Shown here: one piece after another, positions 1-64,000 of the stretch | Layout of the letters: each line of letters begins with the position of its first letter | How positions within the stretch are numbered: the stretch's first letter is position 1 | Source: Candidatus Latescibacterota bacterium | GTDB taxonomy: Bacteria; Latescibacterota; UBA2968; UBA8231 | Assembly (NCBI GenBank): GCA_965217585.1 | Contig: OZ244561.1 | Coordinates: 5,312,001-5,376,000, forward strand | DNA length: 64,000 nucleotides | Direction: 5' to 3' | Notes under the pieces: model-generated | Databases searched by the model: none | What the model was told of the DNA's origin: nothing | What the model saw: only the letters and a program-made list of their open reading frames with translations | Translations under genes and position numbers: made by a program

Positions 1-2098
1 GGTAAACATAGACCCCTGGGGGCACCAGACCGCCGTCGGCCCGGCGTCCATCCCAAGTGTACTCTACCGCCCCGGTTTTGATCTGCGTAGTAGCCAAGGT
101 CTGGACCTGACGGCCCGATAGGTCATACAGGGCCACTTGCAGGGGCCGACGCGCGACCACTTCGCGCACGTCAAAGGACAGCCGCGTGGCGTCGTTAACC
201 CGGTCGCCGTTGGGGGTAAAAGGGTTGGGATGCACCCGCACATCCGCCAACAGCCGACCACCTACTCGGGTGCGCACGGCCAGCACGTCGCCAGAGTAGC
301 GGAAGGTGGCGTTGCCCGGCTGTACCTTCTGTTTGATACGATCGGGATCGTCGCTGTTGTACACCCAGCTAGAAAATTCAGTACCGAAGCGCAGTACCGG
401 CACTTTGAAGGCGACCTCTACCTGCTTGAAGCGGTCGGTTTCCGGACTTGATAGCTTGCGGTCTAGCGCCACGATGAGGCGGTCGGTTAGCACTTGGGGC
501 GGGAAGGCCGCCAGATCGACCTCTACGCCGCCGATTTTGACGTGATAGACGGTGTCAACTTGGGTATAGGTGCCGATCTCGAGCCGGTCGAAGCCCGTGT
601 CGCCGGTCTGGAAATCCGGGCGTACCACGTAAGTGAAGCGCTGGGAGCGGGCGTCGTGGACTTCGACCGGCCAGATTTCGCCCAGCAGGGCAGAAGCCGA
701 CAGGGAGTGGGCTAGCTGAAACTGTAGTTCGTTGAGGCGGGGGGCCTCGGTTTCGGTGGCAAACAAGGTGATCTGCAACTGCATATAGCGTCGCGGGGAG
801 GGCGACTGGAGGACCGTGCCGTCGGCCCAAGCAGCCGCTTCCTGAGCGTGGTCGCGCAAGCCGTCCTCAAAGTCGTAGGGAGGCGACCAATAGCTCCAGT
901 GGTCGCGGTCGTATAGTGGGGGTTCGCGGTCGCGGACGGGCAGGCTGAAGTGCTCGTCAAAGCTAATTTCCTCGGCATCGTCGGTAATGGCGTTGGGCTG
1001 CCAGTAGATATGGGGATTGTGGTCGGTGCCCGTGCGGGTGCGGATTTCGACTTGGGTGCCGGGCGGTCGCTGGCCACTCCAGCGGATTTTGCCCCAGTTG
1101 ATGGGTTGGCCAAAGTCGAGGATGTCGGTTAGATAGCGGGCTTTGCGCACAAAGCCTTGTCCGTAGATCTCTACTTCGGCGATTTCCCAGTCGCGCACCG
1201 GATCCAAGGCGCGGATGGCCACCCAGCGGATGTGCTGCAGGGGGAAGCGAAAGTCGACCACCACATCGAGGTTTTCGCGCACGCTGCGCAGAATGGTATA
1301 ATCCGGATCGTTGCTCACCCGGTAGCCGCCGAGGCCAGCCGAGGAGAGGACTTTGTGCCAGCGCAGTCCTTTGGGGACCGTGAAGGCATCGTCGGCGATG
1401 GGAGCACTGTTGTCGGCTATGCCTATTTCATACCACTCGAGAAAATTGGCGGCAAAGCTCTCCTCGCCAAATGTGTCGGGATCGGGCTTGGGCTCGGCCA
1501 TGGCGGCGATGATATGGGCATCTTCGGTCTTGCTGAGCCGGGGGTAGAAGCGGATGCGGTTGATGGGCATTTCAGCGCCGAAATTGGTAATGGTGTTGTT
1601 GCGGAAGCCGCGTCCCACCCCCGGGGGTGCTCCCTCGCGCTGGACGAAAATGCGAAACATGGCCGAGGTGCGGTCGCCGTCGTAGGCCAGCAGAGTGCTG
1701 GGCAGGGTCATGCCCATGAAACCTGAACTCTCGCCTTGGGTGACGCGGATATTGCCGCCCAGATCGTGAAAGGGCACTTGGCTCTGGCCGTTCTGGTCCC
1801 AACTGACGATGTGGGTCAGGTTCAAGTTGGGATCAACCCAAGACGGAGTCATGCTGCCGTCGGCGTAGTTGATCAGGGTGTCGGCGCCAACCCACTGGGC
1901 GGACGTGCCCACTGACTCGGTTCGCACGACTTGACCGTCGGGGCCGTACACAGTGTAGAAGCCGCCTTCTTCGCCCTCCAGAGCGAGGGGGATGGTCCAG
2001 GGGTTGCCGTCCGCTCCGCCTAGCGCGAACTCGGCCCAATCGCCCCGTGCCGGACTCGCCAGCGCAACGACCAGCCATAACGCCCCGTGTTTTCTCAT
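1..2098 (-). CDS. Secreted discoidin-like protein with TPNGD/FlgD-Ig C-terminal domain (3' end runs off window; absent from ORF track)
   Basis: Manual translation from ATG 2098 (RBS AAAGGGGA): MRKHGALWLVVALASPARG signal peptide. Frame open to base 2 with family motifs EIYGQGFV, DFGQPINWGKIRW, SPSPRRYMQ, GEIWPVEV, NPFTPNGDRVND, WDGRRADGGLVPPGVY. Confidence 0.9.
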   Translation of the reverse strand, partial: MRKHGALWLVVALASPARGDWAEFALGGADGNPWTIPLALEGEEGGFYTVYGPDGQVVRTESVGTSAQWVGADTLINYADGSMTPSWVDPNLNLTHIVSWDQNGQSQVPFHDLGGNIRVTQGESSGFMGMTLPSTLLAYDGDRTSAMFRIFVQREGAPPGVGRGFRNNTITNFGAEMPINRIRFYPRLSKTEDAHIIAAMAEPKPDPDTFGEESFAANFLEWYEIGIADNSAPIADDAFTVPKGLRWHKVLSSAGLGGYRVSNDPDYTILRSVRENLDVVVDFRFPLQHIRWVAIRALDPVRDWEIAEVEIYGQGFVRKARYLTDILDFGQPINWGKIRWSGQRPPGTQVEIRTRTGTDHNPHIYWQPNAITDDAEEISFDEHFSLPVRDREPPLYDRDHWSYWSPPYDFEDGLRDHAQEAAAWADGTVLQSPSPRRYMQLQITLFATETEAPRLNELQFQLAHSLSASALLGEIWPVEVHDARSQRFTYVVRPDFQTGDTGFDRLEIGTYTQVDTVYHVKIGGVEVDLAAFPPQVLTDRLIVALDRKLSSPETDRFKQVEVAFKVPVLRFGTEFSSWVYNSDDPDRIKQKVQPGNATFRYSGDVLAVRTRVGGRLLADVRVHPNPFTPNGDRVNDATRLSFDVREVVARRPLQVALYDLSGRQVQTLATTQIKTGAVEYTWDGRRADGGLVPPGVYVY

Positions 2099-2134
2099 GC
2101 GGTCCCCTTTGGATGTACGCCTTTGGCAAAGAAC

Positions 2135-2170
2135 GAAAAAAGCCCGTGTTCCAGCGAGGAACACGGGCTT
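2135..2170 (-). terminator. Rho-independent terminator
   Basis: Stem AAGCCCGTGTTCC / GGAACACGGGCTT with 5-nt loop, followed by a T-run on the minus strand, ~50 bp after the stop of 2221..3147. Confidence 0.85.
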
Positions 2171-2220
2171 CCAAGAGTTGCCCTCTAGCTGGATTGAGGT
2201 GATTCCAGCGGAGATGCGAC

Positions 2221-3147
2221 CTACTTAAAGCGGGACTTAATGCGGCCCCAGCTGTCGTCCTCGACCGCAGTAGAAGCGACAAAGGCCGGATCCGGCTCAG
2301 CCAGAAACCAATCGTTGACGGACGCGCAGCAATTGTCAAGAGTGCTCCAGTAGCCGCAGCAACCGGGTGTGCGATAGTTGTTGAAGTCGCCGTCGTTGTC
2401 GATCTGGACGATGGAAATGTGGATGATCTGACCTTCTTCCAGATCCCATGCTTCCACATCCTCGGGCTGGTAGCCGCCCTCTAGGCCCTTGGGGAACGAG
2501 CCTATGGGCGTGAGGCCCATTTCGTAGTAATAGGTGCTCTCGCCGAATTCGTCGCCATCCCAAGTGTAGTTGAATTCGAGCCAATCGGTGCCGGGCCATA
2601 TCCACTCGGTGCCGGTCAAATCGCCGGGCCGCATCCAGAACCAGTCGCCGAGGGTCGGATGGATGGGCACCGCGAAGTTATAGCGGGTGTTGATGCTGAT
2701 GTTCTCGTCGTTGATGTCGCTGTAGCCGCCGTCATCGGCATAGGCATCGTGGTTATAGGTAAACGACACCTCCCACGAATCGTCCTCGCTCCAGTGACTG
2801 GTGCGGTCCATGTTGTGCTCGTCGTCGAAGGTCTGGGTGGCCATATAGATCTTGTTGTCCGTGTCGTTCCAGCCGACCCGGTGCAACATGCTGAAGTCGG
2901 TGACGTCCCAGTCGGCGTTGCTCCAGCCTTCGGGCACTAGGCCGCGGGCATCGTTGAAGACCGAGTTGTCGATGCCATAGGAGGCTGGTACCCCGTCCCA
3001 GTCGCCGTGATTGCCGTCGATGGTGGGGGTAGCCCCGTCGGGAAACTGGACGACGAACCAAACTGTGCCGGCATCCCAGTGAGCTTGGCTCGTATTGGGC
3101 AGGGCCGCTAGGGCGAAGACTGCCAAGAGAATAGCAATGCGTTTCAT
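2221..3147 (-). CDS. Secreted CBM9/DOMON-like protein with C-terminal TAVEDDSWGRIKS motif
   Basis: Signal peptide ending AQA/SQA-H, PTIDGNHGDW motif typical of CBM9-like domains, acidic and Trp-rich, strong RBS AAGGAGGT. Paralogue of 33504..34433. Confidence 0.75.
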   Translation of the reverse strand: MKRIAILLAVFALAALPNTSQAHWDAGTVWFVVQFPDGATPTIDGNHGDWDGVPASYGIDNSVFNDARGLVPEGWSNADWDVTDFSMLHRVGWNDTDNKIYMATQTFDDEHNMDRTSHWSEDDSWEVSFTYNHDAYADDGGYSDINDENISINTRYNFAVPIHPTLGDWFWMRPGDLTGTEWIWPGTDWLEFNYTWDGDEFGESTYYYEMGLTPIGSFPKGLEGGYQPEDVEAWDLEEGQIIHISIVQIDNDGDFNNYRTPGCCGYWSTLDNCCASVNDWFLAEPDPAFVASTAVEDDSWGRIKSRFK

Positions 3148-3265
3148 GAACCCACCTCCTTAGGATGAGTTAGATGAAATAGGAAAAGTGCCTCGTGCCT
3201 GCAAATTCTTATATAGGATACGGTGAATAAACCGCAATCTCAAGCAAAAAGTGAGTAGGGTTCCG

Positions 3266-5206
3266 TTAGTAGTAGAGAGGGATGCGGTTGCCCACCATGC
3301 CGGTAAGTCCGTCGATGACCAACCAGACGCCGCCGATAACTATGTGGCCCAAGGCAAGGCCTAAAAAAAACGGCAGAGTCTGGCGGTACAAACCCACGCC
3401 CCCGTACTTGAGCACCAAGCTTTTAAAGAGCCAGGCCAAAAAAAGAGTGAACCAAATCCCGTCCATCACCCGGCCGTGGCTGACCAGGAATCCGAGCGGA
3501 TGGAACGGCCACCACAAAAACTGATGCCGGGCCACAAGCAGCAGCCCCATAATCAGCCCCCCCCCGGCCATCCACAAGTACCCGCTCAGGCTAGGACCGG
3601 TGGGATTGATGATCTTTTCGAGGGCAAAGCGGGACGGCTCTTCGGAATAGTGTTGGGAAATGAGTAGGTTCATCGAGCCGTAGCGGTAGGCGAGGTAAAT
3701 GGTGAACCACGCCGACAGGACTAAGGCGATGACCATGGCCAAGCCCACGGCCCACGTCAGGCGGCGCTGGCCGCTTTGCAACTCGCTGCCGAGGCGCAGG
3801 CCGTGGGCCAAGGGGGCCATCATAAAAACCAACAGGTCGCCGCACCACACCATCGTGTAGCCGGTGGCGACCATGCCCTTTACGCCCAAAGCCGGCACGC
3901 CTATGCTGGACACGGCAAAGCCCGCCGGGATCATATTGGCTTTGAAGATCGGCAGCCCGGTCTCGGAAATGACCCGGGCTAGGCCGATGAAGATGACCAA
4001 GCCAGCAAAGAGGAACACCGGGACAATCCAAGCGGGAATGCCGGTCTGCCACAGCCATAGCCACATGCCGGCAATGCCACAAACTGCGCCGCAGACGGCG
4101 GCCCGATAGGACATGATCTCGTCGCCGTCTTCTACTGGGGCGTCTCCTCGCCAAGCCTTTTGCAGGACCCGTTTGAAATGGGGTCGGCCTACCCATAGCC
4201 CCGAGAGGACCAAGACGATGAGGGCCCCCATCATCTGGTGCCCCATGCCCGGTTCGGTCCACCAGCCCAATTCGGCTTGGGTGTTTTGCAGGCCGTGGTA
4301 AAACAGCAGCCCTTCCTGTAGCTGGTGCAGCAAATAAAAAAACCACAAGCTGAAGCCGATCTGAGTATTGATGAAGTAACCAAAGCCCAGCATGAGAAAA
4401 TTGAGCCCAAAGGTCAGGAAAATACTCTGGCGAAACACGTCGATGGAGGACCTGAGGACGACTTGGGGGAACCAGGGAAAGTAATTGTGCAGAGCGAAAA
4501 AACTCATAAAGACCACCGGGATGGCAAAGCCGAGCCACATGGTCCAACTGCGGAAAAAGGGCTTTGACAGCCGGCCTTGCGGATCGTCGGCCATCATGGC
4601 CAGCGGCACCTGCATGAGCGGGTAAATCAGGCGCTCGTGCTCGACCCACTGGCGGCGCAAAATGACGCTGAGGCAGGTCGCGGCTAGGTACAAGGAGCCG
4701 TAGAGCAGCAGCCAAGCACCCAAAGGAGGCAACCAATGCGCCCAAGGGATCCCGCCGCCGCGGCTGGCTCCTTCGTAAAATTCTTTAACCGCTTCGGGGT
4801 TGGCCACCAAGATCCAGCGGGGGAGCCACGGATGGATTTGGTTGACCCAATCGTTTTCCGGGGTAGCGTAGTAGAAAGTGCCCGTAATCATGGGCATGAG
4901 CAGGCCGTTGACGCCTTTGGTGGGAATGGCCGCAGCCACCATCATCATGGTGAAGATGGTAATCAACTCGCCCCGCTTGAGAGCCCAGCCGCGCCGGCAC
5001 CAGCCCAAGACCAGATGCAGGGTCAGCAGCAGCACGAAAAACAGGAAAAACGCAATCGGGGTAGCTGAAGTCAGGGCCAGCGAAGTGCCTTGGATTAGCT
5101 GGCGTCCGTAGGGTGCGCCAATGGCAATGACGGCGCACAGGACGCAGCCAATGAAGATGCCGCGTCCGGTCACGTGGGCAGCAAGGGGCGGTTGCGGACG
5201 CGACAT
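3266..5206 (-). CDS. DUF6785/DUF6784-like polytopic membrane protein (putative transporter)
   Basis: 646 aa with many TM helices; motifs YYATPEN, LRRQW..ERL.YPL, WWPFHPLG, PFFLGL shared with five paralogues. Confidence 0.8.
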   Translation of the reverse strand: MSRPQPPLAAHVTGRGIFIGCVLCAVIAIGAPYGRQLIQGTSLALTSATPIAFFLFFVLLLTLHLVLGWCRRGWALKRGELITIFTMMMVAAAIPTKGVNGLLMPMITGTFYYATPENDWVNQIHPWLPRWILVANPEAVKEFYEGASRGGGIPWAHWLPPLGAWLLLYGSLYLAATCLSVILRRQWVEHERLIYPLMQVPLAMMADDPQGRLSKPFFRSWTMWLGFAIPVVFMSFFALHNYFPWFPQVVLRSSIDVFRQSIFLTFGLNFLMLGFGYFINTQIGFSLWFFYLLHQLQEGLLFYHGLQNTQAELGWWTEPGMGHQMMGALIVLVLSGLWVGRPHFKRVLQKAWRGDAPVEDGDEIMSYRAAVCGAVCGIAGMWLWLWQTGIPAWIVPVFLFAGLVIFIGLARVISETGLPIFKANMIPAGFAVSSIGVPALGVKGMVATGYTMVWCGDLLVFMMAPLAHGLRLGSELQSGQRRLTWAVGLAMVIALVLSAWFTIYLAYRYGSMNLLISQHYSEEPSRFALEKIINPTGPSLSGYLWMAGGGLIMGLLLVARHQFLWWPFHPLGFLVSHGRVMDGIWFTLFLAWLFKSLVLKYGGVGLYRQTLPFFLGLALGHIVIGGVWLVIDGLTGMVGNRIPLYY

Positions 5207-5295
5207 GGGCTAGTTGGCATGGTGTAGAGGATGCTTTGCAATTCGCTGCGGATAGGCTACTAACTTCTCCGCTAGATGCCAAACGCCGGGCGCGG

Positions 5296-6837
5296 TTACG
5301 GCTGGCGGAACTCTGGCTTTAGCTCGTAGAAGTTGAGGTACTGTCCCGGGGCAAGCTGGACCGAGCGGGGCCGGTAGCGTGCAAAAATCAGTTCGGTGGC
5401 AAACAGGTCCTGTTCCCGCGCCCAGATGTGGGGGTTGTCGTAGGGAATAAAGGGCCGCTTGCGGGGGTCGCGGGGCTGCTCGGTCACATCGACATTGCCC
5501 AGTAGGAGATACGTGGGCCGGCGTCGGAGGACGTACTGGCCGTCGTGCTTTTCGTGGCCGGCCCAACCCCGGCCTAGGCTCGATAGGTTGCGCCGGGCAA
5601 TGTGTCGGTCGGTCAGGCCCAGCATATCGCGCACTTCGAGCTTGGAGTAATATGCCACCGCGCCAATGGGCACGACGGCAATGCTGGCCCCTGCTGGCGC
5701 ACTGGCAGCGAACCACTGGCCCACCCGGGTCCAGCGGGGAATTTCCACCTGTTGGTGAAATTGATACGCGCTGTAGTGCGACTTGAGGCGCGGCGGCGAC
5801 CAATGGGTATAAGCCCAAGCGCAGCCCAGCACCACCGCCAGGGCCACCCCGCTTTTGCGGGCTGCCAAAAGCGAGGGCCGCGCCAAGTCGGAGACAAAGG
5901 CTGCGGCCAAGGCCGCGAACAGGGGCACTGGGGCCAGCGCAAAGCGATACATGGGGAGGCCGTCCCCGCCCAACCACGCGACGGCCAGCCAAAAGAGCAA
6001 CCAGCCGACGGCCACCAAGCGCATCCCGGCCGTGCGGCGCAAAAGGGCAAAAAGCGCCAGTCCGACCAGTAGCAGCAGGCCTTCGTGATCGGCGGCGTAG
6101 TCGCGTAGATAGTCCAGCCCGCGCTGTACTTGGGCCCAGCCTCCACCGGTTTTGGCGTAGTATGTATTGGGCAGCCAGTCCCCGTAGTACCAGCGGCGAA
6201 ACCCCAAGAAAAGGGCGTACGGGCCGCCGCCAACAAGGAGCCACGGCAGCCACGAGCGGCTCTCGCCCCGCTTGGCCCGCAAGAGTTGGTGGCAGCCTAA
6301 AACAAGTAAGACTAGCAGACCCTCCGGCCGGGCTAGGGTAGCGGCGGCAGTCAAACTAGCCGAGGCCCAGTAGCCCCCGGCCAAGGCGGTAGCAAAAGCA
6401 GTGGCAATCAGGCAGGCAAAGAGCGCAGTCTCCATGCCCGAGGCGGCCCAGCAAGCAAAAGAGCCGTTAAAGGCCAGCAAGGCCGGAGCGATCAGGGCGG
6501 TCGGCGGGTCAGCTCCGCACTGGCGGGCCAGCCAATAGGTGGTTGGGAGCGCGAGAACTGAACAGAGCAAGCCGAGGGCGCGGGCGGCTTCTAGCAGATC
6601 AAAACCGCAGGCACCAAACCCGGCCAAAAGCAGGGTCCACAGCGGGCTGGTAAAGCCCTCGACGCGTTCTCCCGGGTTGAAAACCAGCCCGTGTCCGGCG
6701 AGCAGATTGACTGCGTAGCGCAAGCTGATAAAGGCGTCGTCGGAGACGAAGTTGTAGCGCAGAACGTGGAGGACATGTAGCGCAATCAGCGCGACCAAAG
6801 CCCCAGTAATGAGGCGGTTGACAGGGGGCCGGACCAC
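5296..6837 (-). CDS. GT-C fold membrane glycosyltransferase (AftB/RgtA-like)
   Basis: DDAFISLRYA..L..GHGLVFNPGERVEGFTSPLW, SGMET, RPEG and PNTYYAK motifs; multiple TM helices. Confidence 0.75.
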   Translation of the reverse strand: MVRPPVNRLITGALVALIALHVLHVLRYNFVSDDAFISLRYAVNLLAGHGLVFNPGERVEGFTSPLWTLLLAGFGACGFDLLEAARALGLLCSVLALPTTYWLARQCGADPPTALIAPALLAFNGSFACWAASGMETALFACLIATAFATALAGGYWASASLTAAATLARPEGLLVLLVLGCHQLLRAKRGESRSWLPWLLVGGGPYALFLGFRRWYYGDWLPNTYYAKTGGGWAQVQRGLDYLRDYAADHEGLLLLVGLALFALLRRTAGMRLVAVGWLLFWLAVAWLGGDGLPMYRFALAPVPLFAALAAAFVSDLARPSLLAARKSGVALAVVLGCAWAYTHWSPPRLKSHYSAYQFHQQVEIPRWTRVGQWFAASAPAGASIAVVPIGAVAYYSKLEVRDMLGLTDRHIARRNLSSLGRGWAGHEKHDGQYVLRRRPTYLLLGNVDVTEQPRDPRKRPFIPYDNPHIWAREQDLFATELIFARYRPRSVQLAPGQYLNFYELKPEFRQP

Positions 6838-6840
6838 GGC

Positions 6841-7236
6841 TTACTCCCAATGGGCGAAAGGGTTGGCGCAGGGGAGTTCGTAGGGGTCGTAGTAGGCGCG
6901 GTAGCCGACGGCCTTCGCCTCGTCGGCTCCATGCCAAAAGAAATCGCTCGACAGCAAAAACTGCTGGCCGAGCCACGCCTCAGCTTGGGCATCGCCGGCA
7001 CTGGCCCGACGCAAAAGCGCGTGCTGGTCTCGCGCTAGCAGGTCTTGGCAGAAGCGGGCCAAGCCGTCCTCGTCTATCCGCAGATAGGGCAGCAGGCGGC
7101 GCACGGTCGCCGCGGTTTGCTCAGTCCAAGGGTCGTCGAGCCGGCGCGGGCGATAAAACCAGCTTCCGATGCCGACGCCCAGCGACAGGGCGGCTATAGC
7201 TCCCAAGAAGGCACGGCGCTTGTTCCAGACCGCCAT
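6841..7236 (-). CDS. Small twin-arginine signal protein, likely partner subunit of the GMC oxidoreductase
   Basis: KRRAFLG plus hydrophobic stretch; FLLSSDFF...YYDPY..PCANPF tail; starts 6 bp after the GMC stop. Confidence 0.6.
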   Translation of the reverse strand: MAVWNKRRAFLGAIAALSLGVGIGSWFYRPRRLDDPWTEQTAATVRRLLPYLRIDEDGLARFCQDLLARDQHALLRRASAGDAQAEAWLGQQFLLSSDFFWHGADEAKAVGYRAYYDPYELPCANPFAHWE

Positions 7237-7241
7237 AATCC

Positions 7242-8666
7242 CTACGCCAACAGATGGTGGGCCGCCCACAGGGACAGGGCCGACAGGGTGAGGGTCGGGT
7301 TGACCGGCGAACTAGTTGGGAAGGCTCCGCCGCCCAAGACCAGCAGATTGCGGATTTGGTGGTGGACCAGGCCTCGGTCAACAATGCTGCGGCGCGGGTC
7401 GGTGCCCATCGGCGTGGTGCCCAAGATGTGATTCTCGGTGGGGGAAGGCCGGGGGTCGAAGTCGATTTTTTCTACCGGCAGGGGGCGCAAAAGCTCGGGT
7501 AGGGCCTCCGCGAGTGCGTCAATGCCGCGCTGGGCGTACTCCGAGTGGTTCCGGTACACGGTTTCGGGTTGGGCGGGGTCGCCAGCAGCAATGCGGACGT
7601 GGTTGTGCGGTGCGGGCAAGTCCTCAAAGAGGAATTTGAGCACTAGCCGCTGCCGCCACTTGTCCCGTTCCAAGCGCAGGGTGGGCACGTTCCACGATTC
7701 AATCAGACAGCCGGCTCGCTGCGACCGGTGGGGGCCGTCGTACAACATGTACCCGTGCCCGGTAATGCTGGTGCTGCCTTGGAAGTTCTCGACTCCGTCG
7801 AGGTCTATGGTCGTGGTGACGGAGACTTGCTCGTGGAGGAATTTGCCCAAGAGGGGATGGGACAAGCCCGAGCGCAGCAGAATGTGCGGATTGAACAAGG
7901 CATTGGCCCCCAAGACCACCAACTGGCCCTGCGCTTGGGCTTCGATACCGTTCTTTATGTAGCGGACGCCTCGGGCCGTGCGGCCGGTGGTTTCCACACT
8001 CTGGACCGCGGCCTCCAGCACCAACGTAACGCGGGGGTCGGCGTAGAGATGGCCCATTTCGTTGAGGACCGTGAACTTGGCGTCTATGGGGCACAAGTGG
8101 CACACCCCGCTGGCGCAACAGGCGGGCCGCTGGGCCGTGGCCAAGCGCGCCCGGGCCGTGGGCTGGTGAAAAAAGAGCTCTGGATAGGCTTTTTTAAGTA
8201 GCTGATCGGGTCGAGAAAAGCGGTGGGGTGGCTGGGGATAGGGCCGGCTGCGGGGCTGGGGTGCCCCATCGGCTGGACCCGAGACGGCCATGAGTGCTTC
8301 GGCTTGGCAGTAAAATTCCTCCAGCTCGTCGTAGCTAAGGGGCCAGTCTGTGCCCACTCCATAGGTGGATTTCAACGCAAAGTCACTGGGCATCATGCGC
8401 GGCGTCACCGCCCACCAGCAGTTGGAGCCGCCGCCCAGAGCCGGCGTGTAGAACCACTGTTTGCGGCGGTGGCGGTTGACAAAGGTGGCTTGGGGGGCCG
8501 TGCTGGCTGGTCGGCGGTGGCGCAGTTGCCAAGCATGGGTGTCGCGGCGGCCTCGCTCCAAGACCAAGATCCGGGCGTCGGCCCGGCACCGGGCCAGATA
8601 GACCGAGAGAAAGAACGAAGAGGCAAAGCCGGTGCCCACGACAATGAGGTCGTAGTCTTGGTCCAT
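7242..8666 (-). CDS. GMC family oxidoreductase
   Basis: N-terminal VVGTGFAS FAD motif, LGGGSNCW, CCASGVCHLCP, HILGTTPMG, VNPTLT. Confidence 0.9.
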   Translation of the reverse strand: MDQDYDLIVVGTGFASSFFLSVYLARCRADARILVLERGRRDTHAWQLRHRRPASTAPQATFVNRHRRKQWFYTPALGGGSNCWWAVTPRMMPSDFALKSTYGVGTDWPLSYDELEEFYCQAEALMAVSGPADGAPQPRSRPYPQPPHRFSRPDQLLKKAYPELFFHQPTARARLATAQRPACCASGVCHLCPIDAKFTVLNEMGHLYADPRVTLVLEAAVQSVETTGRTARGVRYIKNGIEAQAQGQLVVLGANALFNPHILLRSGLSHPLLGKFLHEQVSVTTTIDLDGVENFQGSTSITGHGYMLYDGPHRSQRAGCLIESWNVPTLRLERDKWRQRLVLKFLFEDLPAPHNHVRIAAGDPAQPETVYRNHSEYAQRGIDALAEALPELLRPLPVEKIDFDPRPSPTENHILGTTPMGTDPRRSIVDRGLVHHQIRNLLVLGGGAFPTSSPVNPTLTLSALSLWAAHHLLA

Positions 8667-8675
8667 GCGTTGGTC

Positions 8676-10064
8676 CTAGTGGAAACAGGGCTGCCGGCCG
8701 CTGTGGGCCACTGGGCGGAAGTAGAGCAATTTGCGCAGCGGCCACGGGGTCGGCTGCCGCAGTTGCGCGTCTGAGGAGGCGCTGGAACCGGCGTGCCGCT
8801 CATAGGTAAGCGAAGTGTTGGGGTGCTGCTGGAGCAAGGCGCGCACCTCAAAGAAGGGCAACATTAGTTTGCGCCGCGCCAGACTGGCCAAGAAGCCGGA
8901 CGAAGAGTCCTTTATTTCTACTAGATCCTGCTGGAAACCAAACAGTTGCACTCCAGCCGGCACCAGCAAGTGGTTGCTCTGCCCCCCTTCGGTGCGAAGG
9001 TTGGAATACATGGCAAACGCCGTCTCGGTCTTGAGCCCCAGATAGGGACTGCACCCGTTGAGGCCGGCCAGCAGAGGCACTAGCAGCACAGGCCAAGGCC
9101 GGAACGAGAATGCGGGCCGCACCGGAGGCGCTTTGGGCAGGAGGACGAAAAGGAGGATCAGGCCAGCGCTGTACAGCCCCCACAAGGGGAGCACTAACTC
9201 GGCCGGTGCGGCAACTAGATCGTCCAGAGCTACCAAAAGCCCCAACCCCACCAACACCGCGCCGACTGCGAGTACACTCTTGCCGGAAAAAGGCAGGCCC
9301 TCCCACTGCAGCGGCCCAAAAAGACGCCGGGTCGGCCAGCTAGTGTCGAGGCGCGAGGAGGAAAACAAAAACAGCAAGGCAAAAATCATGGAGGAGAAAT
9401 TGTAAAATTCGCTTATGGGATTAAAGCCGACCGCCGCGTGGAAGAGGAGACCGAGCAAAATACCGGCGTTGCGGGTAAGGGGCCAGCACAGCAGGAGCGG
9501 AATGGCCGTTTCGACTGCTAGGGTAAGGTAGATGGGAGCCGCTTCTGCCAAGGCGAAGGGGAGCGACTGGAGTTGGGCCGCGTAGAAGTGGACCGCGCAG
9601 CTTATCTGGGGGTCGAGAAAGTCGGCGTTGAGTTTGTGCAAGACGGCGAAGAAGTAGAGGATGATCAGTTCGAGCCGGACGATGGGGGCAAAGGTTCGGT
9701 ACAAGGCCCCCGGCTCCACGGCGAACGTGCGCCCGGCCCACGCCAGTCGGGCGTAGGCTTGGAGGAGTGTGAGGTTCACCAGCCCGGTGAAGAGCCAGTG
9801 GTTGGAGATAAAAGGAGCCGTCGTCCAGCTTTCGCACAGTTGCAGGGCTGCCAGCAATGCGAGGCGATGCGGTGCGCCCGGCCGATGGAGCAGATAGAGT
9901 GCAGCGGCAGCGAGTAGGGTGCTGAGCAAAGGAGCCGGCCACGGGTCTTTGGCAACAAGGTGAAAAAGCGTTGCCAAGCCCCAGAGGACGCAGAAGGTCG
10001 AGTACGTCTTTTGCTCGCTGGTCGGCATAGCGGCATTAAAATAGATAATCCGACTGGCACTCAA
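8676..10064 (-). CDS. HTTM-like membrane protein
   Basis: SNHW, YFFAVLHKLNADFL..SCA and FAMYSNL motifs; polytopic. Start may be at 10028. Confidence 0.6.
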   Translation of the reverse strand: MSASRIIYFNAAMPTSEQKTYSTFCVLWGLATLFHLVAKDPWPAPLLSTLLAAAALYLLHRPGAPHRLALLAALQLCESWTTAPFISNHWLFTGLVNLTLLQAYARLAWAGRTFAVEPGALYRTFAPIVRLELIILYFFAVLHKLNADFLDPQISCAVHFYAAQLQSLPFALAEAAPIYLTLAVETAIPLLLCWPLTRNAGILLGLLFHAAVGFNPISEFYNFSSMIFALLFLFSSSRLDTSWPTRRLFGPLQWEGLPFSGKSVLAVGAVLVGLGLLVALDDLVAAPAELVLPLWGLYSAGLILLFVLLPKAPPVRPAFSFRPWPVLLVPLLAGLNGCSPYLGLKTETAFAMYSNLRTEGGQSNHLLVPAGVQLFGFQQDLVEIKDSSSGFLASLARRKLMLPFFEVRALLQQHPNTSLTYERHAGSSASSDAQLRQPTPWPLRKLLYFRPVAHSGRQPCFH

Positions 10065-12064
10065 TAGAGGGGGATGCGATTGCCCACGGTACCGGTCACG
10101 CCGTCGATGAGCAGCCAGACGCCGCCGCTGCTAATGTGGCCTAGGGCCATGCCGAGAAAAAAGGGCTGCATTCTGTGGTACGCAGCGGCCCCCCCAAAAC
10201 GCAGCAGGCACTTTTTGCTCAGCCAAGCTAAGAATACCGCAAACCAGATCCGCTCCATCACGCGGCCGAAGCCGACGACAAAACCGAGGGGGTGCAGGGG
10301 CCACCACAGCAGGTAGCGCCGGGCCGCCAGCAAGCCCGCCATAATCGTGCCTCCGCCGCTAGTCCATAGCCAGCCAGCTAGGCTCGGCTCGGTGGGATCG
10401 AGGAGGTGCCGGGCCGCCAAGCGCGAAGGCTCGGTGGCGTAGTGAGTCGAAAGGTACAGGTTGATGGCGCCGTGGCGGTAGGCCAGATACAGGGTGTACC
10501 ACAAGGACAGCACCCAAGTGATGAGCATGGCGGCGGCCAAGGCCCAAAAGAGGCGGCGCTGGCCGCTTTTTAAGTCGCTGATCAAGCGCAGGCTGTTGGC
10601 CAAGGGAGCCAGCATAAAGACCAGCAAGTCGCCACACCACACCATGGTATAGCCCAAAGCTACCGTCCCCTGGGGCCCCAGGGCCGAAGACCCCACGCCA
10701 GACAAGGTAAAACCTGCTGGGATCATGGCCGGCTTGACAATCGGCAGGCCGGTTTCGGCGATGACGCGGGCTAAGACGACAAAAATGGTCAGACCGACCG
10801 CTAAGACGAGTAGGGCGATCCAAGCGGGCAGGCCGGTTTGCCACAGCCAAAACCACAAGCTTGCCACGCCCACTGCGGTGCCGACTACCGCGGCTCGGAA
10901 GGACATGATCTCGCCTTGGTCGTCCACTGCATCGCTCCCATCCCAAGCGCGCTGTAGGACGGCTTTGAGATGGAGCCGAGCGTTCCACAAGACCGCACCC
11001 AGCAAGACCGCGATGGCTCCTATCATAAGGTGCCCTCTGATCGGAACGCTCCAGTGGCCCAAATCGGCTTGGCTGTGAATGCCCATAACGCCGAAGGCCG
11101 CGTCTTGGAAATAGGCGATTAGATAGAACAACCACAGGCTGAGGCCGATGTTGAGATTGATGAAATAAGCCAAGCCTAGCATGAGAAAATTGATGTTTAA
11201 CTGGAGACTGCGGCCGCCATCGATAGGCTGCACCGCCGTAGAGAGTCCGGGGACGGCCACTTGGGGAAAGTAGTGGTGCAAGGCCCCGAGGCTGGAGAGC
11301 AAGAAGGGGATAGCAAAACCTGCCCACATGACCCAGTTTCTGAAGAATGGTTTGAGCAAGCGGTCTTCCGTCCCCTCGTCAAGCATGGCCAGCGGTGCTT
11401 GGGCGAGAGGATAGGCCAAGCGCTCGTAATTGACCCACTGGCGGCGCAGAATCGCGCTGATGCAGAGGAGCGTCAGGTACAAAGCCATGTAGAAGGCCAG
11501 CCATGCCGCCAGCGGCGGTAGCCAGTGTGCCCACGGGATGGATCCGCCGCCTTCGTAGAAATCAATGACGGCTTGGGCATCGTCGACTAATATCCACCGA
11601 GGCAGCAAGGGGTGGACTTGCGCGGCCCATTGGTTTTCGGGCGAGGCGTAGTACAAGGAGCCCGTGATGATGGGCAGCAGCATACTGACCACGCCTTTGG
11701 TGGGGATGGCCGCGGCCGCGGTCATCATCGTGAAAATGGTGATCAGTTCGCCGCGGGTAAAAGCCCACTCGCGGCGGCAACGGCCCAAGAGCAGGTGCAG
11801 GGTCAACAGCAAGACGAAGAGCAGGAAAAAGGCCACCGGGGTGGCGGATGTCAGGGCGAGGGCTGTCCCTTTGACGATCTGCCGGGCGTAGGGAGCACCC
11901 ACGGCGATGAGCGCACATAGCAAAGATCCCACCATTATGCCCCTCCAGGTTACGGCCTCCCGGAGGCTGTGGTGGGCCCTGGGGCCACTGCGCTGCGCTA
12001 GATAGGCCTGATAGTCCGGTGGTACCTTTGATTGCAAGCGATTAGCTCCAGCCCGATAACCCAA
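10061..12064 (-). CDS. DUF6785/DUF6784-like polytopic membrane protein
   Basis: Closest to 3266..5206 (GTxLALTSATP, WCGDLLVFM, GNRIPLY). Start codon uncertain. Confidence 0.8.
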   Translation of the reverse strand: MGYRAGANRLQSKVPPDYQAYLAQRSGPRAHHSLREAVTWRGIMVGSLLCALIAVGAPYARQIVKGTALALTSATPVAFFLLFVLLLTLHLLLGRCRREWAFTRGELITIFTMMTAAAAIPTKGVVSMLLPIITGSLYYASPENQWAAQVHPLLPRWILVDDAQAVIDFYEGGGSIPWAHWLPPLAAWLAFYMALYLTLLCISAILRRQWVNYERLAYPLAQAPLAMLDEGTEDRLLKPFFRNWVMWAGFAIPFLLSSLGALHHYFPQVAVPGLSTAVQPIDGGRSLQLNINFLMLGLAYFINLNIGLSLWLFYLIAYFQDAAFGVMGIHSQADLGHWSVPIRGHLMIGAIAVLLGAVLWNARLHLKAVLQRAWDGSDAVDDQGEIMSFRAAVVGTAVGVASLWFWLWQTGLPAWIALLVLAVGLTIFVVLARVIAETGLPIVKPAMIPAGFTLSGVGSSALGPQGTVALGYTMVWCGDLLVFMLAPLANSLRLISDLKSGQRRLFWALAAAMLITWVLSLWYTLYLAYRHGAINLYLSTHYATEPSRLAARHLLDPTEPSLAGWLWTSGGGTIMAGLLAARRYLLWWPLHPLGFVVGFGRVMERIWFAVFLAWLSKKCLLRFGGAAAYHRMQPFFLGMALGHISSGGVWLLIDGVTGTVGNRIPLY

Positions 12065-12067
12065 TTC

Positions 12068-13882
12068 TCAAGGCTTCGACCGAGGGTCGGCCCCCACCAC
12101 TTGCAGGGCTTCGGCGAGATTGGAACGGGCTTGGCGGTAGGTGGGTTTGAGTTGGAGTGCGCGTCGGTAGTGGTCGATGGCCTCGGCGAATTGACCCCGG
12201 AGGGCTAAGAGCCGCCCCAAATTGTTGTGCGCCTCGGCAAAGTCGGGTTTGAGTTGGAGTGCGCGTCGGTAGTGGTCGATGGCTTCTGCGTCCTGTCGTT
12301 GGATAGCCAAGGCAGCACCCAGATTGCTGTGGACCAAGGCGAGGTCGGGGGCCAGTTGGAGGGCTTGTCGGTAGTGTTCGATGGCCTCTGCGACTGCGTT
12401 TTGGCCGAGGAGGACGTTGCCCAGTTTGAGGTAGGTTTCGACGCGGTCCGGCTCGGCTTTTAAGGCGCGGCGGTAGTGGCGTATTGCGGCGGTGGACTCA
12501 CCCCGGGCTTGGTGCGCGTCGGCGAGGTTGAGGTGAATTTGGGCGCTGCCGGGCTTTAGCAAGAGAGCTTGCCGGTAATGGCCGATGGCTTGGTCGAGTT
12601 GGCCGCGCTCCTTGAGGATATTGGCCAGATTGTTGTGGGCGATCCAAGCACCGGCATTTTTTTGCAGGGTATCGCGCCACAAGGTCTCCAGATCAGCATA
12701 GACCCGCCCTTGCCGCCAAGTGAGCAGACCGCAGAGGGCCAAGACCAACGCCAGTGCCACCGGCCCGGCCGCCGATCGGCCCAGCCGCGTCCACGCGCGG
12801 TGCCCACCAGCGGCGGCCAGCGCCAAAAGCCCCAGACTGGCCAAGTATTGGAAGTGGTCGGCGACAAAGGAGTAGAGCATGGGGTAGAAGTTGAAAAAGC
12901 CCAGTGCCGGCGTTAGGGTACCGGCAAAAAACAACACCCCGGTCAGCGGCCCCCGTCCCAAGCGCTCCCGCAAGGCCCACAGCAGTACCCCGATGCCCAA
13001 GGCTCCGGCCGGATAGAGATATTGCCAGAGCGCGGTCGCATCGATTTCCCAGCGGGGGTAGATAAACGCAAGGTCGAGCGGCACGAGGAGTTTCGCCGCA
13101 TAGAACCACAACGCCCGCCCGGCGATCAGGCCGCGCTCCACCAGCGACAAGTCCCACTCTGGCCCCCAAGCGCCGACGCTGTGCTTCTCCATCCACACCG
13201 TCACCCCACTCATGGCCACCCCTAGGGTAAAAAAAGGCACGAGGGCTACTGCCGTGCGCCGCATTGGCGTTTGGCCCTTCCACCACAGTACCAGCAACAG
13301 GGCGGCTGGCAGGGTGCAGGTGACGGTCTTGCTGAGCAGGGCCGCGGCAAAAAGGACCAAAGCGGTCCAGTACAAGCGAGGGCTTTGCGCTTCTTCATAG
13401 CGCAGATAGGCCCAGGCCGCACTCAGATAGAATGCGCCGGACAACGCGTTCTTGCGCTCGGTAATCCACGCCACTGACTCGACCTGCACTGGGTGCAGGG
13501 CAAACAGGGCTGCTGCAGCCCAAGCGCCGGGTACTTTTAGGCGGATTAGCAGCCGCCAGACCAAAACGGCACTTAGGGCGTGTAGGATTACATTGACCAC
13601 GTGGTAGCCGGCCGGAGCCAAGCCCCACAGACGGTATTCGAGCCAATAGGTCGTATGGACCAGCGGGTAGTATTGGCGCGTGGCTCCCGGCTGGAACCAG
13701 ATCTGCCCCAGCCCCGCTAGCGAGCGCAGGGTGAGGTTGTCCTGCACGTAGTCGTCGTCGTCCCAGACAAAACCGCCGTTCATCGCCGGTATATAGGCCC
13801 CGACGGTTAGTCCCACTAGTAGGAGGGCCGGCGCGAGCCAAGTGCGGCGTTCTGGTTGAGAGGAAGCTGCGGATGGGCACAT
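12068..13882 (-). CDS. TMTC-like GT-C membrane protein with C-terminal TPR repeats
   Basis: FVWDDDDYV, YYPL, HPVQVESVAWITERK, ADHFQYL, then ~6 TPRs. Start trimmed to ATG 13882 to avoid the divergent gene. Confidence 0.85.
   Translation of the reverse strand: MCPSAASSQPERRTWLAPALLLVGLTVGAYIPAMNGGFVWDDDDYVQDNLTLRSLAGLGQIWFQPGATRQYYPLVHTTYWLEYRLWGLAPAGYHVVNVILHALSAVLVWRLLIRLKVPGAWAAAALFALHPVQVESVAWITERKNALSGAFYLSAAWAYLRYEEAQSPRLYWTALVLFAAALLSKTVTCTLPAALLLVLWWKGQTPMRRTAVALVPFFTLGVAMSGVTVWMEKHSVGAWGPEWDLSLVERGLIAGRALWFYAAKLLVPLDLAFIYPRWEIDATALWQYLYPAGALGIGVLLWALRERLGRGPLTGVLFFAGTLTPALGFFNFYPMLYSFVADHFQYLASLGLLALAAAGGHRAWTRLGRSAAGPVALALVLALCGLLTWRQGRVYADLETLWRDTLQKNAGAWIAHNNLANILKERGQLDQAIGHYRQALLLKPGSAQIHLNLADAHQARGESTAAIRHYRRALKAEPDRVETYLKLGNVLLGQNAVAEAIEHYRQALQLAPDLALVHSNLGAALAIQRQDAEAIDHYRRALQLKPDFAEAHNNLGRLLALRGQFAEAIDHYRRALQLKPTYRQARSNLAEALQVVGADPRSKP
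12143..12283. repeat. 39-bp exact repeat at 102-bp spacing (duplicated TPR unit)
   Basis: GGGTTTGAGTTGGAGTGCGCGTCGGTAGTGGTCGATGGC at 12143 and 12245, encoding AIDHYRRALQLKP twice. Confidence 0.9.
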
Positions 13883-13939
13883 GGGAGGATTGGGCGTTGG
13901 GCGTATTGCGGCGGGCGGACCTTGCATTACAATATAAGT

Positions 13940-15091
13940 ATGCACACCTGCTTGAAAATAGGTTCCAGCCTGCTGCTGGCCGCCCTCCCGGGGCTGCTGG
14001 CTTGTGGAGATCGCCGCACGGCTCCCACAGGGGCTGAGGAGACCAGCGCAGTCGTGCTGCTGACCGCTAAGGTGGATGCTGAGGTGGCGGCTAGGCTCGC
14101 CCAAGTCGAGGTAGTAGTCACTGCGGCCGATATGCCAGCCCTGCGCCAGACATTGGCCGTGGCTGGCGATCGCATTGTCGGTACCGTCTCCGCGATCCCG
14201 GCGGGAGCCGCCAGACTATTTGCGGTTGCCGGCTACGATGCGACCGGAGCCTTGGTAGTCAGCGGCTCGGCCAAGCTGGATCTGGCCCCGGGGCAGTCTG
14301 TTCCCCTCGGTCTTACCCTCGTTGTTGAGCCATTGCCTGCCCGCTTGAAGCCCCCGATTACCGCAGAGTTGGTCCCGGGCGTGCCGCTGGATATGGTGTG
14401 GATCGAGCCGGGCGTCTTCACCATGGGTTCGCCGCTGGACGAGCAGGGCCGCAACGACGACGAAGGTCCTCCGCTTGAGGTTCGCCTGACTCAGGGTTTC
14501 TACCTAAGTCAGTGCGAAATCACCCAGCGCCAGTGGACGGCTGTGACCGGGGAGCGGCCGTGGAGCCGCCACGCTGATGAGGTGGAAGAGGGACCTGACC
14601 GCCCGGCGGTGTACATCTCTTGGGAAGATGTGCAAGAATTCATAGCCGCCCTCAACGCCGCGGCCGGTGTCCGGGTGTACCGACTGCCTACCGAGGCCGA
14701 GTGGGAGTACGCTGGGCGGGCGGGCACGAAGACGCCGTGGTCCTTTGGCAATGCCCAAAAGGAACTGGACCTTCACGCTTGGTGGACGAACAATATTTCC
14801 CTCACCGGGCGGCTGGCCGCCCAGCCAGTGGGGTTAAAAGTGCCCAACCCTTGGGGGCTGTACGATATGCACGGCAATGTCTGGGAGTGGGTAAGCGACT
14901 GGTTGGGTGCGTACCCGGAGGGGTCGCAGACCGATCCCCAAGGGCCGACCGAGGGCACGGCTCGGGTGTTTCGCGGCGGCAGCTTTAAAGACGCGGCTTC
15001 GCTCTCCCGCTCGGCTCAGCGCTGCTGGAACGCGCCCGAGCGGCGTTTTAGTCACGTTGGGGTTCGGCTAGTGCGGGACTTGGACTTATGA
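13940..15091 (+). CDS. Lipoprotein with FGE-sulfatase (SUMF1-like) domain
   Basis: Lipobox LLAC; FTMGS, RLPTEAEWEY, NPWGLYDMHGNVWEW, RGGSF. Lacks the catalytic Cys pair of true FGE. Confidence 0.85.
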   Translation: MHTCLKIGSSLLLAALPGLLACGDRRTAPTGAEETSAVVLLTAKVDAEVAARLAQVEVVVTAADMPALRQTLAVAGDRIVGTVSAIPAGAARLFAVAGYDATGALVVSGSAKLDLAPGQSVPLGLTLVVEPLPARLKPPITAELVPGVPLDMVWIEPGVFTMGSPLDEQGRNDDEGPPLEVRLTQGFYLSQCEITQRQWTAVTGERPWSRHADEVEEGPDRPAVYISWEDVQEFIAALNAAAGVRVYRLPTEAEWEYAGRAGTKTPWSFGNAQKELDLHAWWTNNISLTGRLAAQPVGLKVPNPWGLYDMHGNVWEWVSDWLGAYPEGSQTDPQGPTEGTARVFRGGSFKDAASLSRSAQRCWNAPERRFSHVGVRLVRDLDL

Positions 15092-15477
15092 GCGACGCCA
15101 CGCTGGCCCAGCTTACCGCCGAAATTCGCCGCTTCGTGGAGGAGCGCGACTGGGCGCAATTCCACACCCCCAAGGACTTGGCTATTGGTCTTTCTACCGA
15201 AGCGGCCGAAGTTTTGGAGCACTTCCGCTTTCGTTCCGACCAAGAGATCGCCACCCGCCTAGCAGACGAATCTTTCCGCCGGGCTATCGGCCACGAATTG
15301 GCCGACGCGCTGTACTTTGTCCTGCTTATGTGCGACCGCTTCGGCTTGGACGCAGCGCAAATGCTGGAGGAGAAATTGGCCATTTCGGCTCAGCGCTATC
15401 CGGTGGAAAAGGCCCGGGGCAAAAACCTCAAATACACCGCCTATCAAGTTCCCTCGGCAAGCGACCACACCTCCTAA
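15088..15477 (+). CDS. MazG-like nucleotide pyrophosphohydrolase
   Basis: FVEERDWAQFHTPKDLA...EAAEVLEHF...ELAD, RYPVEKARG. Confidence 0.9.
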   Translation: MSDATLAQLTAEIRRFVEERDWAQFHTPKDLAIGLSTEAAEVLEHFRFRSDQEIATRLADESFRRAIGHELADALYFVLLMCDRFGLDAAQMLEEKLAISAQRYPVEKARGKNLKYTAYQVPSASDHTS

Positions 15478-15483
15478 GCTCTC

Positions 15484-15542
15484 TCAGTGGGTGAGAGTGG
15501 CACACGCCGTCGCAGGAGACGGGGCTCTCGTAGGGCTGCGGA
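15484..15542 (-). pseudogene. Relic of the 3' end of a PhyH-family gene
   Basis: Matches 60623-60698 with deletions: reads PQPYES..VSCDGVC..TH* versus PWPYESHPRLRVSFDGVCRFTPTH*. Confidence 0.65.
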
Positions 15543-15572
15543 GTAACATCCTCTCTGGAGCCGGATCACAAC

Positions 15573-17603
15573 TTGAAGATGAAAAAAAAGATCCCTCCAA
15601 TCTTCCAGCACCACCTAAAGACCCGGCTCGGCTCGGACCAGCCCGACGAGAAGACATTAGGTATTACCTTGCGGGCCGTGTTAATAGGTGCCTTTTTGTC
15701 GCTGTTCATCGGCGCGGCCGTACCTTATACCAATATGATCATCAAGGGCACGGTCATGGCCCACAATTTCAGTACACCGGCCGCCCTTTTTGTCTTCTTC
15801 GCATTCGCTTTCCTAATAAACACAGCCTTGGCCCTGCTCGGCCCTAGATTTGCCCTGAGCCGTTCCGAGTTGGCGGTGGTTTACATTATGGCGATGCTAG
15901 CCACCTCCATCCCCACCATTGGTTTCACCGAAAATCTGCTGCCTATCATCGCAGGGCTCTACTACTACGCTACCCCTGAAAATAAGTGGCAGGAGTTGAT
16001 CCACCCGCATGTGCCTAAGTGGATCGCCCCGCAAGATATGGAGGCTATCACTTATTTCTACGAAGGCTTGCCCCAAGGCATGGCCCTGCCTTGGGACGCT
16101 TGGATCGAGCCGCTCTTCTACTGGTGCCTCTTCATCCTGTCATTCTACTGGGTGTCTATATGTATGATGACCATTCTGCGCAAACAATGGGTCGAGTACG
16201 AAAAGCTGCCCTATCCCCTAGTCCAAGTCCCGCTAGAGATGATTCAGGATGAAAAGCGAGAGGCGTACAACACTAATGAGAGACGCTCGCTCGTTAAACC
16301 TTACTTTAGGAACCGGGTCATGTGGGTCGGGTTCGCCGTACCTTTTCTCATAGGTACGGCGAACGCGTTCAGCGGCTATTTCCCTTTTCTGCCGCACATC
16401 GACACCTCTTCCGTGATGCGTCTGTTCAGAGGCAGCACCTACTTGCGTCTCGACCTGAACCTAGGCCTGATCGGTTTCGCCTATCTGCTCAGCCGCGATG
16501 TAGCTCTGGGATTTTGGTTCTTCTTCCTGCTGTCGACTGTGCAACGGGGAGTCTTCAATGTCTTGGGTATACAAAGTACGGAGACTTTGAGCCGATTTGC
16601 CAATTCGGTTGGCCCTTATCTGGCTCACCAAGCCATGGGTGCCATGATCGTGCTGGTCCTATCCAGCGCGTGGATGGCCCGCCGGCATCTGCACGCAGTC
16701 TATCGCAAGGTATTCAACCACGACCCGTCCATCGACGATAGCGACGAAATTATCTCCTATCGCACTGCGGTCTGGGGCCTGCTCGTGGGGCTGGGGGTGA
16801 TGGGGACTTGGTTGTGGCAGTCCGGGTTACCGCTGTGGGTTGTCCCGGTCTTTCTATTCGGAATGACAGCGATCTTTATCGCCATCACCAGAGCGGTGGC
16901 GGAAGGCGGAATTTCCGTGATTCGCACGCCCTTGACCCCCGCCGACTTTGTGATTTCTGGAGTGGGTACCAGCGCACTGGGTGCCTCTGGTCTGACCGGG
17001 CTGGCCTTCACCTATGTGTGGAGCGCCAATATACGCATCTTTTTTATGCCCTGTTTTGCCAATGCGCTGAGACTGGCCGAGGAGATTCGCGGCAGTAAAA
17101 GAGGCCTGCTGTGGGCGATTTTCTTGGCTATAGCCGTCACTCTGCTCAGCTCGGTGTGGTCTGTCATGACCCTGTCCTATAAGTACGGCGGGATCAACCT
17201 CCACGAGTTCTGGTTCGTGGGAGTGCCGCGCAATGCATTCAATTTTATCGCCCCTAAATTCGTTGATCCGGTCCCGGCTAGCACATCTGGTTGGGTCTTC
17301 ACGGCTTTGGGCGCAGTACTCATGGGCTTGTTGACTTATATCCGCTACCACTTTGTGTGGTGGCCGATCCATCCATTGGGCTTTGCCACTGGTACGTTCA
17401 ACATTATGAACTGGGTGTGGTTCAGTATCTTTACCGCTTGGGTGTTGAAGATCGTCATACTCAAGTACGGCGGCTCCGCAGGGTACTTGAAGACACGGCC
17501 GTTTTTTCTTGGTCTAATTTTGGGCCAAGTTGTAGTGGCCGGTTTGTGGCTGGTCATTGACGCCTGCACCGGAAAGACCGGGAATGTATTAGGGTATTTT
17601 TGA
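15573..17603 (+). CDS. DUF6785/DUF6784-like polytopic membrane protein
   Basis: Family motifs; very similar to 48677 and 50669 paralogues (AHNFSTP, AHQAMGAM, WSANIRIFFM). Start probably ATG 15579. Confidence 0.8.
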   Translation: MKMKKKIPPIFQHHLKTRLGSDQPDEKTLGITLRAVLIGAFLSLFIGAAVPYTNMIIKGTVMAHNFSTPAALFVFFAFAFLINTALALLGPRFALSRSELAVVYIMAMLATSIPTIGFTENLLPIIAGLYYYATPENKWQELIHPHVPKWIAPQDMEAITYFYEGLPQGMALPWDAWIEPLFYWCLFILSFYWVSICMMTILRKQWVEYEKLPYPLVQVPLEMIQDEKREAYNTNERRSLVKPYFRNRVMWVGFAVPFLIGTANAFSGYFPFLPHIDTSSVMRLFRGSTYLRLDLNLGLIGFAYLLSRDVALGFWFFFLLSTVQRGVFNVLGIQSTETLSRFANSVGPYLAHQAMGAMIVLVLSSAWMARRHLHAVYRKVFNHDPSIDDSDEIISYRTAVWGLLVGLGVMGTWLWQSGLPLWVVPVFLFGMTAIFIAITRAVAEGGISVIRTPLTPADFVISGVGTSALGASGLTGLAFTYVWSANIRIFFMPCFANALRLAEEIRGSKRGLLWAIFLAIAVTLLSSVWSVMTLSYKYGGINLHEFWFVGVPRNAFNFIAPKFVDPVPASTSGWVFTALGAVLMGLLTYIRYHFVWWPIHPLGFATGTFNIMNWVWFSIFTAWVLKIVILKYGGSAGYLKTRPFFLGLILGQVVVAGLWLVIDACTGKTGNVLGYF

Positions 17604-17615
17604 GAAGGTAAGAAG

Positions 17616-19571
17616 GTGCGTAACAGCAATTCATTAGATGGCTCCAAGCCCCCTCGGATCACCGTACGTGCCCTGATTCTGGGGGGGCTGACCATTGTCG
17701 CTGTATTCTCCTACCTCATCCTCGAGGTCGGACAAGCATCGGGGTCGGGGAGCTATGTCCGCTCGCAGTTCCCCATGGTGGCCTTTATGCCCTTCGTGCT
17801 GTGGCTGTTTCTCAACGCCGCCTGCGGGCACTTGTGGCCCCGGCTAGCCCTAAACCGAGGGGAACTGCTGACCATTTTCACCATGCTCTGGGTGGTGGGT
17901 GCTCTGCCGCAGTGGGGCTGGAGCGACTACTGGATTGCCATTATCGGAGCGCCCTTCTACATGGCCACACCTGAAAACCAGTGGTCGGACCTGCTCTTTC
18001 CCTATTTGCCTTGGCGCGTTTTTCCCGACTCCTCTCCTCGGGTGCTAGATACTTTCTGGATGGGTCTGCCTCAGGGGGCGGCGGTGCCGTGGGATGGCTG
18101 GGTCGGGGCAATTATCCAGTGGATGGGGGCCTCGCTGGGTATGGTGGTATTCGGCTTTTGCTTGGTGGTGCTATTCCAGCGCCAGTGGATGGAAGCCGAA
18201 AAACTCACCTTCCCGCTGGCGCAGATGCCCCTCGATCTGACGCGGGGCTTCGACGGGCCGCGACGGGTGCCCGACCTGTTCCGCTCGGGTCTGTTCTGGA
18301 TCGGCTGCGGGGTTGTCTTATTGCCTCTACTCTACAATATCGGCGCATACTTCACGCCGGGCTTGCCGCTGTTTGAACTCTATACCAAACGCTTCTACCT
18401 CGAATTGCCCCGCCCTTTCTCGGGTCTGACCATCCGCGTTCTGCCTTTGGTTATGGCTTTGACCTATCTATGTCCGCTGGATATCCTGGGCAGCCTAGTC
18501 GTCTTCGCTCTGCTGGCTACGGTCAAAATAGGGCTGATGGATCGGGTGGGACTAGTCGTAGGTGCGGAGGGGCAGCCTTTGGCGCCGCAGGCGATCCTCT
18601 CGCTGGAAAGCCTGGGGGCCATCGTCTTTGTGGCCTGCTGGTCTGTGTACTTAGCCCGCCGGCACTTGCGAGAAGTGTGGCGACAGGTACGCACCGGGGA
18701 GGGGGACCGGCGCCAAGTCGGGATCTATCGCTTGGCCTTGGTCGGTCTGATCCTGTCGGCCCTCTATGTCATCGCTTGGGCTTGCAGTCTGGGGGCGAGT
18801 TTGCCGCTGGCCACCGGTGCCTTTGTCCTGATGGTATCGACCTTTTTCGTCACCATCAAACTCATTGCGGCCACGGGCTTTCCGTACCTCATGCCCAGTT
18901 GGTCCAATGCCAAGGGGAGTTCTTTCATCGTCGATTTGGTGGGCTCGGCCCGCCTGTCGCCGCAGGACCTGGTCGCCTTCAAGATGTTCACCGGTCATGC
19001 TTTTTTCGGCAATATCCGCCTGCCGGCTTGGCCCGCCATCCCGCACCATCTGCGCATTTTCTCGTTACGGGATCAGCCGTGGCTGGTGACCGCTACGGTG
19101 CTAGTCGCCTTTGCAGCGGGTTTTCTAACCGCGGTATGGGCCAGCCTCGAGATGGCCTATGACAAAGGGGGGGCCGTTTTTCTGATGGGTGCGACCGGCC
19201 TCTTAGACGAAACAGTGCATCTGCTGCAAAATCCCAGAGTAGGGGATCCGGGGAAGTGGGGCGTCTGGGGCTGGGGCTTGTTGCAGGCGGGGGGTATAGC
19301 GCTGTTACGGGCTCGCTTTCACTGGTTCTCGCTCCATCCCATTGGGCTGGCCTTTCAGCATACCTCGGGCACATCCATCTATTGGTTCAGCCTGTTTTTG
19401 GTCTGGATAGCTAAACTACTGCTACTGCGCTACGGCGGAGTCAGAGCGTACCGCAAGGGCAAGCCCTTTTTTTACGGCTTGGGCGTGGGCTATGTAATCG
19501 GCGTCGTGCTCTCGGGAGTAGTGGATGTAATCTGGTTTCCTTTGCAGGGCCACAACGTGCATGACTGGTAA
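17616..19571 (+). CDS. DUF6785/DUF6784-like membrane protein, divergent paralogue
   Basis: YMATPEN, RQWMEAEKLTFPLAQMPL, LHPIG, PFFYGL; 12 bp after the previous paralogue. Confidence 0.75.
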   Translation: MRNSNSLDGSKPPRITVRALILGGLTIVAVFSYLILEVGQASGSGSYVRSQFPMVAFMPFVLWLFLNAACGHLWPRLALNRGELLTIFTMLWVVGALPQWGWSDYWIAIIGAPFYMATPENQWSDLLFPYLPWRVFPDSSPRVLDTFWMGLPQGAAVPWDGWVGAIIQWMGASLGMVVFGFCLVVLFQRQWMEAEKLTFPLAQMPLDLTRGFDGPRRVPDLFRSGLFWIGCGVVLLPLLYNIGAYFTPGLPLFELYTKRFYLELPRPFSGLTIRVLPLVMALTYLCPLDILGSLVVFALLATVKIGLMDRVGLVVGAEGQPLAPQAILSLESLGAIVFVACWSVYLARRHLREVWRQVRTGEGDRRQVGIYRLALVGLILSALYVIAWACSLGASLPLATGAFVLMVSTFFVTIKLIAATGFPYLMPSWSNAKGSSFIVDLVGSARLSPQDLVAFKMFTGHAFFGNIRLPAWPAIPHHLRIFSLRDQPWLVTATVLVAFAAGFLTAVWASLEMAYDKGGAVFLMGATGLLDETVHLLQNPRVGDPGKWGVWGWGLLQAGGIALLRARFHWFSLHPIGLAFQHTSGTSIYWFSLFLVWIAKLLLLRYGGVRAYRKGKPFFYGLGVGYVIGVVLSGVVDVIWFPLQGHNVHDW

Positions 19572-19580
19572 TACCCATGC

Positions 19581-20870
19581 TCAGGCATTAACTCCGTAGA
19601 CCATCGCCGGATTGTCGCGAAAGGTCGCTTGGGCCACGTCGAGCGCTGTCGACTCGGATAGCAAGCCCTCTTCCAGCAGAGCTCCCAGCGCATAGGCGAA
19701 ATTCCGGCGTGCCATCTGCAAGTGTCCGTAGACCGTCTCGACCTGCTGCAAGTCATCCCCAAAGGCGATGATTTTGTTGTAGGGCACCATCTGGAGCCAC
19801 TCTCGCAGATCTAGCCGAGACCCGAAGGGGGAGATTATGTGGATCCAAGACATATTCAGATAGACATTGGCAAAGGTCTTGCCCAACACGGCACCCTCGC
19901 GCAGATAGGGGAAGCCGGCATGGGAGAGGTCAAAGCGGACTTGAGGAAAGGCCTGCAGCAAGGGGATGAGTGGCACTGGACTACACCCTTCCATACCCCC
20001 ATTGTTGCCAGCTCGCATGCCTAGGTGGAACTGGACAGTCAGGTCAGCTTCCGCAGCGGCCTGGCAGCACTCGAAGACTAGGTAGTCCTCCAGCAGTGCA
20101 CCTTCTGCCGAATCAAGCCCAGCGTAGTCGCCCTGCAACAGACGGTCGAAAATAACAGCGGCTTGGCCGGCGTCCCGCTCTTTGAAGTCCATGCGGCGGT
20201 GGTAGGATTGCGACATTTTGACCCCAGCCACCCGGGCTTCCTTCCAGTCTTGGCACACCTGTCGAATTACTGCGACGTGCTGGCGTAGATCGCCGATGGA
20301 CACATCGTAGTCGCGCTCTATCGCGTGGATTTGCTCAGCCGTGCGGAGCATGCTGAAGCGGTTGAGGCGGGGCAGGGGCAGGAATAAGGTCCGGTCCACC
20401 TCAATCAGATCTTCCATATTGACCACTGACATTGCGAGATTGGCCCGCTGCTGCAGCACCGTTTTGTAGAAGCCCGGTTTGCTATGTGCTTGGATGGCCT
20501 CAGAGAGCGGTTCAACCGTGGCAGCCGTCAGATCGTCGAAGCCGAGCAGATCGCGGAAGCCGGTCAAGATGCACTGGGAGTACCCGGTCAGGCGGATCCG
20601 GTTCCAGTACGGCTCGAACAGACACCACCGCTGGTCCAGCGGGCGTCGAGCGTCGAAAAGGGCCTCTTTATTCTCGGGAGAGAGGCCGGCAACCACCAAG
20701 TCGGCGGTTGGATAGGCGTGGTTGAAAAAGGCGAGAGCGTCTATCTCCTGCGCTAGGCGCTCGGCTTCCGGCCCCATGTGGGAGTGGGAGTTGACACACG
20801 GAATTTTTTCAATTTCTGCAAAGAGAGACTCCACCAATCCCAGATCTGGCGCAGAGACGGTACTTCGCAT
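19581..20870 (-). CDS. Amidohydrolase-family metalloenzyme
   Basis: N-terminal NSHSH, QFHLG, LSHAGFPY, FGDD; last gene of the minus-strand barrel operon. Confidence 0.8.
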   Translation of the reverse strand: MRSTVSAPDLGLVESLFAEIEKIPCVNSHSHMGPEAERLAQEIDALAFFNHAYPTADLVVAGLSPENKEALFDARRPLDQRWCLFEPYWNRIRLTGYSQCILTGFRDLLGFDDLTAATVEPLSEAIQAHSKPGFYKTVLQQRANLAMSVVNMEDLIEVDRTLFLPLPRLNRFSMLRTAEQIHAIERDYDVSIGDLRQHVAVIRQVCQDWKEARVAGVKMSQSYHRRMDFKERDAGQAAVIFDRLLQGDYAGLDSAEGALLEDYLVFECCQAAAEADLTVQFHLGMRAGNNGGMEGCSPVPLIPLLQAFPQVRFDLSHAGFPYLREGAVLGKTFANVYLNMSWIHIISPFGSRLDLREWLQMVPYNKIIAFGDDLQQVETVYGHLQMARRNFAYALGALLEEGLLSESTALDVAQATFRDNPAMVYGVNA

Positions 20871-20921
20871 AATAGGTGCTTCCTTCTTTATGGAATCGGG
20901 AGTAGAATCTGCCGCCCGGCA

Positions 20922-23699
20922 TCAATCTTTCAGGCTGGCGTACATCGTCATAAACACGGTACTATCCAGCTGCGACCGGTCATCTCTTTCGACTCGCTCG
21001 CGACTGATTCTACGGATACTGTAGCCGAGTTGGGCCGTAAGCACATAGCCTAGGTACTGCCCCCTGTTCGAAAGTTGCATAGCCAAGACCGTGCTGTTGA
21101 AATCCTCGGTGAATTCACCCGCTGCTAAATCGTCCTCATCAACCACCGAATTCCTGAAGAAGAGTTGTTCTATACCCGTCTCTATGGTCGTTCGCCGCAG
21201 AACGGGGAATTTAAAAGTCAGGAAGAACAAACCAGTCCATTGATCTCGCACAGGGCGCACACCTCCCATAGAATAAGGAGTATTGTCCTTGAGCAATTCG
21301 CTCTTGATCTTCGGTCGCACCGTCAGAGTTTTGTACTGGTACAGATAGTCGGCCTTGTTGATGATCCCGAGGAAACGCGTATCGTCCTTAAAACCTAGAT
21401 TGTTACCTTTCTCCCGCTGCCTCACGGTCTCGTACTTGAATTTATTGGAAAAATTGACCCCGATATTTGTCCGACGGTCCAAACCCAGCCAAAAGGTATT
21501 GATATAGGTATCTTGGGCGAAGAGGGGATCGTCTATTGCTTGGTGCGATCCGGGCAGACCTGGAACTTGTACCCATTGAAAGAGATCGTCCTGAATATTG
21601 TCTTCCGCCTTTTTGATCATGTCGAAGATGCTCACCTGTCCGATCCGGGCGTACTCCTTTTCAAAGCTCACTAGGGCGTACGTGGTCAGATTTTGGCGGT
21701 CGTCCGAAAGGAGCTGTTCGCGGGCCTGCCCGGCGGTGAGTTGCAGGTGCGGAGTTACCTGATTGCGCAGGTACAGGTTGTAGCCCTTGCGATCCCTCTT
21801 GTAAGGATAATCGGGCAGGTTGTCGTTTTCGAACTGGTCGACCCAGCCGTTGTTGTTGAGATCGATACCGAAGAGGTATTCAGGGCGGTCTGAACCATAG
21901 CGCAGGAAGGGTTCCTCGTAGTCAGGGAAGCGGTTCTCACTGAAGATGTTGCTGTTTTGGTTGAAGTCGGAGATGAAATCGTTGTTCTGATCCCAGCCGG
22001 GGAACACCGCCTCGTCGGCGAAACCTTCGGCGGATCTTCCGGTTCTGGTAGCGCGGAATTCCTCTCCGGTCCTAGGATCTTGATAGCGCCGCTTTTGGTC
22101 GGGTTTCTTGTCCTGATCGTCGTTGTCATCGACGAAGTCATAGATGCTCCTGGTCCCGTCTTCGTAATCTATCCGGCCGCTACCGTCCGATATGAAGGGA
22201 CTGGTATTGTAGGCCTCATCCATGTAGAAGCCCTCGACAAAGAGGGACCAAGAGAAGACCGATTTGGACAGATTCATCATCCAGGCTTTGGCGTTTTCGT
22301 CACCGACGAGTCCCGAGTAAGCCCTGTGCGTCTGCACCCGGCGGTTGGGGTATTTTCTGTACTGGTGGTTCACATCGAACTCGGTGTAAAAGTCAAATCC
22401 CAGGAAATCCTGGGCCTCGATCGTGAAGCCCAATAGCTGGTTAGCAGTGGGCAAGCCGTAGTTGAAGACCACTTCGCGCTTATTCGATCCGTCCTGAATA
22501 TTGCCTTCGGCCTGGGCCATCAGCAGAAAGACCGGCTGTCCTTCAAAGTTGGTCTGCTGATCGGAAGTGATCTCGATCCGATAGTCGTTGACTAGGACCA
22601 GTCTGAAGCGGAGATCCCGGATGTTGTTGATGGCATCCTTGTCGTCGAGAATCACGGCTAGGTCGTTCAAGTCGTAACGCAAGGTGATCTGTTCCGTACC
22701 GTTGGCCGTGCGCACGCCTTCTATGATGGTGCCCCCCTGCCTATGGGGTGTGAAGCCGATCTCATTGCCGACTAGCACGGTGTCTCTGTCTCCGATAGCC
22801 GTCGCTATTTCTACATTATCCGCTAGTAGGACGCTCCCCCCGACATCATCGGCCGGTGAGTCGTCGCTCAGCCGGATGACAATAGTACTGATCTGGTTTT
22901 GTAATTGCAGCGAGGTTAATTCCCCTTTGAAGGGATTGCCCTCAAAGCTCTGCACGGTCCCCCGGCCGTTGTGGGAATTGACGAAGACCCCTCCCAAGGT
23001 AATGGCATCACCTAGCCGGACTCTGGTCCGGCCCCCTATCAGGTTGGTGTAGTTGTTGAAAGAGGCCGGATTCGGGTCGGCGATGAAGCCCGGTGCGCTG
23101 ATGCGAGAAAAGATACCAGTTAGCTCGACCACGTCCGACATGAGATCGACTTGGGCACCGTTGTACACAGACTTGCGAAAGGTCATTGGCGTCAGGGTCG
23201 TGACCAGTTCGTCGCCAACGGAAATGGAAAAGGAATATTGACCTTTCTGGTCGGAGGCTACAATCAATGAGCTAAAGAAACCGGCATATGCTCCTCTTTT
23301 CAGCAGACGGCTGCCCTCGGAGATTCTCGGGTGATCCTCGGTCCAGTCGTAGACCAACCATCCTCTGGTCAGGAAATTTCCGTACACATCGTAGAAATAA
23401 TCGCCCCAGAGGCTTTGCGCCACATATCTCTGATAGGGGTTGCCAGCGTAGTTAGTGTACTGCCAAGTCTGCCACTGGTACTCCTGATACAGCTCTTGGG
23501 GCAGATACCGTTTCCGCACCGATGGCTCCACGTTGCCCAGCAGGGTCTTGGGACCCTCAGAGCGATACACCACTGTGCCGTCATTGGCTTGGTGCCCTAA
23601 GCGAGCTCCATAGTTTTGCGCAGCCCATCCAGTAGCGGACGATAAAGCTAGTACGCAGAGTATCCCCACAACATACCACGAGCCGTACCTTTTTAGCAT
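20922..23699 (-). CDS. Large exported protein, putative outer-membrane beta-barrel with Asp/Asn-rich loops (paralogue B)
   Basis: Signal peptide; DDNDDQD, GWDQNNDFISDFN, IDLNNNGWVD motifs; amphipathic strands at the C-terminus ending VFMTMYASLKD. Confidence 0.6.
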   Translation of the reverse strand: MLKRYGSWYVVGILCVLALSSATGWAAQNYGARLGHQANDGTVVYRSEGPKTLLGNVEPSVRKRYLPQELYQEYQWQTWQYTNYAGNPYQRYVAQSLWGDYFYDVYGNFLTRGWLVYDWTEDHPRISEGSRLLKRGAYAGFFSSLIVASDQKGQYSFSISVGDELVTTLTPMTFRKSVYNGAQVDLMSDVVELTGIFSRISAPGFIADPNPASFNNYTNLIGGRTRVRLGDAITLGGVFVNSHNGRGTVQSFEGNPFKGELTSLQLQNQISTIVIRLSDDSPADDVGGSVLLADNVEIATAIGDRDTVLVGNEIGFTPHRQGGTIIEGVRTANGTEQITLRYDLNDLAVILDDKDAINNIRDLRFRLVLVNDYRIEITSDQQTNFEGQPVFLLMAQAEGNIQDGSNKREVVFNYGLPTANQLLGFTIEAQDFLGFDFYTEFDVNHQYRKYPNRRVQTHRAYSGLVGDENAKAWMMNLSKSVFSWSLFVEGFYMDEAYNTSPFISDGSGRIDYEDGTRSIYDFVDDNDDQDKKPDQKRRYQDPRTGEEFRATRTGRSAEGFADEAVFPGWDQNNDFISDFNQNSNIFSENRFPDYEEPFLRYGSDRPEYLFGIDLNNNGWVDQFENDNLPDYPYKRDRKGYNLYLRNQVTPHLQLTAGQAREQLLSDDRQNLTTYALVSFEKEYARIGQVSIFDMIKKAEDNIQDDLFQWVQVPGLPGSHQAIDDPLFAQDTYINTFWLGLDRRTNIGVNFSNKFKYETVRQREKGNNLGFKDDTRFLGIINKADYLYQYKTLTVRPKIKSELLKDNTPYSMGGVRPVRDQWTGLFFLTFKFPVLRRTTIETGIEQLFFRNSVVDEDDLAAGEFTEDFNSTVLAMQLSNRGQYLGYVLTAQLGYSIRRISRERVERDDRSQLDSTVFMTMYASLKD

Positions 23700-23788
23700 G
23701 GATCCCTCCTATTGGACTGTGCGCAAAAGGACGGAGTGCCCAAGGCAAGATTCTCGCTTGTTCCACAGGTGTAATCAGCGCCTGCCAT

Positions 23789-26575
23789 TTACTGTTCCAC
23801 CCCGGCGTAGATGGTTATGAAGGTAGTGGTGCCAGTCTCGATGGTGGACTTTTTGTCGACCTCCAGATCCATCATCTCGATGGTCTCTAAGGATTTCCTA
23901 GATAGTCGGAACCCTGTCTGTAGCAGTAACACGTACCCTAGGTAATCCGTCGTGGTTGACCACTGAACGGCTAGGTTAGTCTCGTTTAGATCCCCCGTCG
24001 GTCCCACTACGCTCTCCTGGACCAAAGCATCTTCGTCTGCTTTCAATTCTCTTAGCTGCCTGAACTCCGTGCCCATTTCAATCATCGAATACCTCAGCAC
24101 TGGGAATTTGAGGATCACCGACAAGAATCCATCCCATTCCTCGATATCTGCCTCGCGGCGCAAGAATGGTGTGCGCTTCAAGTACTGGCTTTTGAAGCGC
24201 GGCTGAATGCTCAGACCTTCAAATCGGTAGGTATAATCCGCTTTGTTGATAAGCCCGAAAAAGGACGACCTATCGTGGAGCGGACTTCTGTCCAAAGCTC
24301 TGAGATCATCGCTGCGCTGAACGTACAGATCGTATTTGATCGTATTGCGGATGTTCAACTGCGGAATCCGCGTATAGTCGAATCCGATGAACAGGGAATT
24401 CACCCAGGTATCTTGGGCGGGCAGAATATCGGCGACCTTGGCGGGCAGACCCGCCAAGAGAAATCCCTGGGGCGCACGGCGGTCATCGGGGATGGTGTCT
24501 TTGGCTCGTTTTAGCATATCGAACACCCGCAAGCGCCCTAGGCCGGCCCAATTCTCATCCACGGTCACCAGCCCGTAGGTGGTCGTATTCTCTCGCGCGG
24601 AGGAGAGCAGTTCCTCGCGGGTCTGTCCCACGCTCACCCTGACACCCGGGATGACATGAGCGCCGGAATAGGCATTGTAGCCTCTGTGGTCCCTCTTGTA
24701 GGGAAAATCTGGCTCGTCGTCGTTCTCGAAACGGTCAATCCAGTCGTTGTTGTTCAAGTCAATGCCAAAGAGAAATTCCGGCCGGTCGACCTCATACCTG
24801 AGAAAGGGCTCGTCGTAATCGGGGATGCGATTGCTGATTGTCCGATTGTCGTTCTGGTTGAAATCGCTTACGAAGTCGTTGTTTTCGTCCCAGCCGGGGA
24901 AAATGGAAAAATCGGGACCCGGCTGACCGCCTCGCTGCCAATCGGGAGTGCGATCCTGATCGTCGTTGTCTTCGACGAACTCGTAGAAAAACTGGGAAGG
25001 CTGGTCGTAGTTGATATCGCCATTTTGGTTGAGTAGGAAGGAACTAGTGGAGTAGTCGTAGTCCATGGAAAAGGCCTCGCCGAAGAGGAACCAAGGATAA
25101 TCCTGAAAGGAGAGGTTCATCATCCAAGCATCCGCTCGGGTCGAAGCGTCCTCAAAGGAACGGTCGTCGGTAAACAAGGCAAGGTTGGGATACTGCCTGA
25201 ATTTATGGTTGATGTCGTACTCGCCGTAGAAGTTGAAACCTAGGACGTCCTGCGCCTCAATGGTAAAGCCATAAATCTGCGTGGCAGTGGGTAGGCCGTA
25301 GTCGAAAACCAGCCTTCTCCGGTTGGAGCCGTCCTTGGTATTGTCGGGCGCACGGGCGATCTCGAGTAAGACCGGATTCCTCTCGTCGAGGGTCGCTCTG
25401 GTCAGAGGCGCTTCCGGCGGGGTTTCCTGCCCGGTCTGGCGGTCGGACCACACCTCGACTTTGTAGTCGTTGGCCAGTACCAAATCAAAGGTCATTTTTA
25501 CGATCTCAGTCGGGTCGGGACCGATATAGGCCGGATCGTTAAAATCGTAGTTGATGATGATCCGCTGAATGCCGTTGGCCGCCAAGAAACCCTCTTCCCG
25601 AAAACCGCCTTCTATGACTGGCCAGCGCGTTGGATCGTTGGTTAGGTCGGCAAGGCTGAGCGTTTCGCGGATTCCGTTCTGGAAATCTTCGCGCACCACG
25701 ACTAAATCGTGGGAAAAGAGCGCGGTTCCTCCCTCCCCGTCTTCGGGAGAATCATCGCTGAGCACGAGGGCGATAGCGTTGATAGGCACTCTGGCCTGCC
25801 CGTCGCCCAGTGTGCCCTTGGTGGGGTTGCTGTCGAAGGAGCCCAGCGTGGTACGGGTGTTGTGGGCATTGACCCAAGTCGCGCCGACGGTGACGAAATC
25901 GCCCACCTGGGCTAGGGCCCGGCCGCCGATCATATTGGTGGCATTGGTCCGGGTATCGGCACTGGAGACGGACGACCTGACTGGGCTACTAATCCTCGAA
26001 AGGAGGAGCGTGCCAGCGTATTTATCGGCGGCGAAATCTAGCTGAATGCCGTTGAATGCCGGCTTGGAAAAGGTCATGGGGGTGAGCGTGGTGCGTATCT
26101 GATCCCCTGTAGTTATGGAGTAGAGAGCACCGCCTTTTGAATCCGCGGCGATCAACACTTGGTTGAACCAACCCTGATACCTCGAATCTTGGTAGATGGA
26201 ACTGCCCAGAGGGGTCAAGGCTTCCTGACGCCAGTCGTAGATGAGCCATCCCCGGTTGACGAAATTGCCGAACGTGTCGTAGAAATATTCGCCTTCCCGA
26301 GTAGTGTTGACGTAGCGCTCATAGCGATCTCGGGCATAGTTGGAGTATTCCCAAGTCTGGAAGCGGTAATCGTGGTAGAGTTCTTGGGGGACATACCACC
26401 GTTTCACTGTGGGATCAAGGGCATCGAAAAACACCCCTGGTCCCAAGGGTTCAAAGGTGACCTTGCCACCCCTTTGCTGCCCAAGGCGGTTGTTGTAGTC
26501 TTGGGGAAAAGCCGTCGTACTCAAAGCCGCGACTATCCACAGTGCTATCCATACTCTGTAACCTGTATCTACCAT
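23789..26575 (-). CDS. Large exported protein, putative outer-membrane beta-barrel (paralogue A)
   Basis: Colinear with 20922..23699 (PQELY, TTLTPMTF, LSDDSP, YGLPTA, FPGWD, GIDLNNN, INKADY); ends TFITIYAGVEQ. Confidence 0.6.
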   Translation of the reverse strand: MVDTGYRVWIALWIVAALSTTAFPQDYNNRLGQQRGGKVTFEPLGPGVFFDALDPTVKRWYVPQELYHDYRFQTWEYSNYARDRYERYVNTTREGEYFYDTFGNFVNRGWLIYDWRQEALTPLGSSIYQDSRYQGWFNQVLIAADSKGGALYSITTGDQIRTTLTPMTFSKPAFNGIQLDFAADKYAGTLLLSRISSPVRSSVSSADTRTNATNMIGGRALAQVGDFVTVGATWVNAHNTRTTLGSFDSNPTKGTLGDGQARVPINAIALVLSDDSPEDGEGGTALFSHDLVVVREDFQNGIRETLSLADLTNDPTRWPVIEGGFREEGFLAANGIQRIIINYDFNDPAYIGPDPTEIVKMTFDLVLANDYKVEVWSDRQTGQETPPEAPLTRATLDERNPVLLEIARAPDNTKDGSNRRRLVFDYGLPTATQIYGFTIEAQDVLGFNFYGEYDINHKFRQYPNLALFTDDRSFEDASTRADAWMMNLSFQDYPWFLFGEAFSMDYDYSTSSFLLNQNGDINYDQPSQFFYEFVEDNDDQDRTPDWQRGGQPGPDFSIFPGWDENNDFVSDFNQNDNRTISNRIPDYDEPFLRYEVDRPEFLFGIDLNNNDWIDRFENDDEPDFPYKRDHRGYNAYSGAHVIPGVRVSVGQTREELLSSARENTTTYGLVTVDENWAGLGRLRVFDMLKRAKDTIPDDRRAPQGFLLAGLPAKVADILPAQDTWVNSLFIGFDYTRIPQLNIRNTIKYDLYVQRSDDLRALDRSPLHDRSSFFGLINKADYTYRFEGLSIQPRFKSQYLKRTPFLRREADIEEWDGFLSVILKFPVLRYSMIEMGTEFRQLRELKADEDALVQESVVGPTGDLNETNLAVQWSTTTDYLGYVLLLQTGFRLSRKSLETIEMMDLEVDKKSTIETGTTTFITIYAGVEQ

Positions 26576-26634
26576 CAGGTGTCCCTCCCGTTAGCAAGCG
26601 CTTCTCAGAAGCAATCCATACCCCGGTCCAGCCT

Positions 26635-28839
26635 TCAATAGGCCACGCCTATGAGGCCGCTCGCCTCGGCCTTGCCGCCGTCGGTGTCCAAATCAATGTT
26701 GAAAATGTAGAGGCCCGGCGGCACGGTGTTCCCTTGGCCATCGGTACCGTCCCACGTCCTAGTAAAACGACCACTCTGGTCAATCCCGCGATAGACTTCC
26801 CGCACCATGCTGCCGGACAAGTCGTATATCCGCAGCGCTACGCCGGCCCCGCTGATGAGATCGGTGATATCAAAATGTATCTGCGCAATATCGTTGATCT
26901 GATCCCCATTGGGCGTAAAGACTGCTGGTACGGCGTTGACGTTGATCAGCAAGTCCCCTTTTTTCGCCACTTGCACCACCAGATTTCCCGGGTCGCGAAT
27001 GAGAGTGGCATTGGAACTTTCTTGGCTCAAGTAAAAGACATTGCCTCCCACTACCCGTTGTGGAACTTCGCCGGGGGTTTCGGACAGGGCTAGGGGGGAA
27101 AAGGCGGTTCCAGTCCGCAGCACTACGCATTGGAAAACCACTTCCAAGACGGTCATCTGTCCCACTTCTATGCGACTATTCTCTACTTTGGGGAAACTAA
27201 TCTGGAAGCGATCTTCCTCGACCAAATCAATGCGGAAATCCCCGCGTTCCACCGGCAGGTCACTCAGGTCCGAATCCGAGAAATCTTGTTCGAGGCGGGA
27301 TCCATCCGGTAGCGACATGCCAATCCGATCTACTGCGTCCACTTTTACGGGTGTGCTGATTTCGAGGGAACTGAAGCCCTGATCGATTTCGGGCCGCATA
27401 TCGGGAATGAGTGCCAAGGAAAAAGCTGTTTTTTGCCCCAGATCCGCTTGGCGTGGGGTGATCTCTCCCACGATCTCTGCGGCCAGTACCGGCCTGGAAA
27501 AATCGAGGGACAGTGAACCGATGCCTTTGGCCGAAAAGAGATCTTCACTCAAATAATCCACTTTGAACTGAAAGTAACGCCCTGGACCGGGCGAAACGAT
27601 GGGCACTCCGCCCATCCCTGCGGATACTTCATCGGCGCTAGTTATACCCGTAGCCGCATAGGGCGGCGACCAGGCGCTCCAGTTTTCCAAGTCGTCCCGC
27701 ACCGAGCCCTTGTTGCCCGACCTCAGTTTATTGTACTCGGCTTGGGTCAGCGATATCTCATTCCTCCTATCGAGAGGAAGATCTTTGTACAATAGCCGAG
27801 CCCGCTTTATATCGAAATCGGGCGCGTCGAGTTGACTGACGATTTCCCACGCTTGGCTGCCTTCGTCGAATTCATCGGCCGTCTTCCAAGCCACTTCGGC
27901 CCCGTCGAGGTCGCTGCGGAGGCGATTGAACACGACTGGAGAATCATCAAAGCCGCTCCTAGTGCTGATGGGCACTTGGGAGCGGATCGGGTCGCCTTGG
28001 CTTTCTTCCTCCCAGCGCAGATTTCCCCAAAGGGCCAAATTTTCTCCCAGATCGAATATATCCGAATGATACTCCGCCGTGGGCACGAAACCCTCTCCGA
28101 AGACTTGGAACTCTCCTATTTCAAAGCCCACTGTGGTCTGGGATTTTAGCTGGAGATAGCGCACGTACTGGGGCTCTATCTGCACATCTACTACCGGTTG
28201 GTCGTTCTGCAGTACGAGCAGAACGCTGGTGAATACCGGCAGGCCGGCGGCTAGTGTTTCTCGCGTGCCGTCGTTGAGAAAAATCTCATAGGCCCTCATA
28301 TAATCGTCTTGAAAGGGAAAATCAGGAGCGAGAAAATCTGGAGCGGCGTTCCTGGGGAAGAAGCGGATGCGACTCACGCCAAATCGCGCTCCTAGGTCGA
28401 ACTGGAGGACCACGCCCAGCGCCCGGACATTCTGACCAGGAGCGCTTTTCCTTTCAAAGGCCGAGCTGGCATTATTGTCTATCATTTTTAACAGGTCTGT
28501 CGCTAGATCTCTGAGAACAGTGGGCGCGGTTACAGATCCACCTCGGTCTAGCAGTTGTAAGGCGATGTTGTCAGTTTGGTCGGCCTTTTCGGGAAAAATC
28601 CATCCCTCCCGCGCAGAAAAGTCGATAACCCCCCCAGGTACGTTTTCGTTTGTCACCTCCTGGGGCCCTAAGATGATCACCGGATCTAATCCTCCTCCTC
28701 CTTCTTGCCAAGGTCGGCCTTCCTCGCCGCCGAGAATGATCAACTCCTTGGTGGCTCCTGTACCCACAGACCCGTAGACGGAGAGCAAGACCCCTATAAT
28801 CAGATATGAGCGTAAATTCGAACTAAAGTCCGCTTGCAT
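26635..28839 (-). CDS. Secreted discoidin-like protein with TPNGD/FlgD-Ig C-terminal domain
   Basis: DLGARFGVSRIRFFPR, VFGEGFV, WGNLRW, SPGPGRYFQ, FTPNGDQIND, WDGTDGQGNTVPPGLY, ends VAY. Confidence 0.8.
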   Translation of the reverse strand: MQADFSSNLRSYLIIGVLLSVYGSVGTGATKELIILGGEEGRPWQEGGGGLDPVIILGPQEVTNENVPGGVIDFSAREGWIFPEKADQTDNIALQLLDRGGSVTAPTVLRDLATDLLKMIDNNASSAFERKSAPGQNVRALGVVLQFDLGARFGVSRIRFFPRNAAPDFLAPDFPFQDDYMRAYEIFLNDGTRETLAAGLPVFTSVLLVLQNDQPVVDVQIEPQYVRYLQLKSQTTVGFEIGEFQVFGEGFVPTAEYHSDIFDLGENLALWGNLRWEEESQGDPIRSQVPISTRSGFDDSPVVFNRLRSDLDGAEVAWKTADEFDEGSQAWEIVSQLDAPDFDIKRARLLYKDLPLDRRNEISLTQAEYNKLRSGNKGSVRDDLENWSAWSPPYAATGITSADEVSAGMGGVPIVSPGPGRYFQFKVDYLSEDLFSAKGIGSLSLDFSRPVLAAEIVGEITPRQADLGQKTAFSLALIPDMRPEIDQGFSSLEISTPVKVDAVDRIGMSLPDGSRLEQDFSDSDLSDLPVERGDFRIDLVEEDRFQISFPKVENSRIEVGQMTVLEVVFQCVVLRTGTAFSPLALSETPGEVPQRVVGGNVFYLSQESSNATLIRDPGNLVVQVAKKGDLLINVNAVPAVFTPNGDQINDIAQIHFDITDLISGAGVALRIYDLSGSMVREVYRGIDQSGRFTRTWDGTDGQGNTVPPGLYIFNIDLDTDGGKAEASGLIGVAY

Positions 28840-28880
28840 GGGAGAACCAATCTCTAATTAGATTCGTACAAAACGCCTTG

Positions 28881-30785
28881 TTAATAGGCGACCTGTAGTG
28901 GTTTTACGGCCGCGACCGTTTGGTGGTCGGCCTCGACGGAGACGCGGTATAGGTAGAGTCCCGGCGGCACCAGCCGTCCCGACGCATCGCGACCATCCCA
29001 CACCCGCTCATACGCACCAACCCCATCCAACCCCTCATACACCTGACGAACCCGACGTCCCGACAAGTCCCACACCGCCACCACCACCCAGGACGGACCG
29101 GTCAACTCTACCAAGCGATACCCCAATCCTACTACATCGTTATACTCGTCCCCGTTGGGCGTCAAGACCACCGGTCCTACCCCTATCTGCAACACGTCCT
29201 GATGTTCCGCCCGGGTGGCCACCCACACCCGATTGTCCTCATAGGCGGGCGTAGCATCGCCTTCCTGCACGCTCTGGGGCACCTCCAACGGCAGGGCACT
29301 GTCCCACACCCGCATTGAAAAAGTCGAACCATAGCGCAACACCTCCGCCTCGAAAACCACCTCGACCAAAGCACCCGAATCCTGAGCTGTCAGCCGCGGG
29401 ATACTCACGACCACCCGGTGTAGCTCTGCCACCTCCACTGCATAATCTACCGGCTCATCGCCAATGTGCACTTGGGTTACGGGTCCCAGTCGCGCCGTGG
29501 TGGCCACCTCTAAACGGTCAAAGCCGCCATTAGCAACTCCAATGGTGGGTCGCAGCACGTAGGTAAACTGCTGCGGCTGTCCTACCGTTGCCTCGACCGG
29601 CCAAACCTCGCCGATCAACTGCGTAGCCACCGGTAGGGAAGCGCGCACTTCGAGAAAGTCCACTTGTCCGCCGTCGTCGTCTTGAGGCAGAAAGTCGACC
29701 CTGAGTTGGAGGTAGCGTCGTGGACTCCGCGACACGATGGGGGTGCCACTGCTGTCGGCAAAGGCGTAGGGGGACGACCAGAACGTCCAGTTGGCTTGAT
29801 CGTAGCCGGTGCCGGCTTTTTCGCCTATGGCCAAGTCGGCGTATTCGGAACGGCTGACGGGTATTTTTTCGTCGCCTCGTCCGGTGAAACGCCAGAACAG
29901 GTTGGGATCGTCGTCTTGTCCGGATCGGGTTTGGATGAGGATGCGGGCTTTGGGGTCTTGGTGGCCTGCCCAGCGCAGGTCGCCCCAGGCCATCGGTTGG
30001 CCAAAATCGAGAATGTTCGAGATGTACGTGGATTGTTCGACAAAGCCCTTGGCGTAGATTTCTATCTCGTGGACATCCCAGTTCTCGTTGTGCTCGCCGA
30101 TAGTGACTTGGACAAAACCTGCTTTATCGTACGGTGGGATGGGGATGTCGAGGATTTGCTCTCGGTTGTCCCGCACCTCAATGATCGAAGGCACGTAGGG
30201 ATGGGGGTGCTGGTACACAGCTTGGCGGGGCTGCTCTTCGTTGAGGTGGATGCGGATGGACCGTACTGTTTTACTCGGGTCAGTCAACCCGGATATAACC
30301 CGGATCCGGTCGATGAGATGGAGGGTACCTAGTTTGATATTGGCTGTGCCCGGGGTGCCGAAATCGTCGACGCATCTAAGGAAGTAATTTCTTTCCTCGA
30401 ATTCGGCGCACAGGTACCGGTCCGCCACCCAGAAAGTGCTGGTGTCCCCATCCCATACCTGCCCGTTCGTTTGCTTTCGAATATAGCTTCCCCCCCCTTC
30501 CTCAATTCCGGGGGCTATATTAAAGGTAGGATCTCGTTTTAGAGCTCGAATGGCCGCGGCTTCTATATCCAGATCAACCGTCTCTCCGCCTAGGGAAGGA
30601 TTGAGATCGGCCCAGCTTAGCTGGATAAATTCCACCTCTTCGCTGTCTACTTCTGGAGGTGGATCCAGCGCTTCGCCACCAAAGCGGAAGATGACCAGCC
30701 CAGAGGCCTCGTCTGCCAAAAAACCAACCCAAAAACAGAAAAGCCAGATCAGGGTACAAAAGAATGGAGCCGTCCTCATTGACAT
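28881..30785 (-). CDS. Secreted discoidin-like FlgD-Ig protein, variable subfamily copy 1
   Basis: Close paralogue of the three genes at 40782-46747; WDGDTSTFW, Cys-bounded loop, LTPNGD, WDGRD..GRLVPPGLY. Confidence 0.85.
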   Translation of the reverse strand: MSMRTAPFFCTLIWLFCFWVGFLADEASGLVIFRFGGEALDPPPEVDSEEVEFIQLSWADLNPSLGGETVDLDIEAAAIRALKRDPTFNIAPGIEEGGGSYIRKQTNGQVWDGDTSTFWVADRYLCAEFEERNYFLRCVDDFGTPGTANIKLGTLHLIDRIRVISGLTDPSKTVRSIRIHLNEEQPRQAVYQHPHPYVPSIIEVRDNREQILDIPIPPYDKAGFVQVTIGEHNENWDVHEIEIYAKGFVEQSTYISNILDFGQPMAWGDLRWAGHQDPKARILIQTRSGQDDDPNLFWRFTGRGDEKIPVSRSEYADLAIGEKAGTGYDQANWTFWSSPYAFADSSGTPIVSRSPRRYLQLRVDFLPQDDDGGQVDFLEVRASLPVATQLIGEVWPVEATVGQPQQFTYVLRPTIGVANGGFDRLEVATTARLGPVTQVHIGDEPVDYAVEVAELHRVVVSIPRLTAQDSGALVEVVFEAEVLRYGSTFSMRVWDSALPLEVPQSVQEGDATPAYEDNRVWVATRAEHQDVLQIGVGPVVLTPNGDEYNDVVGLGYRLVELTGPSWVVVAVWDLSGRRVRQVYEGLDGVGAYERVWDGRDASGRLVPPGLYLYRVSVEADHQTVAAVKPLQVAY

Positions 30786-30823
30786 GTACCTCGCAAATCT
30801 CGGACGCCGGTCTTACGCATCCC

Positions 30824-33394
30824 TCAGTACGCTACATGGACCACCCGCTGCACAAAAGTATTATCGGCCGAGCCAGAATCCACATCCACCTTTACCCTCG
30901 CCAAGTATATCCCCGGAGGAACTGGCTCGCCCAAATGATCCTTGCCATCCCACCGAAAGACATAATTGCCGCGAGGATCTGGACGGCGTTCCTCTATCCG
31001 GTTGGTCTCAAACCCACTCAGGTCGTAAACGGTCAGAGTCACCGGTCTCTCAGCACCCACCCGCGCTACGCCGAAGCTGAATACCAGCTCATCGTTGACG
31101 CCGTCCCCATTGGGCGTGAATACTCGCGACCCCAGTCTGAAATCCCTAATAATTTCGGTCCCCCTGAGAGCTAGGACGGTGACGGTCTGGCTGCTGACCA
31201 GTTCCGTGGGATCGCCCTCGTCAACTCGCTGCCAGAATCCAGGTACGGCGGAATTCTGTACCAGGGCTCCAAAGGAGGCACTATTGCCGAATATGGTGGC
31301 GCGAAACCGGATCTGAACTAGTTCCGTTCCGCCGCCAATTTTCTCGTCTAAGCGGAACCTGATGGAGCCGGCTGGCGCATCGGTCAGAGTCAGATCCGCC
31401 GGTGCGTAGTTAGTGGTTTGTCCGCTCTCGAAATTATCCTTGCTTCCCGTCCGCACTTCGAGCAACTCCATTGCAGTACCCGCCGTGGCTTCTAAGGTGA
31501 TCTCGTCGAAACCTTGATCTGTCGCAGTGAAATCGGGCCGGATGAAGTAAGAGAATTCCTCAGGGGTGCCCACGGTCTCAATTCGGGTGGGCCATACTTC
31601 TCCCACCAGCCGATCAGCAACTGGATCTGAGGTGTTGATGGCAATGGAGCGGAGGGTGGCACCCGCGTCCGACCTATCCGTGAGCAATATGAGCCGAATT
31701 TCCATAAACTGTCTGGGACTGGGGGATTTGATCGCTTCCCCGGACCGAGTGTACGGCACACTCCACGTGCTCCAGTCGTCGCCCGGTTTGAATGTGCTGG
31801 TGATATCGCCCTTTTTGGACTTAGGCAGCTTTTTGTAGCGCTTCTCGGTGACGACCTTGCCCTTGGAATCGTGGAAGATCTTCTCTTCTATCAACTCATT
31901 GCCCGTCCGGGTCTGCAGCTGGACCTGGGTCCCAGTCGGCGTATCCGCCTCCCACTCGACGGAAATCAGGTTCTTAGGTTCGTTAAATTGAATTAGATCC
32001 GAGGTCAGCGATACTTCCGCCACAAAGCCCTCCCCGTAGAGCATCACCTCCGTAAAAGCTATGTAGCTGAGCGAACTCAGTGGGTTCTGGAACGGAGAGC
32101 GAATAAAGCGGATCTTGATGGGCTCAATCTGGATTTCGCGAAATCGCAAGCCGCGGGAAGAGGTATGGCCAAAAGCGTCCCTAGCGGTACTTTGACCCAC
32201 CCGAGTCCACTTGATGCTGCCGTCGGGTGCCCGGGTACCATCGGAGGTATCGACGTAAAGTTCGTTGATCGCTGAGGCTCCGTCGGTGAGAAAGTGCATG
32301 GTGTCGACCCAGAATAGAGCCCCCAGATCCTCGAAGTAATTATAGTCGCGATAGCCGAAAATGGACCCATTGGCACCCGTGCTGTAGTTGCCGTCGGTAA
32401 CTGCTGCCCCAATGTCCTTAACGCCACCATTGTGCTCGATTGTCACCTGTCCTCCCCGCTCCACCACGCCGATGTTGATATTGTCTCCCTCCGTCACGAC
32501 CTCTACCTCGGCGATCTTGGGAATTTCCCTCCGGTAGTAGCGGATCGGGCCCCGGCGTTCGGGATTAATGCTGTCGTATTCCTCTTGTGAAATTAGAGTT
32601 TCTCGGCCGGACCGCTCTTTCCGGTAGAATTCGATAGCGCCTTGCTGGTCTGTCGGCAGATTCTCGTACTCCTGTTCGGTCAATTCCTCAGCCTTGGTCG
32701 AATCACTATTAATGGCAATTATTAGAATGCGCTCGAGCGGATCGCCCCTGAAGAGCAGATCCGATCCTTCGGTCGGACGGGGTTCAAATTCGAATACGCG
32801 CTGTGTCTTGTTGGGTTTATCGGTCCTGCCGATCTCCCAGAAGTTGGGGACGTTGGTCTTGGGCTCGTCGAGATAATAGCCCGAAACCGAGCGCGGTGGG
32901 GGTTGCCGCCAGCCCAGCACCTTGAACTGCAGGAAGGGATCTCCCTCGCCTTCTTGGGCAAAGCGCACGACTATTTTCTTGACGACCACTATGCGGCCAA
33001 GATTCACCTCTGCCCACCAGTCTTCCAGAGGGCTTTCGGGATTGGGGCCCCACATGGTCTGCAGGTCGCCATCTATCAGGTTGTTCACCGTATTGGTGCC
33101 GGAGCCTGCTATCACCCCTCCCTCGCCGGTAGTGGAAAATTGCGTCGCGTTCTGAGCTGCGTTGACCTCTTTCCGTATAAAGGAGGGCTGCACTGTATTG
33201 TCGGCCGTGGAAATATCCAGAACACTCGAAGCCCCTTTCCACGCCTGCCAGTGAGCTGCTCGGTCAATAAGGACTTGATTGCCGCGAATAGCGTGGCCCT
33301 GTTGCGACCAGGCTTGGAGGGGAAAGATCAGCAGTGTACCGATCCACACCAAGCTGGAGATGCCCCGCCGATAAGAAATCGAGTCAACTACCAT
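30824..33394 (-). CDS. Secreted protein with two discoidin-like domains and TPNGD/FlgD-Ig C-terminal domain
   Basis: Signal peptide; LIDGDLQTMW..VNLGR and VTDGNYST..DLG repeats; YGEGFV, SPSPRQF, GEVWP, FTPNGDGVND, ends VAY. Confidence 0.8.
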   Translation of the reverse strand: MVVDSISYRRGISSLVWIGTLLIFPLQAWSQQGHAIRGNQVLIDRAAHWQAWKGASSVLDISTADNTVQPSFIRKEVNAAQNATQFSTTGEGGVIAGSGTNTVNNLIDGDLQTMWGPNPESPLEDWWAEVNLGRIVVVKKIVVRFAQEGEGDPFLQFKVLGWRQPPPRSVSGYYLDEPKTNVPNFWEIGRTDKPNKTQRVFEFEPRPTEGSDLLFRGDPLERILIIAINSDSTKAEELTEQEYENLPTDQQGAIEFYRKERSGRETLISQEEYDSINPERRGPIRYYRREIPKIAEVEVVTEGDNINIGVVERGGQVTIEHNGGVKDIGAAVTDGNYSTGANGSIFGYRDYNYFEDLGALFWVDTMHFLTDGASAINELYVDTSDGTRAPDGSIKWTRVGQSTARDAFGHTSSRGLRFREIQIEPIKIRFIRSPFQNPLSSLSYIAFTEVMLYGEGFVAEVSLTSDLIQFNEPKNLISVEWEADTPTGTQVQLQTRTGNELIEEKIFHDSKGKVVTEKRYKKLPKSKKGDITSTFKPGDDWSTWSVPYTRSGEAIKSPSPRQFMEIRLILLTDRSDAGATLRSIAINTSDPVADRLVGEVWPTRIETVGTPEEFSYFIRPDFTATDQGFDEITLEATAGTAMELLEVRTGSKDNFESGQTTNYAPADLTLTDAPAGSIRFRLDEKIGGGTELVQIRFRATIFGNSASFGALVQNSAVPGFWQRVDEGDPTELVSSQTVTVLALRGTEIIRDFRLGSRVFTPNGDGVNDELVFSFGVARVGAERPVTLTVYDLSGFETNRIEERRPDPRGNYVFRWDGKDHLGEPVPPGIYLARVKVDVDSGSADNTFVQRVVHVAY

Positions 33395-33453
33395 GATGGC
33401 TCCTCCAGAATGTGAATTTGTCGCGTGGTTAAACAGCTTTTAGATAGATAAAC

Positions 33454-33487
33454 ACAAAGAGGGGATATCGAAATATCCCCTCTTTGT
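33454..33487 (-). terminator. Hairpin terminator with UUCG loop
   Basis: Perfect 15-bp stem ACAAAGAGGGGATAT / ATATCCCCTCTTTGT with TTCG loop on the minus strand, 16 bp after the stop of 33504..34433. Confidence 0.85.
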
Positions 33488-33503
33488 ATTTGAAAGACTG
33501 GAA

Positions 33504-34433
33504 TTATTCTTCCAGCAGATAGTGGGACTTGATTCTGCCCCACGAGTCGTTTTCTACAGCGGTGGGGAACAGCTCTTCATCGACCTCCAGCAACTCCATG
33601 TCGCCCATGAGATTGCCATTGCGCCAGACGTTGTGAACAGCCGGAAAATCGTAGGAGCCCTCGTAGCTGGAGTCCAAGTCGTAGTCTTTAGACAGGGAGC
33701 CGACGTGGATGATATTGCCTACTTCCAAGTCGAAGATTGTGCTTTGCTCAGGACCATCCCAACTCCAAGTTTCCCACGGGGTCATCATGATCTCGTAGGA
33801 ATAAGTACCCGGACCACCAGTCTCGCCGGTGCGGGACCAGCCCACTTGGGCGTACTCGGGGAAGGGGATCTCGCGGCCAGTGGTCTCCCAGTCGGTCGCC
33901 TCGATGTACTTGAAGGCCCAGTACCCATCGATGGGCGGCACGTGGATCTGCCACAGTTGACCCGTGACGAAAAACAAATCCCGGCGCTCGTCCTCGGACA
34001 AATCGTTCCAATCGTTGTTAAACATATCGCCACCGCTGTGATCGGCGTCGAGCACGAAGTGCCAGTCGTCATCCCAGTTGAAGACGGTGGGGTCGTCGCG
34101 GTCGTTGTTGAGATTATCGTCAACCACAAAGGCAAAGGAGAAAACCCGGTTCATTTCCTCGTTCCAGGCCCATGCGCTCCTAGCGTTGAAATCCGACAGC
34201 TCGCCGCTGTCAGTCCCGCGCACGGTCTCTTGGATATGGCCTCCTTCCACCGAGATCTCGAAGATATCTGGATCTACCATGTCCCAATCGCTTAGATCGC
34301 CGTCGATGGCGGGCACGGCGTGAAGGGGGAACTGAAAGGCGAAGTAAACCTCGCCAGGCGGTTCGTGAGCCGAGCCGATACTAGCGCAGGCGACCACGAG
34401 CGCTAAAGCCAGAAAGCAACGAATCAGTTTCAT
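33504..34433 (-). CDS. Secreted CBM9/DOMON-like protein with C-terminal TAVENDSWGRIKS motif
   Basis: Signal peptide ending GSA-H, PAIDGDLSDW, LDADHSGG; RBS AGGAGGT; paralogue of 2221..3147. Confidence 0.75.
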   Translation of the reverse strand: MKLIRCFLALALVVACASIGSAHEPPGEVYFAFQFPLHAVPAIDGDLSDWDMVDPDIFEISVEGGHIQETVRGTDSGELSDFNARSAWAWNEEMNRVFSFAFVVDDNLNNDRDDPTVFNWDDDWHFVLDADHSGGDMFNNDWNDLSEDERRDLFFVTGQLWQIHVPPIDGYWAFKYIEATDWETTGREIPFPEYAQVGWSRTGETGGPGTYSYEIMMTPWETWSWDGPEQSTIFDLEVGNIIHVGSLSKDYDLDSSYEGSYDFPAVHNVWRNGNLMGDMELLEVDEELFPTAVENDSWGRIKSHYLLEE

Positions 34434-34622
34434 TACTTTAACCTCCTGTTAGGTATTGGATTGAAAAGCCGATTCATCTGTCTGCTCAATTCTGCATATA
34501 CAGTGCCGAGTTACCAGGCTATGAGACCTCCTTTCGCCTGACTGTTTAAACGTTCTTTATTCCTGCTACGGACACTTAGTTTGGTAATATACGAGCAAAA
34601 AGTCTAAGTACATAGAAAAATT

Positions 34623-36794
34623 TCAACCCTCTCCCTCCAACTGCTGTATTCGGCCCGCCGATGGATGATTGGGTGCCAACTCTACCCCCTTCTGCCAGTA
34701 CGCACGGGCCTGCTGACGTCGTTCCAAGCGCCACAAGGCCCGGCCTAGATTGAAGTAGGCCGGGGCAAAATCCGGGTGCAACGCGACCAGCTCTTCCCAA
34801 GTTTCCACGGCTTTTTCCAGATCTCCCAAGGAGGCGTACGCCACTCCGAGTTCGTTGTACGCCTCTTGGTACGCTGGCTTCAGAGCTATAGCCTGCTCCA
34901 AAAAGCGCACGACCTGCTCTAGCTGGCCCAATTGAGCATAGGTCCGCCCCATTTGGGTGTAGAGATAGCGTCCCACTTCTAGGCCGACCAATTCTTCGGG
35001 CGCTGGCGCAATTTCCAAGGCCCGGTGGTACGCCTGCAAGGCGCCCGCCCAATCTTTTTCGGCCCTAGCTTGGTGACCGCGCAAAACCCAGTGCAGTGCC
35101 TCAAAGTAGGAACGGGCCTCTATCCGCACCGAAGTTCCGTTCACAGAGAGCGTGTCTAGCCGGACGACAGGTCCCGTCTTTTCTACTTGGTCAAATCCCG
35201 CAATCGGCAAAAAGTACCAGTCCATTCGGTCGAAAACAGCCGCTTCCACCCGGCCTGGTGAAAAGACTTCCCGCCATTGGCCTGTCCCTAGGAGGGACTG
35301 GAAATCGGGTGGTATCTCCTCGTCGGAGCACACAGGATGCTGATAGTGGACGATCACGACTGGGGCACTAGCGCTGTCCTGGGACGTCGACTTTACCTTC
35401 TCCACCTTCGTCTCCAGGTACAGGGGCGGCAGATCGTCGCGCCGGGCCAGTAGCGCGTACGCCCGCAGCAACGCTTCGCTGCCGTAGCTCTGCAGGTAAT
35501 GGGTCTGCCGCACCTGCAAGCGCTCGGGTGTCAGCACCTGGATCTGGCCGCACTTTGAGGGCAATTGGATCAGGCGCTGGTACTGGGGAAGGTGGGTCTG
35601 GAGCCAAGCCTGAGCCTCTATGCGGGTGTCTTGGCCGCTGAGTAGAGATCTAGTGCGGAGCGAGGCGTACAGGGGCTCGGCCACCAAGGTCAGGGTGACC
35701 AAGCCACCCACCAGAGGGTACTTACATCCCATCCCGACCAAACGTCCGATGAGCAAGGCTAGCAAGGGCGCAAGGGGTAGGGCATAGCGCATAAAAGTGG
35801 AGCCAGCAAGAGCGAGAACTGCGGCCAAGGGAATGATGCCAGCCAGCAAGACAAGTTCCTGCCATTGCCTCTGGCGAATGCCCCAGAGCAGGGACAGGGC
35901 TACGGCCACGGCAGCCACCGCGCCCAGACCGTGGCGCAAAGTATAGCGCAGGTGGTAGAGCCAAGCCTGTTCCTCTGCACCCGGCTCCGCCAGCAGATGG
36001 GTCCGTCCCATATCGGCGAAATGGTCCCAAAACTGCCCGGCATCGAGCCAGACAAAGGGTGTGGCTAAGGCAAAACTCAACGCAGCCCCACTGCCGACCC
36101 AGATGATGCGCCTGCGTGGCCAAGGTCTATTCAGCAAAATCGCCGTGGCTACTGGTATCGCCACTAGAACCGCCGGGTACTTGGTCGCCCCGGCCAAGCC
36201 AGTGAAAATACCCGCCGCCAGAAAATCCCACACGTGCCCCTCCTGTCGGGCCCGCACGGCCCACAACAGGGCCATTACCGCCCAGAAAACAGCCGGCGTA
36301 TCCACGATGGCCAAATGGGCAAAACGCACGGCCAGCGGCATGGTCGCCAAGATCAGGGCGGCCAAGAGTCCTTCTCTGACGCCGTAGAGGCGTCGGCCTA
36401 GACAGGCGACAGCCCCTACTGTGGCAACGGACAGCAGGGTGTTGACCCCACGCACTAGCGCTAGCAAATCGCGGCCGTCCACCAGCAAGTGATAGGCGAC
36501 AAACTGCTCCACTGATTCGGCGCTTGTCACCAGATAGTAGAGCAGGTATAAAAATGAACTAAGGTAGAAGTGAAAGGTTGGGTAGTTAAAGTAGTGGGGA
36601 TTGAGATCGCCGCTCCAGAAACCCAGCGGCAGGACTATGAAGGCGATCTCGTCGAAGTGGGTCCAGGCTGGTATGGGCACTGGCCAGCGCAGCGCCAGCG
36701 TTAGCACCAAGATAGCGCCCGTACCCCATCTGAAGGGAATGCGCCCTGTGTTCTTCTCTGACATTTGGCGCCTTTCCCGCCTAGGCTGGCTCAA
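34623..36794 (-). CDS. GT39/ArnT-like glycosyltransferase with C-terminal TPRs
   Basis: HFDE, DLNPHYFNYP, GLAGATKYP, multiple TMs, TPRs at the C-terminus. Start may be 36764. Confidence 0.8.
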   Translation of the reverse strand: MSQPRRERRQMSEKNTGRIPFRWGTGAILVLTLALRWPVPIPAWTHFDEIAFIVLPLGFWSGDLNPHYFNYPTFHFYLSSFLYLLYYLVTSAESVEQFVAYHLLVDGRDLLALVRGVNTLLSVATVGAVACLGRRLYGVREGLLAALILATMPLAVRFAHLAIVDTPAVFWAVMALLWAVRARQEGHVWDFLAAGIFTGLAGATKYPAVLVAIPVATAILLNRPWPRRRIIWVGSGAALSFALATPFVWLDAGQFWDHFADMGRTHLLAEPGAEEQAWLYHLRYTLRHGLGAVAAVAVALSLLWGIRQRQWQELVLLAGIIPLAAVLALAGSTFMRYALPLAPLLALLIGRLVGMGCKYPLVGGLVTLTLVAEPLYASLRTRSLLSGQDTRIEAQAWLQTHLPQYQRLIQLPSKCGQIQVLTPERLQVRQTHYLQSYGSEALLRAYALLARRDDLPPLYLETKVEKVKSTSQDSASAPVVIVHYQHPVCSDEEIPPDFQSLLGTGQWREVFSPGRVEAAVFDRMDWYFLPIAGFDQVEKTGPVVRLDTLSVNGTSVRIEARSYFEALHWVLRGHQARAEKDWAGALQAYHRALEIAPAPEELVGLEVGRYLYTQMGRTYAQLGQLEQVVRFLEQAIALKPAYQEAYNELGVAYASLGDLEKAVETWEELVALHPDFAPAYFNLGRALWRLERRQQARAYWQKGVELAPNHPSAGRIQQLEGEG

Positions 36795-36821
36795 TTACCG
36801 CCCGTCGGCGAGAATTCCGCG

Positions 36822-38570
36822 CTAGCCGCCGGTGAGAACGCGTTTTAGGTTGTCCTCCCTGACCTCGACCTGCGCCGCGTACTTAGCCCGTAGTTCGGCC
36901 AAGAATTGCTCGAATACCTGCTGCTTCTTGATCCAGTTGACTGTGGCCCGCACCCGCTTTTTGGCTTCTTCAAAGGAGGCGCGCTGCCGCTCGCGGGACA
37001 ACACCTTGAAAATGGAGTACCCCTCGCGCACCTGCAGCGGCCCGGTCAACTCGCCCACGGGGGCTTTGCGGGCCGCCGCCACCAAGCGTCCGTACACCGC
37101 TGCGGCCGCAACCGTAAAACGCCGTCGGCCCTCCTCGTCCCGCAGCTCTGGAGCGCGTTTGGAGTATTGGCGTGCCAAGTCGCTCATGGGCGCACCCAGC
37201 CGGAGGCGTTCGAGCAAGTCCTTGGCTTCCGCTTCGGTAGCGACGAGGATTTCCTGAATCTCGATTTGGGCGGGCTGCATGTAGCGGTCGGGATTTTCTT
37301 TGTATTCCCGGCGGATATCCTCTGCGGAAATGCTTAGGCGCTCCTTCAACACCTGGACGCGCAACTGCACGACCAATTCCTGTTCTCGTTTCCTCGCCAG
37401 CCATTGCGTCACTTCCTCTTCCTGATCTAGGCCCTCCCTCAGGGCGGCCTCGACAAAGAGCGCATCGGGCACCAAGGTGCCTTCGGCGTACTCGATGACT
37501 GCCTCTTTGCTGCGCAAGTCCAGCGTTTTGTATTTGAATTGACTGGCGGCATCGAGTACATCTCCGGCCGTGATCTTTCCTCCTTCATAGCGGTAGAGAA
37601 CAATAGCCCGCACTTCCTCATTTCCGGAGGTGGCTCCCCTGTGCATTGCCGCCGAGAAGGCATCCAACCCCCGCTGATCCCTTTCGAGTTTGAGGGCTTC
37701 TTTGAGGCTGTCGGTCAGGGCAGCCCTCGCCTCGACGCTGCGCTCGATGAAGAGTTGGCGGTAAATATTTTGGAATTGCTCGGCGTCTAGCCCGGTTTCG
37801 ATTGACTCCAAGGCTTTGAAAAGGGCGAAATGACCACCTATGTCTATGGGCTGGCTTACTTCTCCTTTTTCAAGTGCGAAGAGGGGCAGGCGCAGATAGG
37901 GCGGCATATCCAGCTTGCCGACAAACCGACCGGTGTCTCCTCCTTGCTCCATTGTTGGTTCGTGGATGGACCACTGCTCAGCTACTTCTCCGAAATCTCG
38001 CCCCGAGGAGATCTCGCGCAGTGCGGACCAAGCGCTGTCTTCGCTGGTGGTGATGAGTTGGGCAAAGCGGACCTTGCGCGCCAATTCCCGTTCCCGAAAG
38101 TAATCGCTGACCTCCTGTCCTGAGACTCGCACCTTGATCTTTTTGATCTGGTAGAGGCCAATGAGCTTTTCCTTCCTGTACTGGGCTATCTTATAAATGA
38201 AGGCTGGCAGGCGATCTATCCCTTGCTCCTTGGCCTCCAACTGCAGCAGCTCCATATCGATGAGCGTCTGCAAATGGTTGCGCTCCTTCTCCAATCCTTC
38301 ACTGTCGCTCTGGAGGTAATTGGGAATTTTGCCGTAGAACTTCCGCAGTTGGCCAGCAGTGATGGATCGATCTCCCACCCGGGCCAGTTCCAGTTTCCAC
38401 TGGGCCGTCGAGTCCGGAGTGGTGACGAGCTCTGCCTGCGGCTGGAGGGCTTCTTCCTCCTGATTGGCACAGCCAGTTCCCAAAATGGCTAATAGCACCA
38501 CCCCGATTCTCCATCTTGTCGCGACGGGTACAAGACGTATTATTGCCTTGGGGCTTAGGTATTTCATCAT
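36822..38570 (-). CDS. Parvulin-type peptidyl-prolyl isomerase lipoprotein (PrsA/SurA-like, two rotamase domains)
   Basis: Lipobox GTGC; FGEVAEQWS..GGDTG..GEVSQPI and IQEILVATEAEA..LARQYS..GELTGP..GYSIFKV. Confidence 0.85.
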   Translation of the reverse strand: MMKYLSPKAIIRLVPVATRWRIGVVLLAILGTGCANQEEEALQPQAELVTTPDSTAQWKLELARVGDRSITAGQLRKFYGKIPNYLQSDSEGLEKERNHLQTLIDMELLQLEAKEQGIDRLPAFIYKIAQYRKEKLIGLYQIKKIKVRVSGQEVSDYFRERELARKVRFAQLITTSEDSAWSALREISSGRDFGEVAEQWSIHEPTMEQGGDTGRFVGKLDMPPYLRLPLFALEKGEVSQPIDIGGHFALFKALESIETGLDAEQFQNIYRQLFIERSVEARAALTDSLKEALKLERDQRGLDAFSAAMHRGATSGNEEVRAIVLYRYEGGKITAGDVLDAASQFKYKTLDLRSKEAVIEYAEGTLVPDALFVEAALREGLDQEEEVTQWLARKREQELVVQLRVQVLKERLSISAEDIRREYKENPDRYMQPAQIEIQEILVATEAEAKDLLERLRLGAPMSDLARQYSKRAPELRDEEGRRRFTVAAAAVYGRLVAAARKAPVGELTGPLQVREGYSIFKVLSRERQRASFEEAKKRVRATVNWIKKQQVFEQFLAELRAKYAAQVEVREDNLKRVLTGG

Positions 38571-38702
38571 TTTCCTCCAATGCCTCTAGGGACACATGTT
38601 AAACATTGGCCCAGAGGCGAAATTTACAACCTACAACACCCCAATAAAGCCAACTTTTTCGCTACTGTCGAGAAACAGGCACTCGCTGCCTGCGTCTTGT
38701 CT

Positions 38703-40724
38703 ATGTTCGCAAATAACCGCTATGTCGTTGCTCTTTTCCTCTTGGCCCTGATTCTGCGTCTGGCCTACCTAGTAGAAATCCGCGATACACTCTACTTTCA
38801 CACCTTAATCCTCGACGCTGAGGAGTACGATTATCTAGCCCAGGCTCTGCTCGAAGGCGACTGGTGGCTCACCACTCATCGCACCTATGTCCACGGTCCG
38901 CTCTATCCCGCGCTATTGACCCTGCTTAAACTGGGCGGTGCCGGGCTTGTGGCCACGCGCCTGTTCCAAGCCGTTCTCGGGGCTTTCTCCTGCGTCCTAC
39001 TCTACGCTATTGCTCGTCGCTTTTTCCCCACTCCTACCCCTTTGCTAACCGGTCTGATAGCAGTTGGGTACTGGCCCTTTATCCTCTACAACGGCGAACT
39101 ACTGGCCACCACCCTGACCATCTTTATCGAACTGCTTTTGGTGATTCAACTGGTGCGCTGCGCCGACCGGCCTAGCTATTGGTCGGTCGGCGGTGCCGGG
39201 GCGCTACTGGGCCTGCTGATTGAGACGCGCAGCAATACCCTGTTACTGGTGCCGGTGGCTCTCTGGTGGCTCTACTATCGGACTCGAACCCGACTACTGG
39301 TACCTTTCTTGTTGGGGCTCTGCGCCGTTCTGACTCCCTTTCTGGTCCACAACAGCCTCGTCCAAGGCACGCCGCTCCCGTTCCAAGGTGCTTGGAGCTT
39401 TTACATGGGCAACAATCCGGTGGCCGACGGCACTCCATATGCACGCCAGGGGATAGACTGGCAACGTCTCGAATTGCTGCCCTACCAGGCAGATATGGCC
39501 GCTTCGCCAGCCGCCAGAGGCCGGTTCTATCTGATCGAGGGATTCGGCTTCATTGTCGATCAACCGCTTTCCTACCTCCACTTGCTCTACCGCAAATTCA
39601 GGCTGTTCTGGCACGCCTTTGAAATCCCAGTGAGCGTTGATATCCACTTTTACGAGGTGCATTCCTACTTAAGCCGCTTGGCTGTTTTCGGTTTTGGCAT
39701 TGTCGCTCCCTTAGCTCTAGTCGGGTTGGTGGGGAACTGGCATCGATGGCGCCAATACGGCTTGCTCTACGGTTTCGGACTATCCTACCTGGTCTCGGGC
39801 CTGCTCTTTACGGTATGCGCTCGCTATCGGCTCCCCGCGGTGCCTTTTCTGATGCTTTTCGCCGCCGAAGCTATCCGTCAAGGTGCCCTAAGTTTAAAGG
39901 AGCACCAGTGGCGACGCAGTGCTGCCTTGGCGCTGGTGCTGGGTGCTGCTTTTGCACTGGGACACACTGGAATTGATCCCGCACAGGTGGATCACCTGCG
40001 TTCTGCTTGGCTCCAGGGGCAGGTCCACATGCGCAACCAAGCATATGACCGCGCCGAGGCGGCCTATTTGCAGGCGCTCCAGGACGATGCCGACGCAGAT
40101 GTCTACAGCAGTCTGGGTGCAGTCTACGAAGGGCAGAGGCGGCCTCGTGAAGCTGAAACGGCGTATCGCCGAGCCCTTGTTCTGGCCTCTGATCACACCC
40201 GGGCTCGGCTCAATCTGAGCAATCTCCTGCGCGGGGAACAGCGCTTCGATGAAGCCAAGGCCATCCTCCTTGAGGCACTCGCCAACGACCCCCGTCCCTC
40301 CATTCAATACGAGGGCCACTACTATCTGGGCTATCTCCATCTAGACCAGCGGGACTATCTGCAGGCGTATGGCTCTTTCACCACGGCCCTAGAAGCGGAG
40401 CAACGAGCCGAAGGTTTCTACGCCTTGGCTAATGCCTGCCACCATCTAGGGCACCAGGACGAGCAGATCCGGCACTTGCGGAAGACTGTAGATATAGATC
40501 CAGAATTTGCCGCTGCTCATCGGAACCTTGGAGCCTTGTACCTGCAGCGAGGTGAATACGCGCCTGCCGAAGAGGCGCTGCGCCGAGCCCTGCACCTTGA
40601 ACCCGATGTGGCCATTGCCCACTACAATATAGGTGTGCTCTATGTGCACACCGGGCGACGAGAATTGGCCCAGACCGCCTTCGAAACCGCCGAGCAGCTA
40701 CGCCGGGCAGAGACGTCCCCTTGA
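38703..40724 (+). CDS. GT39/PMT-like glycosyltransferase with C-terminal TPRs
   Basis: LDAEEY, HGPLYP, FYMGNNP.ADG, ARYRLP, then multiple TPRs. Start trimmed to ATG 38703. Confidence 0.8.
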   Translation: MFANNRYVVALFLLALILRLAYLVEIRDTLYFHTLILDAEEYDYLAQALLEGDWWLTTHRTYVHGPLYPALLTLLKLGGAGLVATRLFQAVLGAFSCVLLYAIARRFFPTPTPLLTGLIAVGYWPFILYNGELLATTLTIFIELLLVIQLVRCADRPSYWSVGGAGALLGLLIETRSNTLLLVPVALWWLYYRTRTRLLVPFLLGLCAVLTPFLVHNSLVQGTPLPFQGAWSFYMGNNPVADGTPYARQGIDWQRLELLPYQADMAASPAARGRFYLIEGFGFIVDQPLSYLHLLYRKFRLFWHAFEIPVSVDIHFYEVHSYLSRLAVFGFGIVAPLALVGLVGNWHRWRQYGLLYGFGLSYLVSGLLFTVCARYRLPAVPFLMLFAAEAIRQGALSLKEHQWRRSAALALVLGAAFALGHTGIDPAQVDHLRSAWLQGQVHMRNQAYDRAEAAYLQALQDDADADVYSSLGAVYEGQRRPREAETAYRRALVLASDHTRARLNLSNLLRGEQRFDEAKAILLEALANDPRPSIQYEGHYYLGYLHLDQRDYLQAYGSFTTALEAEQRAEGFYALANACHHLGHQDEQIRHLRKTVDIDPEFAAAHRNLGALYLQRGEYAPAEEALRRALHLEPDVAIAHYNIGVLYVHTGRRELAQTAFETAEQLRRAETSP

Positions 40725-40781
40725 AAGGGGCTTTAAGATCCCGGCCCAGCGGTACATGACGGCAACGGCCACCGGAAATAT

Positions 40782-42665
40782 TTAATAGACGACATGTAGT
40801 GGTTTTATCGCCGTGACCGTTTTGTGGTCGGCATCGACGGAGACGCGGTATAGATAGAGTCCCGGCGGCACCAGCCGCCCCAACTCGTCCCGACCATCCC
40901 ACACCCGCTCATACGCACCAATCCCATCCAACCCCTCATACACCTGACGCACCAGCCGCCCCGACAAGTCCCACACTGCCACCACCACCCAGGACGGACC
41001 GGTCAACTCCACTAAGCTATACCCCAATCCCACCACATCGTTGCGCTCATCCCCGTTGGGCGTCAAGACCACCGATCCTACCCCTATCTGCAACACATCC
41101 TGATGTTCCGCCCGGGTGGCCACCCACACCCGATTGTCCTCATAGGCGGGCGTAGCATCGCCCTCCTGCACGCTCTGGGGCACCTCCAACGGTAAGGCAC
41201 TGTCCCACACCCGCATTGAAAAAGTCGATCCATAGCGCAGCACTTCTGCCTCGAAAACCACCTCCACCAAAGCACCCGAATCCTGAGCTGCCAGTCGCGG
41301 GATACTCACGACCATCCGGTGTAGCTCGGCCGCTTCCACCGCATAGGCCACCGGCTCATCGCCGATGCGCACTTGGGTTACAGGTCCCAGCCGTGCCGTT
41401 GTGATTACCTCTAACCGGTCAAAGCCCTCGTTACTAGTGGTAAGGGTTGGTCGCAGTACGTAAGTGAACTGCTGCGGCTGTCCTACGGCGACTTCGACAG
41501 GCCAGACCTCGCCGACCAACTGCGTAGCCACTGGTGGGGAAGCGCGCACTTCGAGGAAGTCCACTTGGCCGCCGTCGTCGTCTTGGGGGAGGAAGTCGAC
41601 TTTGAGTTGGAGATAGCGTCGTGGGCTCAGTGACACGACGGGGGTGCCGTTGCTATCGGCAAAGGCGTAGGGGGCCGACCAGAACGTCCAGTTGGCTTGA
41701 TCGTAGCCGATACCGGCTTTTTCACCCACAGCTAACTTGGCGTAGTCGGTTCGGCTGACGGGTATTTTTTCGTTGCCTCGTCCGGTGAATCGCCAGAACA
41801 GGTCGGGATCGTCGTCTTGTCCGGATCGGGATTGGATGAGCACTTGGGCTTTGGGGTCTTGGCGTCCGGACCAGCGCAGGTCGCCCCAAGCCATCGGCTG
41901 ACCAAAATCGAGAACATTGGAGATATACGTCGCTTGTTCGACAAAGCCTTTGGCGTAGACTTCTATCTCGTTCACTTCCCAATCATCGCCGTGCTCGCCG
42001 ACGGTGACCTGCACGAATTCCACGTCCTCGTGCGCTGGAATGGGTACATCCAAGATCTGCTCTCGGTTGTCTCGCACCTCGACGATCCAAGGCGAAAACG
42101 GTTCGGGAGTAAGACTAAAAGAAATGCGCGCGGGCAGCGGCCCAATGTGGACGCGGAAGGTCCGCACAGTTCTGCTCGGGTCGGTCAACCCGGATATCAT
42201 CCGAATCCGATCAATGCGATAACGACTGCCCAAGAAAATATTGGCTGTACCTTGGCGACCGAAATCGTCGGTGCAGGATCCTCGGCTGCGGAATTGGGCA
42301 CACAGATATTTTTCTGCCAGCCAGAAGACACCCGTATCCCCATCCCATACCTCTCTATTTATATTGGGCCTTAAATGTGCCCCTCCTCTCTCTTCAACTC
42401 CAGGTGCGATGTTGAAGTTTGGATCGCGTTTCAGAGGCCAGATACTAGCGCTATCCAAACCCACCTCAGTAGCTTCCCCACCGCGGTCGGCCTCTATATC
42501 GGTCCAGCTTAGCTGGATAAATTCCACCTCTTCGTGGTCTACTTCGGGCGGCGGCGCTAGTGCTTCACCGCCGAAACGGTAGATGACCAACCCGGAAGCT
42601 TCTCCAGTCGCGAAGCCAATCCACAGGAAGAGAGCCCAGGTCAACAAACGGAATAGGTCGCTCAT
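40782..42665 (-). CDS. Secreted discoidin-like FlgD-Ig protein, variable subfamily copy 2
   Basis: Paralogue; C-terminal domain nearly identical to that of 28881..30785. Confidence 0.85.
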   Translation of the reverse strand: MSDLFRLLTWALFLWIGFATGEASGLVIYRFGGEALAPPPEVDHEEVEFIQLSWTDIEADRGGEATEVGLDSASIWPLKRDPNFNIAPGVEERGGAHLRPNINREVWDGDTGVFWLAEKYLCAQFRSRGSCTDDFGRQGTANIFLGSRYRIDRIRMISGLTDPSRTVRTFRVHIGPLPARISFSLTPEPFSPWIVEVRDNREQILDVPIPAHEDVEFVQVTVGEHGDDWEVNEIEVYAKGFVEQATYISNVLDFGQPMAWGDLRWSGRQDPKAQVLIQSRSGQDDDPDLFWRFTGRGNEKIPVSRTDYAKLAVGEKAGIGYDQANWTFWSAPYAFADSNGTPVVSLSPRRYLQLKVDFLPQDDDGGQVDFLEVRASPPVATQLVGEVWPVEVAVGQPQQFTYVLRPTLTTSNEGFDRLEVITTARLGPVTQVRIGDEPVAYAVEAAELHRMVVSIPRLAAQDSGALVEVVFEAEVLRYGSTFSMRVWDSALPLEVPQSVQEGDATPAYEDNRVWVATRAEHQDVLQIGVGSVVLTPNGDERNDVVGLGYSLVELTGPSWVVVAVWDLSGRLVRQVYEGLDGIGAYERVWDGRDELGRLVPPGLYLYRVSVDADHKTVTAIKPLHVVY

Positions 42666-43094
42666 AAGATGGGCCTAGGGAGATAGGGGGCCTTAGAAGA
42701 AACGATCCTACGATCACTACATCGCTACATGTCTTCTATATATATAGATACGAATATCAGCTCAGATTGCGAAAGTTGACTTTTCGCGGATGGTCAACGG
42801 CAAACGAAAAATTGTTCAATATACCACGTGCAGGAGTCCGGCTTGCTCGACCCTTTGGTGGTCGGCCTCGACAGAAACCCGGTATAAGTAGAGACCCGGC
42901 GGCACCAGCCGTCCCGACGCATCGCGACCATCCCATATCCGTTCATACGCACCCACGCCGTCCCGTCCCGCATACACCTGCCGCACCCGACGACCCAACA
43001 AATCCCACACCGCCACCGCCACCGACGCTGTCCCCGTCAGTTCCAATAAATCGTAGCCCAGCCTTACTGTGTCGTTGCGCTCATCCCCGTTGGG
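42498..43094. repeat. ~600-bp direct repeat, copy 1
   Basis: Spans the 5' end of copy 2, the intergenic region and the 3' end of copy 3; near-identical to 44535-45139. Confidence 0.85.
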
Positions 43095-44702
43095 GGTCAA
43101 AACCGCCGGCTTCCTGCTCATCTGCAATACCCCCTGATGCTCCGCCTTGGTGGCCACCCACACCCGATTGTCCTCATAGACGGGAGTAGCATCGCCCTCC
43201 TGCACGCTCTGGGGCACCTCCAACGGTAGGGCACTATTCCACACCCGCATCAAAAAAGTCGAGCCATAACGCAACACCTCTGCCTCGAAAACCACCTCGA
43301 CCAAAGCACCCGAATCCTGAGCCGTCAGCCGGGGGAAACTCACGACCACCCGGTGCGGCTCAGCCACCTCCACCGCATAAGACACTGACTCATCGCCAAT
43401 GCGTACTTGGGTTACAGGTCCTAGCCGCGCCGGGGTGGCGACCTCCAACCGGTCAAACCCGCCACTGTCCACCCCAAGGGTGGGTCGCAGCACATAGGTA
43501 AACTGCTGCGGCTGTCCTACGGCGACCTCTACCGGCCAGATCTCGCCGACCAACTGCGTCGCTACCGGTGGGGAAGCGCGCACTTCGAGAAAGTCCATCT
43601 GTCCACTGTCGTCGTCTTGGGGGAGAATGTCAACCTTGAGTTGGAGGTAGCGTCTTGGACTCAGCGACACGATGGGGGTGCCGTTGCTGTCGGCAAAGGC
43701 GTAGGGGGCCGACCAGAACGTCCAGTTAGCACGATCGTAGCCGATACCGGCTCTTTCGCCTCTAGCTAACTTGGCGTAGGTAGTTCGGCTGACGGGTATT
43801 TTTTCATCGCCTCGTCCGGTGAAGCGCCAGAACAGGTCGGGGTCGTCGTCTTGGCCGGATCGGGATTGGATGAGGATGCGGGCTTTGGGGTCTTGGCGTC
43901 CGGACCAGCGCAGGTCGCCCCAGGCCATCGGTTGGCCAAAATCGAGAATGTTCGAGATGTACGTCGCCTGTTCGACAAAGCCTTTGGCGTAGATTTCTAT
44001 CTCGTGGACTTCCCAGTCCTCGTTGTGCTCTCCGACAGTCACCTGCACGAATTCCACTTGCTCGTGCGGTGGGATAGGGATGTCGAGGATCTGCTCTCGA
44101 TTGTCGCGCACCTCGACGATCCAAGGGGCAAAGGGCGGAGGATTGAAAGTGATCCTCATTGTGGGAAGAAGCGGGGACATGAAAACGCGGAGGGAGCCCA
44201 CAATTTTGCCTGGGTCGTCCAACCCGGATTTCACCCGGATCCGGTCGATGAGGTAGCGACCGCCTAAAAAAATATTAGCCGTGCCCGGGGTGCCGAAATC
44301 GTCAATACAAATGAGATTATAGGCCTCGAATTCGGCGCACAGATATCTGTCTGCCAACCAGATCGTACTCTCGTCCCCATCCCAGACCTGTCCATTGACG
44401 TTGGGTCTGACGTGGCTTCCCCCCTTTTCCTCAATCCCGGGGGCTATATTAAAAGTAGGATCTCGTTTTAGAGCCCGAATGGCGGTGGCGTCTATATCCA
44501 GTTCGACCGTCTCGCCGCCTAGGGAAGGATCGAGATCGGTCCAGCTTAGCTGGATAAATTCCACCCCTTCGTGGTCTACTTCGGGCGGCGGCGCTAGCGC
44601 TTCACCGCCGAAACGGTAGATGACCAACCCGGAAGCTTCTCCAGTCGCGAAGCCAATCCACAGGAAGAGAGCCCAGGTCAACGAACGGAATAGGTCGCTC
44701 AT
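42816..44702 (-). CDS. Secreted discoidin-like FlgD-Ig protein, variable subfamily copy 3
   Basis: Start set at MSDLFRS by alignment with copy 2. Confidence 0.85.
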   Translation of the reverse strand: MSDLFRSLTWALFLWIGFATGEASGLVIYRFGGEALAPPPEVDHEGVEFIQLSWTDLDPSLGGETVELDIDATAIRALKRDPTFNIAPGIEEKGGSHVRPNVNGQVWDGDESTIWLADRYLCAEFEAYNLICIDDFGTPGTANIFLGGRYLIDRIRVKSGLDDPGKIVGSLRVFMSPLLPTMRITFNPPPFAPWIVEVRDNREQILDIPIPPHEQVEFVQVTVGEHNEDWEVHEIEIYAKGFVEQATYISNILDFGQPMAWGDLRWSGRQDPKARILIQSRSGQDDDPDLFWRFTGRGDEKIPVSRTTYAKLARGERAGIGYDRANWTFWSAPYAFADSNGTPIVSLSPRRYLQLKVDILPQDDDSGQMDFLEVRASPPVATQLVGEIWPVEVAVGQPQQFTYVLRPTLGVDSGGFDRLEVATPARLGPVTQVRIGDESVSYAVEVAEPHRVVVSFPRLTAQDSGALVEVVFEAEVLRYGSTFLMRVWNSALPLEVPQSVQEGDATPVYEDNRVWVATKAEHQGVLQMSRKPAVLTPNGDERNDTVRLGYDLLELTGTASVAVAVWDLLGRRVRQVYAGRDGVGAYERIWDGRDASGRLVPPGLYLYRVSVEADHQRVEQAGLLHVVY

Positions 44703-45139
44703 AAGATGAGCATGGGGGATAGGGGGCCTTAGAAGAAACGATCCTACGATCACTACATCGCTACATGTCTTCTATCATATAGATACGAATATCAGCTCAG
44801 ATTGCGAAAGTTTGCGAAAGTTGACTTTTCGCGGATGGTCAACGGCAAACGAAAAATTGTTCAATATGCCACGTGCAGGAGTCCGGCTTGCTCGACCCTT
44901 TGGTGGTCGGCCTCGACAGAAACCCGGTATAAGTAGAGACCCGGCGGCACCAGCCGTCCCGACGCATCGCGACCATCCCATATCCGTTCATACGCACCCA
45001 CGCCGTCCCGTCCCGCATACACCTGCCGCACCCGACGACCCAACAAATCCCACACCGCCACCGCCACCGACGCTGTCCCCGTCAGTTCCAATAAATCGTA
45101 GCCCAGCCTTACTGTGTCGTTGCGTTCATCCCCATTGGG
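44535..45139. repeat. ~600-bp direct repeat, copy 2
   Basis: Near-identical to 42498-43094; differs by a few SNPs, the TA-run and a duplicated TTGCGAAAGT. Confidence 0.85.
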
Positions 45140-46747
45140 CGTGAAAACCGCCGGTGCCACCCGCACTTGCAACACCTCCTGTTCTCGGGCTGCTGTGGCC
45201 ACCCACACCCGATTGCCTTCATAGGCCGGACTGGCATCGCCCTCCTGCACGCTCTGGGGCACCTCCAACGGCTGGGCACTGTCCCATACCTGCGCGGCAA
45301 AGGTCGATCCATAGCGCAATACTTGGGCTTGGAAAACCACCTCCACCAAGGCTCCTGAATCCTCGACCGTCAGTCGCGGAAAACTCACTACCATCCGGTG
45401 TGGTTCGGACACCTCCACCGCATAGGACACTGGCTCATCGCCGATGCGCACCGCAGCGACCCCCTCGACAATCGACGAGGTCGCTATCGCCAACCGGTCA
45501 AAGCCCTCGTCGTTGGTGCCAAGGGTTGGTCGCACCGCGTAGGTAAACTGCTGCGGCTGTCCTACCGTTGCCTCCACCGGCCAGACCTCGCCGACCAACT
45601 GCGTGGCCACCGGTGGGGAAGCGCGCACCTCGAGAAAGTCCACCTGTCCACCGTCGTCGTCTTGGGTCAGAAAGTCGACTTTGAGTTGGAGATAGCGTCG
45701 TGGACTCCGCGACACGATGGGGGTGCCACTGCGGTCGGCAAAGACATAGGGGGCCGACCAGAACGTCCAGTTGGCTTGATCGTAGCCGATACCGGCTTTT
45801 TCGCCTATAGCTAGCTTGGCGTAGTCGGTTCGGCTGACAGGTATTTTTTCGTCGCCGCGTCCGGTGAAGCGCCAGAACAGATCGGGGTCGTCGTCTTGTC
45901 CGGATCGGGTTTGGATGAGGGTGCGGGCTTTGGGGTCTTGGCGTCCGGACCAGCGCAGGTCGCCCCAGGCCATCGGCTGACCAAAATCGAGGATGTTCGA
46001 GATGTAGCTGGCCTTTTTGACTAGCCCCTTGGCGTAGACTTCTATCTCGTTCACTTCCCAGTCCTCTCTGTGCTCGCTGGCGGCTACCTGCACAAAGGTC
46101 GTTCCCTCTTGTGGCGGGATGGAGATGTCGAGGGTCTGCTCTCGGTTGTCTCGCACCTCGACGATCCAGGGCGAATACGGCGGGGGATGATCAATGAGAG
46201 ATCTTTTTTTCCACGGCAACTCCGGCGCGATGTAAATGCGGACCGTCCGCACTATTTTGCTCGGATCGGTCAGGCCGGATATAATCCGGATCCGGTCGAT
46301 AAGATAGGGACTGCCTAGGTTGATATTAGCCGTGCCCTGTCGGCCAAAATCGTCTACGCAGAAAAACCTGCTGAGTGCGCCGCACAGATAACTGGCCGCC
46401 ACCCAAGCCGTACTGACATCGCCATCCCACACTTCAACATTCACATTGGGTCTGACGTGCTCCCCTCCATTTGCTTCAATGCCGGGGGCTATATTGAAAT
46501 TTGGATCGCGTTCAAGAGGCCGGATAGCGGCGGTGTCTATATCCAAATCAATGGCTGCCCCGCCCAGGGGAGGATTGAAATCCGTCCAGTTTAGCTGGAT
46601 GAATTCCACGCCTTCATGGCCTGCTTCTGGAGGCGGGGCCAATGCTTCGCCGCCCAATCGGTAGATAACCAACCCGGAGGCCGGTCCGGCCGCGAAACTA
46701 GCCCACAAAGAGAGGCTCCAGATCGACAAACGGAATAAGGCAGTCAT
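44861..46747 (-). CDS. Secreted discoidin-like FlgD-Ig protein, variable subfamily copy 4
   Basis: Paralogue; C-terminal domain nearly identical to copy 3. Confidence 0.85.
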   Translation of the reverse strand: MTALFRLSIWSLSLWASFAAGPASGLVIYRLGGEALAPPPEAGHEGVEFIQLNWTDFNPPLGGAAIDLDIDTAAIRPLERDPNFNIAPGIEANGGEHVRPNVNVEVWDGDVSTAWVAASYLCGALSRFFCVDDFGRQGTANINLGSPYLIDRIRIISGLTDPSKIVRTVRIYIAPELPWKKRSLIDHPPPYSPWIVEVRDNREQTLDISIPPQEGTTFVQVAASEHREDWEVNEIEVYAKGLVKKASYISNILDFGQPMAWGDLRWSGRQDPKARTLIQTRSGQDDDPDLFWRFTGRGDEKIPVSRTDYAKLAIGEKAGIGYDQANWTFWSAPYVFADRSGTPIVSRSPRRYLQLKVDFLTQDDDGGQVDFLEVRASPPVATQLVGEVWPVEATVGQPQQFTYAVRPTLGTNDEGFDRLAIATSSIVEGVAAVRIGDEPVSYAVEVSEPHRMVVSFPRLTVEDSGALVEVVFQAQVLRYGSTFAAQVWDSAQPLEVPQSVQEGDASPAYEGNRVWVATAAREQEVLQVRVAPAVFTPNGDERNDTVRLGYDLLELTGTASVAVAVWDLLGRRVRQVYAGRDGVGAYERIWDGRDASGRLVPPGLYLYRVSVEADHQRVEQAGLLHVAY

Positions 46748-47039
46748 AGGTGGGCATTGATCTCGCTATTGTGGAAGGGCGAAAATCACAGGAGCCATTG
46801 CAGAGCAATGAATGGCATCTGCAAAAGCTCCGAAATTTGGCCCAGATTGTGAAAAGTTGAATATTCGAAAACAAAATAGCGATTATCCATGCAGAGGAAA
46901 GAACTATAAAAAGAAATCAACGAGTATATCAATCAAAAATTGCCCGCTCTACCTACACACAGACAACAAAAACCTCGCCTAGGCCAGCTAAAAAGTTGCG
47001 GCAAATCGGCACCCAGATACCGTGGCTTCGCAGTAAAAC

Positions 47040-47077
47040 TTGACAATCTCCCAAAATGGTGGTATCTGGAATATAAT
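47040..47077 (+). promoter_or_regulatory. Candidate sigma70-type promoter in AT-rich divergent intergenic region
   Basis: TTGACA at 47040, TATCTG at 17-bp spacing and TATAAT at 47072. Pairing is ambiguous. Confidence 0.4.
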
Positions 47078-47165
47078 AGGTTAACAGACGTAGGCTAGTG
47101 ATTTTCTCGCACGTCTGTGGCATTGGCCTATCATCTTATTATCCCCGCACTTGTGGAGGATAGCT

Positions 47166-48548
47166 ATGCGGCGAATTGGCTTTGTACTAAGCGCATTGCT
47201 CAGCGCTATGAGTTGGTCTCTGAGCGGCTGCGATTCCGGTCGCCCGGCAGGGCCCGAGGAAATATCGACTTGGGATACGATCCAGCACGACATCTTCGCC
47301 TCCAACTGCGTTAGCTGCCACAGTGCCGGTGCCTCCTTCGCTCGGCAGTCAGACTTGGTTCTGACTCCAGATTTGGCGTATAGCCAACTGATCAATACTG
47401 TACCGCGCAATGCTGCGGCCGCCCAAGACGGCTTAGTCTTGCTGAGCAATGAGGGACTTGGGGGTCTTTTCAAGAGCTATCTATGGGAAAAGATTAACGC
47501 GCCGAACCAAGAGCACTTTTACTCCGATCATCCCACTTATGGCGAGCAGATGCCGCTGGGTCGTCCGCCGCTGACTAATGGTGAACTGGAATTCATACGC
47601 CAGTGGATCCGCGCCGGAGCCCCCGAAGAAAGGGTGGTAGCAGACTTGGCCCTGCTGCAGGACGAGGAGCGCTATGCAATACCGGAGTTCGCGCCGCTAA
47701 ATCCGCCGTTCAATGGCATCCAACTCCACTTGGGTCCCTTCGAGGTGGCACCCCAGTACGAGCGCGAGGTCTATTTTTATCAGCCCCTCGACCACGCCGA
47801 GGATCTCTTCGTCAACCGCTTTGAATTGTCCATGCGGTCGGGGAGTCACCACTTCATCCTCAACCAGTTTCCCGACTACACCCCGACCGATGTTATTCCC
47901 CAGCCAGAGATCTACCGCGACCTGCGCGACACCGCAGGCAATTACCAAGACGCCGAAGGGTACGATCTGTTCGACTGGCGGGTCATGCAGTACCAGGTTC
48001 CCATCGTAATCGCCCAGTCTACGCGCCTTGACTTCAGCTTGCCTCCCGGCGTGGCCATGCGTCTGCTCGCTGGAACGGGACTTGATATGAACTCCCACTA
48101 TGCCAATGCCACCGATCAGGCCGCGATCGGCGAAGTATTTGTCAACCTGCATCTTATTGAACCCTCGGAAGTAGAACGGGTAGCCGAGGTCTTCGCCCTG
48201 AGCAACTTCGATATTGATCTGCCCGCTGGCCAAGTCACTTCCCTAGAGAAAGAGTTCATTTTTAAGGAGGACAGGCACATCTTCCAACTTGTTTCCCACA
48301 CCCATGACCGCATGGAGGAATTCACCGCCGAACTCATCGGCGGACCCCGGGATGGGGAACTGATCTACATCGGCTACGACTGGGAACACCCGGCCCCTCT
48401 CAGATTCGATCCGCCGCTCATGGTCGAAGAGGGCCAAGGCTTCAGGATTAGGGCCACCTACGACAATGACACCGAGCGGAATCTCAACTTCGGGTTCACG
48501 CGTGCCGATGAAATGATGATTCTCTACGGCTATTACTACGCCGACTGA
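47166..48548 (+). CDS. Lipoprotein: c-type cytochrome domain fused to copper type II monooxygenase (PHM/DBH)-like domains
   Basis: Lipobox LSGC, CVSCH, QMP, then GSHHFIL, NSHY, SHTH and DEMMIL copper-ligand motifs. Confidence 0.7.
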   Translation: MRRIGFVLSALLSAMSWSLSGCDSGRPAGPEEISTWDTIQHDIFASNCVSCHSAGASFARQSDLVLTPDLAYSQLINTVPRNAAAAQDGLVLLSNEGLGGLFKSYLWEKINAPNQEHFYSDHPTYGEQMPLGRPPLTNGELEFIRQWIRAGAPEERVVADLALLQDEERYAIPEFAPLNPPFNGIQLHLGPFEVAPQYEREVYFYQPLDHAEDLFVNRFELSMRSGSHHFILNQFPDYTPTDVIPQPEIYRDLRDTAGNYQDAEGYDLFDWRVMQYQVPIVIAQSTRLDFSLPPGVAMRLLAGTGLDMNSHYANATDQAAIGEVFVNLHLIEPSEVERVAEVFALSNFDIDLPAGQVTSLEKEFIFKEDRHIFQLVSHTHDRMEEFTAELIGGPRDGELIYIGYDWEHPAPLRFDPPLMVEEGQGFRIRATYDNDTERNLNFGFTRADEMMILYGYYYAD

Positions 48549-48676
48549 GTAGGTGGCCGATCTGGCCCCTGATAGCACTGGGCTTGGGATGAGGCAGGTT
48601 TGGGCTGCCTGTCTCCCGTCTGTGGCACCTCGGTGCCAAGCGAAGTCCATCGCCGGCGGCTGGAACGGATTGGTAC

Positions 48677-50626
48677 ATGGCAACTGAGGGGAAAAACTCG
48701 GGCGGCGGTGTCACCTTCAAAGCCCTGCTAATCGGCGGCGGAGCCTCGATCTTCATCGGCGTTGCCGTACCTTATTCCAATATGGTCATCAAGGGGACGG
48801 TACTAGCGCACAACTTCAGCACTCCGGTCGCCCTCTTTATCTTCTTCATTCTCGTCCTTTTCCTCAATCCGCTGTTGCACCTGTTCCACCGAGGCTTGGC
48901 CCTGTCCCGAGGGGAATTGGCCGTGGTCTACATCATGGCGATGGTAGCCACTTCCATCCCCACGATCGGCTTCACCGAATACGTCCTGCCCATCACCACG
49001 GGGCTCTACTACTTTGCCACCCCTGAGAACAACTGGGCATCCTTGATCCACCCCCATGTGCCCGAGTGGATGGTTCCCCAGGATCCCGACGCCATTCGCT
49101 ATTTCTACGAAGGGCTACCCGAGGGGCGGCCACTACCTTGGGGTGCTTGGGTCGAGCCCTTGACCTACTGGTGCCTGTTCATCCTCGCCTTCTACTGGGT
49201 ATCCATCTGCGCCATGGTCATCGTGCGACGACAGTGGATGGAAAGCGAAAAACTGCTTTATCCCCTGGCCCAAGTTCCCCTAGAGATGATTCAGAGCGAT
49301 GGGAGACGAACGCTGCTGGCCCCTTTTTTTTGTAATACGGCTATGTGGCTGGGTTTTGCCATCCCCTTCCTCATCGGCCTTATAAATGCCCTGAATAGCT
49401 ACTACGAATTCGTGCCTCGCATCACCACCTCGACCGGCTTTCACCTCTTCCGCGGCACTACGTACCTCCGCCTAGATATGAACCTAGCGCTGATCGGCTT
49501 TGCCTACCTATTGAGCCGGGATATTGCCCTGGGGTTCTGGTTTTTCTTTTTGCTATCCTCCCTGCAGCGGGGTGTCTTCAATGTGCTGGGCATCTACAGT
49601 GAGGAAAACCTGAGCCGTTTCGCCAACCTAGTCGGGCCGCACATGGCCCACCAAGCCATGGGGGCCATGATCGTGCTAGTGCTCTCTGGGCTGTGGATGG
49701 GACGGGGGCATTTGCGCGATGTCTTCATCAAGGCGTTGCGGAGGGATGCCCGCATTGATGATTCCGAGGAGATACTATCCTACCGCAACGCCGTATTGGG
49801 CTTGGTGGTCGGTCTAGCGGTGATGATCGGCTGGTTGTGGAAATCGGGCATCCCACTGTGGATCGTCTTGGTGTTTCTCTTCGGGGCTGCCGTTGTCCTT
49901 ATAGCGCTTACTCGGGCTGTAGTCGAAGGGGGGATTTCCGTCCTGCGCACGCCCATTACCCCCGCTGATTTCACTATCTCCGGCCTAGGTACGACCGCCT
50001 TGGGAGCCTCCGGATTGATCGGCGTGGCCTTCACCTACGTATGGAGCGCCAATGTGCGCATTTTCTTTATGGCCTGCTTCGCCAATGCCCTCAAACTGGC
50101 GGAAGAGATCAAAGGCAGCAAAAGAAAGCTGCTCTGGGCTGTATTGCTAGCCATTGTCCTCACCTTGTCCAGCTCCATCTATCTGGTTATGGAAATGGCG
50201 TACGCCCACGGCGGCATCAACCTGCACAATTTTTTCTTCATCTTCGTTCCGCAGATGGCTTTCACCTATGTGGCCCCTAAGTTCGACAGCCCCGTACCTG
50301 CCAGCCTAGATGGCTGGGCCTTCACTGGCTTGGGAGCCTTCTTGATGAGTCTATTCACCTATATTCGCTACCGCTTTGTGTGGTGGCCGATTCATCCCTT
50401 GGGCTTTGCCACCGGCACATTCTACATTATGAACTGGGTGTGGTTTAGTATCTTTTTGGCTTGGCTGTTCAAAACAATCGTCCTCAAATACGGGGGAGCA
50501 GCCGCCTACAGCCGGACTCGGCCCTTTTTTCTTGGGTTGATCCTAGGCCAAGTAGTGGTGGCGGGCATGTGGCTGGTAATTGACTACTTCACTGGTATGA
50601 CGGGGAATGTCTTGGGCTACTTGTGA
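48677..50626 (+). CDS. DUF6785/DUF6784-like polytopic membrane protein
   Basis: Family motifs; ends GMWLVIDYFTGMTGNVLGYL. Confidence 0.8.
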   Translation: MATEGKNSGGGVTFKALLIGGGASIFIGVAVPYSNMVIKGTVLAHNFSTPVALFIFFILVLFLNPLLHLFHRGLALSRGELAVVYIMAMVATSIPTIGFTEYVLPITTGLYYFATPENNWASLIHPHVPEWMVPQDPDAIRYFYEGLPEGRPLPWGAWVEPLTYWCLFILAFYWVSICAMVIVRRQWMESEKLLYPLAQVPLEMIQSDGRRTLLAPFFCNTAMWLGFAIPFLIGLINALNSYYEFVPRITTSTGFHLFRGTTYLRLDMNLALIGFAYLLSRDIALGFWFFFLLSSLQRGVFNVLGIYSEENLSRFANLVGPHMAHQAMGAMIVLVLSGLWMGRGHLRDVFIKALRRDARIDDSEEILSYRNAVLGLVVGLAVMIGWLWKSGIPLWIVLVFLFGAAVVLIALTRAVVEGGISVLRTPITPADFTISGLGTTALGASGLIGVAFTYVWSANVRIFFMACFANALKLAEEIKGSKRKLLWAVLLAIVLTLSSSIYLVMEMAYAHGGINLHNFFFIFVPQMAFTYVAPKFDSPVPASLDGWAFTGLGAFLMSLFTYIRYRFVWWPIHPLGFATGTFYIMNWVWFSIFLAWLFKTIVLKYGGAAAYSRTRPFFLGLILGQVVVAGMWLVIDYFTGMTGNVLGYL

Positions 50627-50668
50627 GCCTACGACGAACATCTATATCCCACCCCTCTGGGAAAAGAC

Positions 50669-52705
50669 ATGCGGAAAAGTATCCGAGCAGGACATCCAGT
50701 CCTTCCAGATGGCGACGGGATGGGCAAGCCAGGCGTGACTTTCCGGTCCCTGTTAATCGGCTCACTCATGGCCCTTTTCATCGGCATCGTCTTGCCCTAC
50801 ACCAATATGATCATCAAGGGTTCGCTCCTAGCCCACAACCTCAATACACCGGCTGCTCTCTTCGTCTTTTTTATTTATGTCGGCATTATCAATGTGGTTC
50901 TGAGCTTCATCAGACGGCAGTATGCCCTTTCACCTCCCGAGTTAGCCGTGGTCTATATCATGGCGATGCTGGCCACGGCCATACCAACTATCGGTTTTTC
51001 CGAGTACTTGCTGCCCATTGTCGCCGGAATCTACTATTATGCTTCGCCCGAAAACAGGTGGGAAGAGATCATCCACCCCTATGTGCCCAAGTGGATGGCC
51101 CCCCAGGATCCCGAGGCTATTAGGTATTTCTATGAGGGGTTGCCCAAGGGCCTCTCCGTGCCTTGGAACGTCTGGATCGAGCCCATTCTGTACTGGTGTC
51201 TGTTCATCATCGCCAGCTACTGGGTATCTATATGCCTGATGGTCATTGTGCGCCGGCAGTGGATTGAACACGAAAAGCTGCTCTATCCGCTGGTCCAGGT
51301 CCCGCTCGAAATGATGCGGGATGAGGAGCGAGGGGTGTGCAGCGATGGCGAAAAGCGTTCTTGGGTCAAGCCTTTCTTCAAGAATCCGGTCATGTGGATA
51401 GGCTTTTCCATCCCCTTTCTGTTGGGCTCTTACAGCGCTCTATACAACTATTTTCCCTTCATCCCGGGCATGAGCCAGTTCAGCGACCAAGGCATCCTGA
51501 CGGGCCAGTTTACCATCTTCAGGAATACGACCGTGCTCATCGTCATGTTCAATCTGGGCTTGGTCGGATTTGCCTATCTGCTCAGTCGAGATGTGGCCTT
51601 AGGGCTCTGGTCTTTTTTTTTGTTGTCCAATATCGAGCGGGGAGTCTTCAACATTCTGGGCGTCCAGAGCGCCGAAAAGCTGAGCCGCTTTGCCAATTCC
51701 AGCGGCCCCTACTTAGCGCACCAAGCTATGGGCGCTATGATCGTGCTGGTACTGTCCGGCCTGTGGATGGGCAGAAGCCACCTCAAGGGTGTATTCAGCA
51801 AGGCTTTCAAAGGGGATGAGGAGGTCGACGACAAGGACGAAATTTTGTCTTACCGAACCGCGGTCTGGGGCCTGCTCGTCGGCCTACTGATCATCAGCGC
51901 TTGGTTGTGGAAGTCGGGCCTCCCCCTGTGGGTCGTCCCGGTTTTTCTCTTTGCTGTCTTCGTCGTCTTCATGGCCTTGACTCGGGCCGTGGTGGAAGGG
52001 GGAGTGGCAGTCATCCGCACGCCGCTGACACCGGCGGATTTTGTCGTGTCGGGCCTGGGCACCAGCGCGCTGGGTGCCTCGGGCATCGTGGCTTTGGGCT
52101 TTACCTATGTATGGGCGGCCAATATCCGCATCTTTTTTATGCCCTGTTTTGCCAACGCCTTGAAAATCGCCGAAATGGTCAAAGGGGATAGGAGGACTCT
52201 GATCTGGGGCGTGGCTCTGGCCGTGGTGATCGCCTTAGCCAGTTCTATATGGAGCGTTATGACGCTGTCCTATACTTATGGGGGCGTCAATCTCCACGGT
52301 TTCTGGTTCATTGGTGTACCCCGAAACGCGGCTAACTACATGGCCGTCATCCTGTCCAACCCCACCTCCGCTCATATCGGGGGCTGGTTGTTCACCGGCT
52401 TAGGAGCGTTGGTGATGGGCCTGCTGGCCTATATCAGGGCGCGTTTCGTGTGGTGGCCCGTGCATCCTCTGGGTTTCGCCACCAGTACGTTCTTTATCAT
52501 GAACTATGTATGGTTCAGTGTATTCATCGCGTGGGCGATCAAATCGGTGGTGCTCAAATACGGAGGACCGGCGCTGTACAACAGCACCAAACCGTTTTTC
52601 CTCGGCCTGATCATGGGACAGATCTTCGTCGCGGGGATGTGGCTGGTCATCGACTATTTCACCGGAATGGTCGGCAACCAGCCCATCGGAGGCTCGTTCG
52701 TCTGA
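50669..52705 (+). CDS. DUF6785/DUF6784-like polytopic membrane protein
   Basis: Tandem paralogue; ends GMWLVIDYFTGMVGNQPIGGSFV. Confidence 0.8.
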   Translation: MRKSIRAGHPVLPDGDGMGKPGVTFRSLLIGSLMALFIGIVLPYTNMIIKGSLLAHNLNTPAALFVFFIYVGIINVVLSFIRRQYALSPPELAVVYIMAMLATAIPTIGFSEYLLPIVAGIYYYASPENRWEEIIHPYVPKWMAPQDPEAIRYFYEGLPKGLSVPWNVWIEPILYWCLFIIASYWVSICLMVIVRRQWIEHEKLLYPLVQVPLEMMRDEERGVCSDGEKRSWVKPFFKNPVMWIGFSIPFLLGSYSALYNYFPFIPGMSQFSDQGILTGQFTIFRNTTVLIVMFNLGLVGFAYLLSRDVALGLWSFFLLSNIERGVFNILGVQSAEKLSRFANSSGPYLAHQAMGAMIVLVLSGLWMGRSHLKGVFSKAFKGDEEVDDKDEILSYRTAVWGLLVGLLIISAWLWKSGLPLWVVPVFLFAVFVVFMALTRAVVEGGVAVIRTPLTPADFVVSGLGTSALGASGIVALGFTYVWAANIRIFFMPCFANALKIAEMVKGDRRTLIWGVALAVVIALASSIWSVMTLSYTYGGVNLHGFWFIGVPRNAANYMAVILSNPTSAHIGGWLFTGLGALVMGLLAYIRARFVWWPVHPLGFATSTFFIMNYVWFSVFIAWAIKSVVLKYGGPALYNSTKPFFLGLIMGQIFVAGMWLVIDYFTGMVGNQPIGGSFV

Positions 52706-52731
52706 AAATCGAATAAAGTTGGAGAGCGTTT

Positions 52732-53565
52732 ATGAACGAACACGAGAAATACTTTTTTGATGTGAACGGCTACCTAGTCGTTCAAAAAATACTGAGCCCG
52801 GATCTGGTCGCCGCCTTGAACGAAGCGATCGATCACAACCAGAACAGGGTGCGGCTTCGCGTGGATGAGCAGTTGCTGTCGGCGAATTCTCCAGTACTGC
52901 AAGGGGACCACGGCCGCGGGGACATCATGGGAATTCTCAATTGGCCGAAACCTTGGTGTCAGCCGTTTCGCGATCTGCTTTCGCACCCACCGGCGCTGCG
53001 CTACATGTTCGACCTGATCGGCGACGATTTCCGTTTTGGCAACGCCAATGGTATCAGCATGACCGAGGGTGCAGAAGGTTGTGTGCTACATGGGGGCGGC
53101 ACCCTCGTACACAAGCACACCTATCGCTACGTCAATGGCCGCATGTGGAACAACCTCGTGGGCGTTTGTTATCAACTCGCCGACGTCAATCCCGGAGACG
53201 GCGGCTTCGTCTGCATTCCCGGTAGCCACAAGGCGAACTTCGATACTCCGGCCGATGTCCTGACTATGGAGTACGATCTTGGCTGCTACCACCACGTTGC
53301 AATGGAAGCTGGAGACGCCCTCATCTTTACCGAGGGACTCACCCATGGCACGTTGCCTTGGAAGGGCAAGCACGAGCGCCGCACCCTCCTCTACCGCTAC
53401 GCGGCTGGCCCCTTCGTCAACGCCAAGGGAATGAACCGCCTCGAAGAGTACTGTCCGTTCTACGACGAACTCACACCGCTGCAGAGGGCGATCATGGAGC
53501 CCCCTTACAATCCGGGTCGGCCTAATATCGCCGCCTTGCTCGCCCAAGAGCTTACACATGCCTAA
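52732..53565 (+). CDS. Phytanoyl-CoA dioxygenase (PhyH) family protein
   Basis: FDVNGYLVV, LHGG, GGFVCIPGSHK, AGDALIF..LTHG, RR.LLYRY. Confidence 0.85.
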   Translation: MNEHEKYFFDVNGYLVVQKILSPDLVAALNEAIDHNQNRVRLRVDEQLLSANSPVLQGDHGRGDIMGILNWPKPWCQPFRDLLSHPPALRYMFDLIGDDFRFGNANGISMTEGAEGCVLHGGGTLVHKHTYRYVNGRMWNNLVGVCYQLADVNPGDGGFVCIPGSHKANFDTPADVLTMEYDLGCYHHVAMEAGDALIFTEGLTHGTLPWKGKHERRTLLYRYAAGPFVNAKGMNRLEEYCPFYDELTPLQRAIMEPPYNPGRPNIAALLAQELTHA

Positions 53566-54982
53566 CAAACGCCCCAACATACTGTTGGTCCTCACCGATC
53601 AGCAGCGGCCGGAGTGGGTCGAGATGAACCCGGATATCCCGGTGCGCACCCCGCATCTGCGGCAACTCGCCGAGCGCGGGATCTGGCTCGCCAACGCCAT
53701 CTGTCCGTCGCCTGTTTGCGCTCCTTCGCGCTCCTGCTTGGTGGCCGGGCAGGAGTACGATCGCACCCGAGTGTGGGGCAACGACACCTACCCCCCTGAC
53801 AATCTGCCCAAGTACCACCTGCGCCTGCGCGACGAGGCTGGATACCACGTCATGGCGGCCGGCAAACACCATGTGGGCAACAATCAATCTGGCAGCCCCC
53901 CACGGTTCCACCGGGGGATCGACGGCCGACAGGGGCTGGAAGAATGGGGGTTTGCCGACGCCATCTTCAACGCTGGCCTGAACCAAGCGACCATTCTGAT
54001 GCGCCGCAACGACATGGTTCCTCAGGATTCGTACATGGCGTTCCTGCACGAGCGCGGCTTGGCACAGGAGCACATTGCCGACTACGCGCGCCGCAACCAA
54101 GAGGGAGTGTGGACGGCTACTTTTCCGACGACGCTGCCCGACGACGCCTACTTCGACACTTGGATTACCACCAACGCCCTCACCCTGCTTGATCGGGCAC
54201 CCAACGACAAGCCGTGGTACCTAGAGGTGAATCTACAGAATCCCCATCACCCCTGGGACGTCACCGAGTCGATGCACCGGTGGTACCGCGAACCGCCGGT
54301 CGATTTTCCTCTTCCCCTGTTCAACACCGAGAATATTTCCCCTGAGACGCATCAGGAGGTGCGCCGCAACTGGGCCGCCACCGTCGAACACCTCGATCAG
54401 TGCCTCGGACGCTTGATAGAGCGTGTTTGCGCGAGGGGGGACCTAGAGAACACGGTCGTTGTTTTTACCAGCGACCACGGCGAGATGCTCGGGGATTACA
54501 ATCAATGGCAAAAGCTGTCCCCCCTGCAGGCTGCGGTCGGGGTTCCCTTGGTAATAGCAGGCCCGGGGGTGGCTGCTGTCGGTCGCGACGACGCTCCGAT
54601 GACGACCCTCGACCTGACCGCCAGCTTCCTCGAGTGGGCCGGGCTGACGCTTGGTGAAGATCTCGACAGTCGCTCCCTTGTCGGTTATCTCGGAGGAGGT
54701 GGGGACAGACACCGCGATTTGGTGTTTTCTGGCCTGAGTGCTTGGCGCATGGTCTTCGATGGTCGGTTCAAGTTGGTTCGCGGCTACGACCCGGGGAAGC
54801 GCATCGGGGGGGATGTCTTCGAGCCGATGCACATTCCGCCTGAGGAGACGGAGCGCCTTCAGCGCGATCGGCCCCCAATACTGTACGATCTCGAGCGCAA
54901 CGAAAGGGACGACGTGTCCTCCGCGTTTCCCGAGGTTCTTCACCGGCTCAGCGCCGCTCTCGATGAGCATCTGGCTTTATAG
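53558..54982 (+). CDS. Cys-type sulfatase
   Basis: RPNILLVLTDQQR, CAPSR, AGKHH, PHHPW, FTSDHGEMLG. Confidence 0.9.
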   Translation: MPNKRPNILLVLTDQQRPEWVEMNPDIPVRTPHLRQLAERGIWLANAICPSPVCAPSRSCLVAGQEYDRTRVWGNDTYPPDNLPKYHLRLRDEAGYHVMAAGKHHVGNNQSGSPPRFHRGIDGRQGLEEWGFADAIFNAGLNQATILMRRNDMVPQDSYMAFLHERGLAQEHIADYARRNQEGVWTATFPTTLPDDAYFDTWITTNALTLLDRAPNDKPWYLEVNLQNPHHPWDVTESMHRWYREPPVDFPLPLFNTENISPETHQEVRRNWAATVEHLDQCLGRLIERVCARGDLENTVVVFTSDHGEMLGDYNQWQKLSPLQAAVGVPLVIAGPGVAAVGRDDAPMTTLDLTASFLEWAGLTLGEDLDSRSLVGYLGGGGDRHRDLVFSGLSAWRMVFDGRFKLVRGYDPGKRIGGDVFEPMHIPPEETERLQRDRPPILYDLERNERDDVSSAFPEVLHRLSAALDEHLAL

Positions 54983-54997
54983 TATGGAGTCCATTCC

Positions 54998-57211
54998 ATG
55001 TTGGTGAGAAGCGGTTTTCCCCATCGGCCTTACATCCATCACTTCCCTAGCGTCGAGCTTGAGGAACGCCGTCGCCTGCACGGCAGCGGTCGCATAGCGC
55101 GGTCCACCGCGGTGCAGGCGGGAGATGATATCGAACTGACCCTGCGGTTCGAGCTCGGCGAGACAGCAATCCCTGCAGGCGGACACTTACGGGTCGCTTG
55201 GCTGTGGCCGTTCGACTGGTCCATGCTGCAGACGAGTGATCCCGGCGCTCCAGGGTACGTCCACGCATTCTGCTCGCGGCGCGAGGTCGACTTGCGGGTG
55301 ACCTTTGCCTTCCGGGGCGACCTGATCCCGTGGAATCACCATATCGATGTCGAAGTCCTCTCCGGTGTGCTGACCGAGGGAGATGCGGTTGAACTGACCT
55401 GCCGGGAGTGGCGTTCCCCCACCTTTGTCGTGCCCGATGCCGAGCTGCTCTTTCTGATTAATCCGGATGGCGGCGACCGCTGGATCCAGCTACCGCCTGT
55501 GCGAGGATTCCCCATTGTAGCTGGTGCTCCAGCGCGACTGTTCGCTCTCGCTCCGGCAGACGGGCTCGTCGACGAAGATCTCGTACTGACGCTGCGCGTT
55601 GAGGACGAGTGGGGAAATCCCTTGCTCATCGAGGATTCCGTTCCAGAGGTAATCCCTGCCGACGGAGTCAGAGTGGCCTCCGTCGAAAGCGCTGGTGACA
55701 TGCCTGCTTACCAAGCCCGGGTGCGTATCGCCAGCCCGGGTATCCATCGCATTGCGGTCGCTGTTCCCCGCTGCCAACTGCAGGCAGTGACCAACCCGGT
55801 GCGCATCGCCGCTGAGCCCCCTCCGTTGCGCATCTTCTGGGGCGACCTGCATGCTGGCCAGGGCCGAATCGGCTGCGGCGTCGGCTCGGTGCGCCACCAC
55901 TTCGACTACGCCCGTTACGTAGCCGGTCTGCAGGTCTGCTCGCACCAAGGGAATGACCACCACGTCAGCCTGGACCTGTGGGAGCAAACGCGCCGCGAGT
56001 CGGCCGCCGCCAATGAGGAGGGACGTTTTGTTGCCTTTCTCGGGTGCGAGTGGAGCGCCTACACACCGGACGGCGGCGACCGCAACGTCATTTATCGACG
56101 CGATGAGCCGCGCTTGCGGCGTTCTGGTCGCTTCTTCACCGAAGACGTGCCCGATCCGGAGCCCGACCTCGAAACAGCGACCGAGTTTCTGGATGTCATG
56201 CGAAATGAAGAGGTATTCATCAACATGCACGCTGGCGGCAGGCCGACCAACCTCGATTTCCACGAGCCGGGAATCGAAACCCTCGCTGAGATCCACTCCA
56301 CCCACGGCACTTCGGACTGGTTCGTGCTCGACGCCTTGCGTCGCGGTTACCGCGTCGGAATAACCGCTGGAACCGACGGCGTTGCCGGCCGGCCCGGATG
56401 CGACCATCCCGGTAGTCGGCTTATCCGCAACGCGCGCAGCGGTGTCACCGCTTTTCTAGCCTCCGAACTCACCCAGGATGCGTTGTGGGATGCGATTGCA
56501 GCGCGGCGGTGTTACGCCACTGACGGACCCCGCATACTGCTCGACGTCCGAGCCGACGGCCATCTCATGGGAAGCGAATACGCGACCGAGGATTCTCCCC
56601 TTGTGTCGATCGAGGCCGAGGGAACGGCGGGGATTGAGCAGATTGACCTGCTGTGTGGCCCCGACCTGCTGTGGACCTGGCGACCGACGATGGCACCTGC
56701 CGAAAGAGCCTTGCGCATCCTCTGGGGAGGAACCGAACGGCACGGCAGTGCTCCCGATCAGCGCGTCTTCTGGAAGGGCCGGTTCATCGTCGAAAACGGA
56801 CGAATCGCCAATGTCGAGCCAGTCGCTTTGGTTTCTCCCTTCGACCGTCTCGAACTGGCTGACGACCAAACGGTTTGTTTCGACACGGTCTCTGCGGGAA
56901 ACCGCATGGGGATGTGCCTAGAAATCGAAGCAGACGCGGCGACATTATGCCGCTTTGAATCCTGTCCTGCGACCTTCGAATTTGGCTTGGCTCAGGTGCG
57001 GGAACAACCGATGAGAGTGGATGCAGGGGGCGTCAGTCGGCACGTCATCGTCGGACAGGCTCCGAACCCGAACCTGCCGCGGCGGGTAGAACTCTCGTTC
57101 CGAGACACGCGGACGGCAAAGGGTCTATGTCCCTACTGGGTGCAACTGACGCAGTGCGATCAGCACCGCGCCTGGAGCAGCCCAATCTACGTTCAACGCC
57201 AGCTCGGCTGA
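54998..57211 (+). CDS. DUF3604-like protein (PHP-type metal-binding domain)
   Basis: FWGDLH, GCEWS...GGDRNV, EIHSTHG, RRCYATDG, AWSSPI. Confidence 0.75.
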   Translation: MLVRSGFPHRPYIHHFPSVELEERRRLHGSGRIARSTAVQAGDDIELTLRFELGETAIPAGGHLRVAWLWPFDWSMLQTSDPGAPGYVHAFCSRREVDLRVTFAFRGDLIPWNHHIDVEVLSGVLTEGDAVELTCREWRSPTFVVPDAELLFLINPDGGDRWIQLPPVRGFPIVAGAPARLFALAPADGLVDEDLVLTLRVEDEWGNPLLIEDSVPEVIPADGVRVASVESAGDMPAYQARVRIASPGIHRIAVAVPRCQLQAVTNPVRIAAEPPPLRIFWGDLHAGQGRIGCGVGSVRHHFDYARYVAGLQVCSHQGNDHHVSLDLWEQTRRESAAANEEGRFVAFLGCEWSAYTPDGGDRNVIYRRDEPRLRRSGRFFTEDVPDPEPDLETATEFLDVMRNEEVFINMHAGGRPTNLDFHEPGIETLAEIHSTHGTSDWFVLDALRRGYRVGITAGTDGVAGRPGCDHPGSRLIRNARSGVTAFLASELTQDALWDAIAARRCYATDGPRILLDVRADGHLMGSEYATEDSPLVSIEAEGTAGIEQIDLLCGPDLLWTWRPTMAPAERALRILWGGTERHGSAPDQRVFWKGRFIVENGRIANVEPVALVSPFDRLELADDQTVCFDTVSAGNRMGMCLEIEADAATLCRFESCPATFEFGLAQVREQPMRVDAGGVSRHVIVGQAPNPNLPRRVELSFRDTRTAKGLCPYWVQLTQCDQHRAWSSPIYVQRQLG

Positions 57212-57541
57212 CCGCGGGATCAGCGGACTTCGCAATGGCACACCGAAACGTCCATTCGATCACCTATCGGTGCGTCAGCAACAGTCGATCAGGCTGCTGT
57301 CATTGTGTATCGGTCACATCCGTTACATATTCGTGGGAAGACGTACTCAATAGCCTCTTTTCCTGCCTGTGTAGGCGGGTTGAAGCGAGCTTTGTGAGGA
57401 AACCTAAAGGTCGTTTAATGGATAGTCCTTTCCAGGCGTTCCTAAAACAGAACGGGTTTTGAAACGGCTCTACAGGTTCTGCGTACTCTCCGCCTTTGAC
57501 CATCTGACGAAGTTTACTCTCTTGCCAAGGAAAAACCCCGC

Positions 57542-59107
57542 ATGAAGGACTCTTCGATCTACATTCCCGCCTGCGACTGGGACTCGACCGCATCCCTGCC
57601 GCAATCGCTTCTTGGCTGGCAGTACGCCAAGCGCCTGATGCTGGTGAACGACACCGCACACGACCGCCGAGGTGAACCGGTCGAAGCGGACGTGGACATT
57701 CACGCCGCCCACGTCACCGACCTCGGCCGAGAGGTCCGCGTCGCTCGTCTCTCCGGCGAAAACGGTCCTATAGAAGTCGTGCCGAGTCAGGCTCATCTCA
57801 TGGACCGCGAGGACGAGTTGCTGCGCTGTCGGCTATTTTTCCTTGCCGATGTGGCCGCCAGGGGTTCGGCGACCTACCTCCTGCTATACGGCAACCCGGA
57901 GGCACCCGAACCCTGCTACGACACCGACCTCAAGGTCTCGGGCGAAGGGTATGCCCTTGAGGTGGAAAACGAGTATTATCGGGCTGTCCTCGGGAAGATG
58001 AACGGCAACTGGAAGAATCACTACTCGAAAAGGGGGCCAGCAGAACTCGTAAACCGACACGGCCACGGAGTCGAAGGCACCATTCACTGGGGGCCTGACT
58101 GGAGCGACGAGCGCGTCGGCCGCTACCGGCTCACCAACTGGGATGGTCCACCCATGTTCGACTACGATGTGGTCAGGGGACCGGTCTGCGTGCGCATCCG
58201 CCGCTGGGGCCACCCGATCTTGTCAATCGGTCCCCAAGTCGGTCGGCTCCACAAGGTCATGGCTACCGTGACTTACAGCTTCTGGGCCGGTCAGCCCTAC
58301 GTCGTTATGGAATCGAAACTCGAGGTTCTCGAGGATGTGCGTTTCCGCGACTGCCGCAACGACGAGTTCGTCATCGGCGAACACCTGCCCGAACGAGCTT
58401 GGATGGGACCGGAGGGAGAGATCGGTTTTGGGGCCCGGGGCTGGCAGCGCGAGGACCCGCGCTGGGTGACCCATTTCAACCGCGAAACCGGCGAAGGATT
58501 CGGCAGCATTCACCTCGAATTCGAGAATACCAACCCGAGTTGGCCGCAGCCGGCCCACGCCGGATTCTCGCACACCGGCACTTGGGTCCGCTATCCGGTG
58601 CAGCATGCGGCGATGCGCGCTGGCGAGCACGTGTACGAAAGAAACGCCTACGTACTGCACCGCTACGAAGAGGGGGGGGAGCACGGCGGCCTCGCCGACC
58701 TCGTCAGCCACCAGCAACGCCTGCTCAAACCGATCACCCAGGGCGAAGCCCTCCCGGCTCCTAGGCCGATCAACCGCGACAATGTCATGGACGCGCTGCG
58801 GGCCACCAACGAATTTGAGCTCTACGTCCAGGGGTCACCTTGGGGGCAGCGCCAGCTTAGCTTCGTCGATATCGGAGTCGTGCAGGAGGTCGTCATCAAA
58901 GGGAGCGACATCCGCGTCGACGTCGTCATGCCGTACGCGGGCCGCGAAACTTGGTTCGACTGGTTTTCCGCTGGCATTGAGGAGCAACTCCGCGCCCGCC
59001 TAAGCGATGTCGGAGAGATCGAGGTGCGCCTAGTCCGCGAGCCGAAATGGACCCCGCGGCGATTGAGCGCCCGCGCCCGCCGCGTCATCGGGCCTAGGGA
59101 AGAGTAG
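57542..59107 (+). CDS. Hypothetical beta-rich protein with C-terminal DUF59 (FeS assembly/SufT-like) domain
   Basis: C-terminus VMDALR...SFVDIGVV...EVRLVREPKWTPRRLS; N-terminal region with VVRGPV beta-sandwich motif. Confidence 0.6.
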   Translation: MKDSSIYIPACDWDSTASLPQSLLGWQYAKRLMLVNDTAHDRRGEPVEADVDIHAAHVTDLGREVRVARLSGENGPIEVVPSQAHLMDREDELLRCRLFFLADVAARGSATYLLLYGNPEAPEPCYDTDLKVSGEGYALEVENEYYRAVLGKMNGNWKNHYSKRGPAELVNRHGHGVEGTIHWGPDWSDERVGRYRLTNWDGPPMFDYDVVRGPVCVRIRRWGHPILSIGPQVGRLHKVMATVTYSFWAGQPYVVMESKLEVLEDVRFRDCRNDEFVIGEHLPERAWMGPEGEIGFGARGWQREDPRWVTHFNRETGEGFGSIHLEFENTNPSWPQPAHAGFSHTGTWVRYPVQHAAMRAGEHVYERNAYVLHRYEEGGEHGGLADLVSHQQRLLKPITQGEALPAPRPINRDNVMDALRATNEFELYVQGSPWGQRQLSFVDIGVVQEVVIKGSDIRVDVVMPYAGRETWFDWFSAGIEEQLRARLSDVGEIEVRLVREPKWTPRRLSARARRVIGPREE

Positions 59108-59114
59108 AACCCCC

Positions 59115-60485
59115 TTATAACACCAACTCGTCCGGCGGCTCGTAGTCGCTTTTGCGCGGGTCCCAGCGGGTTCCGCATTTGTCGCTAATGACCACCCATT
59201 CACCCGAACTGAGGTTGCCTTGGTGGTGGTAGTTAAAGCGCCTGAGCCCCGCGGCCTCGGCGGCGTCGAGCAACATCTTGAGGTCGCGCGCCGACATCGG
59301 GTCGCCATCGTGGGGAAAGCGACCGGTGTCGAGCCAGGGCACGATGCGCTCCGGGTCATCGACCGAGGCCAGCGCCCGTCGCGTCTCCTGCGTTACCACC
59401 TGCTCGAAAAACTCCGGATTGAGGGCACTCTCGAAATCGAGCATGTCGTCGCCCACGCCCGGCAGGACGATGCCGAAGAGAGCCTGCACGACATCGAGGG
59501 TGTCGGCCACACTGATCCCCGGATTCCACTCTAGAAGCGTCTGCGAGTAGCGGTAGACCGTGCCGAGGAATCCGTCGAAGCCCCGGTGAAAGAAGTAGTG
59601 TTTCGGCAGTAGGAAATCCATGAACTGGGCTAGGTCGACGAAGTCGTACCCACACAGGGGTGCAAAGGCCGCCGAGCGTGGGCCGCATCCTAGGCGCACC
59701 GGGCGCTCTAGCTCGGCGGCGACGCCTGCGCGGATGCGGCGAAAATAGCGAGTCAGCGAGTCGGCCCGGAACGACAGCCAAGCCATCAGATCGGGATCGG
59801 CTCCGAGCATGCGGTGGGCTCCGACTAGGCCGCCGCGGGCGTGTCCGCGGATGCGCACTGGGTCGAGGTTGTGAAACAGAGACAGGAGCCTGTCTTTGGC
59901 GGCCACCATGGCCTCGTAGTCGTACCCCAGATCCTCGGCCATTGGTGCCACAGATTCCGGCAGGTCGTGAAAGAAGTAGGAGCGGTGATTCATGTGATGA
60001 GGGGCGATTTCGTACCCCCACTCCGGTCCGTCCATCACGGCGCCGTCTGCCATCGGGAAGTGCTCTAGCGTATCGACCATGCGTGCTACCCGCGATGCCA
60101 GCGTCTTGTCGTCATGCAGGTGGTGGCCCGTACCCCCTGGACCGGCGCCACCGTCGGCGTACATACAGTAAACCTGCATACCGCGGTCTTTGGCGGCGTT
60201 CATCGTCTTTTCTAGCAGGGCCCTTTTCTCGGGCAGCTTCTGTGCCGGCGGCGGTGGTGGCTCGACTCCGAGCCGCGCGTACACCGCCGGGTTCGGATCG
60301 TACGCCTCCGCCACGATATCGCCGGTGGGAGCGGACACTGCATCCTTCGACAGTTTCGAAGTGCCGAACACGAGTGGTCCGAACACGACTCCATCGACGC
60401 CGCCCTCTGCCCAAGCATCGAGTATGCGCTCGTGATCATTCATCACGCTCTCGAGATCGCGCATTACATCCATCCACAGCTTCAT
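59115..60485 (-). CDS. Hypothetical protein, probable TIM-barrel/glycoside-hydrolase-like fold
   Basis: 456-aa ORF, RBS AGGAGG, DGAVMDGPEWGY motif; no clear family recognised. Confidence 0.6.
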   Translation of the reverse strand: MKLWMDVMRDLESVMNDHERILDAWAEGGVDGVVFGPLVFGTSKLSKDAVSAPTGDIVAEAYDPNPAVYARLGVEPPPPPAQKLPEKRALLEKTMNAAKDRGMQVYCMYADGGAGPGGTGHHLHDDKTLASRVARMVDTLEHFPMADGAVMDGPEWGYEIAPHHMNHRSYFFHDLPESVAPMAEDLGYDYEAMVAAKDRLLSLFHNLDPVRIRGHARGGLVGAHRMLGADPDLMAWLSFRADSLTRYFRRIRAGVAAELERPVRLGCGPRSAAFAPLCGYDFVDLAQFMDFLLPKHYFFHRGFDGFLGTVYRYSQTLLEWNPGISVADTLDVVQALFGIVLPGVGDDMLDFESALNPEFFEQVVTQETRRALASVDDPERIVPWLDTGRFPHDGDPMSARDLKMLLDAAEAAGLRRFNYHHQGNLSSGEWVVISDKCGTRWDPRKSDYEPPDELVL

Positions 60486-60520
60486 GGTCAACCTCCTCCT
60501 TGTCTTTTGGTGTCAGCCTC

Positions 60521-60587
60521 TCAAACGAAGGTCCCGCCGAGCGGCTGTTTCCTGCATACCCGTGAAATAGTCGATAACCAGCCACAT
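60521..60587 (-). pseudogene. Frameshifted 3' remnant of a DUF6785/DUF6784-like gene
   Basis: Reads MWLVIDYFTGMQ then, after a frameshift, QPLGGTFV*; compare MWLVIDYFTGMVGNQPIGGSFV* of 50669..52705. Confidence 0.8.
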
Positions 60588-60622
60588 GCTGGAGAATCTC
60601 ATAGGAAGCCGGCGAAGCGGTC

Positions 60623-61378
60623 TCAGTGGGTAGGCGTAAAGCGGCATACGCCGTCGAAGGAGACGCGCAATCGGGGGTGGCTCTCGTAGGGCCACGGATT
60701 GTAGGAGCGGGGAATGTAGTGGCCTGCCCAGCTATGGCGAAAAGATCCCCCGTCCAAAATGGGGCCGCCGCGGTGGATTAAGCGGCCGTTAAAGAACACG
60801 ATGTCGCCTTTGTCCGCTTCAATGGCAATTTCCGGCAACCCGTTGCGCGCGAAAAGGGTGTCAAAAGCGTCGTCTTGGTCACAGCCATACCAGGGGCCCG
60901 GTTCGCCGTTTTCATCGCGGCGGAAGTGGCGCTTTTCTATTAGATCTCCCTTGTGGGAGCCCACCTGAATGTGAATGCTGCCGTTGCGGGCGCTGACTTG
61001 CTGGAGAGCGACCCAGGCCGACATGCAGCCCGGCAGGAAAAAGGCGTCTTGGTGCCGGCGTTGCTCGGAACCCTGGTAAAAGTACATGCTCTGGACCCCA
61101 TCGGGCTCGGTGCCGAGGAAGGTGCGCAACGGCTGGCGCAGTCTGGGATCGAGCATCCAGGCTAGGCCAGCGGGATGGTGCAGGCTGCGGCTGATTAAGC
61201 GGCTCCAATCGTCCGGCTGGCGCGGGGGATAGCCTTCGACGCTGAAGCGGCCGGCGTGGAGGTCCATCATGTAGGTGACAAAGCGGTCGCACTCGTCGGC
61301 GGTAAAGCCGCCGCGGACGATCGCAAAGCCATCGCGCTCGTACTGTTCTTGGTGCAGGGAGGTTATTTCCAGTTCCAT
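60623..61378 (-). CDS. Phytanoyl-CoA dioxygenase (PhyH) family protein
   Basis: YERDGFAIV, HQD, SAWVAL...NG...GSHK, GDIVFF..LIHRG. Confidence 0.9.
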   Translation of the reverse strand: MELEITSLHQEQYERDGFAIVRGGFTADECDRFVTYMMDLHAGRFSVEGYPPRQPDDWSRLISRSLHHPAGLAWMLDPRLRQPLRTFLGTEPDGVQSMYFYQGSEQRRHQDAFFLPGCMSAWVALQQVSARNGSIHIQVGSHKGDLIEKRHFRRDENGEPGPWYGCDQDDAFDTLFARNGLPEIAIEADKGDIVFFNGRLIHRGGPILDGGSFRHSWAGHYIPRSYNPWPYESHPRLRVSFDGVCRFTPTH

Positions 61379-61404
61379 CGGGTTCTCGCTCTGTGATTGT
61401 GGGC

Positions 61405-61440
61405 TTGACAACTGACTGAATTAACGTTAATTCAGTCAGT
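61405..61440. promoter_or_regulatory. TTGACA followed by a perfect 30-bp palindrome (candidate operator)
   Basis: ACTGACTGAATTAAC|GTTAATTCAGTCAGT at 61411-61440, ending 3 bp before ATG 61444. Confidence 0.75.
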
Positions 61441-61443
61441 ATC

Positions 61444-62595
61444 ATGTCCGGTATTTATATTCCCCAAGCACAACTTACTCGACTCAAGCGCCTGGCTACC
61501 CCCGGTAAAGTCGCCGTGGTGTACGGTCCTAGGCGGGTGGGTAAGACCACCTTGATCCAGCATTACGTCCAACAGTACGACCGCGACGCCCTCTTGGTGA
61601 CTGGGGAAGATATAACGGTACGCGAGTATTTGGAAAGTCAATCCTTAGTCAAATTGCGAGCCTTTATCGGTCAACGGCGCACATTGATTATCGACGAAGC
61701 CCAGCACGTGCGGCAAATCGGCCTAAATCTGAAGCTATTAGCCGATCACGTCGAAGAGCTACGCATTATCGCCACGGGTTCTTCTTCCTTTGATCTAGCT
61801 CAGCAGACGGGCGAGCCTTTGACGGGCCGCAAATACACGCTGTTGCTGTTGCCCTTGGCCCAGCTCGAACTGCAGGAGGTGGAAACAGCTCACCAGACTA
61901 GGGCTCAGCTCGAACTGCGGTTGATCTACGGGTCGTATCCCGAAGTCGTCCTCATGGAGTCGAACGAAGACCGCCAGCTTTATATAAAGGAACTAATAGC
62001 TTCCTATCTGTTCAAAGATATTCTACAGTTGGAAGGCGTTCGACACGCCGACAAATTGCTCCGCTTGCTCCAGTTGCTTGCTTTTCAGATTGGCCGCGAG
62101 GTTTCGGTGGCGGAATTGGGAGCCCAACTAGGGATGAACAAGAACACGGTGGAGCGCTATCTCGACCTACTCGAAAAAGCCTATATCCTCTATAGCCGCC
62201 GTGGCTTCAGCCGCAATCTCCGCAAGGAAATTACCAAGAGCCGGCGCTACTATTTTTACGACAATGGCATTAGGAACGGACTGATCAACAACTTCAACGT
62301 CCTATCTTTGCGCGATGATGTGGGGGCCTTGTGGGAGAACTATGTCTTGGTCGAACGACTGAAGTACAACCTATATACGGGGCGCTTGGCCGAGAGCCAT
62401 TTCTGGCGCACCTACGACCAACAGGAGATCGATTTGATCGAGGAGTGGGGAGGGGAGCTGCACGCCGCTGAAATGAAGTGGTCGCCGCAAGCCACTACCC
62501 GGGTACCCCGAGGGTGGCGTCAAGCGTACCGCGATAGTTCGTTCAAGGTCGTCCATCAAGGGAATTACCTCGATTTTATCACCGGTTCAAAATAG
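61444..62595 (+). CDS. AAA_14 ATPase with DUF4143 domain
   Basis: GPRRVGKTT Walker A, IIDEAQ Walker B, TGSSS, LTGR, GSYPE, HTH-like segment, FWRT.DQQEIDLI. Confidence 0.9.
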   Translation: MSGIYIPQAQLTRLKRLATPGKVAVVYGPRRVGKTTLIQHYVQQYDRDALLVTGEDITVREYLESQSLVKLRAFIGQRRTLIIDEAQHVRQIGLNLKLLADHVEELRIIATGSSSFDLAQQTGEPLTGRKYTLLLLPLAQLELQEVETAHQTRAQLELRLIYGSYPEVVLMESNEDRQLYIKELIASYLFKDILQLEGVRHADKLLRLLQLLAFQIGREVSVAELGAQLGMNKNTVERYLDLLEKAYILYSRRGFSRNLRKEITKSRRYYFYDNGIRNGLINNFNVLSLRDDVGALWENYVLVERLKYNLYTGRLAESHFWRTYDQQEIDLIEEWGGELHAAEMKWSPQATTRVPRGWRQAYRDSSFKVVHQGNYLDFITGSK

Positions 62596-62597
62596 GC

Positions 62598-63998
62598 CTA
62601 CAACGCGCCCGATTTCAGGGCCCGCCGGCCGAGGGCCTCGATGTCCTCATCTATATGGGTCGTCTGGACCAGTACCAAGCTCAGCGCTACTGCCCAGCGC
62701 GTGCCAGCGGCGATCGCCCCTCCATCCGCGCTCAGATTCAAGTGATTGTCTAGCCACGTTTCGCAGAGGGCGTATTCCTGTCTAGCGCCCTCGATTTGCT
62801 CGGGACAGCTCAACGCCAAGATACTCGCCCTTGGCCCACCGTACAAGGCGACAAATAAATTGCCCTCGTAGTGCTGGAATAGCTCCCCAGCCAGCACCCG
62901 GGAGGTCCCCGCCGCCCGGTGATCAATGCGCATCCATTGCCCGTCCTCGGCCATCACCAGCACCCGGTCCGAACCCCAAGTCTCCGGGTAGCGCTTCTCT
63001 TCTGGAAAGAAGTTACAGTACTGAATGGCCCCCGGCTCCCACCGCTCGTGCGCTGTGAAGCGGCAGCGCAAGTCGAGGCGCAAGCGGTCTGCCGCAAAGG
63101 GGATGCGTACCTCGATGTCGGATTCGGCTGTGCCTGCGGGATTCTCGGCCACGACCCGTAAGCCGACCGCATCCGGTCCGTTTTCAATTAGGTCCACCGT
63201 TTTGGGATGGTTGAGACATTGATACGCGGTGCTGGCGTTGGCAGTGAACCAGTAGAGCGGTAGCCGAGCCATGACCGAATGGGGATCGCCCGGCACTTTT
63301 AGATCCCGCATCTTCAGATCCCGCAGGCAGAACGCACCCAAGTTGCCGTTGGCGTGCGCCGTAGAGAATAGTAGCAAGTTCTGGCGCTCGTCCCACCGCT
63401 GCGCGGCCAGCCAAATTCCCGGGGCCGAAGTCAGTTCCACGTCCACCTTGCGGTCGGCGGCTAGGGAGACGGTCGTTAGCATCTCGTCCGGCGGCCGGTC
63501 CGCGTCGGTCAGGATCGGGCCGTGGCGGTCGTCGGGCCGCAGCAGGTTGGGGCCGTTCGGGTCGTCGGCCGTCCCCCCGTCGCTCAGCGGCCAGACGAGC
63601 TTGGCTGGGTTGCCAACCGGACGTCTCCCCAAGCCGCGAATGTGGAGCCGCACCTGCCGCTCTGCGGGATCGGCCGGAAAGGTCACTTTTAGGTGCTCAG
63701 CGGTTTTGCTGATCACCGTCGTCCCTTCCATCGGACCGTAGTAGAGAGCCTTCCCTCCGTCCACAACCGGGGTCAGCGGATTTTGCAAGGCACGTTTCTT
63801 GCGCGCCAAAGTCCCCTCGTCGCCAGCGGTCAAAAGGGCCAGCATCCCGTTGAAGGCTTCTGCGGGACCGCGGGCGCGCGATTCGCCCTCGGCCCAGACG
63901 CCCCGCACGACCGGCCCGTCCTCAAGCCGCACCGACGACCATCCGGGCGATCCCCCCCATTGTTCAAAATAAGGTCCCCAACTCCGGTAAAAGGGCGG
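62598..63998 (-). CDS. Hypothetical protein (5' end beyond window)
   Basis: Frame stays open from 63932 to the window edge (PPFYRSWGPYFEQWGG...). Confidence 0.7.
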   Translation of the reverse strand, partial: PPFYRSWGPYFEQWGGSPGWSSVRLEDGPVVRGVWAEGESRARGPAEAFNGMLALLTAGDEGTLARKKRALQNPLTPVVDGGKALYYGPMEGTTVISKTAEHLKVTFPADPAERQVRLHIRGLGRRPVGNPAKLVWPLSDGGTADDPNGPNLLRPDDRHGPILTDADRPPDEMLTTVSLAADRKVDVELTSAPGIWLAAQRWDERQNLLLFSTAHANGNLGAFCLRDLKMRDLKVPGDPHSVMARLPLYWFTANASTAYQCLNHPKTVDLIENGPDAVGLRVVAENPAGTAESDIEVRIPFAADRLRLDLRCRFTAHERWEPGAIQYCNFFPEEKRYPETWGSDRVLVMAEDGQWMRIDHRAAGTSRVLAGELFQHYEGNLFVALYGGPRASILALSCPEQIEGARQEYALCETWLDNHLNLSADGGAIAAGTRWAVALSLVLVQTTHIDEDIEALGRRALKSGAL

Positions 63999-64000
63999 TC

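What the first reader, a model, noticed from the sequence alone, without database searches (positions are those of the whole stretch)
19581..38570. Candidate undescribed envelope capture/uptake system: SWGRIK protein, FlgD-tail discoidin proteins and twin beta-barrels
Seen: a co-oriented run of PPIase, GT39-TPR, CBM9-like SWGRIK protein, terminator, three discoidin/FlgD-Ig proteins, two paralogous ~925-aa barrel-like proteins and an amidohydrolase, converging on a DUF6785 pair. The order SWGRIK gene > hairpin > FlgD-tail gene recurs independently at 3147-1, there directly downstream of a DUF6785 gene. Known: Bacteroidota PULs couple surface binding proteins, an OM barrel, an IM transporter and enzymes. 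Inference: this is an analogous utilisation locus built from different parts. No SusC/SusD, TonB or ABC genes were recognised here.
Basis: partly seen in the sequence, partly recalled or inferred. Interest (0 to 1): 0.88.

Follow-up and report, generated by a model that had tools for sequence, protein, structure and literature searches.

The report
Conserved outer-membrane barrel and lectin-protein module
This stretch is one copy of an uncharacterised gene set, repeated several times per genome in Latescibacterota, that most likely builds a sugar-binding protein complex on large outer-membrane barrels, and nobody has yet shown what it does.

Summary
On the minus strand at 19581-38570 lie a parvulin PPIase, a GT39-TPR glycosyltransferase, a 309-aa SWGRIK protein, a strong hairpin, three proteins with FlgD-Ig/CHU_C tails, two paralogous ~925-aa proteins and an amidohydrolase. 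They converge on a DUF6785 pair.

The 925-aa proteins model as roughly 24-strand outer-membrane barrels and match no Pfam family or solved structure closely. The SWGRIK protein has a CBM9 fold.

The genes co-localise in other genomes. In 60 loci with full flanks: tail proteins 60, PPIase 52, SWGRIK 51, GT39-TPR 41, barrel pair 45, DUF6785 29, amidohydrolase 4. Gene order varies, and there are up to five loci per assembly.

New details:
- A tail3-type gene directly precedes barrel A in 66 of 67 cases.
- The barrel order is A then B in 51 of 51 pairs.
- The hairpin after SWGRIK genes is a family trait.

Best reading: a barrel-anchored, lectin-like surface capture complex with its own chaperone and glycosyltransferase. 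Uptake through the barrels to DUF6785 proteins is plausible but unshown. It is real and undescribed, and its function is inferred.

The parts
36822..38570 (-). Parvulin-type peptidyl-prolyl isomerase (582 aa). It has a SurA-N-like region and two rotamase domains, and is probably a periplasmic chaperone. A Cys at residue 34 follows the hydrophobic N-terminus, so it may be a lipoprotein (inference).
   Evidence: Pfam Rotamase_2 83.1 bits, Rotamase 63.8 bits; SurA_N_3 weak. N-terminal sequence. Present in 52 of 60 full-flank loci.
34623..36794 (-). GT39 (PMT_2) membrane glycosyltransferase with a C-terminal TPR domain (723 aa).
   Evidence: PMT_2 59.4 bits, PMT 26.2 bits, TPR families. Eight hydrophobic segments. 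Present in 41 of 60 full-flank loci.
33504..34433 (-). SWGRIK protein SWG1 (309 aa). It has a signal peptide, a CBM9-fold domain and a conserved C-terminal motif TAVExxSWGxIKxxF, which is modelled as a helix.
   Evidence: No Pfam hit even at E 10. Two relatives carry PF06452. Family profile against 1i82: E 2.7e-4. Model pLDDT 88. Foldseek to 1i82: E 1.4e-11, TM 0.78. Motif conservation.
33450..33491 (-). Strong stem-loop directly after the SWG1 stop codon, followed by a U-rich stretch. It is terminator- or attenuator-like.
   Evidence: 19-bp stem, -33.3 kcal/mol, z -5.25. Unique in the window. Strong structure after SWG genes is a family trait: median -28.9 kcal/mol over 57 genes, against -12.5 to -20.7 after the other core genes.
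30824..33394 (-). Tail protein type 1 (856 aa). It has a signal peptide, a discoidin-like head, beta-rich middle domains and a FlgD-Ig/CHU_C-like C-terminal domain ending in VAY.
   Evidence: F5_F8_type_C 26.3 bits (below cut-off), FlgD_ig 27.8 bits, CHU_C 23.8 bits. Paralogy to the other tails.
28881..30785 (-). Tail protein type 2 (634 aa), with a FlgD-Ig/CHU_C-like C-terminal domain ending in VAY.
   Evidence: FlgD_ig 28.8 bits, CHU_C 22.7 bits. 71-78% identical to the three genes at 40782-46747.
26635..28839 (-). Tail protein type 3 (734 aa), the type that sits directly upstream of barrel A.
   Evidence: CHU_C 38.2 bits and FlgD_ig 36.1 bits, both above cut-off. A tail3-type gene directly precedes barrel A in 66 of 67 cases. 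All 38 relatives match both families.
23789..26575 (-). Barrel A (928 aa). It has a signal peptide, a conserved N-terminal region of about 125 aa and an outer-membrane beta-barrel of about 24 strands. Two long loops are inferred to face outward: a beta-sandwich insert at about 298-427 and an Asp/Asn-rich stretch at about 505-629.
   Evidence: AlphaFold2 model, pLDDT 68, barrel strands 75-91. Foldseek hits are outer-membrane barrels only. At least 1099 homologues, all unnamed. 959 clusters at 50% identity.
20922..23699 (-). Barrel B (925 aa), a paralogue of barrel A.
   Evidence: 42% identity to barrel A over the full length. Order is A then B in 51 of 51 adjacent pairs. The 'second of pair' label needs 3 changes on the tree of 142 barrels, against a shuffled mean of 42.4.
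19581..20870 (-). Amidohydrolase-2-like protein (429 aa). It is a local neighbour, not a core part.
   Evidence: Amidohydro_2 35 bits. Present in only 4 of 60 full-flank loci.
15573..19571 (+). Tandem pair of DUF6785/DUF6784 polytopic membrane proteins (676 and 651 aa), convergent with the module. A frequent but facultative partner.
   Evidence: Pfam 453 and 266 bits. 10-13 hydrophobic segments. Found in 29 of 60 loci. 20 of 25 full-length copies lie within 2 kb of a core gene.
38580..40724 (+). Second GT39-TPR glycosyltransferase (714 aa), divergent from the PPIase gene.
   Evidence: PMT_2 32.4 bits plus TPR families.
40782..46747 (-). Three further type-2 tail genes in tandem (627, 645 and 628 aa).
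   Evidence: FlgD_ig and CHU_C matches. 71-78% identical to one another and to the gene at 28881-30785.
1..5206 (-). Start of a second module copy: DUF6785 gene (3266-5206), SWG2 (2221-3147) and a tail gene that runs off the window (1-2164).
   Evidence: Pfam. (SWG2 is 29% identical to SWG1 with the same C-terminal motif). (tail paralogy).

Best explanation
This is one copy of a multi-copy envelope module found across Latescibacterota.

Core parts:
- One or two ~925-aa outer-membrane beta-barrels, always A then B.
- Three conserved types of Sec-exported, beta-rich 'tail' proteins. Each has a lectin-like head and a C-terminal FlgD-Ig/CHU_C-like domain ending in hydrophobic-A/V-Tyr.
- A small CBM9-fold protein with a conserved C-terminal TAVExxSWGxIK helix. 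Its gene is set off by a strong hairpin, so it is probably made in excess.
- A SurA/PpiD-like parvulin chaperone.
- Often a GT39-TPR membrane glycosyltransferase.

Proposed working (inferred):
1. The chaperone escorts the barrels and tail proteins through the periplasm.
2. The GT39-TPR enzyme glycosylates them.
3. Each tail protein is held at the cell surface by its C-terminal domain on its own barrel. This is the way type-B CTD proteins of Bacteroidota are held by PorP/SprF-like barrels encoded next door.
4. Together with the CBM9-fold protein, they form a carbohydrate-binding capture complex over a wide pore.
5. Captured material may then pass through the barrel to DUF6785 inner-membrane proteins.

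Shown: the parts, their folds, their conserved linkage and their multiplicity. Inferred: surface location, anchoring, glycosylation, ligand class and any transport.
For: Linkage:
- In 60 full-flank loci: tail genes 60, at least two tails 57, PPIase 52, SWG 51, GT39-TPR 41, barrel pair 45.
- These occur in 53 different core gene orders among the 80 loci.
- The loci come from 45 assemblies, with up to 5 loci per assembly.
- A tail3-type gene directly precedes barrel A in 66 of 67 cases, and the barrel order is A then B in 51 of 51 pairs.
- The B lineage is coherent on the tree.

Barrels:
- The model has long antiparallel strands, with tight turns alternating with long loops.
- All 38 Foldseek hits at E <= 0.001 that I read are outer-membrane barrels, apart from one low-probability row.

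Tail C-terminal domain:
- All 38 tail3-type proteins match CHU_C (the T9SS type-B signal domain) and FlgD_ig.
- NCBI names some relatives 'T9SS type B sorting domain-containing protein'.
- 181 of 194 tail ORFs carry the domain, and nearly all end in V/L/I-A/V-Y.
- Precedent: type-B CTD proteins bind PorP-like barrels, and sprB lies next to sprF (PMC9143113; abstract and one Discussion passage read).

Binding parts:
- SWG has a CBM9 fold.
- There are discoidin matches in tail1 and in some relatives.

Excess SWG:
- The 70 nt after SWG stop codons fold to a median -28.9 kcal/mol (n=57). The values after other core genes are -17.2 (tails, n=182), -20.7 (barrels, n=138), -12.5 (GT39, n=54) and -18.9 (PPIase, n=54).

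DUF6785 is enriched beside the module.
Against: - Nothing shows where any of these proteins sits in the cell.
- The tail domain reaches the curated Pfam cut-off for CHU_C in only 3 of the 7 window tail proteins. It never reaches the NCBIfam TIGR04131 cut-off (25.4 bits against 35).
- The barrels are not PorP/SprF-like in size or family.
- Whether these genomes encode a type IX secretion core was not checked.
- No plug, TonB box or other energy-coupling part was found for import.
- DUF6785 is absent from about half of the loci.
- The neighbouring enzymes are not conserved.
- The barrel model is only moderately confident (mean pLDDT 68). Its two most conserved stretches (residues 21-149 and 534-618) are the worst modelled.
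- The 80 loci are the best of at least 636 hits and include orthologous loci of close relatives, so the counts are not independent events.
Confidence: 0.4

Rival explanations
1. One reading: a polysaccharide-utilisation-type locus. The barrels are import channels, the tail and SWG proteins are substrate binders, DUF6785 proteins are the inner-membrane transporters, and nearby enzymes (amidohydrolase, sulfatase, PhyH, GMC oxidoreductase) process the substrate.
For: - There are several divergent copies per genome, as with PULs.
- The parts have CBM-type folds.
- DUF6785 proteins have 10-13 hydrophobic segments and are enriched beside the module. There are 7.8 full-length genes per 100 kb of flank, and 20 of 25 lie within 2 kb of a core gene.
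- The window holds six DUF6785 genes, next to a sulfatase, two PhyH proteins, DUF3604 and a GMC oxidoreductase.
- Catabolic enzymes occur in many flanks.
Against: - There is no SusC/SusD, plug domain, TonB or ABC part in the window.
- The amidohydrolase is in 4 of 60 loci and sulfatase in 3 of 60.
- Flank enzymes are heterogeneous and include unrelated housekeeping genes.
- A dedicated chaperone and glycosyltransferase are not PUL features.
- DUF6785 has no known function (0 papers) and no PDB relative.
Confidence: 0.25
2. The tail proteins are ordinary type IX secretion cargo (type-B CTD adhesins, as in gliding motility) exported by a T9SS encoded elsewhere. The barrels are only their PorP-like anchors or unrelated porins. 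The module makes adhesins and has nothing to do with uptake.
For: - CHU_C and FlgD_ig match in 38 of 38 tail3-type proteins.
- There is a weak match to the PorU C-terminal domain.
- Some relatives carry the source names 'T9SS type B sorting domain' and 'gliding motility-associated C-terminal domain'.
- A cargo gene next to a barrel gene mirrors sprB-sprF (PMC9143113).
- Latescibacterota belong to the FCB superphylum (stated in the abstract of PMC4454575).
Against: - No T9SS core gene was seen in the window or in the flanks scanned by Pfam, though whole genomes were not scanned.
- The top 120 relatives of this C-terminal domain are all tail-family proteins with no enzyme domains. A general secretion tag would be expected on varied cargo.
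- Only one other protein type with such a domain was seen: a DUF3179 protein at L006:3673-5169.
- The barrels are about three times the size I recall for PorP/SprF and match no Pfam family.
- No paper in the library links Latescibacteria and T9SS.
Confidence: 0.15
3. A surface-coat (S-layer-like) or fibre-assembly system. The barrels are SlpA-like or usher-like platforms, the SWG protein is the abundant structural subunit (first gene, followed by a hairpin, as for major pilin genes), the tails are minor subunits or adhesins, the PPIase is the periplasmic chaperone, and GT39-TPR is the coat glycosyltransferase.
For: - Foldseek hits include Deinococcus SlpA (E 2.7e-7 to 5.5e-7) and the FimD usher (E 2.2e-4).
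- 4 of 14 divergent barrel relatives give sub-threshold matches to PF21620 SlpA_C.
- The hairpin after the SWG gene is conserved.
- The module has its own chaperone and glycosyltransferase.
- Many paralogous sets per genome resemble chaperone-usher operons (my own knowledge).
Against: - The SlpA_C matches are 16.7-19.8 bits against a cut-off of 35, and none is in the window proteins.
- No SLH domain, usher family or PapD-like chaperone was found.
- TM-scores to all solved barrels are 0.17-0.27.
- The SWG protein has a complete CBM9 fold, with no sign of a donor-strand arrangement.
Confidence: 0.1

Closest known systems
Type IX secretion type-B CTD proteins with their PorP/SprF-like outer-membrane anchors (SprB-SprF, PG1035-PorP; PMC9143113)
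   Same: - The C-terminal beta-sandwich domain matches CHU_C (PF13585).
- The cargo gene lies directly next to the gene of an outer-membrane barrel (tail3-type before barrel A in 66 of 67 cases).
- There are several cargo-barrel sets per genome.
   Different: - The barrel is about 925 aa, belongs to an unnamed family and is usually paired A+B.
- The module carries its own parvulin chaperone, GT39-TPR enzyme and CBM9-fold protein.
- The TIGR04131 cut-off is not reached.
- Presence of a T9SS core in these genomes is unchecked.
Bacteroidota SusC/SusD polysaccharide utilisation loci
   Same: - Multi-copy loci that combine an outer-membrane barrel with carbohydrate-binding surface proteins.
- Variable enzymes and inner-membrane proteins lie nearby.
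   Different: - No TonB-dependent receptor, plug or SusD family.
- The binders are not lipoproteins and carry a C-terminal Ig-like domain.
- The constant partners are a chaperone and a glycosyltransferase.
Family 9 carbohydrate-binding module (Thermotoga maritima Xyn10A CBM9-2, PDB 1i82) and the wider DOMON-like fold
   Same: - Fold match at E 1.4e-11, TM 0.78.
- Profile match at E 2.7e-4, including the IDG..W and D..D.DH stretches.
- Two relatives carry PF06452.
   Different: - The SWG protein stands alone and is not a module of an enzyme.
- It is about 100 aa larger.
- It has an invariant His as the predicted first mature residue and a conserved C-terminal helix motif.
- Sugar binding is untested.
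- Heme-binding DOMON subunits (2ivf_C, 7b04) also match at E 1e-4 to 3e-4.
Large outer-membrane barrels LptD, MtrB, Deinococcus SlpA and the FimD usher
   Same: - A barrel of similar size (about 24 strands by my count of the model's strand list).
- These are the best structural matches (E 1e-7 to 2e-4).
   Different: - TM-scores are only 0.17-0.27.
- There is no sequence relation to any PDB chain.
- No OstA, SLH, usher or plug families were found.
- The family has its own conserved N-terminal region and an Asp/Asn-rich loop.

Membership tests
T9SS type-B CTD cargo (PF13585 CHU_C / TIGR04131) | C-terminal domain scoring above the curated cut-off of the family model | tested here: inconclusive
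   PF13585 (cut-off 27 bits): tail3 38.2, the gene at 42816-44753 27.4 and the gene at 44861-46747 28.6 reach it. Tail1 23.8, tail2 22.7, the gene at 40782-42665 21.1 and the gene at 1-2164 21.9 do not. TIGR04131: best score 25.4 against a cut-off of 35. All 38 tail3-type relatives match PF13585 at E <= 0.01.
T9SS type-B CTD cargo (PF13585 CHU_C / TIGR04131) | Genome encodes the T9SS core (SprA/Sov, PorV, PorU, GldK-N) | not tested
   Only the window and 10-kb flanks of 80 loci were available, and none of these families appeared in them.
T9SS type-B CTD cargo (PF13585 CHU_C / TIGR04131) | Cognate PorP/SprF-family barrel encoded next to the cargo gene | tested here: not met
   The adjacent barrels have no Pfam or NCBIfam match at all, even at E 10. 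A barrel of another family takes that position.
SusC/SusD polysaccharide utilisation locus | Adjacent SusC-like TonB-dependent transporter (plug plus barrel) and SusD-like lipoprotein | tested here: not met
   No such Pfam family appeared in any of the 37 window ORFs.
CBM9 (PF06452) | Sequence match to the family model | tested here: not met
   Neither SWG1 nor SWG2 gives a Pfam hit, even at E 10. Two distant relatives (P0196, P0203) carry PF06452. The family profile matches CBM9-2 (1i82) at E 2.7e-4.
CBM9 (PF06452) | CBM9 beta-sandwich fold | tested here: met
   Model pLDDT 88. Foldseek to 1i82: E 1.4e-11, TM 0.78 normalised by target. Foldseek to 7nwn: E 1.3e-10, TM 0.77.
CBM9 (PF06452) | Binds carbohydrate | not testable with these tools
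   Needs purified protein and glycan binding assays.
GT39 / PMT_2 glycosyltransferase | PMT_2 domain above cut-off in a polytopic membrane protein | tested here: met
   PF13231 scores 59.4, 32.4 and 27.1 bits against a cut-off of 26.1 for the three window genes. They have 5-8 hydrophobic segments.
Parvulin PPIase (SurA/PpiD/PrsA-like) | Rotamase domain(s) above cut-off | tested here: met
   PF13145 83.1 bits and PF00639 63.8 bits, two stretches each. No NCBIfam equivalog cut-off is reached, so it is not an orthologue of SurA, PpiD or PrsA.
Chaperone-usher pathway | Usher family barrel and PapD-like chaperone | tested here: not met
   No usher or PapD family was found in Pfam or NCBIfam scans. 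FimD appears only as a generic barrel match, at E 2.2e-4 and TM 0.20.
SlpA/OmpM-type S-layer barrel (PF21620) | SlpA_C barrel match above cut-off, plus an SLH domain | tested here: not met
   The window barrels give no hit. 4 of 14 divergent relatives score 16.7-19.8 bits against a cut-off of 35. No SLH domain was found.
DUF6785/DUF6784 | Both Pfam models above cut-off | tested here: met
   Six window genes score 266-454 bits for PF20581 and 73-104 bits for PF20580.

The most novel reading that the evidence does not exclude
The paired ~925-aa barrels are a new class of outer-membrane translocon and anchor. On this reading the module is a self-contained export-and-display machine of Latescibacterota. 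A dedicated parvulin chaperone delivers three CTD-tagged lectin-like proteins to an A/B barrel pair, which passes them across the outer membrane and holds them there without a type IX system. A GT39-TPR enzyme glycosylates them, and an abundant CBM9-fold protein docks by its C-terminal SWGxIK helix. In effect this would be a previously unrecognised secretion or surface-assembly pathway that doubles as a nutrient-capture device.
Probability: 0.2. Interest if true: 0.9.

Novelty: new variant of a known kind. Interest (0 to 1): 0.64.

Why it matters
Latescibacterota are widespread and uncultured. How they meet their surroundings is known only from gene lists.

This module is one of the most repeated features of their genomes:
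- The barrel family has at least 959 clusters at 50% identity.
- It gave at least 636 confirmed hits in species-representative genomes.
- There are up to five loci per assembly among the best 80.

Every member carries the label 'hypothetical', and two of its families have no Pfam model. If it is a capture complex, it would be this phylum's counterpart to SusCD loci and would explain how these bacteria harvest polymers. If the barrels export and hold the tail proteins themselves, it would add a new outer-membrane assembly route.

Either way it gives clear targets:
- two barrel paralogues;
- a CBM9-fold protein with an invariant N-terminal His and a C-terminal docking motif;
- DUF6785, an unstudied membrane family linked to the module.

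Tried and rejected
- **Complex prediction.** Barrel A (residues 26-928, alignment A1) with the tail3 C-terminal domain (640-734, alignment A3) gave 'no answer', score 0.00 in both runs, and the controls were not run. This is no evidence either way. The size limit ruled out folding A+B, a full tail protein with a barrel, or the SWG protein with a barrel.
- **Family scans of the barrels and SWG proteins.** Pfam and NCBIfam gave nothing, even at E 10.
- **PDB sequence searches.** The barrel profile gave only chance-level rows. DUF6785 gave nothing. GT39-TPR gave only TPR proteins. The tail proteins gave only FlgD.
- **ESM Atlas.** The barrel and tail3 fall in their own unnamed clusters. The nearest named cluster for the barrel is DUF6029 at 0.89, which is a lead only.
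- **Histidine-brace idea for the SWG protein.** It has an invariant His as the predicted first mature residue and an invariant His132. I considered a copper site and dropped it as a claim. His132 aligns with a His in the ordinary CBM9-2 module, and I had no model coordinates to measure distances.
- **Terminator scan.** The simple scan did not list the SWG1 hairpin. Folding did.
- **Literature.** No paper was found for DUF6785, DUF6784, PF20581 or PF20580, or for Latescibacter* with 'type IX secretion' or 'T9SS'. Latescibacter* with FlgD, CBM9, discoidin or the gliding C-terminal domain gave nothing relevant. In PMC4454575 I read passages only. They describe non-specific porins and inner-membrane transporters and no such module. 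PMC8047123 was read for one passage only and was not relevant.

Full report
**What is there**

The minus strand from 38570 down to 19581 carries nine co-oriented genes with short gaps.
- A 582-aa parvulin PPIase: Rotamase_2 at 83 bits, Rotamase at 64 bits and a weak SurA_N_3 match.
- A 723-aa GT39 enzyme: PMT_2 at 59 bits, with C-terminal TPR repeats.
- A 309-aa protein with no family match.
- Three proteins of 856, 634 and 734 aa. Their last ~90 residues match FlgD_ig and CHU_C.
- Two proteins of 928 and 925 aa with no family match in Pfam or NCBIfam, even at E 10.
- A 429-aa Amidohydro_2-like protein.

These genes converge on two DUF6785/DUF6784 genes on the plus strand.

The two large proteins are 42% identical over their full length. 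The 309-aa protein ends in ...TAVENDSWGRIKSHYLLEE. A 308-aa paralogue at 2221-3147 is 29% identical and ends in ...TAVEDDSWGRIKSRFK. It lies directly downstream of another DUF6785 gene and directly upstream of another FlgD-tail gene.

A 19-bp stem-loop follows the first SWGRIK gene: -33.3 kcal/mol, z -5.25. The spacer after the second copy does not fold significantly (z -0.99).

The second hairpin is not significant. 'Discoidin' is detectable only in the first tail protein, and below cut-off there.

**The window as a whole**

The 64-kb window holds the following:
- seven FlgD-tail genes
- three GT39-TPR genes
- two SWGRIK genes
- two barrels
- six DUF6785 genes

Three tail genes at 40782-46747 are 71-78% identical to the one at 28881-30785. 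A second GT39-TPR gene lies between them and the PPIase gene. The module therefore reaches at least to 46747.

**The large proteins are outer-membrane barrels of an unnamed family**

Barrel A has at least 1099 homologues of very constant length (about 930 aa). Every one that has a name is called hypothetical, and most come from Latescibacterota records. A profile search of 1.84 billion representatives found 959 clusters at E <= 0.001.

An AlphaFold2 model from a 33-sequence alignment has mean pLDDT 68, with 75-91 along the strands. It shows long antiparallel strands at residues 150-504 and 630-925. I count about 24 barrel strands.

Two-to-three-residue turns alternate with long loops. By the usual rule for such proteins, this places two long stretches on the outer face. 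One is a beta-sandwich insert at about 298-427. The other is an Asp/Asn-rich stretch at about 505-629, which is 37% D+E+N. The topology is my inference.

The Foldseek matches are LptD, Deinococcus SlpA, MtrB, the FimD usher, TonB-dependent receptors and porins. E-values run from 1e-7 to 1e-3, but TM-scores are only 0.17-0.27. No PDB chain is related by sequence. Four of 14 divergent relatives give sub-threshold matches to the SlpA barrel model.

The two most conserved stretches are the N-terminal ~125 residues and the acidic loop. They are also the worst modelled. This is unexplained.

**The SWGRIK protein has a CBM9 fold**
- Two distant relatives carry PF06452.
- The family profile matches the Thermotoga CBM9-2 module at E 2.7e-4.
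- A confident model (pLDDT 88) matches 1i82 at E 1.4e-11 with TM 0.78.
- It also matches heme-binding DOMON-like subunits more weakly.

Across 45 aligned members the invariant residues are H23, D44, D105, H132, E214 and D278. H23 always follows a small-x-small signal-peptidase site, so it is the predicted first residue of the mature protein.

The C-terminal motif TAVExxSWGxIKxxF is nearly universal and is modelled as a helix. Among all ORFs of the 80 loci, the motif is confined to this family:
- 55 of 61 labelled SWG members carry it.
- So do three unlabelled ORFs that look like SWG proteins.
- So does a 460-aa ORF in L053.
- Two other short ORFs matched the loose pattern, probably by chance.

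**The tail proteins**

They fall into three conserved types. All have hydrophobic N-termini. Of 194 tail ORFs in the loci, 181 carry the C-terminal domain, and nearly all end in V/L/I-A/V-Y.

All 38 tail3-type proteins match both CHU_C and FlgD_ig, and 3 of 38 match F5_F8_type_C. Some relatives carry the NCBI names 'T9SS type B sorting domain-containing protein' or 'gliding motility-associated C-terminal domain-containing protein'.

The 120 nearest relatives of this C-terminal domain are all tail-family proteins. I saw it on only one other protein type, a DUF3179 protein in L006.

**Conserved linkage**

A scan of species-representative genomes found at least 636 confirmed barrel loci, and the best 80 were fetched. 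They come from 45 assemblies, with up to five loci per assembly.

I searched the ORFs of these loci with the window's proteins. Counts for the 60 loci with full 10-kb flanks are.

| Family | Loci (of 60) |
|---|---|
| Tail genes | 60 |
| At least two tail genes | 57 |
| PPIase | 52 |
| SWG | 51 |
| Two barrels | 45 |
| GT39-TPR | 41 |
| DUF6785 | 29 |
| Amidohydrolase | 4 |
| Sulfatase | 3 |

Further points on linkage:
- The core genes occur in 53 different orders among the 80 loci. Linkage has therefore survived many rearrangements.
- A tail3-type gene lies directly upstream of an A-type barrel in 66 of 67 cases.
- Adjacent barrels are always A then B, in 51 of 51 pairs.
- On a FastTree tree of 142 barrels, the label 'second of pair' needs 3 changes against a shuffled mean of 42.4.
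- An SWG gene is followed directly by a tail gene in 48 of 61 cases.

These loci include orthologues from close relatives, so the counts overstate the number of independent events.

**The hairpin is a family trait**

I folded the 70 nt after the stop codon of each core gene.

| Gene class | n | Median MFE (kcal/mol) | Share at or below -25 |
|---|---|---|---|
| SWG | 57 | -28.9 | 63% |
| Barrels | 138 | -20.7 | 26% |
| PPIase | 54 | -18.9 | 17% |
| Tails | 182 | -17.2 | 13% |
| GT39-TPR | 54 | -12.5 | 0% |

The stems differ in sequence between divergent loci, and several are followed by U-runs. This suggests that the SWG transcript is stabilised, or that transcription partly stops there. Either would leave the SWG protein in excess over the downstream products (inference).

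**DUF6785 and other neighbours**

The DUF6785 proteins have 10-13 hydrophobic segments. They have no PDB relative and no literature.

In the 60 full-flank loci there are 25 full-length copies in 22 loci. Nine lie within 300 bp of a core gene and 20 within 2 kb. That is 7.8 per 100 kb of flank. Such a density cannot plausibly hold genome-wide, so the family is enriched beside the module, although it is absent from about half of the loci.

Other recurrent neighbours are FG-GAP/ASPIC-UnbV proteins (a family of 26 ORFs), pentapeptide-repeat proteins and PhyH dioxygenases. The remaining flank genes are heterogeneous.

**Interpretation**

The constant core is barrels, three tail types, the CBM9-fold protein and a periplasmic chaperone, often with a GT-C glycosyltransferase.

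The nearest worked-out precedent is in Bacteroidota. Type-B CTD proteins are held at the surface by PorP/SprF-like barrels encoded next to them (PMC9143113; abstract and one Discussion passage read). The tail3-to-barrel-A adjacency mirrors that arrangement. The barrel here belongs to a different, much larger family, and the module brings its own maturation factors.

I think the most likely picture is a barrel-anchored, glycosylated, lectin-like complex at the cell surface that captures carbohydrate-bearing material. Import itself has no direct support, and no plug or energy-coupling part was found.

Three other readings remain open:
- The tails are plain T9SS adhesins.
- The module builds an S-layer-like coat or an usher-like fibre.
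- Most novel, the barrel pair is itself a new translocon.

Whether these genomes have a T9SS core is the most informative unchecked point.

**Novelty**

I found no description of the module, of the barrel family or of DUF6785 in the searchable library. The parts belong to known kinds: an outer-membrane barrel, a CTD-type Ig domain, CBM9, parvulin and GT39. The combination, the barrel family and the SWG family with its terminal motifs are undescribed. I rate it a new variant of a known kind, namely outer-membrane barrels with partner surface proteins, and of real interest to specialists, but its function is inferred only.

Noticed in passing
window 33504-34433 and 2221-3147; alignment A2: In all 45 aligned SWG-family proteins, a His directly follows a small-x-small signal-peptidase site. 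It is therefore the predicted first residue of the mature protein (H23). A second His (H132, motif DADHSGG) is also invariant. An N-terminal His could be a metal or heme ligand. However, H132 aligns with a His of the ordinary CBM9-2 module, and I had no model coordinates to check geometry.
   Followed up: partly
window 23789-26575 (residues 21-149 and 534-618 of barrel A): The two most conserved stretches of the barrel family are the aromatic-rich N-terminal ~125 residues and an Asp/Asn-rich stretch (DDNDDQD, WDxNNDFxSDFNQN, DLNNNxWxDxFExD). These are exactly the stretches AlphaFold2 models with pLDDT below 50. They may fold only with calcium or a partner.
   Followed up: no
window 40782-46747: Three tandem type-2 tail genes are 71-78% identical to one another and to the gene at 28881-30785. 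This is a recent local expansion of one tail type.
   Followed up: partly
window 3266-5206, 10061-12064, 15573-19571, 48677-52705: There are six DUF6785/DUF6784 genes in 64 kb, two of them as tandem pairs. They sit next to a GMC oxidoreductase, a sulfatase, two PhyH dioxygenases, DUF3604 and several membrane proteins with no family match. I found no paper on this family.
   Followed up: partly
window 47151-48548: This is a 465-aa protein with a lipoprotein-type signal (…LSGC) and a CxxCH heme-binding motif near the N-terminus. Its only Pfam match is a weak one to fatty-acid cis/trans isomerase. It lies between the tail-gene triplet and a DUF6785 pair.
   Followed up: no
L006:3673-5169: A DUF3179 protein (261 bits) carries a FlgD_ig-type C-terminal domain. 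It is the only non-tail protein seen with such a domain in the fetched DNA, which hints that the domain may be a wider sorting tag in these bacteria.
   Followed up: no
L053:14257-15636: A 460-aa ORF lies between the PPIase and the second barrel and ends in ...SWGQLKNSVLRTK. It may be a divergent SWG-type protein in the 'barrel-PPIase-barrel' arrangement, whose loci otherwise seemed to lack an SWG gene.
   Followed up: no
about 20 related loci, e.g. L011, L038, L041, L048: FG-GAP/ASPIC-UnbV proteins (a family of 26 ORFs) and pentapeptide-repeat proteins (9 ORFs) recur inside or beside the module. They are possible accessory parts that are absent from this window.
   Followed up: partly
L001, L013, L022, L030 and others: Loci 53-97% identical to the window's barrel come from records titled Gemmatimonadetes/Gemmatimonadota, one Myxococcales record and one Handelsmanbacteria record, as well as from Latescibacterota. 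The record titles alone are not a safe guide to the family's taxonomic range.
   Followed up: no
window 36822-38570: The PPIase has a Cys at residue 34 right after its hydrophobic N-terminal segment (…AILGTGC), followed by a low-complexity linker. It may therefore be a lipoprotein chaperone rather than a soluble SurA-like one.
   Followed up: no

Follow-up and report, generated by a model that had tools for sequence, protein, structure and literature searches.

The four paralogous genes A, B, C and D lie on the minus strand of the window (the whole stretch of 64,000 nucleotides from a Candidatus Latescibacterota genome that was analysed) and probably encode old, functionally distinct proteins with lectin-type heads, whose tails have been homogenised by gene conversion, rather than an antibody-like system. 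The four head types, including both of their variable loops, would predate the species split in the genus and would have been under purifying selection since, and gene conversion or unequal crossing-over would have moved sequence again and again between the tails of the linked copies. This exchange would stop at or near the border between head and tail, so that the tails evolve in concert and the heads keep their identity. The four heads would most plausibly provide four fixed ligand specificities, probably for glycans. The predicted plan of the proteins is a signal-peptide-like N-terminus, a CBM32-like lectin head, two β-domains and a C-terminal domain similar to the sorting domains of the type IX secretion system (T9SS); by analogy, the CBM32-like fold, the type IX-like C-terminal domain and the segmental concerted evolution would each resemble a known kind.

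Four linked genes in a large family

The four open reading frames, proposed as paralogues in a reading of the sequence alone (the sequence-only reading), were read back and are all present on the minus strand. Gene A (28881-30785) encodes 634 residues arranged in domains N-M-I-T, with head type 'xEFEERNYFLx'. The other three form a D-C-B tandem, the last member of which is B (40782-42665, 627 residues, head type 'AQFRxRGx'); C (42816-44702) and D (44861-46747) each encode 628 residues, with head types 'AEFEAYxLx' and 'GALSxFF', respectively. The open frame of C extends to a GTG at 44753; its true start is most likely the ATG at 44702, the equivalent of which begins the orthologues. Overall pairwise identity among A-D is 72-78%. 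Their N-terminus is hydrophobic in sequence and ends in ..GEASG, and in the model residues 2-19 form a helix, behind which comes a linker of low confidence.

Two further members of the family and two genes for proteins of ~925 residues share an operon-like row with gene A. Directly downstream of A is a distant family member of 734 residues with an M-I-T tail (26635-28839, minus strand; CHU_C 38 bits, FlgD_ig 36 bits), and directly upstream is another of 856 residues (30824-33394, minus strand), which also has an M-I-T tail and matches F5_F8_type_C weakly over residues 98-160. The ~925-residue proteins (20922-23699 and 23789-26575, minus strand) belong to a second expanded family and have no Pfam or NCBIfam match. 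Seven genes, unrelated or only distantly related to A-D, separate A from B (30824-40724); among them are two accessory genes for membrane glycosyltransferases with PMT_2 and TPR domains (34623-36794, minus strand; 38580-40724, plus strand) and one for a SurA-like double PPIase (36822-38570, minus strand).

Four linked copies do exist, as had been proposed, but the family is far larger in this genome, with ~160 members, 42 of which carry the head type of A-D and 118 do not. A fifth close copy (E), unlinked, is 65% identical, and a sixth is 48% identical. Within the genus, 9 of 12 genomes contain three or four tandem copies plus one separate copy, and all four head types are found at the syntenic locus in 9 of the 12. 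Those close homologues that are named carry the label Gemmatimonadota or Latescibacterota.

The head domain and its two loops

The head (N domain) covers residues 24-240 of B (41946-42596, minus strand; equivalents on the same strand in A 30045-30716, C 43980-44633 and D 46025-46678) and is an F5/8-type-C or CBM32-like β-sandwich. The sequence-only reading had called this domain discoidin-like, a description that holds at the level of profile and fold but falls below the Pfam threshold. Indeed, the profile of head alignment A3 matched the PDB sequences 7jnb (an F5/8 type C protein, E 1.5e-6), 7jfs (1.2e-5) and the CBM32 4lks (0.0015), in alignments that include the DGD..T.W, ..LG, R.R and E.E.Y motifs. 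The head model (pLDDT 80.2, pTM 0.73) retrieved with Foldseek 2bzd, the galactose-binding module of a sialidase (E 1.7e-7), and the CBM32 chains 4lqr, 2xqx, 4zxe and 4a42, with target-normalised TM scores of 0.56-0.72; E values for the matches as a whole range from 1.7e-7 to 1e-5. Pfam gave no match at E<=1 on the four heads, and hence none at the gathering score of PF00754 or PF22633; PF00754 weakly matches 6 of the 30 heads in A3 (best E 0.002).

The heads of A-D thus have the same β-sandwich fold as the sialidase module of Micromonospora viridifaciens and the CBM32s of Clostridium perfringens. Unlike CBM32s, they have a ~55-residue N-terminal extension, stay below the F5_F8_type_C cut-off and have no glycoside hydrolase or other enzyme attached. 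PMC5291390 describes the CBM32 binding site as borne by variable-length loops at one apex, and the specificity of these modules as not readable from sequence. Loops that differ on such a fold could reasonably underlie differences in ligand specificity, and the heads of A-D are presumably sugar-binding, with four different ligands.

Two loops vary between the copies. Loop 1 comprises residues 123-130 of B (42276-42299, minus strand), between the invariant Cys122 and Cys131, and corresponds to 30375-30407 in A, 44310-44336 in C and 46361-46381 in D, all on the minus strand. The strings given for it earlier are exact: YLC-AEFEERNYFLR-C, YLC-AQFRSRGS-C, YLC-AEFEAYNLI-C and YLC-GALSRFF-C, each followed by xDDFG. 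Its length, 11 residues in A, 8 in B, 9 in C and 7 in D, is fixed within type, whereas the wider family shows lengths of 7 to 14 residues. All 56 of 56 homologues retain both cysteines. This Cys-bounded loop occurs in A-D and in their closer relatives, paralogues E and F among them, and is absent from distant paralogues; a strict pattern for it fits 7 of 105 representatives. Loop 2 comprises residues 175-192 of B (42090-42143, minus strand; A 30189-30242, C 44124-44177, D 46169-46228, same strand) and precedes WIVEVRDNREQ; the four strings reported before EVRDNREQ were also read back exactly.

By alignment, loop 1 lies at the position of one CBM32 apical loop. Judging from strand-parity topology and the alignment with CBM32 chains, the loops may lie at opposite ends of the sandwich, which would probably place loop 2 away from the canonical binding end. 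The head model has pLDDT <50 at its residues 99-104 and 106-114, corresponding to residues 122-127 and 129-137 of the full-length protein.

The loops are the most type-specific stretches of the head (7 of 13 columns in loop 1 and 11 of 20 in loop 2), with between-type identities of 0 and 0.33, respectively. Within type and between species, in a comparison of 33 genes from 9 closely related genomes of one genus, identity is 0.89 for loop 1 and 0.94 for loop 2, with dN/dS of 0.22 and 0.18, against an identity of 0.88-0.95 for the domain core. Loop length is unchanged within type in all 33 genes, and the loop strings recur across 11-22 database clusters per type. Between types, dN/dS is 2.2 for loop 1, on 8 barely alignable codons with dS near saturation, and 0.59 for loop 2, with 177 of 406 pairs saturated at synonymous sites; because synonymous sites are near saturation, these ratios decide neither for nor against an early burst of positive selection.

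Divergence of heads and exchange of tails

The tail of B covers residues 241-627 (40785-41945, minus strand) and is the part that is homogenised among linked copies; its minus-strand equivalents are 28884-30044 in A, 42819-43979 in C and 44864-46024 in D. It consists of domain M (~244-378), a β-sandwich of no known family, the Ig-like domain I (~379-528) and domain T (~529-627), which resembles FlgD_ig and CHU_C.

Variation among A-D is greatest in the N-terminal ~240 residues, as had been noticed from the sequence. Between copies, identity is 61-73% in the head (25-243), 85-91% in 244-378, 73-91% in 379-528 and 71-96% in 529-627. The C-terminal ~60% had been described as highly conserved; with segments ranging from 71 to 96% it is a mosaic rather than uniformly conserved. 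Of the 225 columns of the head, 56 are fixed and type-specific, as against 5 of the 385 of the tail, and columns variable within type are equally common in both (75/225 and 123/385). Within type and between species, dS is 0.31 in the head and 0.46 in the tail; between types it is 1.08 in the head and 0.58 in the tail, the latter being about equal to the orthologue level. Low tail divergence thus accompanies low dS, which argues for recent exchange and not for constraint.

The unlinked copy E serves as a control. Its identity to A-D is 57-68% for the head and 57-69% for the segments of the tail; dS is 0.85-1.77 across segments and 1.15-1.77 in those of the tail. Head identity is similar in both comparisons (0.61-0.73 among A-D, 0.57-0.68 versus E); among the linked copies, however, the tails are 71-96% identical with dS of 0.05-1.05. 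Against E, divergence is therefore uniform along the gene, the very pattern that the sequence-only reading had named beforehand as speaking against a ligand-binding repertoire.

Trees point in the same direction; they come from quick searches, with SH-aLRT as the only support measure. In the head tree (33 genes, 9 genomes) each type forms one clade with support of 98-100, and the 3 label changes are the minimum. The tail segments require 7 (250-400), 11 (401-530) and 12 (531-627) label changes, with cross-type pairs from within a single genome: C and D of genome G000 (support 99) and A and B of G010 (support 99). A and B of G000 also fall inside a three-row clade that holds D of G001 (support 96). 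Since these exchanges vary from one species to another and join copies of unlike type inside one genome, they are post-speciation and recurrent.

A run test on 665 variable sites revealed shared tracts: one of 77 sites (255 nt) between C and D, equalled in 0 of 10,000 permutations, one of 35 sites between B and C (0/10,000) and one of 18 sites between A and B (1/10,000). The test was not significant for A/C, A/D and B/D. Moreover, two conversion or duplication blocks span the gene junctions on the minus strand. One (42490-43079) takes in the final 264 nt of C, the spacer between C and B, and ~58 codons from the start of B. The other (44527-45124) has the same layout for D and C, with the final 264 nt of D, ~58 codons from the start of C and, between them, a spacer that carries a 10-nt tandem insertion. 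These blocks of ~590 nt have a mean column identity of 98% over 600 columns, and the 264-nt 3' ends of C and D are identical at 263 positions.

The contrast between head and tail thus arises because the tails of linked copies undergo gene conversion, not because the heads evolve fast, and what had been taken for a constant scaffold is largely a product of that conversion, as seen in the incongruent trees, the low dS, the shared tracts and the comparison with E. The conversion boundary coincides with the domain border, at about residue 245. The heads may be spared by selection against converted heads, or their nucleotide identity (~67-76%) may be too low for recombination. Partial concerted evolution by gene conversion has been described for tandem bacterial surface-protein genes and for duplicated housekeeping genes. 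As in such families, we find mosaic tracts, segment trees in which copies cluster by genome, and linked copies that are less diverged at synonymous sites than unlinked ones. In antigenic-variation systems, conversion creates surface variation; here, by contrast, the tail is homogenised and the specificity domain is left untouched.

The alternative put forward by the sequence-only reading, in which hypervariable loops are kept diverse by ongoing diversifying selection on a scaffold under purifying selection, as in an arms race with host, substrate or phage, appears very improbable. It would agree with the four copies differing most in their loops, with the spread of loop lengths in the wider family and with apical sugar binding in this fold class, as described in PMC5291390. 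Within each type, however, the loops are stable across species and database clusters, with dN/dS of ~0.2, and the low dS of the tails indicates recent exchange where this reading expects constraint. An alternative allele, recovered as one contig from two samples, shows 23 differences over 259 positions, and none of the 22 listed falls in loop 1 codons; these population data are assembled contigs, from which rare loop variants could escape. As in the targets of DGRs and in immunoglobulin loops, variation in A-D is concentrated in loops of a ligand-binding β-sandwich. Unlike DGR targets, the loops of A-D differ in length, and DGR mutagenesis is not known to generate length differences. No reverse transcriptase was found near the locus, the single RVT_1 match of the genome being at 4,944,356, ~370 kb from the window, and a search for a template repeat or donor cassettes found none, the loop-coding DNA matching only the paralogues. 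These results, and the near absence of loop variation within type, do not support a reading as a DGR target.

Equally slim are the chances that the loops are unconstrained surface, which drifted after duplication and plays no role in specificity. The low model confidence over the loop 1 region and the probable position of loop 2 off the binding end are compatible with it, but free loops should go on drifting, and those of A-D are conserved within type to the same degree as the domain core, with invariant lengths and cysteines. It is also quite unlikely that A-D arose by recent tandem duplication and then had their heads replaced, through domain shuffling, by heads of distant members, their tails being young rather than converted. 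The family does carry many different N-terminal parts on a common M-I-T tail, and low tail dS is compatible with a recent common origin. Yet each head has its nearest relatives within the genome in the other three and E, with no separate donor, the four head types were already at the syntenic locus in most genomes of the genus, and the tail exchanges vary by species.

Possible export signals and surface display

The C-terminal domain of A-D passes the CHU_C (PF13585) cut-off of 27 bits in two of four copies (C 27.4 and D 28.6; A 22.7 and B 21.1), and the FlgD_ig cut-off in three of four. The T9SS sorting-domain models remain below their cut-offs, with 16.0-21.9 bits versus 35 for TIGR04131 (type B) at the C-terminus and 16.7 bits versus 23 for TIGR04183 (type A) on the isolated tail of B. 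Like the type B cargo of the type IX system (SprB-type, Flavobacterium), A-D end in an Ig-like domain of ~95 residues matching CHU_C and FlgD_ig, which also matches the C-terminal domain of PorU. Unlike that cargo, they stay below both sorting-domain cut-offs and their host is not a member of the Bacteroidota. The genome encodes PorU (NF033707, 627.5 bits, cut-off 420) and SprA (TIGR04189, 483.5 bits, cut-off 200), and A-D may well be exported by a type IX system.

A more tentative idea, which we consider doubtful, is that of a modular surface display, in which four fixed lectin heads, or five in some species, recognise different host or food glycans from a common stalk and anchor. If so, conversion would keep the stalk and anchor identical since all heads dock to one secretion or anchoring partner, with which the scaffold would co-evolve, and the boundary at the junction of head and stalk would be maintained by selection. 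This would amount to an antibody-like division of labour reached by concerted evolution and not by hypermutation. The docking partner could possibly be the adjacent ~925-residue proteins, whose family has 99 matches in the genome at E<=1e-10 and is co-located with the lectin-like family.

Architecture of the four paralogues and fold of the head

Paralogues A to D are encoded on the minus strand, at 28881-30785 (A, ORF of 634 aa), 40782-42665 (B, ORF of 627 aa), 42816-44702 (C, 628 aa) and 44861-46747 (D, ORF of 628 aa), with D, C and B in tandem and A apart. The open frame of C extends to 44753, and its start was placed at the ATG at 44702 because orthologues of C start at that residue. Overall pairwise identity is 72-78% in an alignment of the four proteins. 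The features that the sequence-only reading had described, namely the ORFs, the two loops and the loop strings, are real, and every loop string quoted there was recovered exactly in this alignment: the Cys-bounded loop 1 comprises 11, 8, 9 and 7 residues after YLC in A, B, C and D, always with xDDFG next, and the second variable loop (loop 2) precedes EVRDNREQ in all four.

Pfam matches are confined to the C-terminal ~95 residues (FlgD_ig 24-29 bits and CHU_C 21-29 bits, for a cut-off of 27 each). An AlphaFold2 model of B (56 homologues, mean pLDDT 86.6, pTM 0.71) is all-beta and contains four domains, from N to C-terminal: the head (~24-243), then M (~244-378), I (~379-528) and T (~529-627), which together form the tail. 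A fold search with the full-length model returned nothing beyond generic multi-Ig/Fn3 matches. A profile built from 30 heads, some of which belong to distant paralogues in this genome, matched F5/8 type C proteins among PDB sequences (7jnb, E 1.5e-6; 7jfs, E 1.2e-5), along with CBM32 chains. Moreover, Foldseek matched a separate model of the head (pLDDT 80.2) to the galactose-binding module of a bacterial sialidase (E 1.7e-7) and to many CBM32 chains, with target-normalised TM scores of 0.56-0.72. Because of these profile and fold matches, the description of the head as discoidin-like holds at both levels, although not at the Pfam threshold, and the heads of A-D are lectin-type domains.

The M domain profile found no relative among PDB sequences (best match SdrD, E 0.34), and in the ESM Atlas the domain matched only unnamed or Latescibacterota-labelled clusters, with scores of 0.88-0.90. 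By its sequence, the T domain resembles the sorting domains of type IX secretion (T9SS), though under the curated cut-offs (TIGR04131 16-22 bits, cut-off 35; TIGR04183 16.7 bits, cut-off 23). The genome encodes PorU, with a score of 627 bits for a cut-off of 420, and SprA, with 483 bits for a cut-off of 200. The N-terminus of A-D looks like a signal peptide, a putative assignment based on the sequence and on a modelled helix at residues 2-19. Compared with known kinds of protein, A-D are thus akin to CBM32-like lectin domains mounted on T9SS-like cargo.

Concerted evolution of the tails

The C-terminal ~60% of the proteins had been called highly conserved. Conservation is uneven, however, and the closest pair changes from one segment to the next: identities among A-D are 85-91% over residues 244-378, 73-91% over 379-528 and 71-96% over 529-627. 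Synonymous divergence (dS) among A-D is ~1 or saturated in the head and 0.15-0.4 in codons 260-400, and falls near zero for B/C in codons 1-60, C/D in codons 541-636 and A/B in codons 461-540.

The same pattern is found across the genus. The syntenic locus of nine genomes provided 33 full-length genes, one partial gene of 517 aa being excluded. In the head tree each of the types, named after A, B, C and D, forms one clade (SH-aLRT 98-100) with 3 label changes, which is the minimum, while label changes number 7, 11 and 12 in the trees of residues 250-400, 401-530 and 531-627. Tail trees contain cross-type pairs from a single genome (C/D of genome G000 at 99, A/B of genome G010 at 99), as well as a clade at 96 that unites A and B of G000 with D of genome G001. 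Fixed type-specific columns amount to 56/225 in the head and 5/385 in the tail, whereas columns variable within types are equally common in both (75/225 and 123/385), and the type-identity signal stops near residue 245, where the head borders on the M domain.

In a permutation run test (665 variable sites, 10,000 permutations), the longest run shared by C and D, 77 sites over 255 nt, was reached in 0/10,000 permutations, as was the 35-site run shared by B and C; the 18-site run of A/B was reached in 1/10,000, and the runs of A/C, A/D and B/D (8-10 sites) in 606-1,003/10,000, which is not significant. We also compared the gene junctions from a MAFFT alignment by gene unit. The block at 42490-43079 (3' end of C, spacer and 5' end of B) and that at 44527-45124 (3' end of D, spacer and 5' end of C) are 98% identical, and the C/D and B/C tracts are the halves of a single event. 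The sole sizeable difference between these ~590-nt blocks is a 10-nt tandem duplication at 44763-44772, in the D-C spacer. A DNA sequencing run (X5) carries a 10-nt insertion behind 42766, the equivalent position of the C-B spacer.

In adjacent paralogues, the combination of a variable head and a constant scaffold can stem from overcopying of the scaffold, with a head that is not fast, and tail copying can be told from fast head evolution by using an unlinked copy from this genome as the control. Such a copy is paralogue E, at C1:6155936-6157783 on the single contig of the genome, ~0.8 Mb distant. Its head is 57-68% identical to those of A-D, which are 61-73% identical to one another; its tail is 63-69% (M), 57-69% (I) and 60-64% (T) identical to theirs, with tail-segment dS of 1.15-1.77. 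E is equally diverged in head and tail, and therefore divergence is uniform along the gene when exchange is absent, an outcome that the sequence-only reading had itself listed as refuting its proposal of a diversified ligand-binding repertoire. The head has no faster intrinsic rate, and the linked tails are younger owing to homogenisation among copies. A-D are not a hypervariable system: they comprise four conserved head types of old origin, and their tails undergo concerted evolution via gene conversion. The locus is an instance of segmental concerted evolution, a known kind, and provides a clean, domain-bounded case of it in bacterial tandem genes.

Conservation and predicted placement of the loops

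The loops had been likened to antibody hypervariable loops. Database proteins of at least 600 aa with at least 75% head identity form four head groups of 16, 11, 22 and 21 members (counts that take in those of the window), inside each of which the loop strings are nearly unchanged. In the 33-gene set, the length of loop 1 is fixed within type in 33/33 genes, and between species of the same type the identity and dN/dS are 0.89 and 0.22 for loop 1 and 0.94 and 0.18 for loop 2, so that hypervariability is not borne out. The rest of the head has an identity of 0.88-0.95 within type across species and of 0.65-0.75 between types; between types, the identity of loop 1 is 0 and that of loop 2 is 0.33, and type-specific columns make up 7/13 and 11/20 of the two loops. 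The loops are therefore the most type-specific portions, yet frozen inside each type. Between-type dN/dS (0.59 for loop 2, 2.2 for loop 1) does not establish positive selection on the loops, because it derives from few, poorly alignable codons with near-saturated synonymous sites. Diversification by a diversity-generating retroelement (DGR) was rejected, since the sole reverse transcriptase found in a search of the genome is ~370 kb distant and the loop-coding DNA has no matches other than the paralogues. Over deep time, on the other hand, loop 1 has changed: at E<=1e-3, a search of 1.84 billion representative proteins with the head type gave 105 representatives, 16 of them reaching E<=1e-30, and the strict Cys-bounded-loop pattern fits 7 of the 105, with loops of 7-14 residues, which shows that loop 1 diversified on that scale, as expected for a specificity loop.

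The loops were placed on the sandwich from DSSP strings of the model and profile alignments to CBM32 chains, with a strand-parity argument. Loop 1 joins the "DGD..T.W" strand to the "..LG" strand, and loop 2 is the hairpin behind the "FRVHIG" strand. Three strands (~135-144, 148-158 and 170-175) lie between them, and in a sandwich with strands running end to end this predicts the loops at opposite ends. The "PR" loop of CBM32 chains, which we take to carry a sugar-binding Arg, aligns with the loop after the second of these strands. CBM32 binding sites are built from variable loops at one apex (PMC5291390). We infer, with moderate strength, that loop 1 would occupy the canonical apex for binding and that loop 2 would lie at the opposite end, close to the termini and to the adjoining domain; being long, loop 2 could fold back. 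A role of the head loops as specificity determinants is plausible.

The stretch, or parts of it, occurs in 21 of the 22 listed sequencing rows (nine studies), all assembled contigs; two RNA rows, with small shares, are labelled "sponge metagenome", and no habitat is drawn from this label. Four runs from four studies (X1, X5, X6 and X16) were compared, using contigs that are short unitigs of mixed strains, fit for presence and some allelic differences and unfit for allele frequencies. Near relatives of the D-C-B tandem genes are present in each of these runs. A contig with an alternative allele at 42270-42528 has 23 differing positions, and none of the 22 listed falls in the loop 1 codons (42276-42299). 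Contigs of an RNA library match portions of B, C and D at ~94-96% identity, which is no proof of transcription. One RNA-library contig links 41424 to 43459, an offset between homologous positions of B and C, and may reflect either a genuine hybrid or a path of the assembly. The remaining contig joints were set aside because their sides are short (20-27 nt) and their offsets not homologous.

An expanded family and its neighbourhood

With P0002 as query, 178 matches were found in the single-contig genome of 7.32 Mb. HMMs of the four domains, run over ORFs of at least 250 aa, detected at least one domain in 267 ORFs: M in 160, this head type in 42 and T alone in 102. The 160 M-domain members form 46 clusters and occupy 5.1% of the genome. 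Among the named homologues, the nearest carry the label Gemmatimonadota (79% identity) and remoter ones Candidatus Latescibacterota (52-55%). A limited literature search, including the text of PMC12993501, found no account of this protein family. Four stable head types are thereby defined in a very large and so far unstudied family of lectin-like, putatively exported proteins, ~160 genes or ~5% of the 7.3-Mb genome of an uncultured bacterium, and the four heads are candidates for glycan-array studies of the ligands that this lineage recognises.

A further head type, the fifth (loop 1 'SALSKLL'), is found between C and B in two species of the genus, at 3972-5855 of locus L022 (G010) and 2301-4181 of locus L027 (genome G006), and therefore the copy number of the locus differs among species; in the head tree it is sister to type D (SH-aLRT 94). 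Genomes G004, G005 and G009, which at 4.2-5.0 Mb are the smallest three in the genus, lack matches to B at E<=1e-150 and have the fewest first-look candidates, 118-160 for 189-304 elsewhere, and larger genomes of this genus appear to have larger families. A sixth close paralogue, F (C1:6138686-6140578, + strand, 48% identical, loop 1 'IEFRGTAGHQ'), lies in a 788-codon open frame with three candidate ATG starts well within it, and adjoins members of a second expanded family, of ~925 aa, at 6141904-6147555. This second family has 99 matches in the genome at E<=1e-10 and is co-located with the lectin-like one.

Seven further genes lie inside 28881-46747. Distant family members of 856 aa and 734 aa stand on either side of A, followed by two ~925-aa proteins, and two PMT_2+TPR glycosyltransferases and a SurA-like PPIase separate A from the D-C-B tandem. 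Membrane glycosyltransferases of this kind (PMT_2, GT-C type, with C-terminal TPR) number three in the window, at 12068-14104, 34623-36794 and 38580-40724, and two of them flank the SurA-like PPIase between the lectin-like genes. Another locally expanded family consists of DUF6785 + DUF6784 proteins of ~650 aa (E down to 1e-136), with six paralogues in the 64-kb window, two pairs of which are in tandem: 3266-5206, 10061-12064, 15573-17603, 17616-19571, 48677-50626 and 50669-52705. Immediately upstream of D, and in the opposite orientation, an ORF of 465 aa at 47151-48548 (+) has weak Pfam matches (CTI, E 7e-4; Cu2_monoox_C, E 2.5e-3) and none in NCBIfam. Finally, the left window edge truncates an ORF at 2-2164 (-) that has a FlgD_ig C-terminal domain (37.6 bits).
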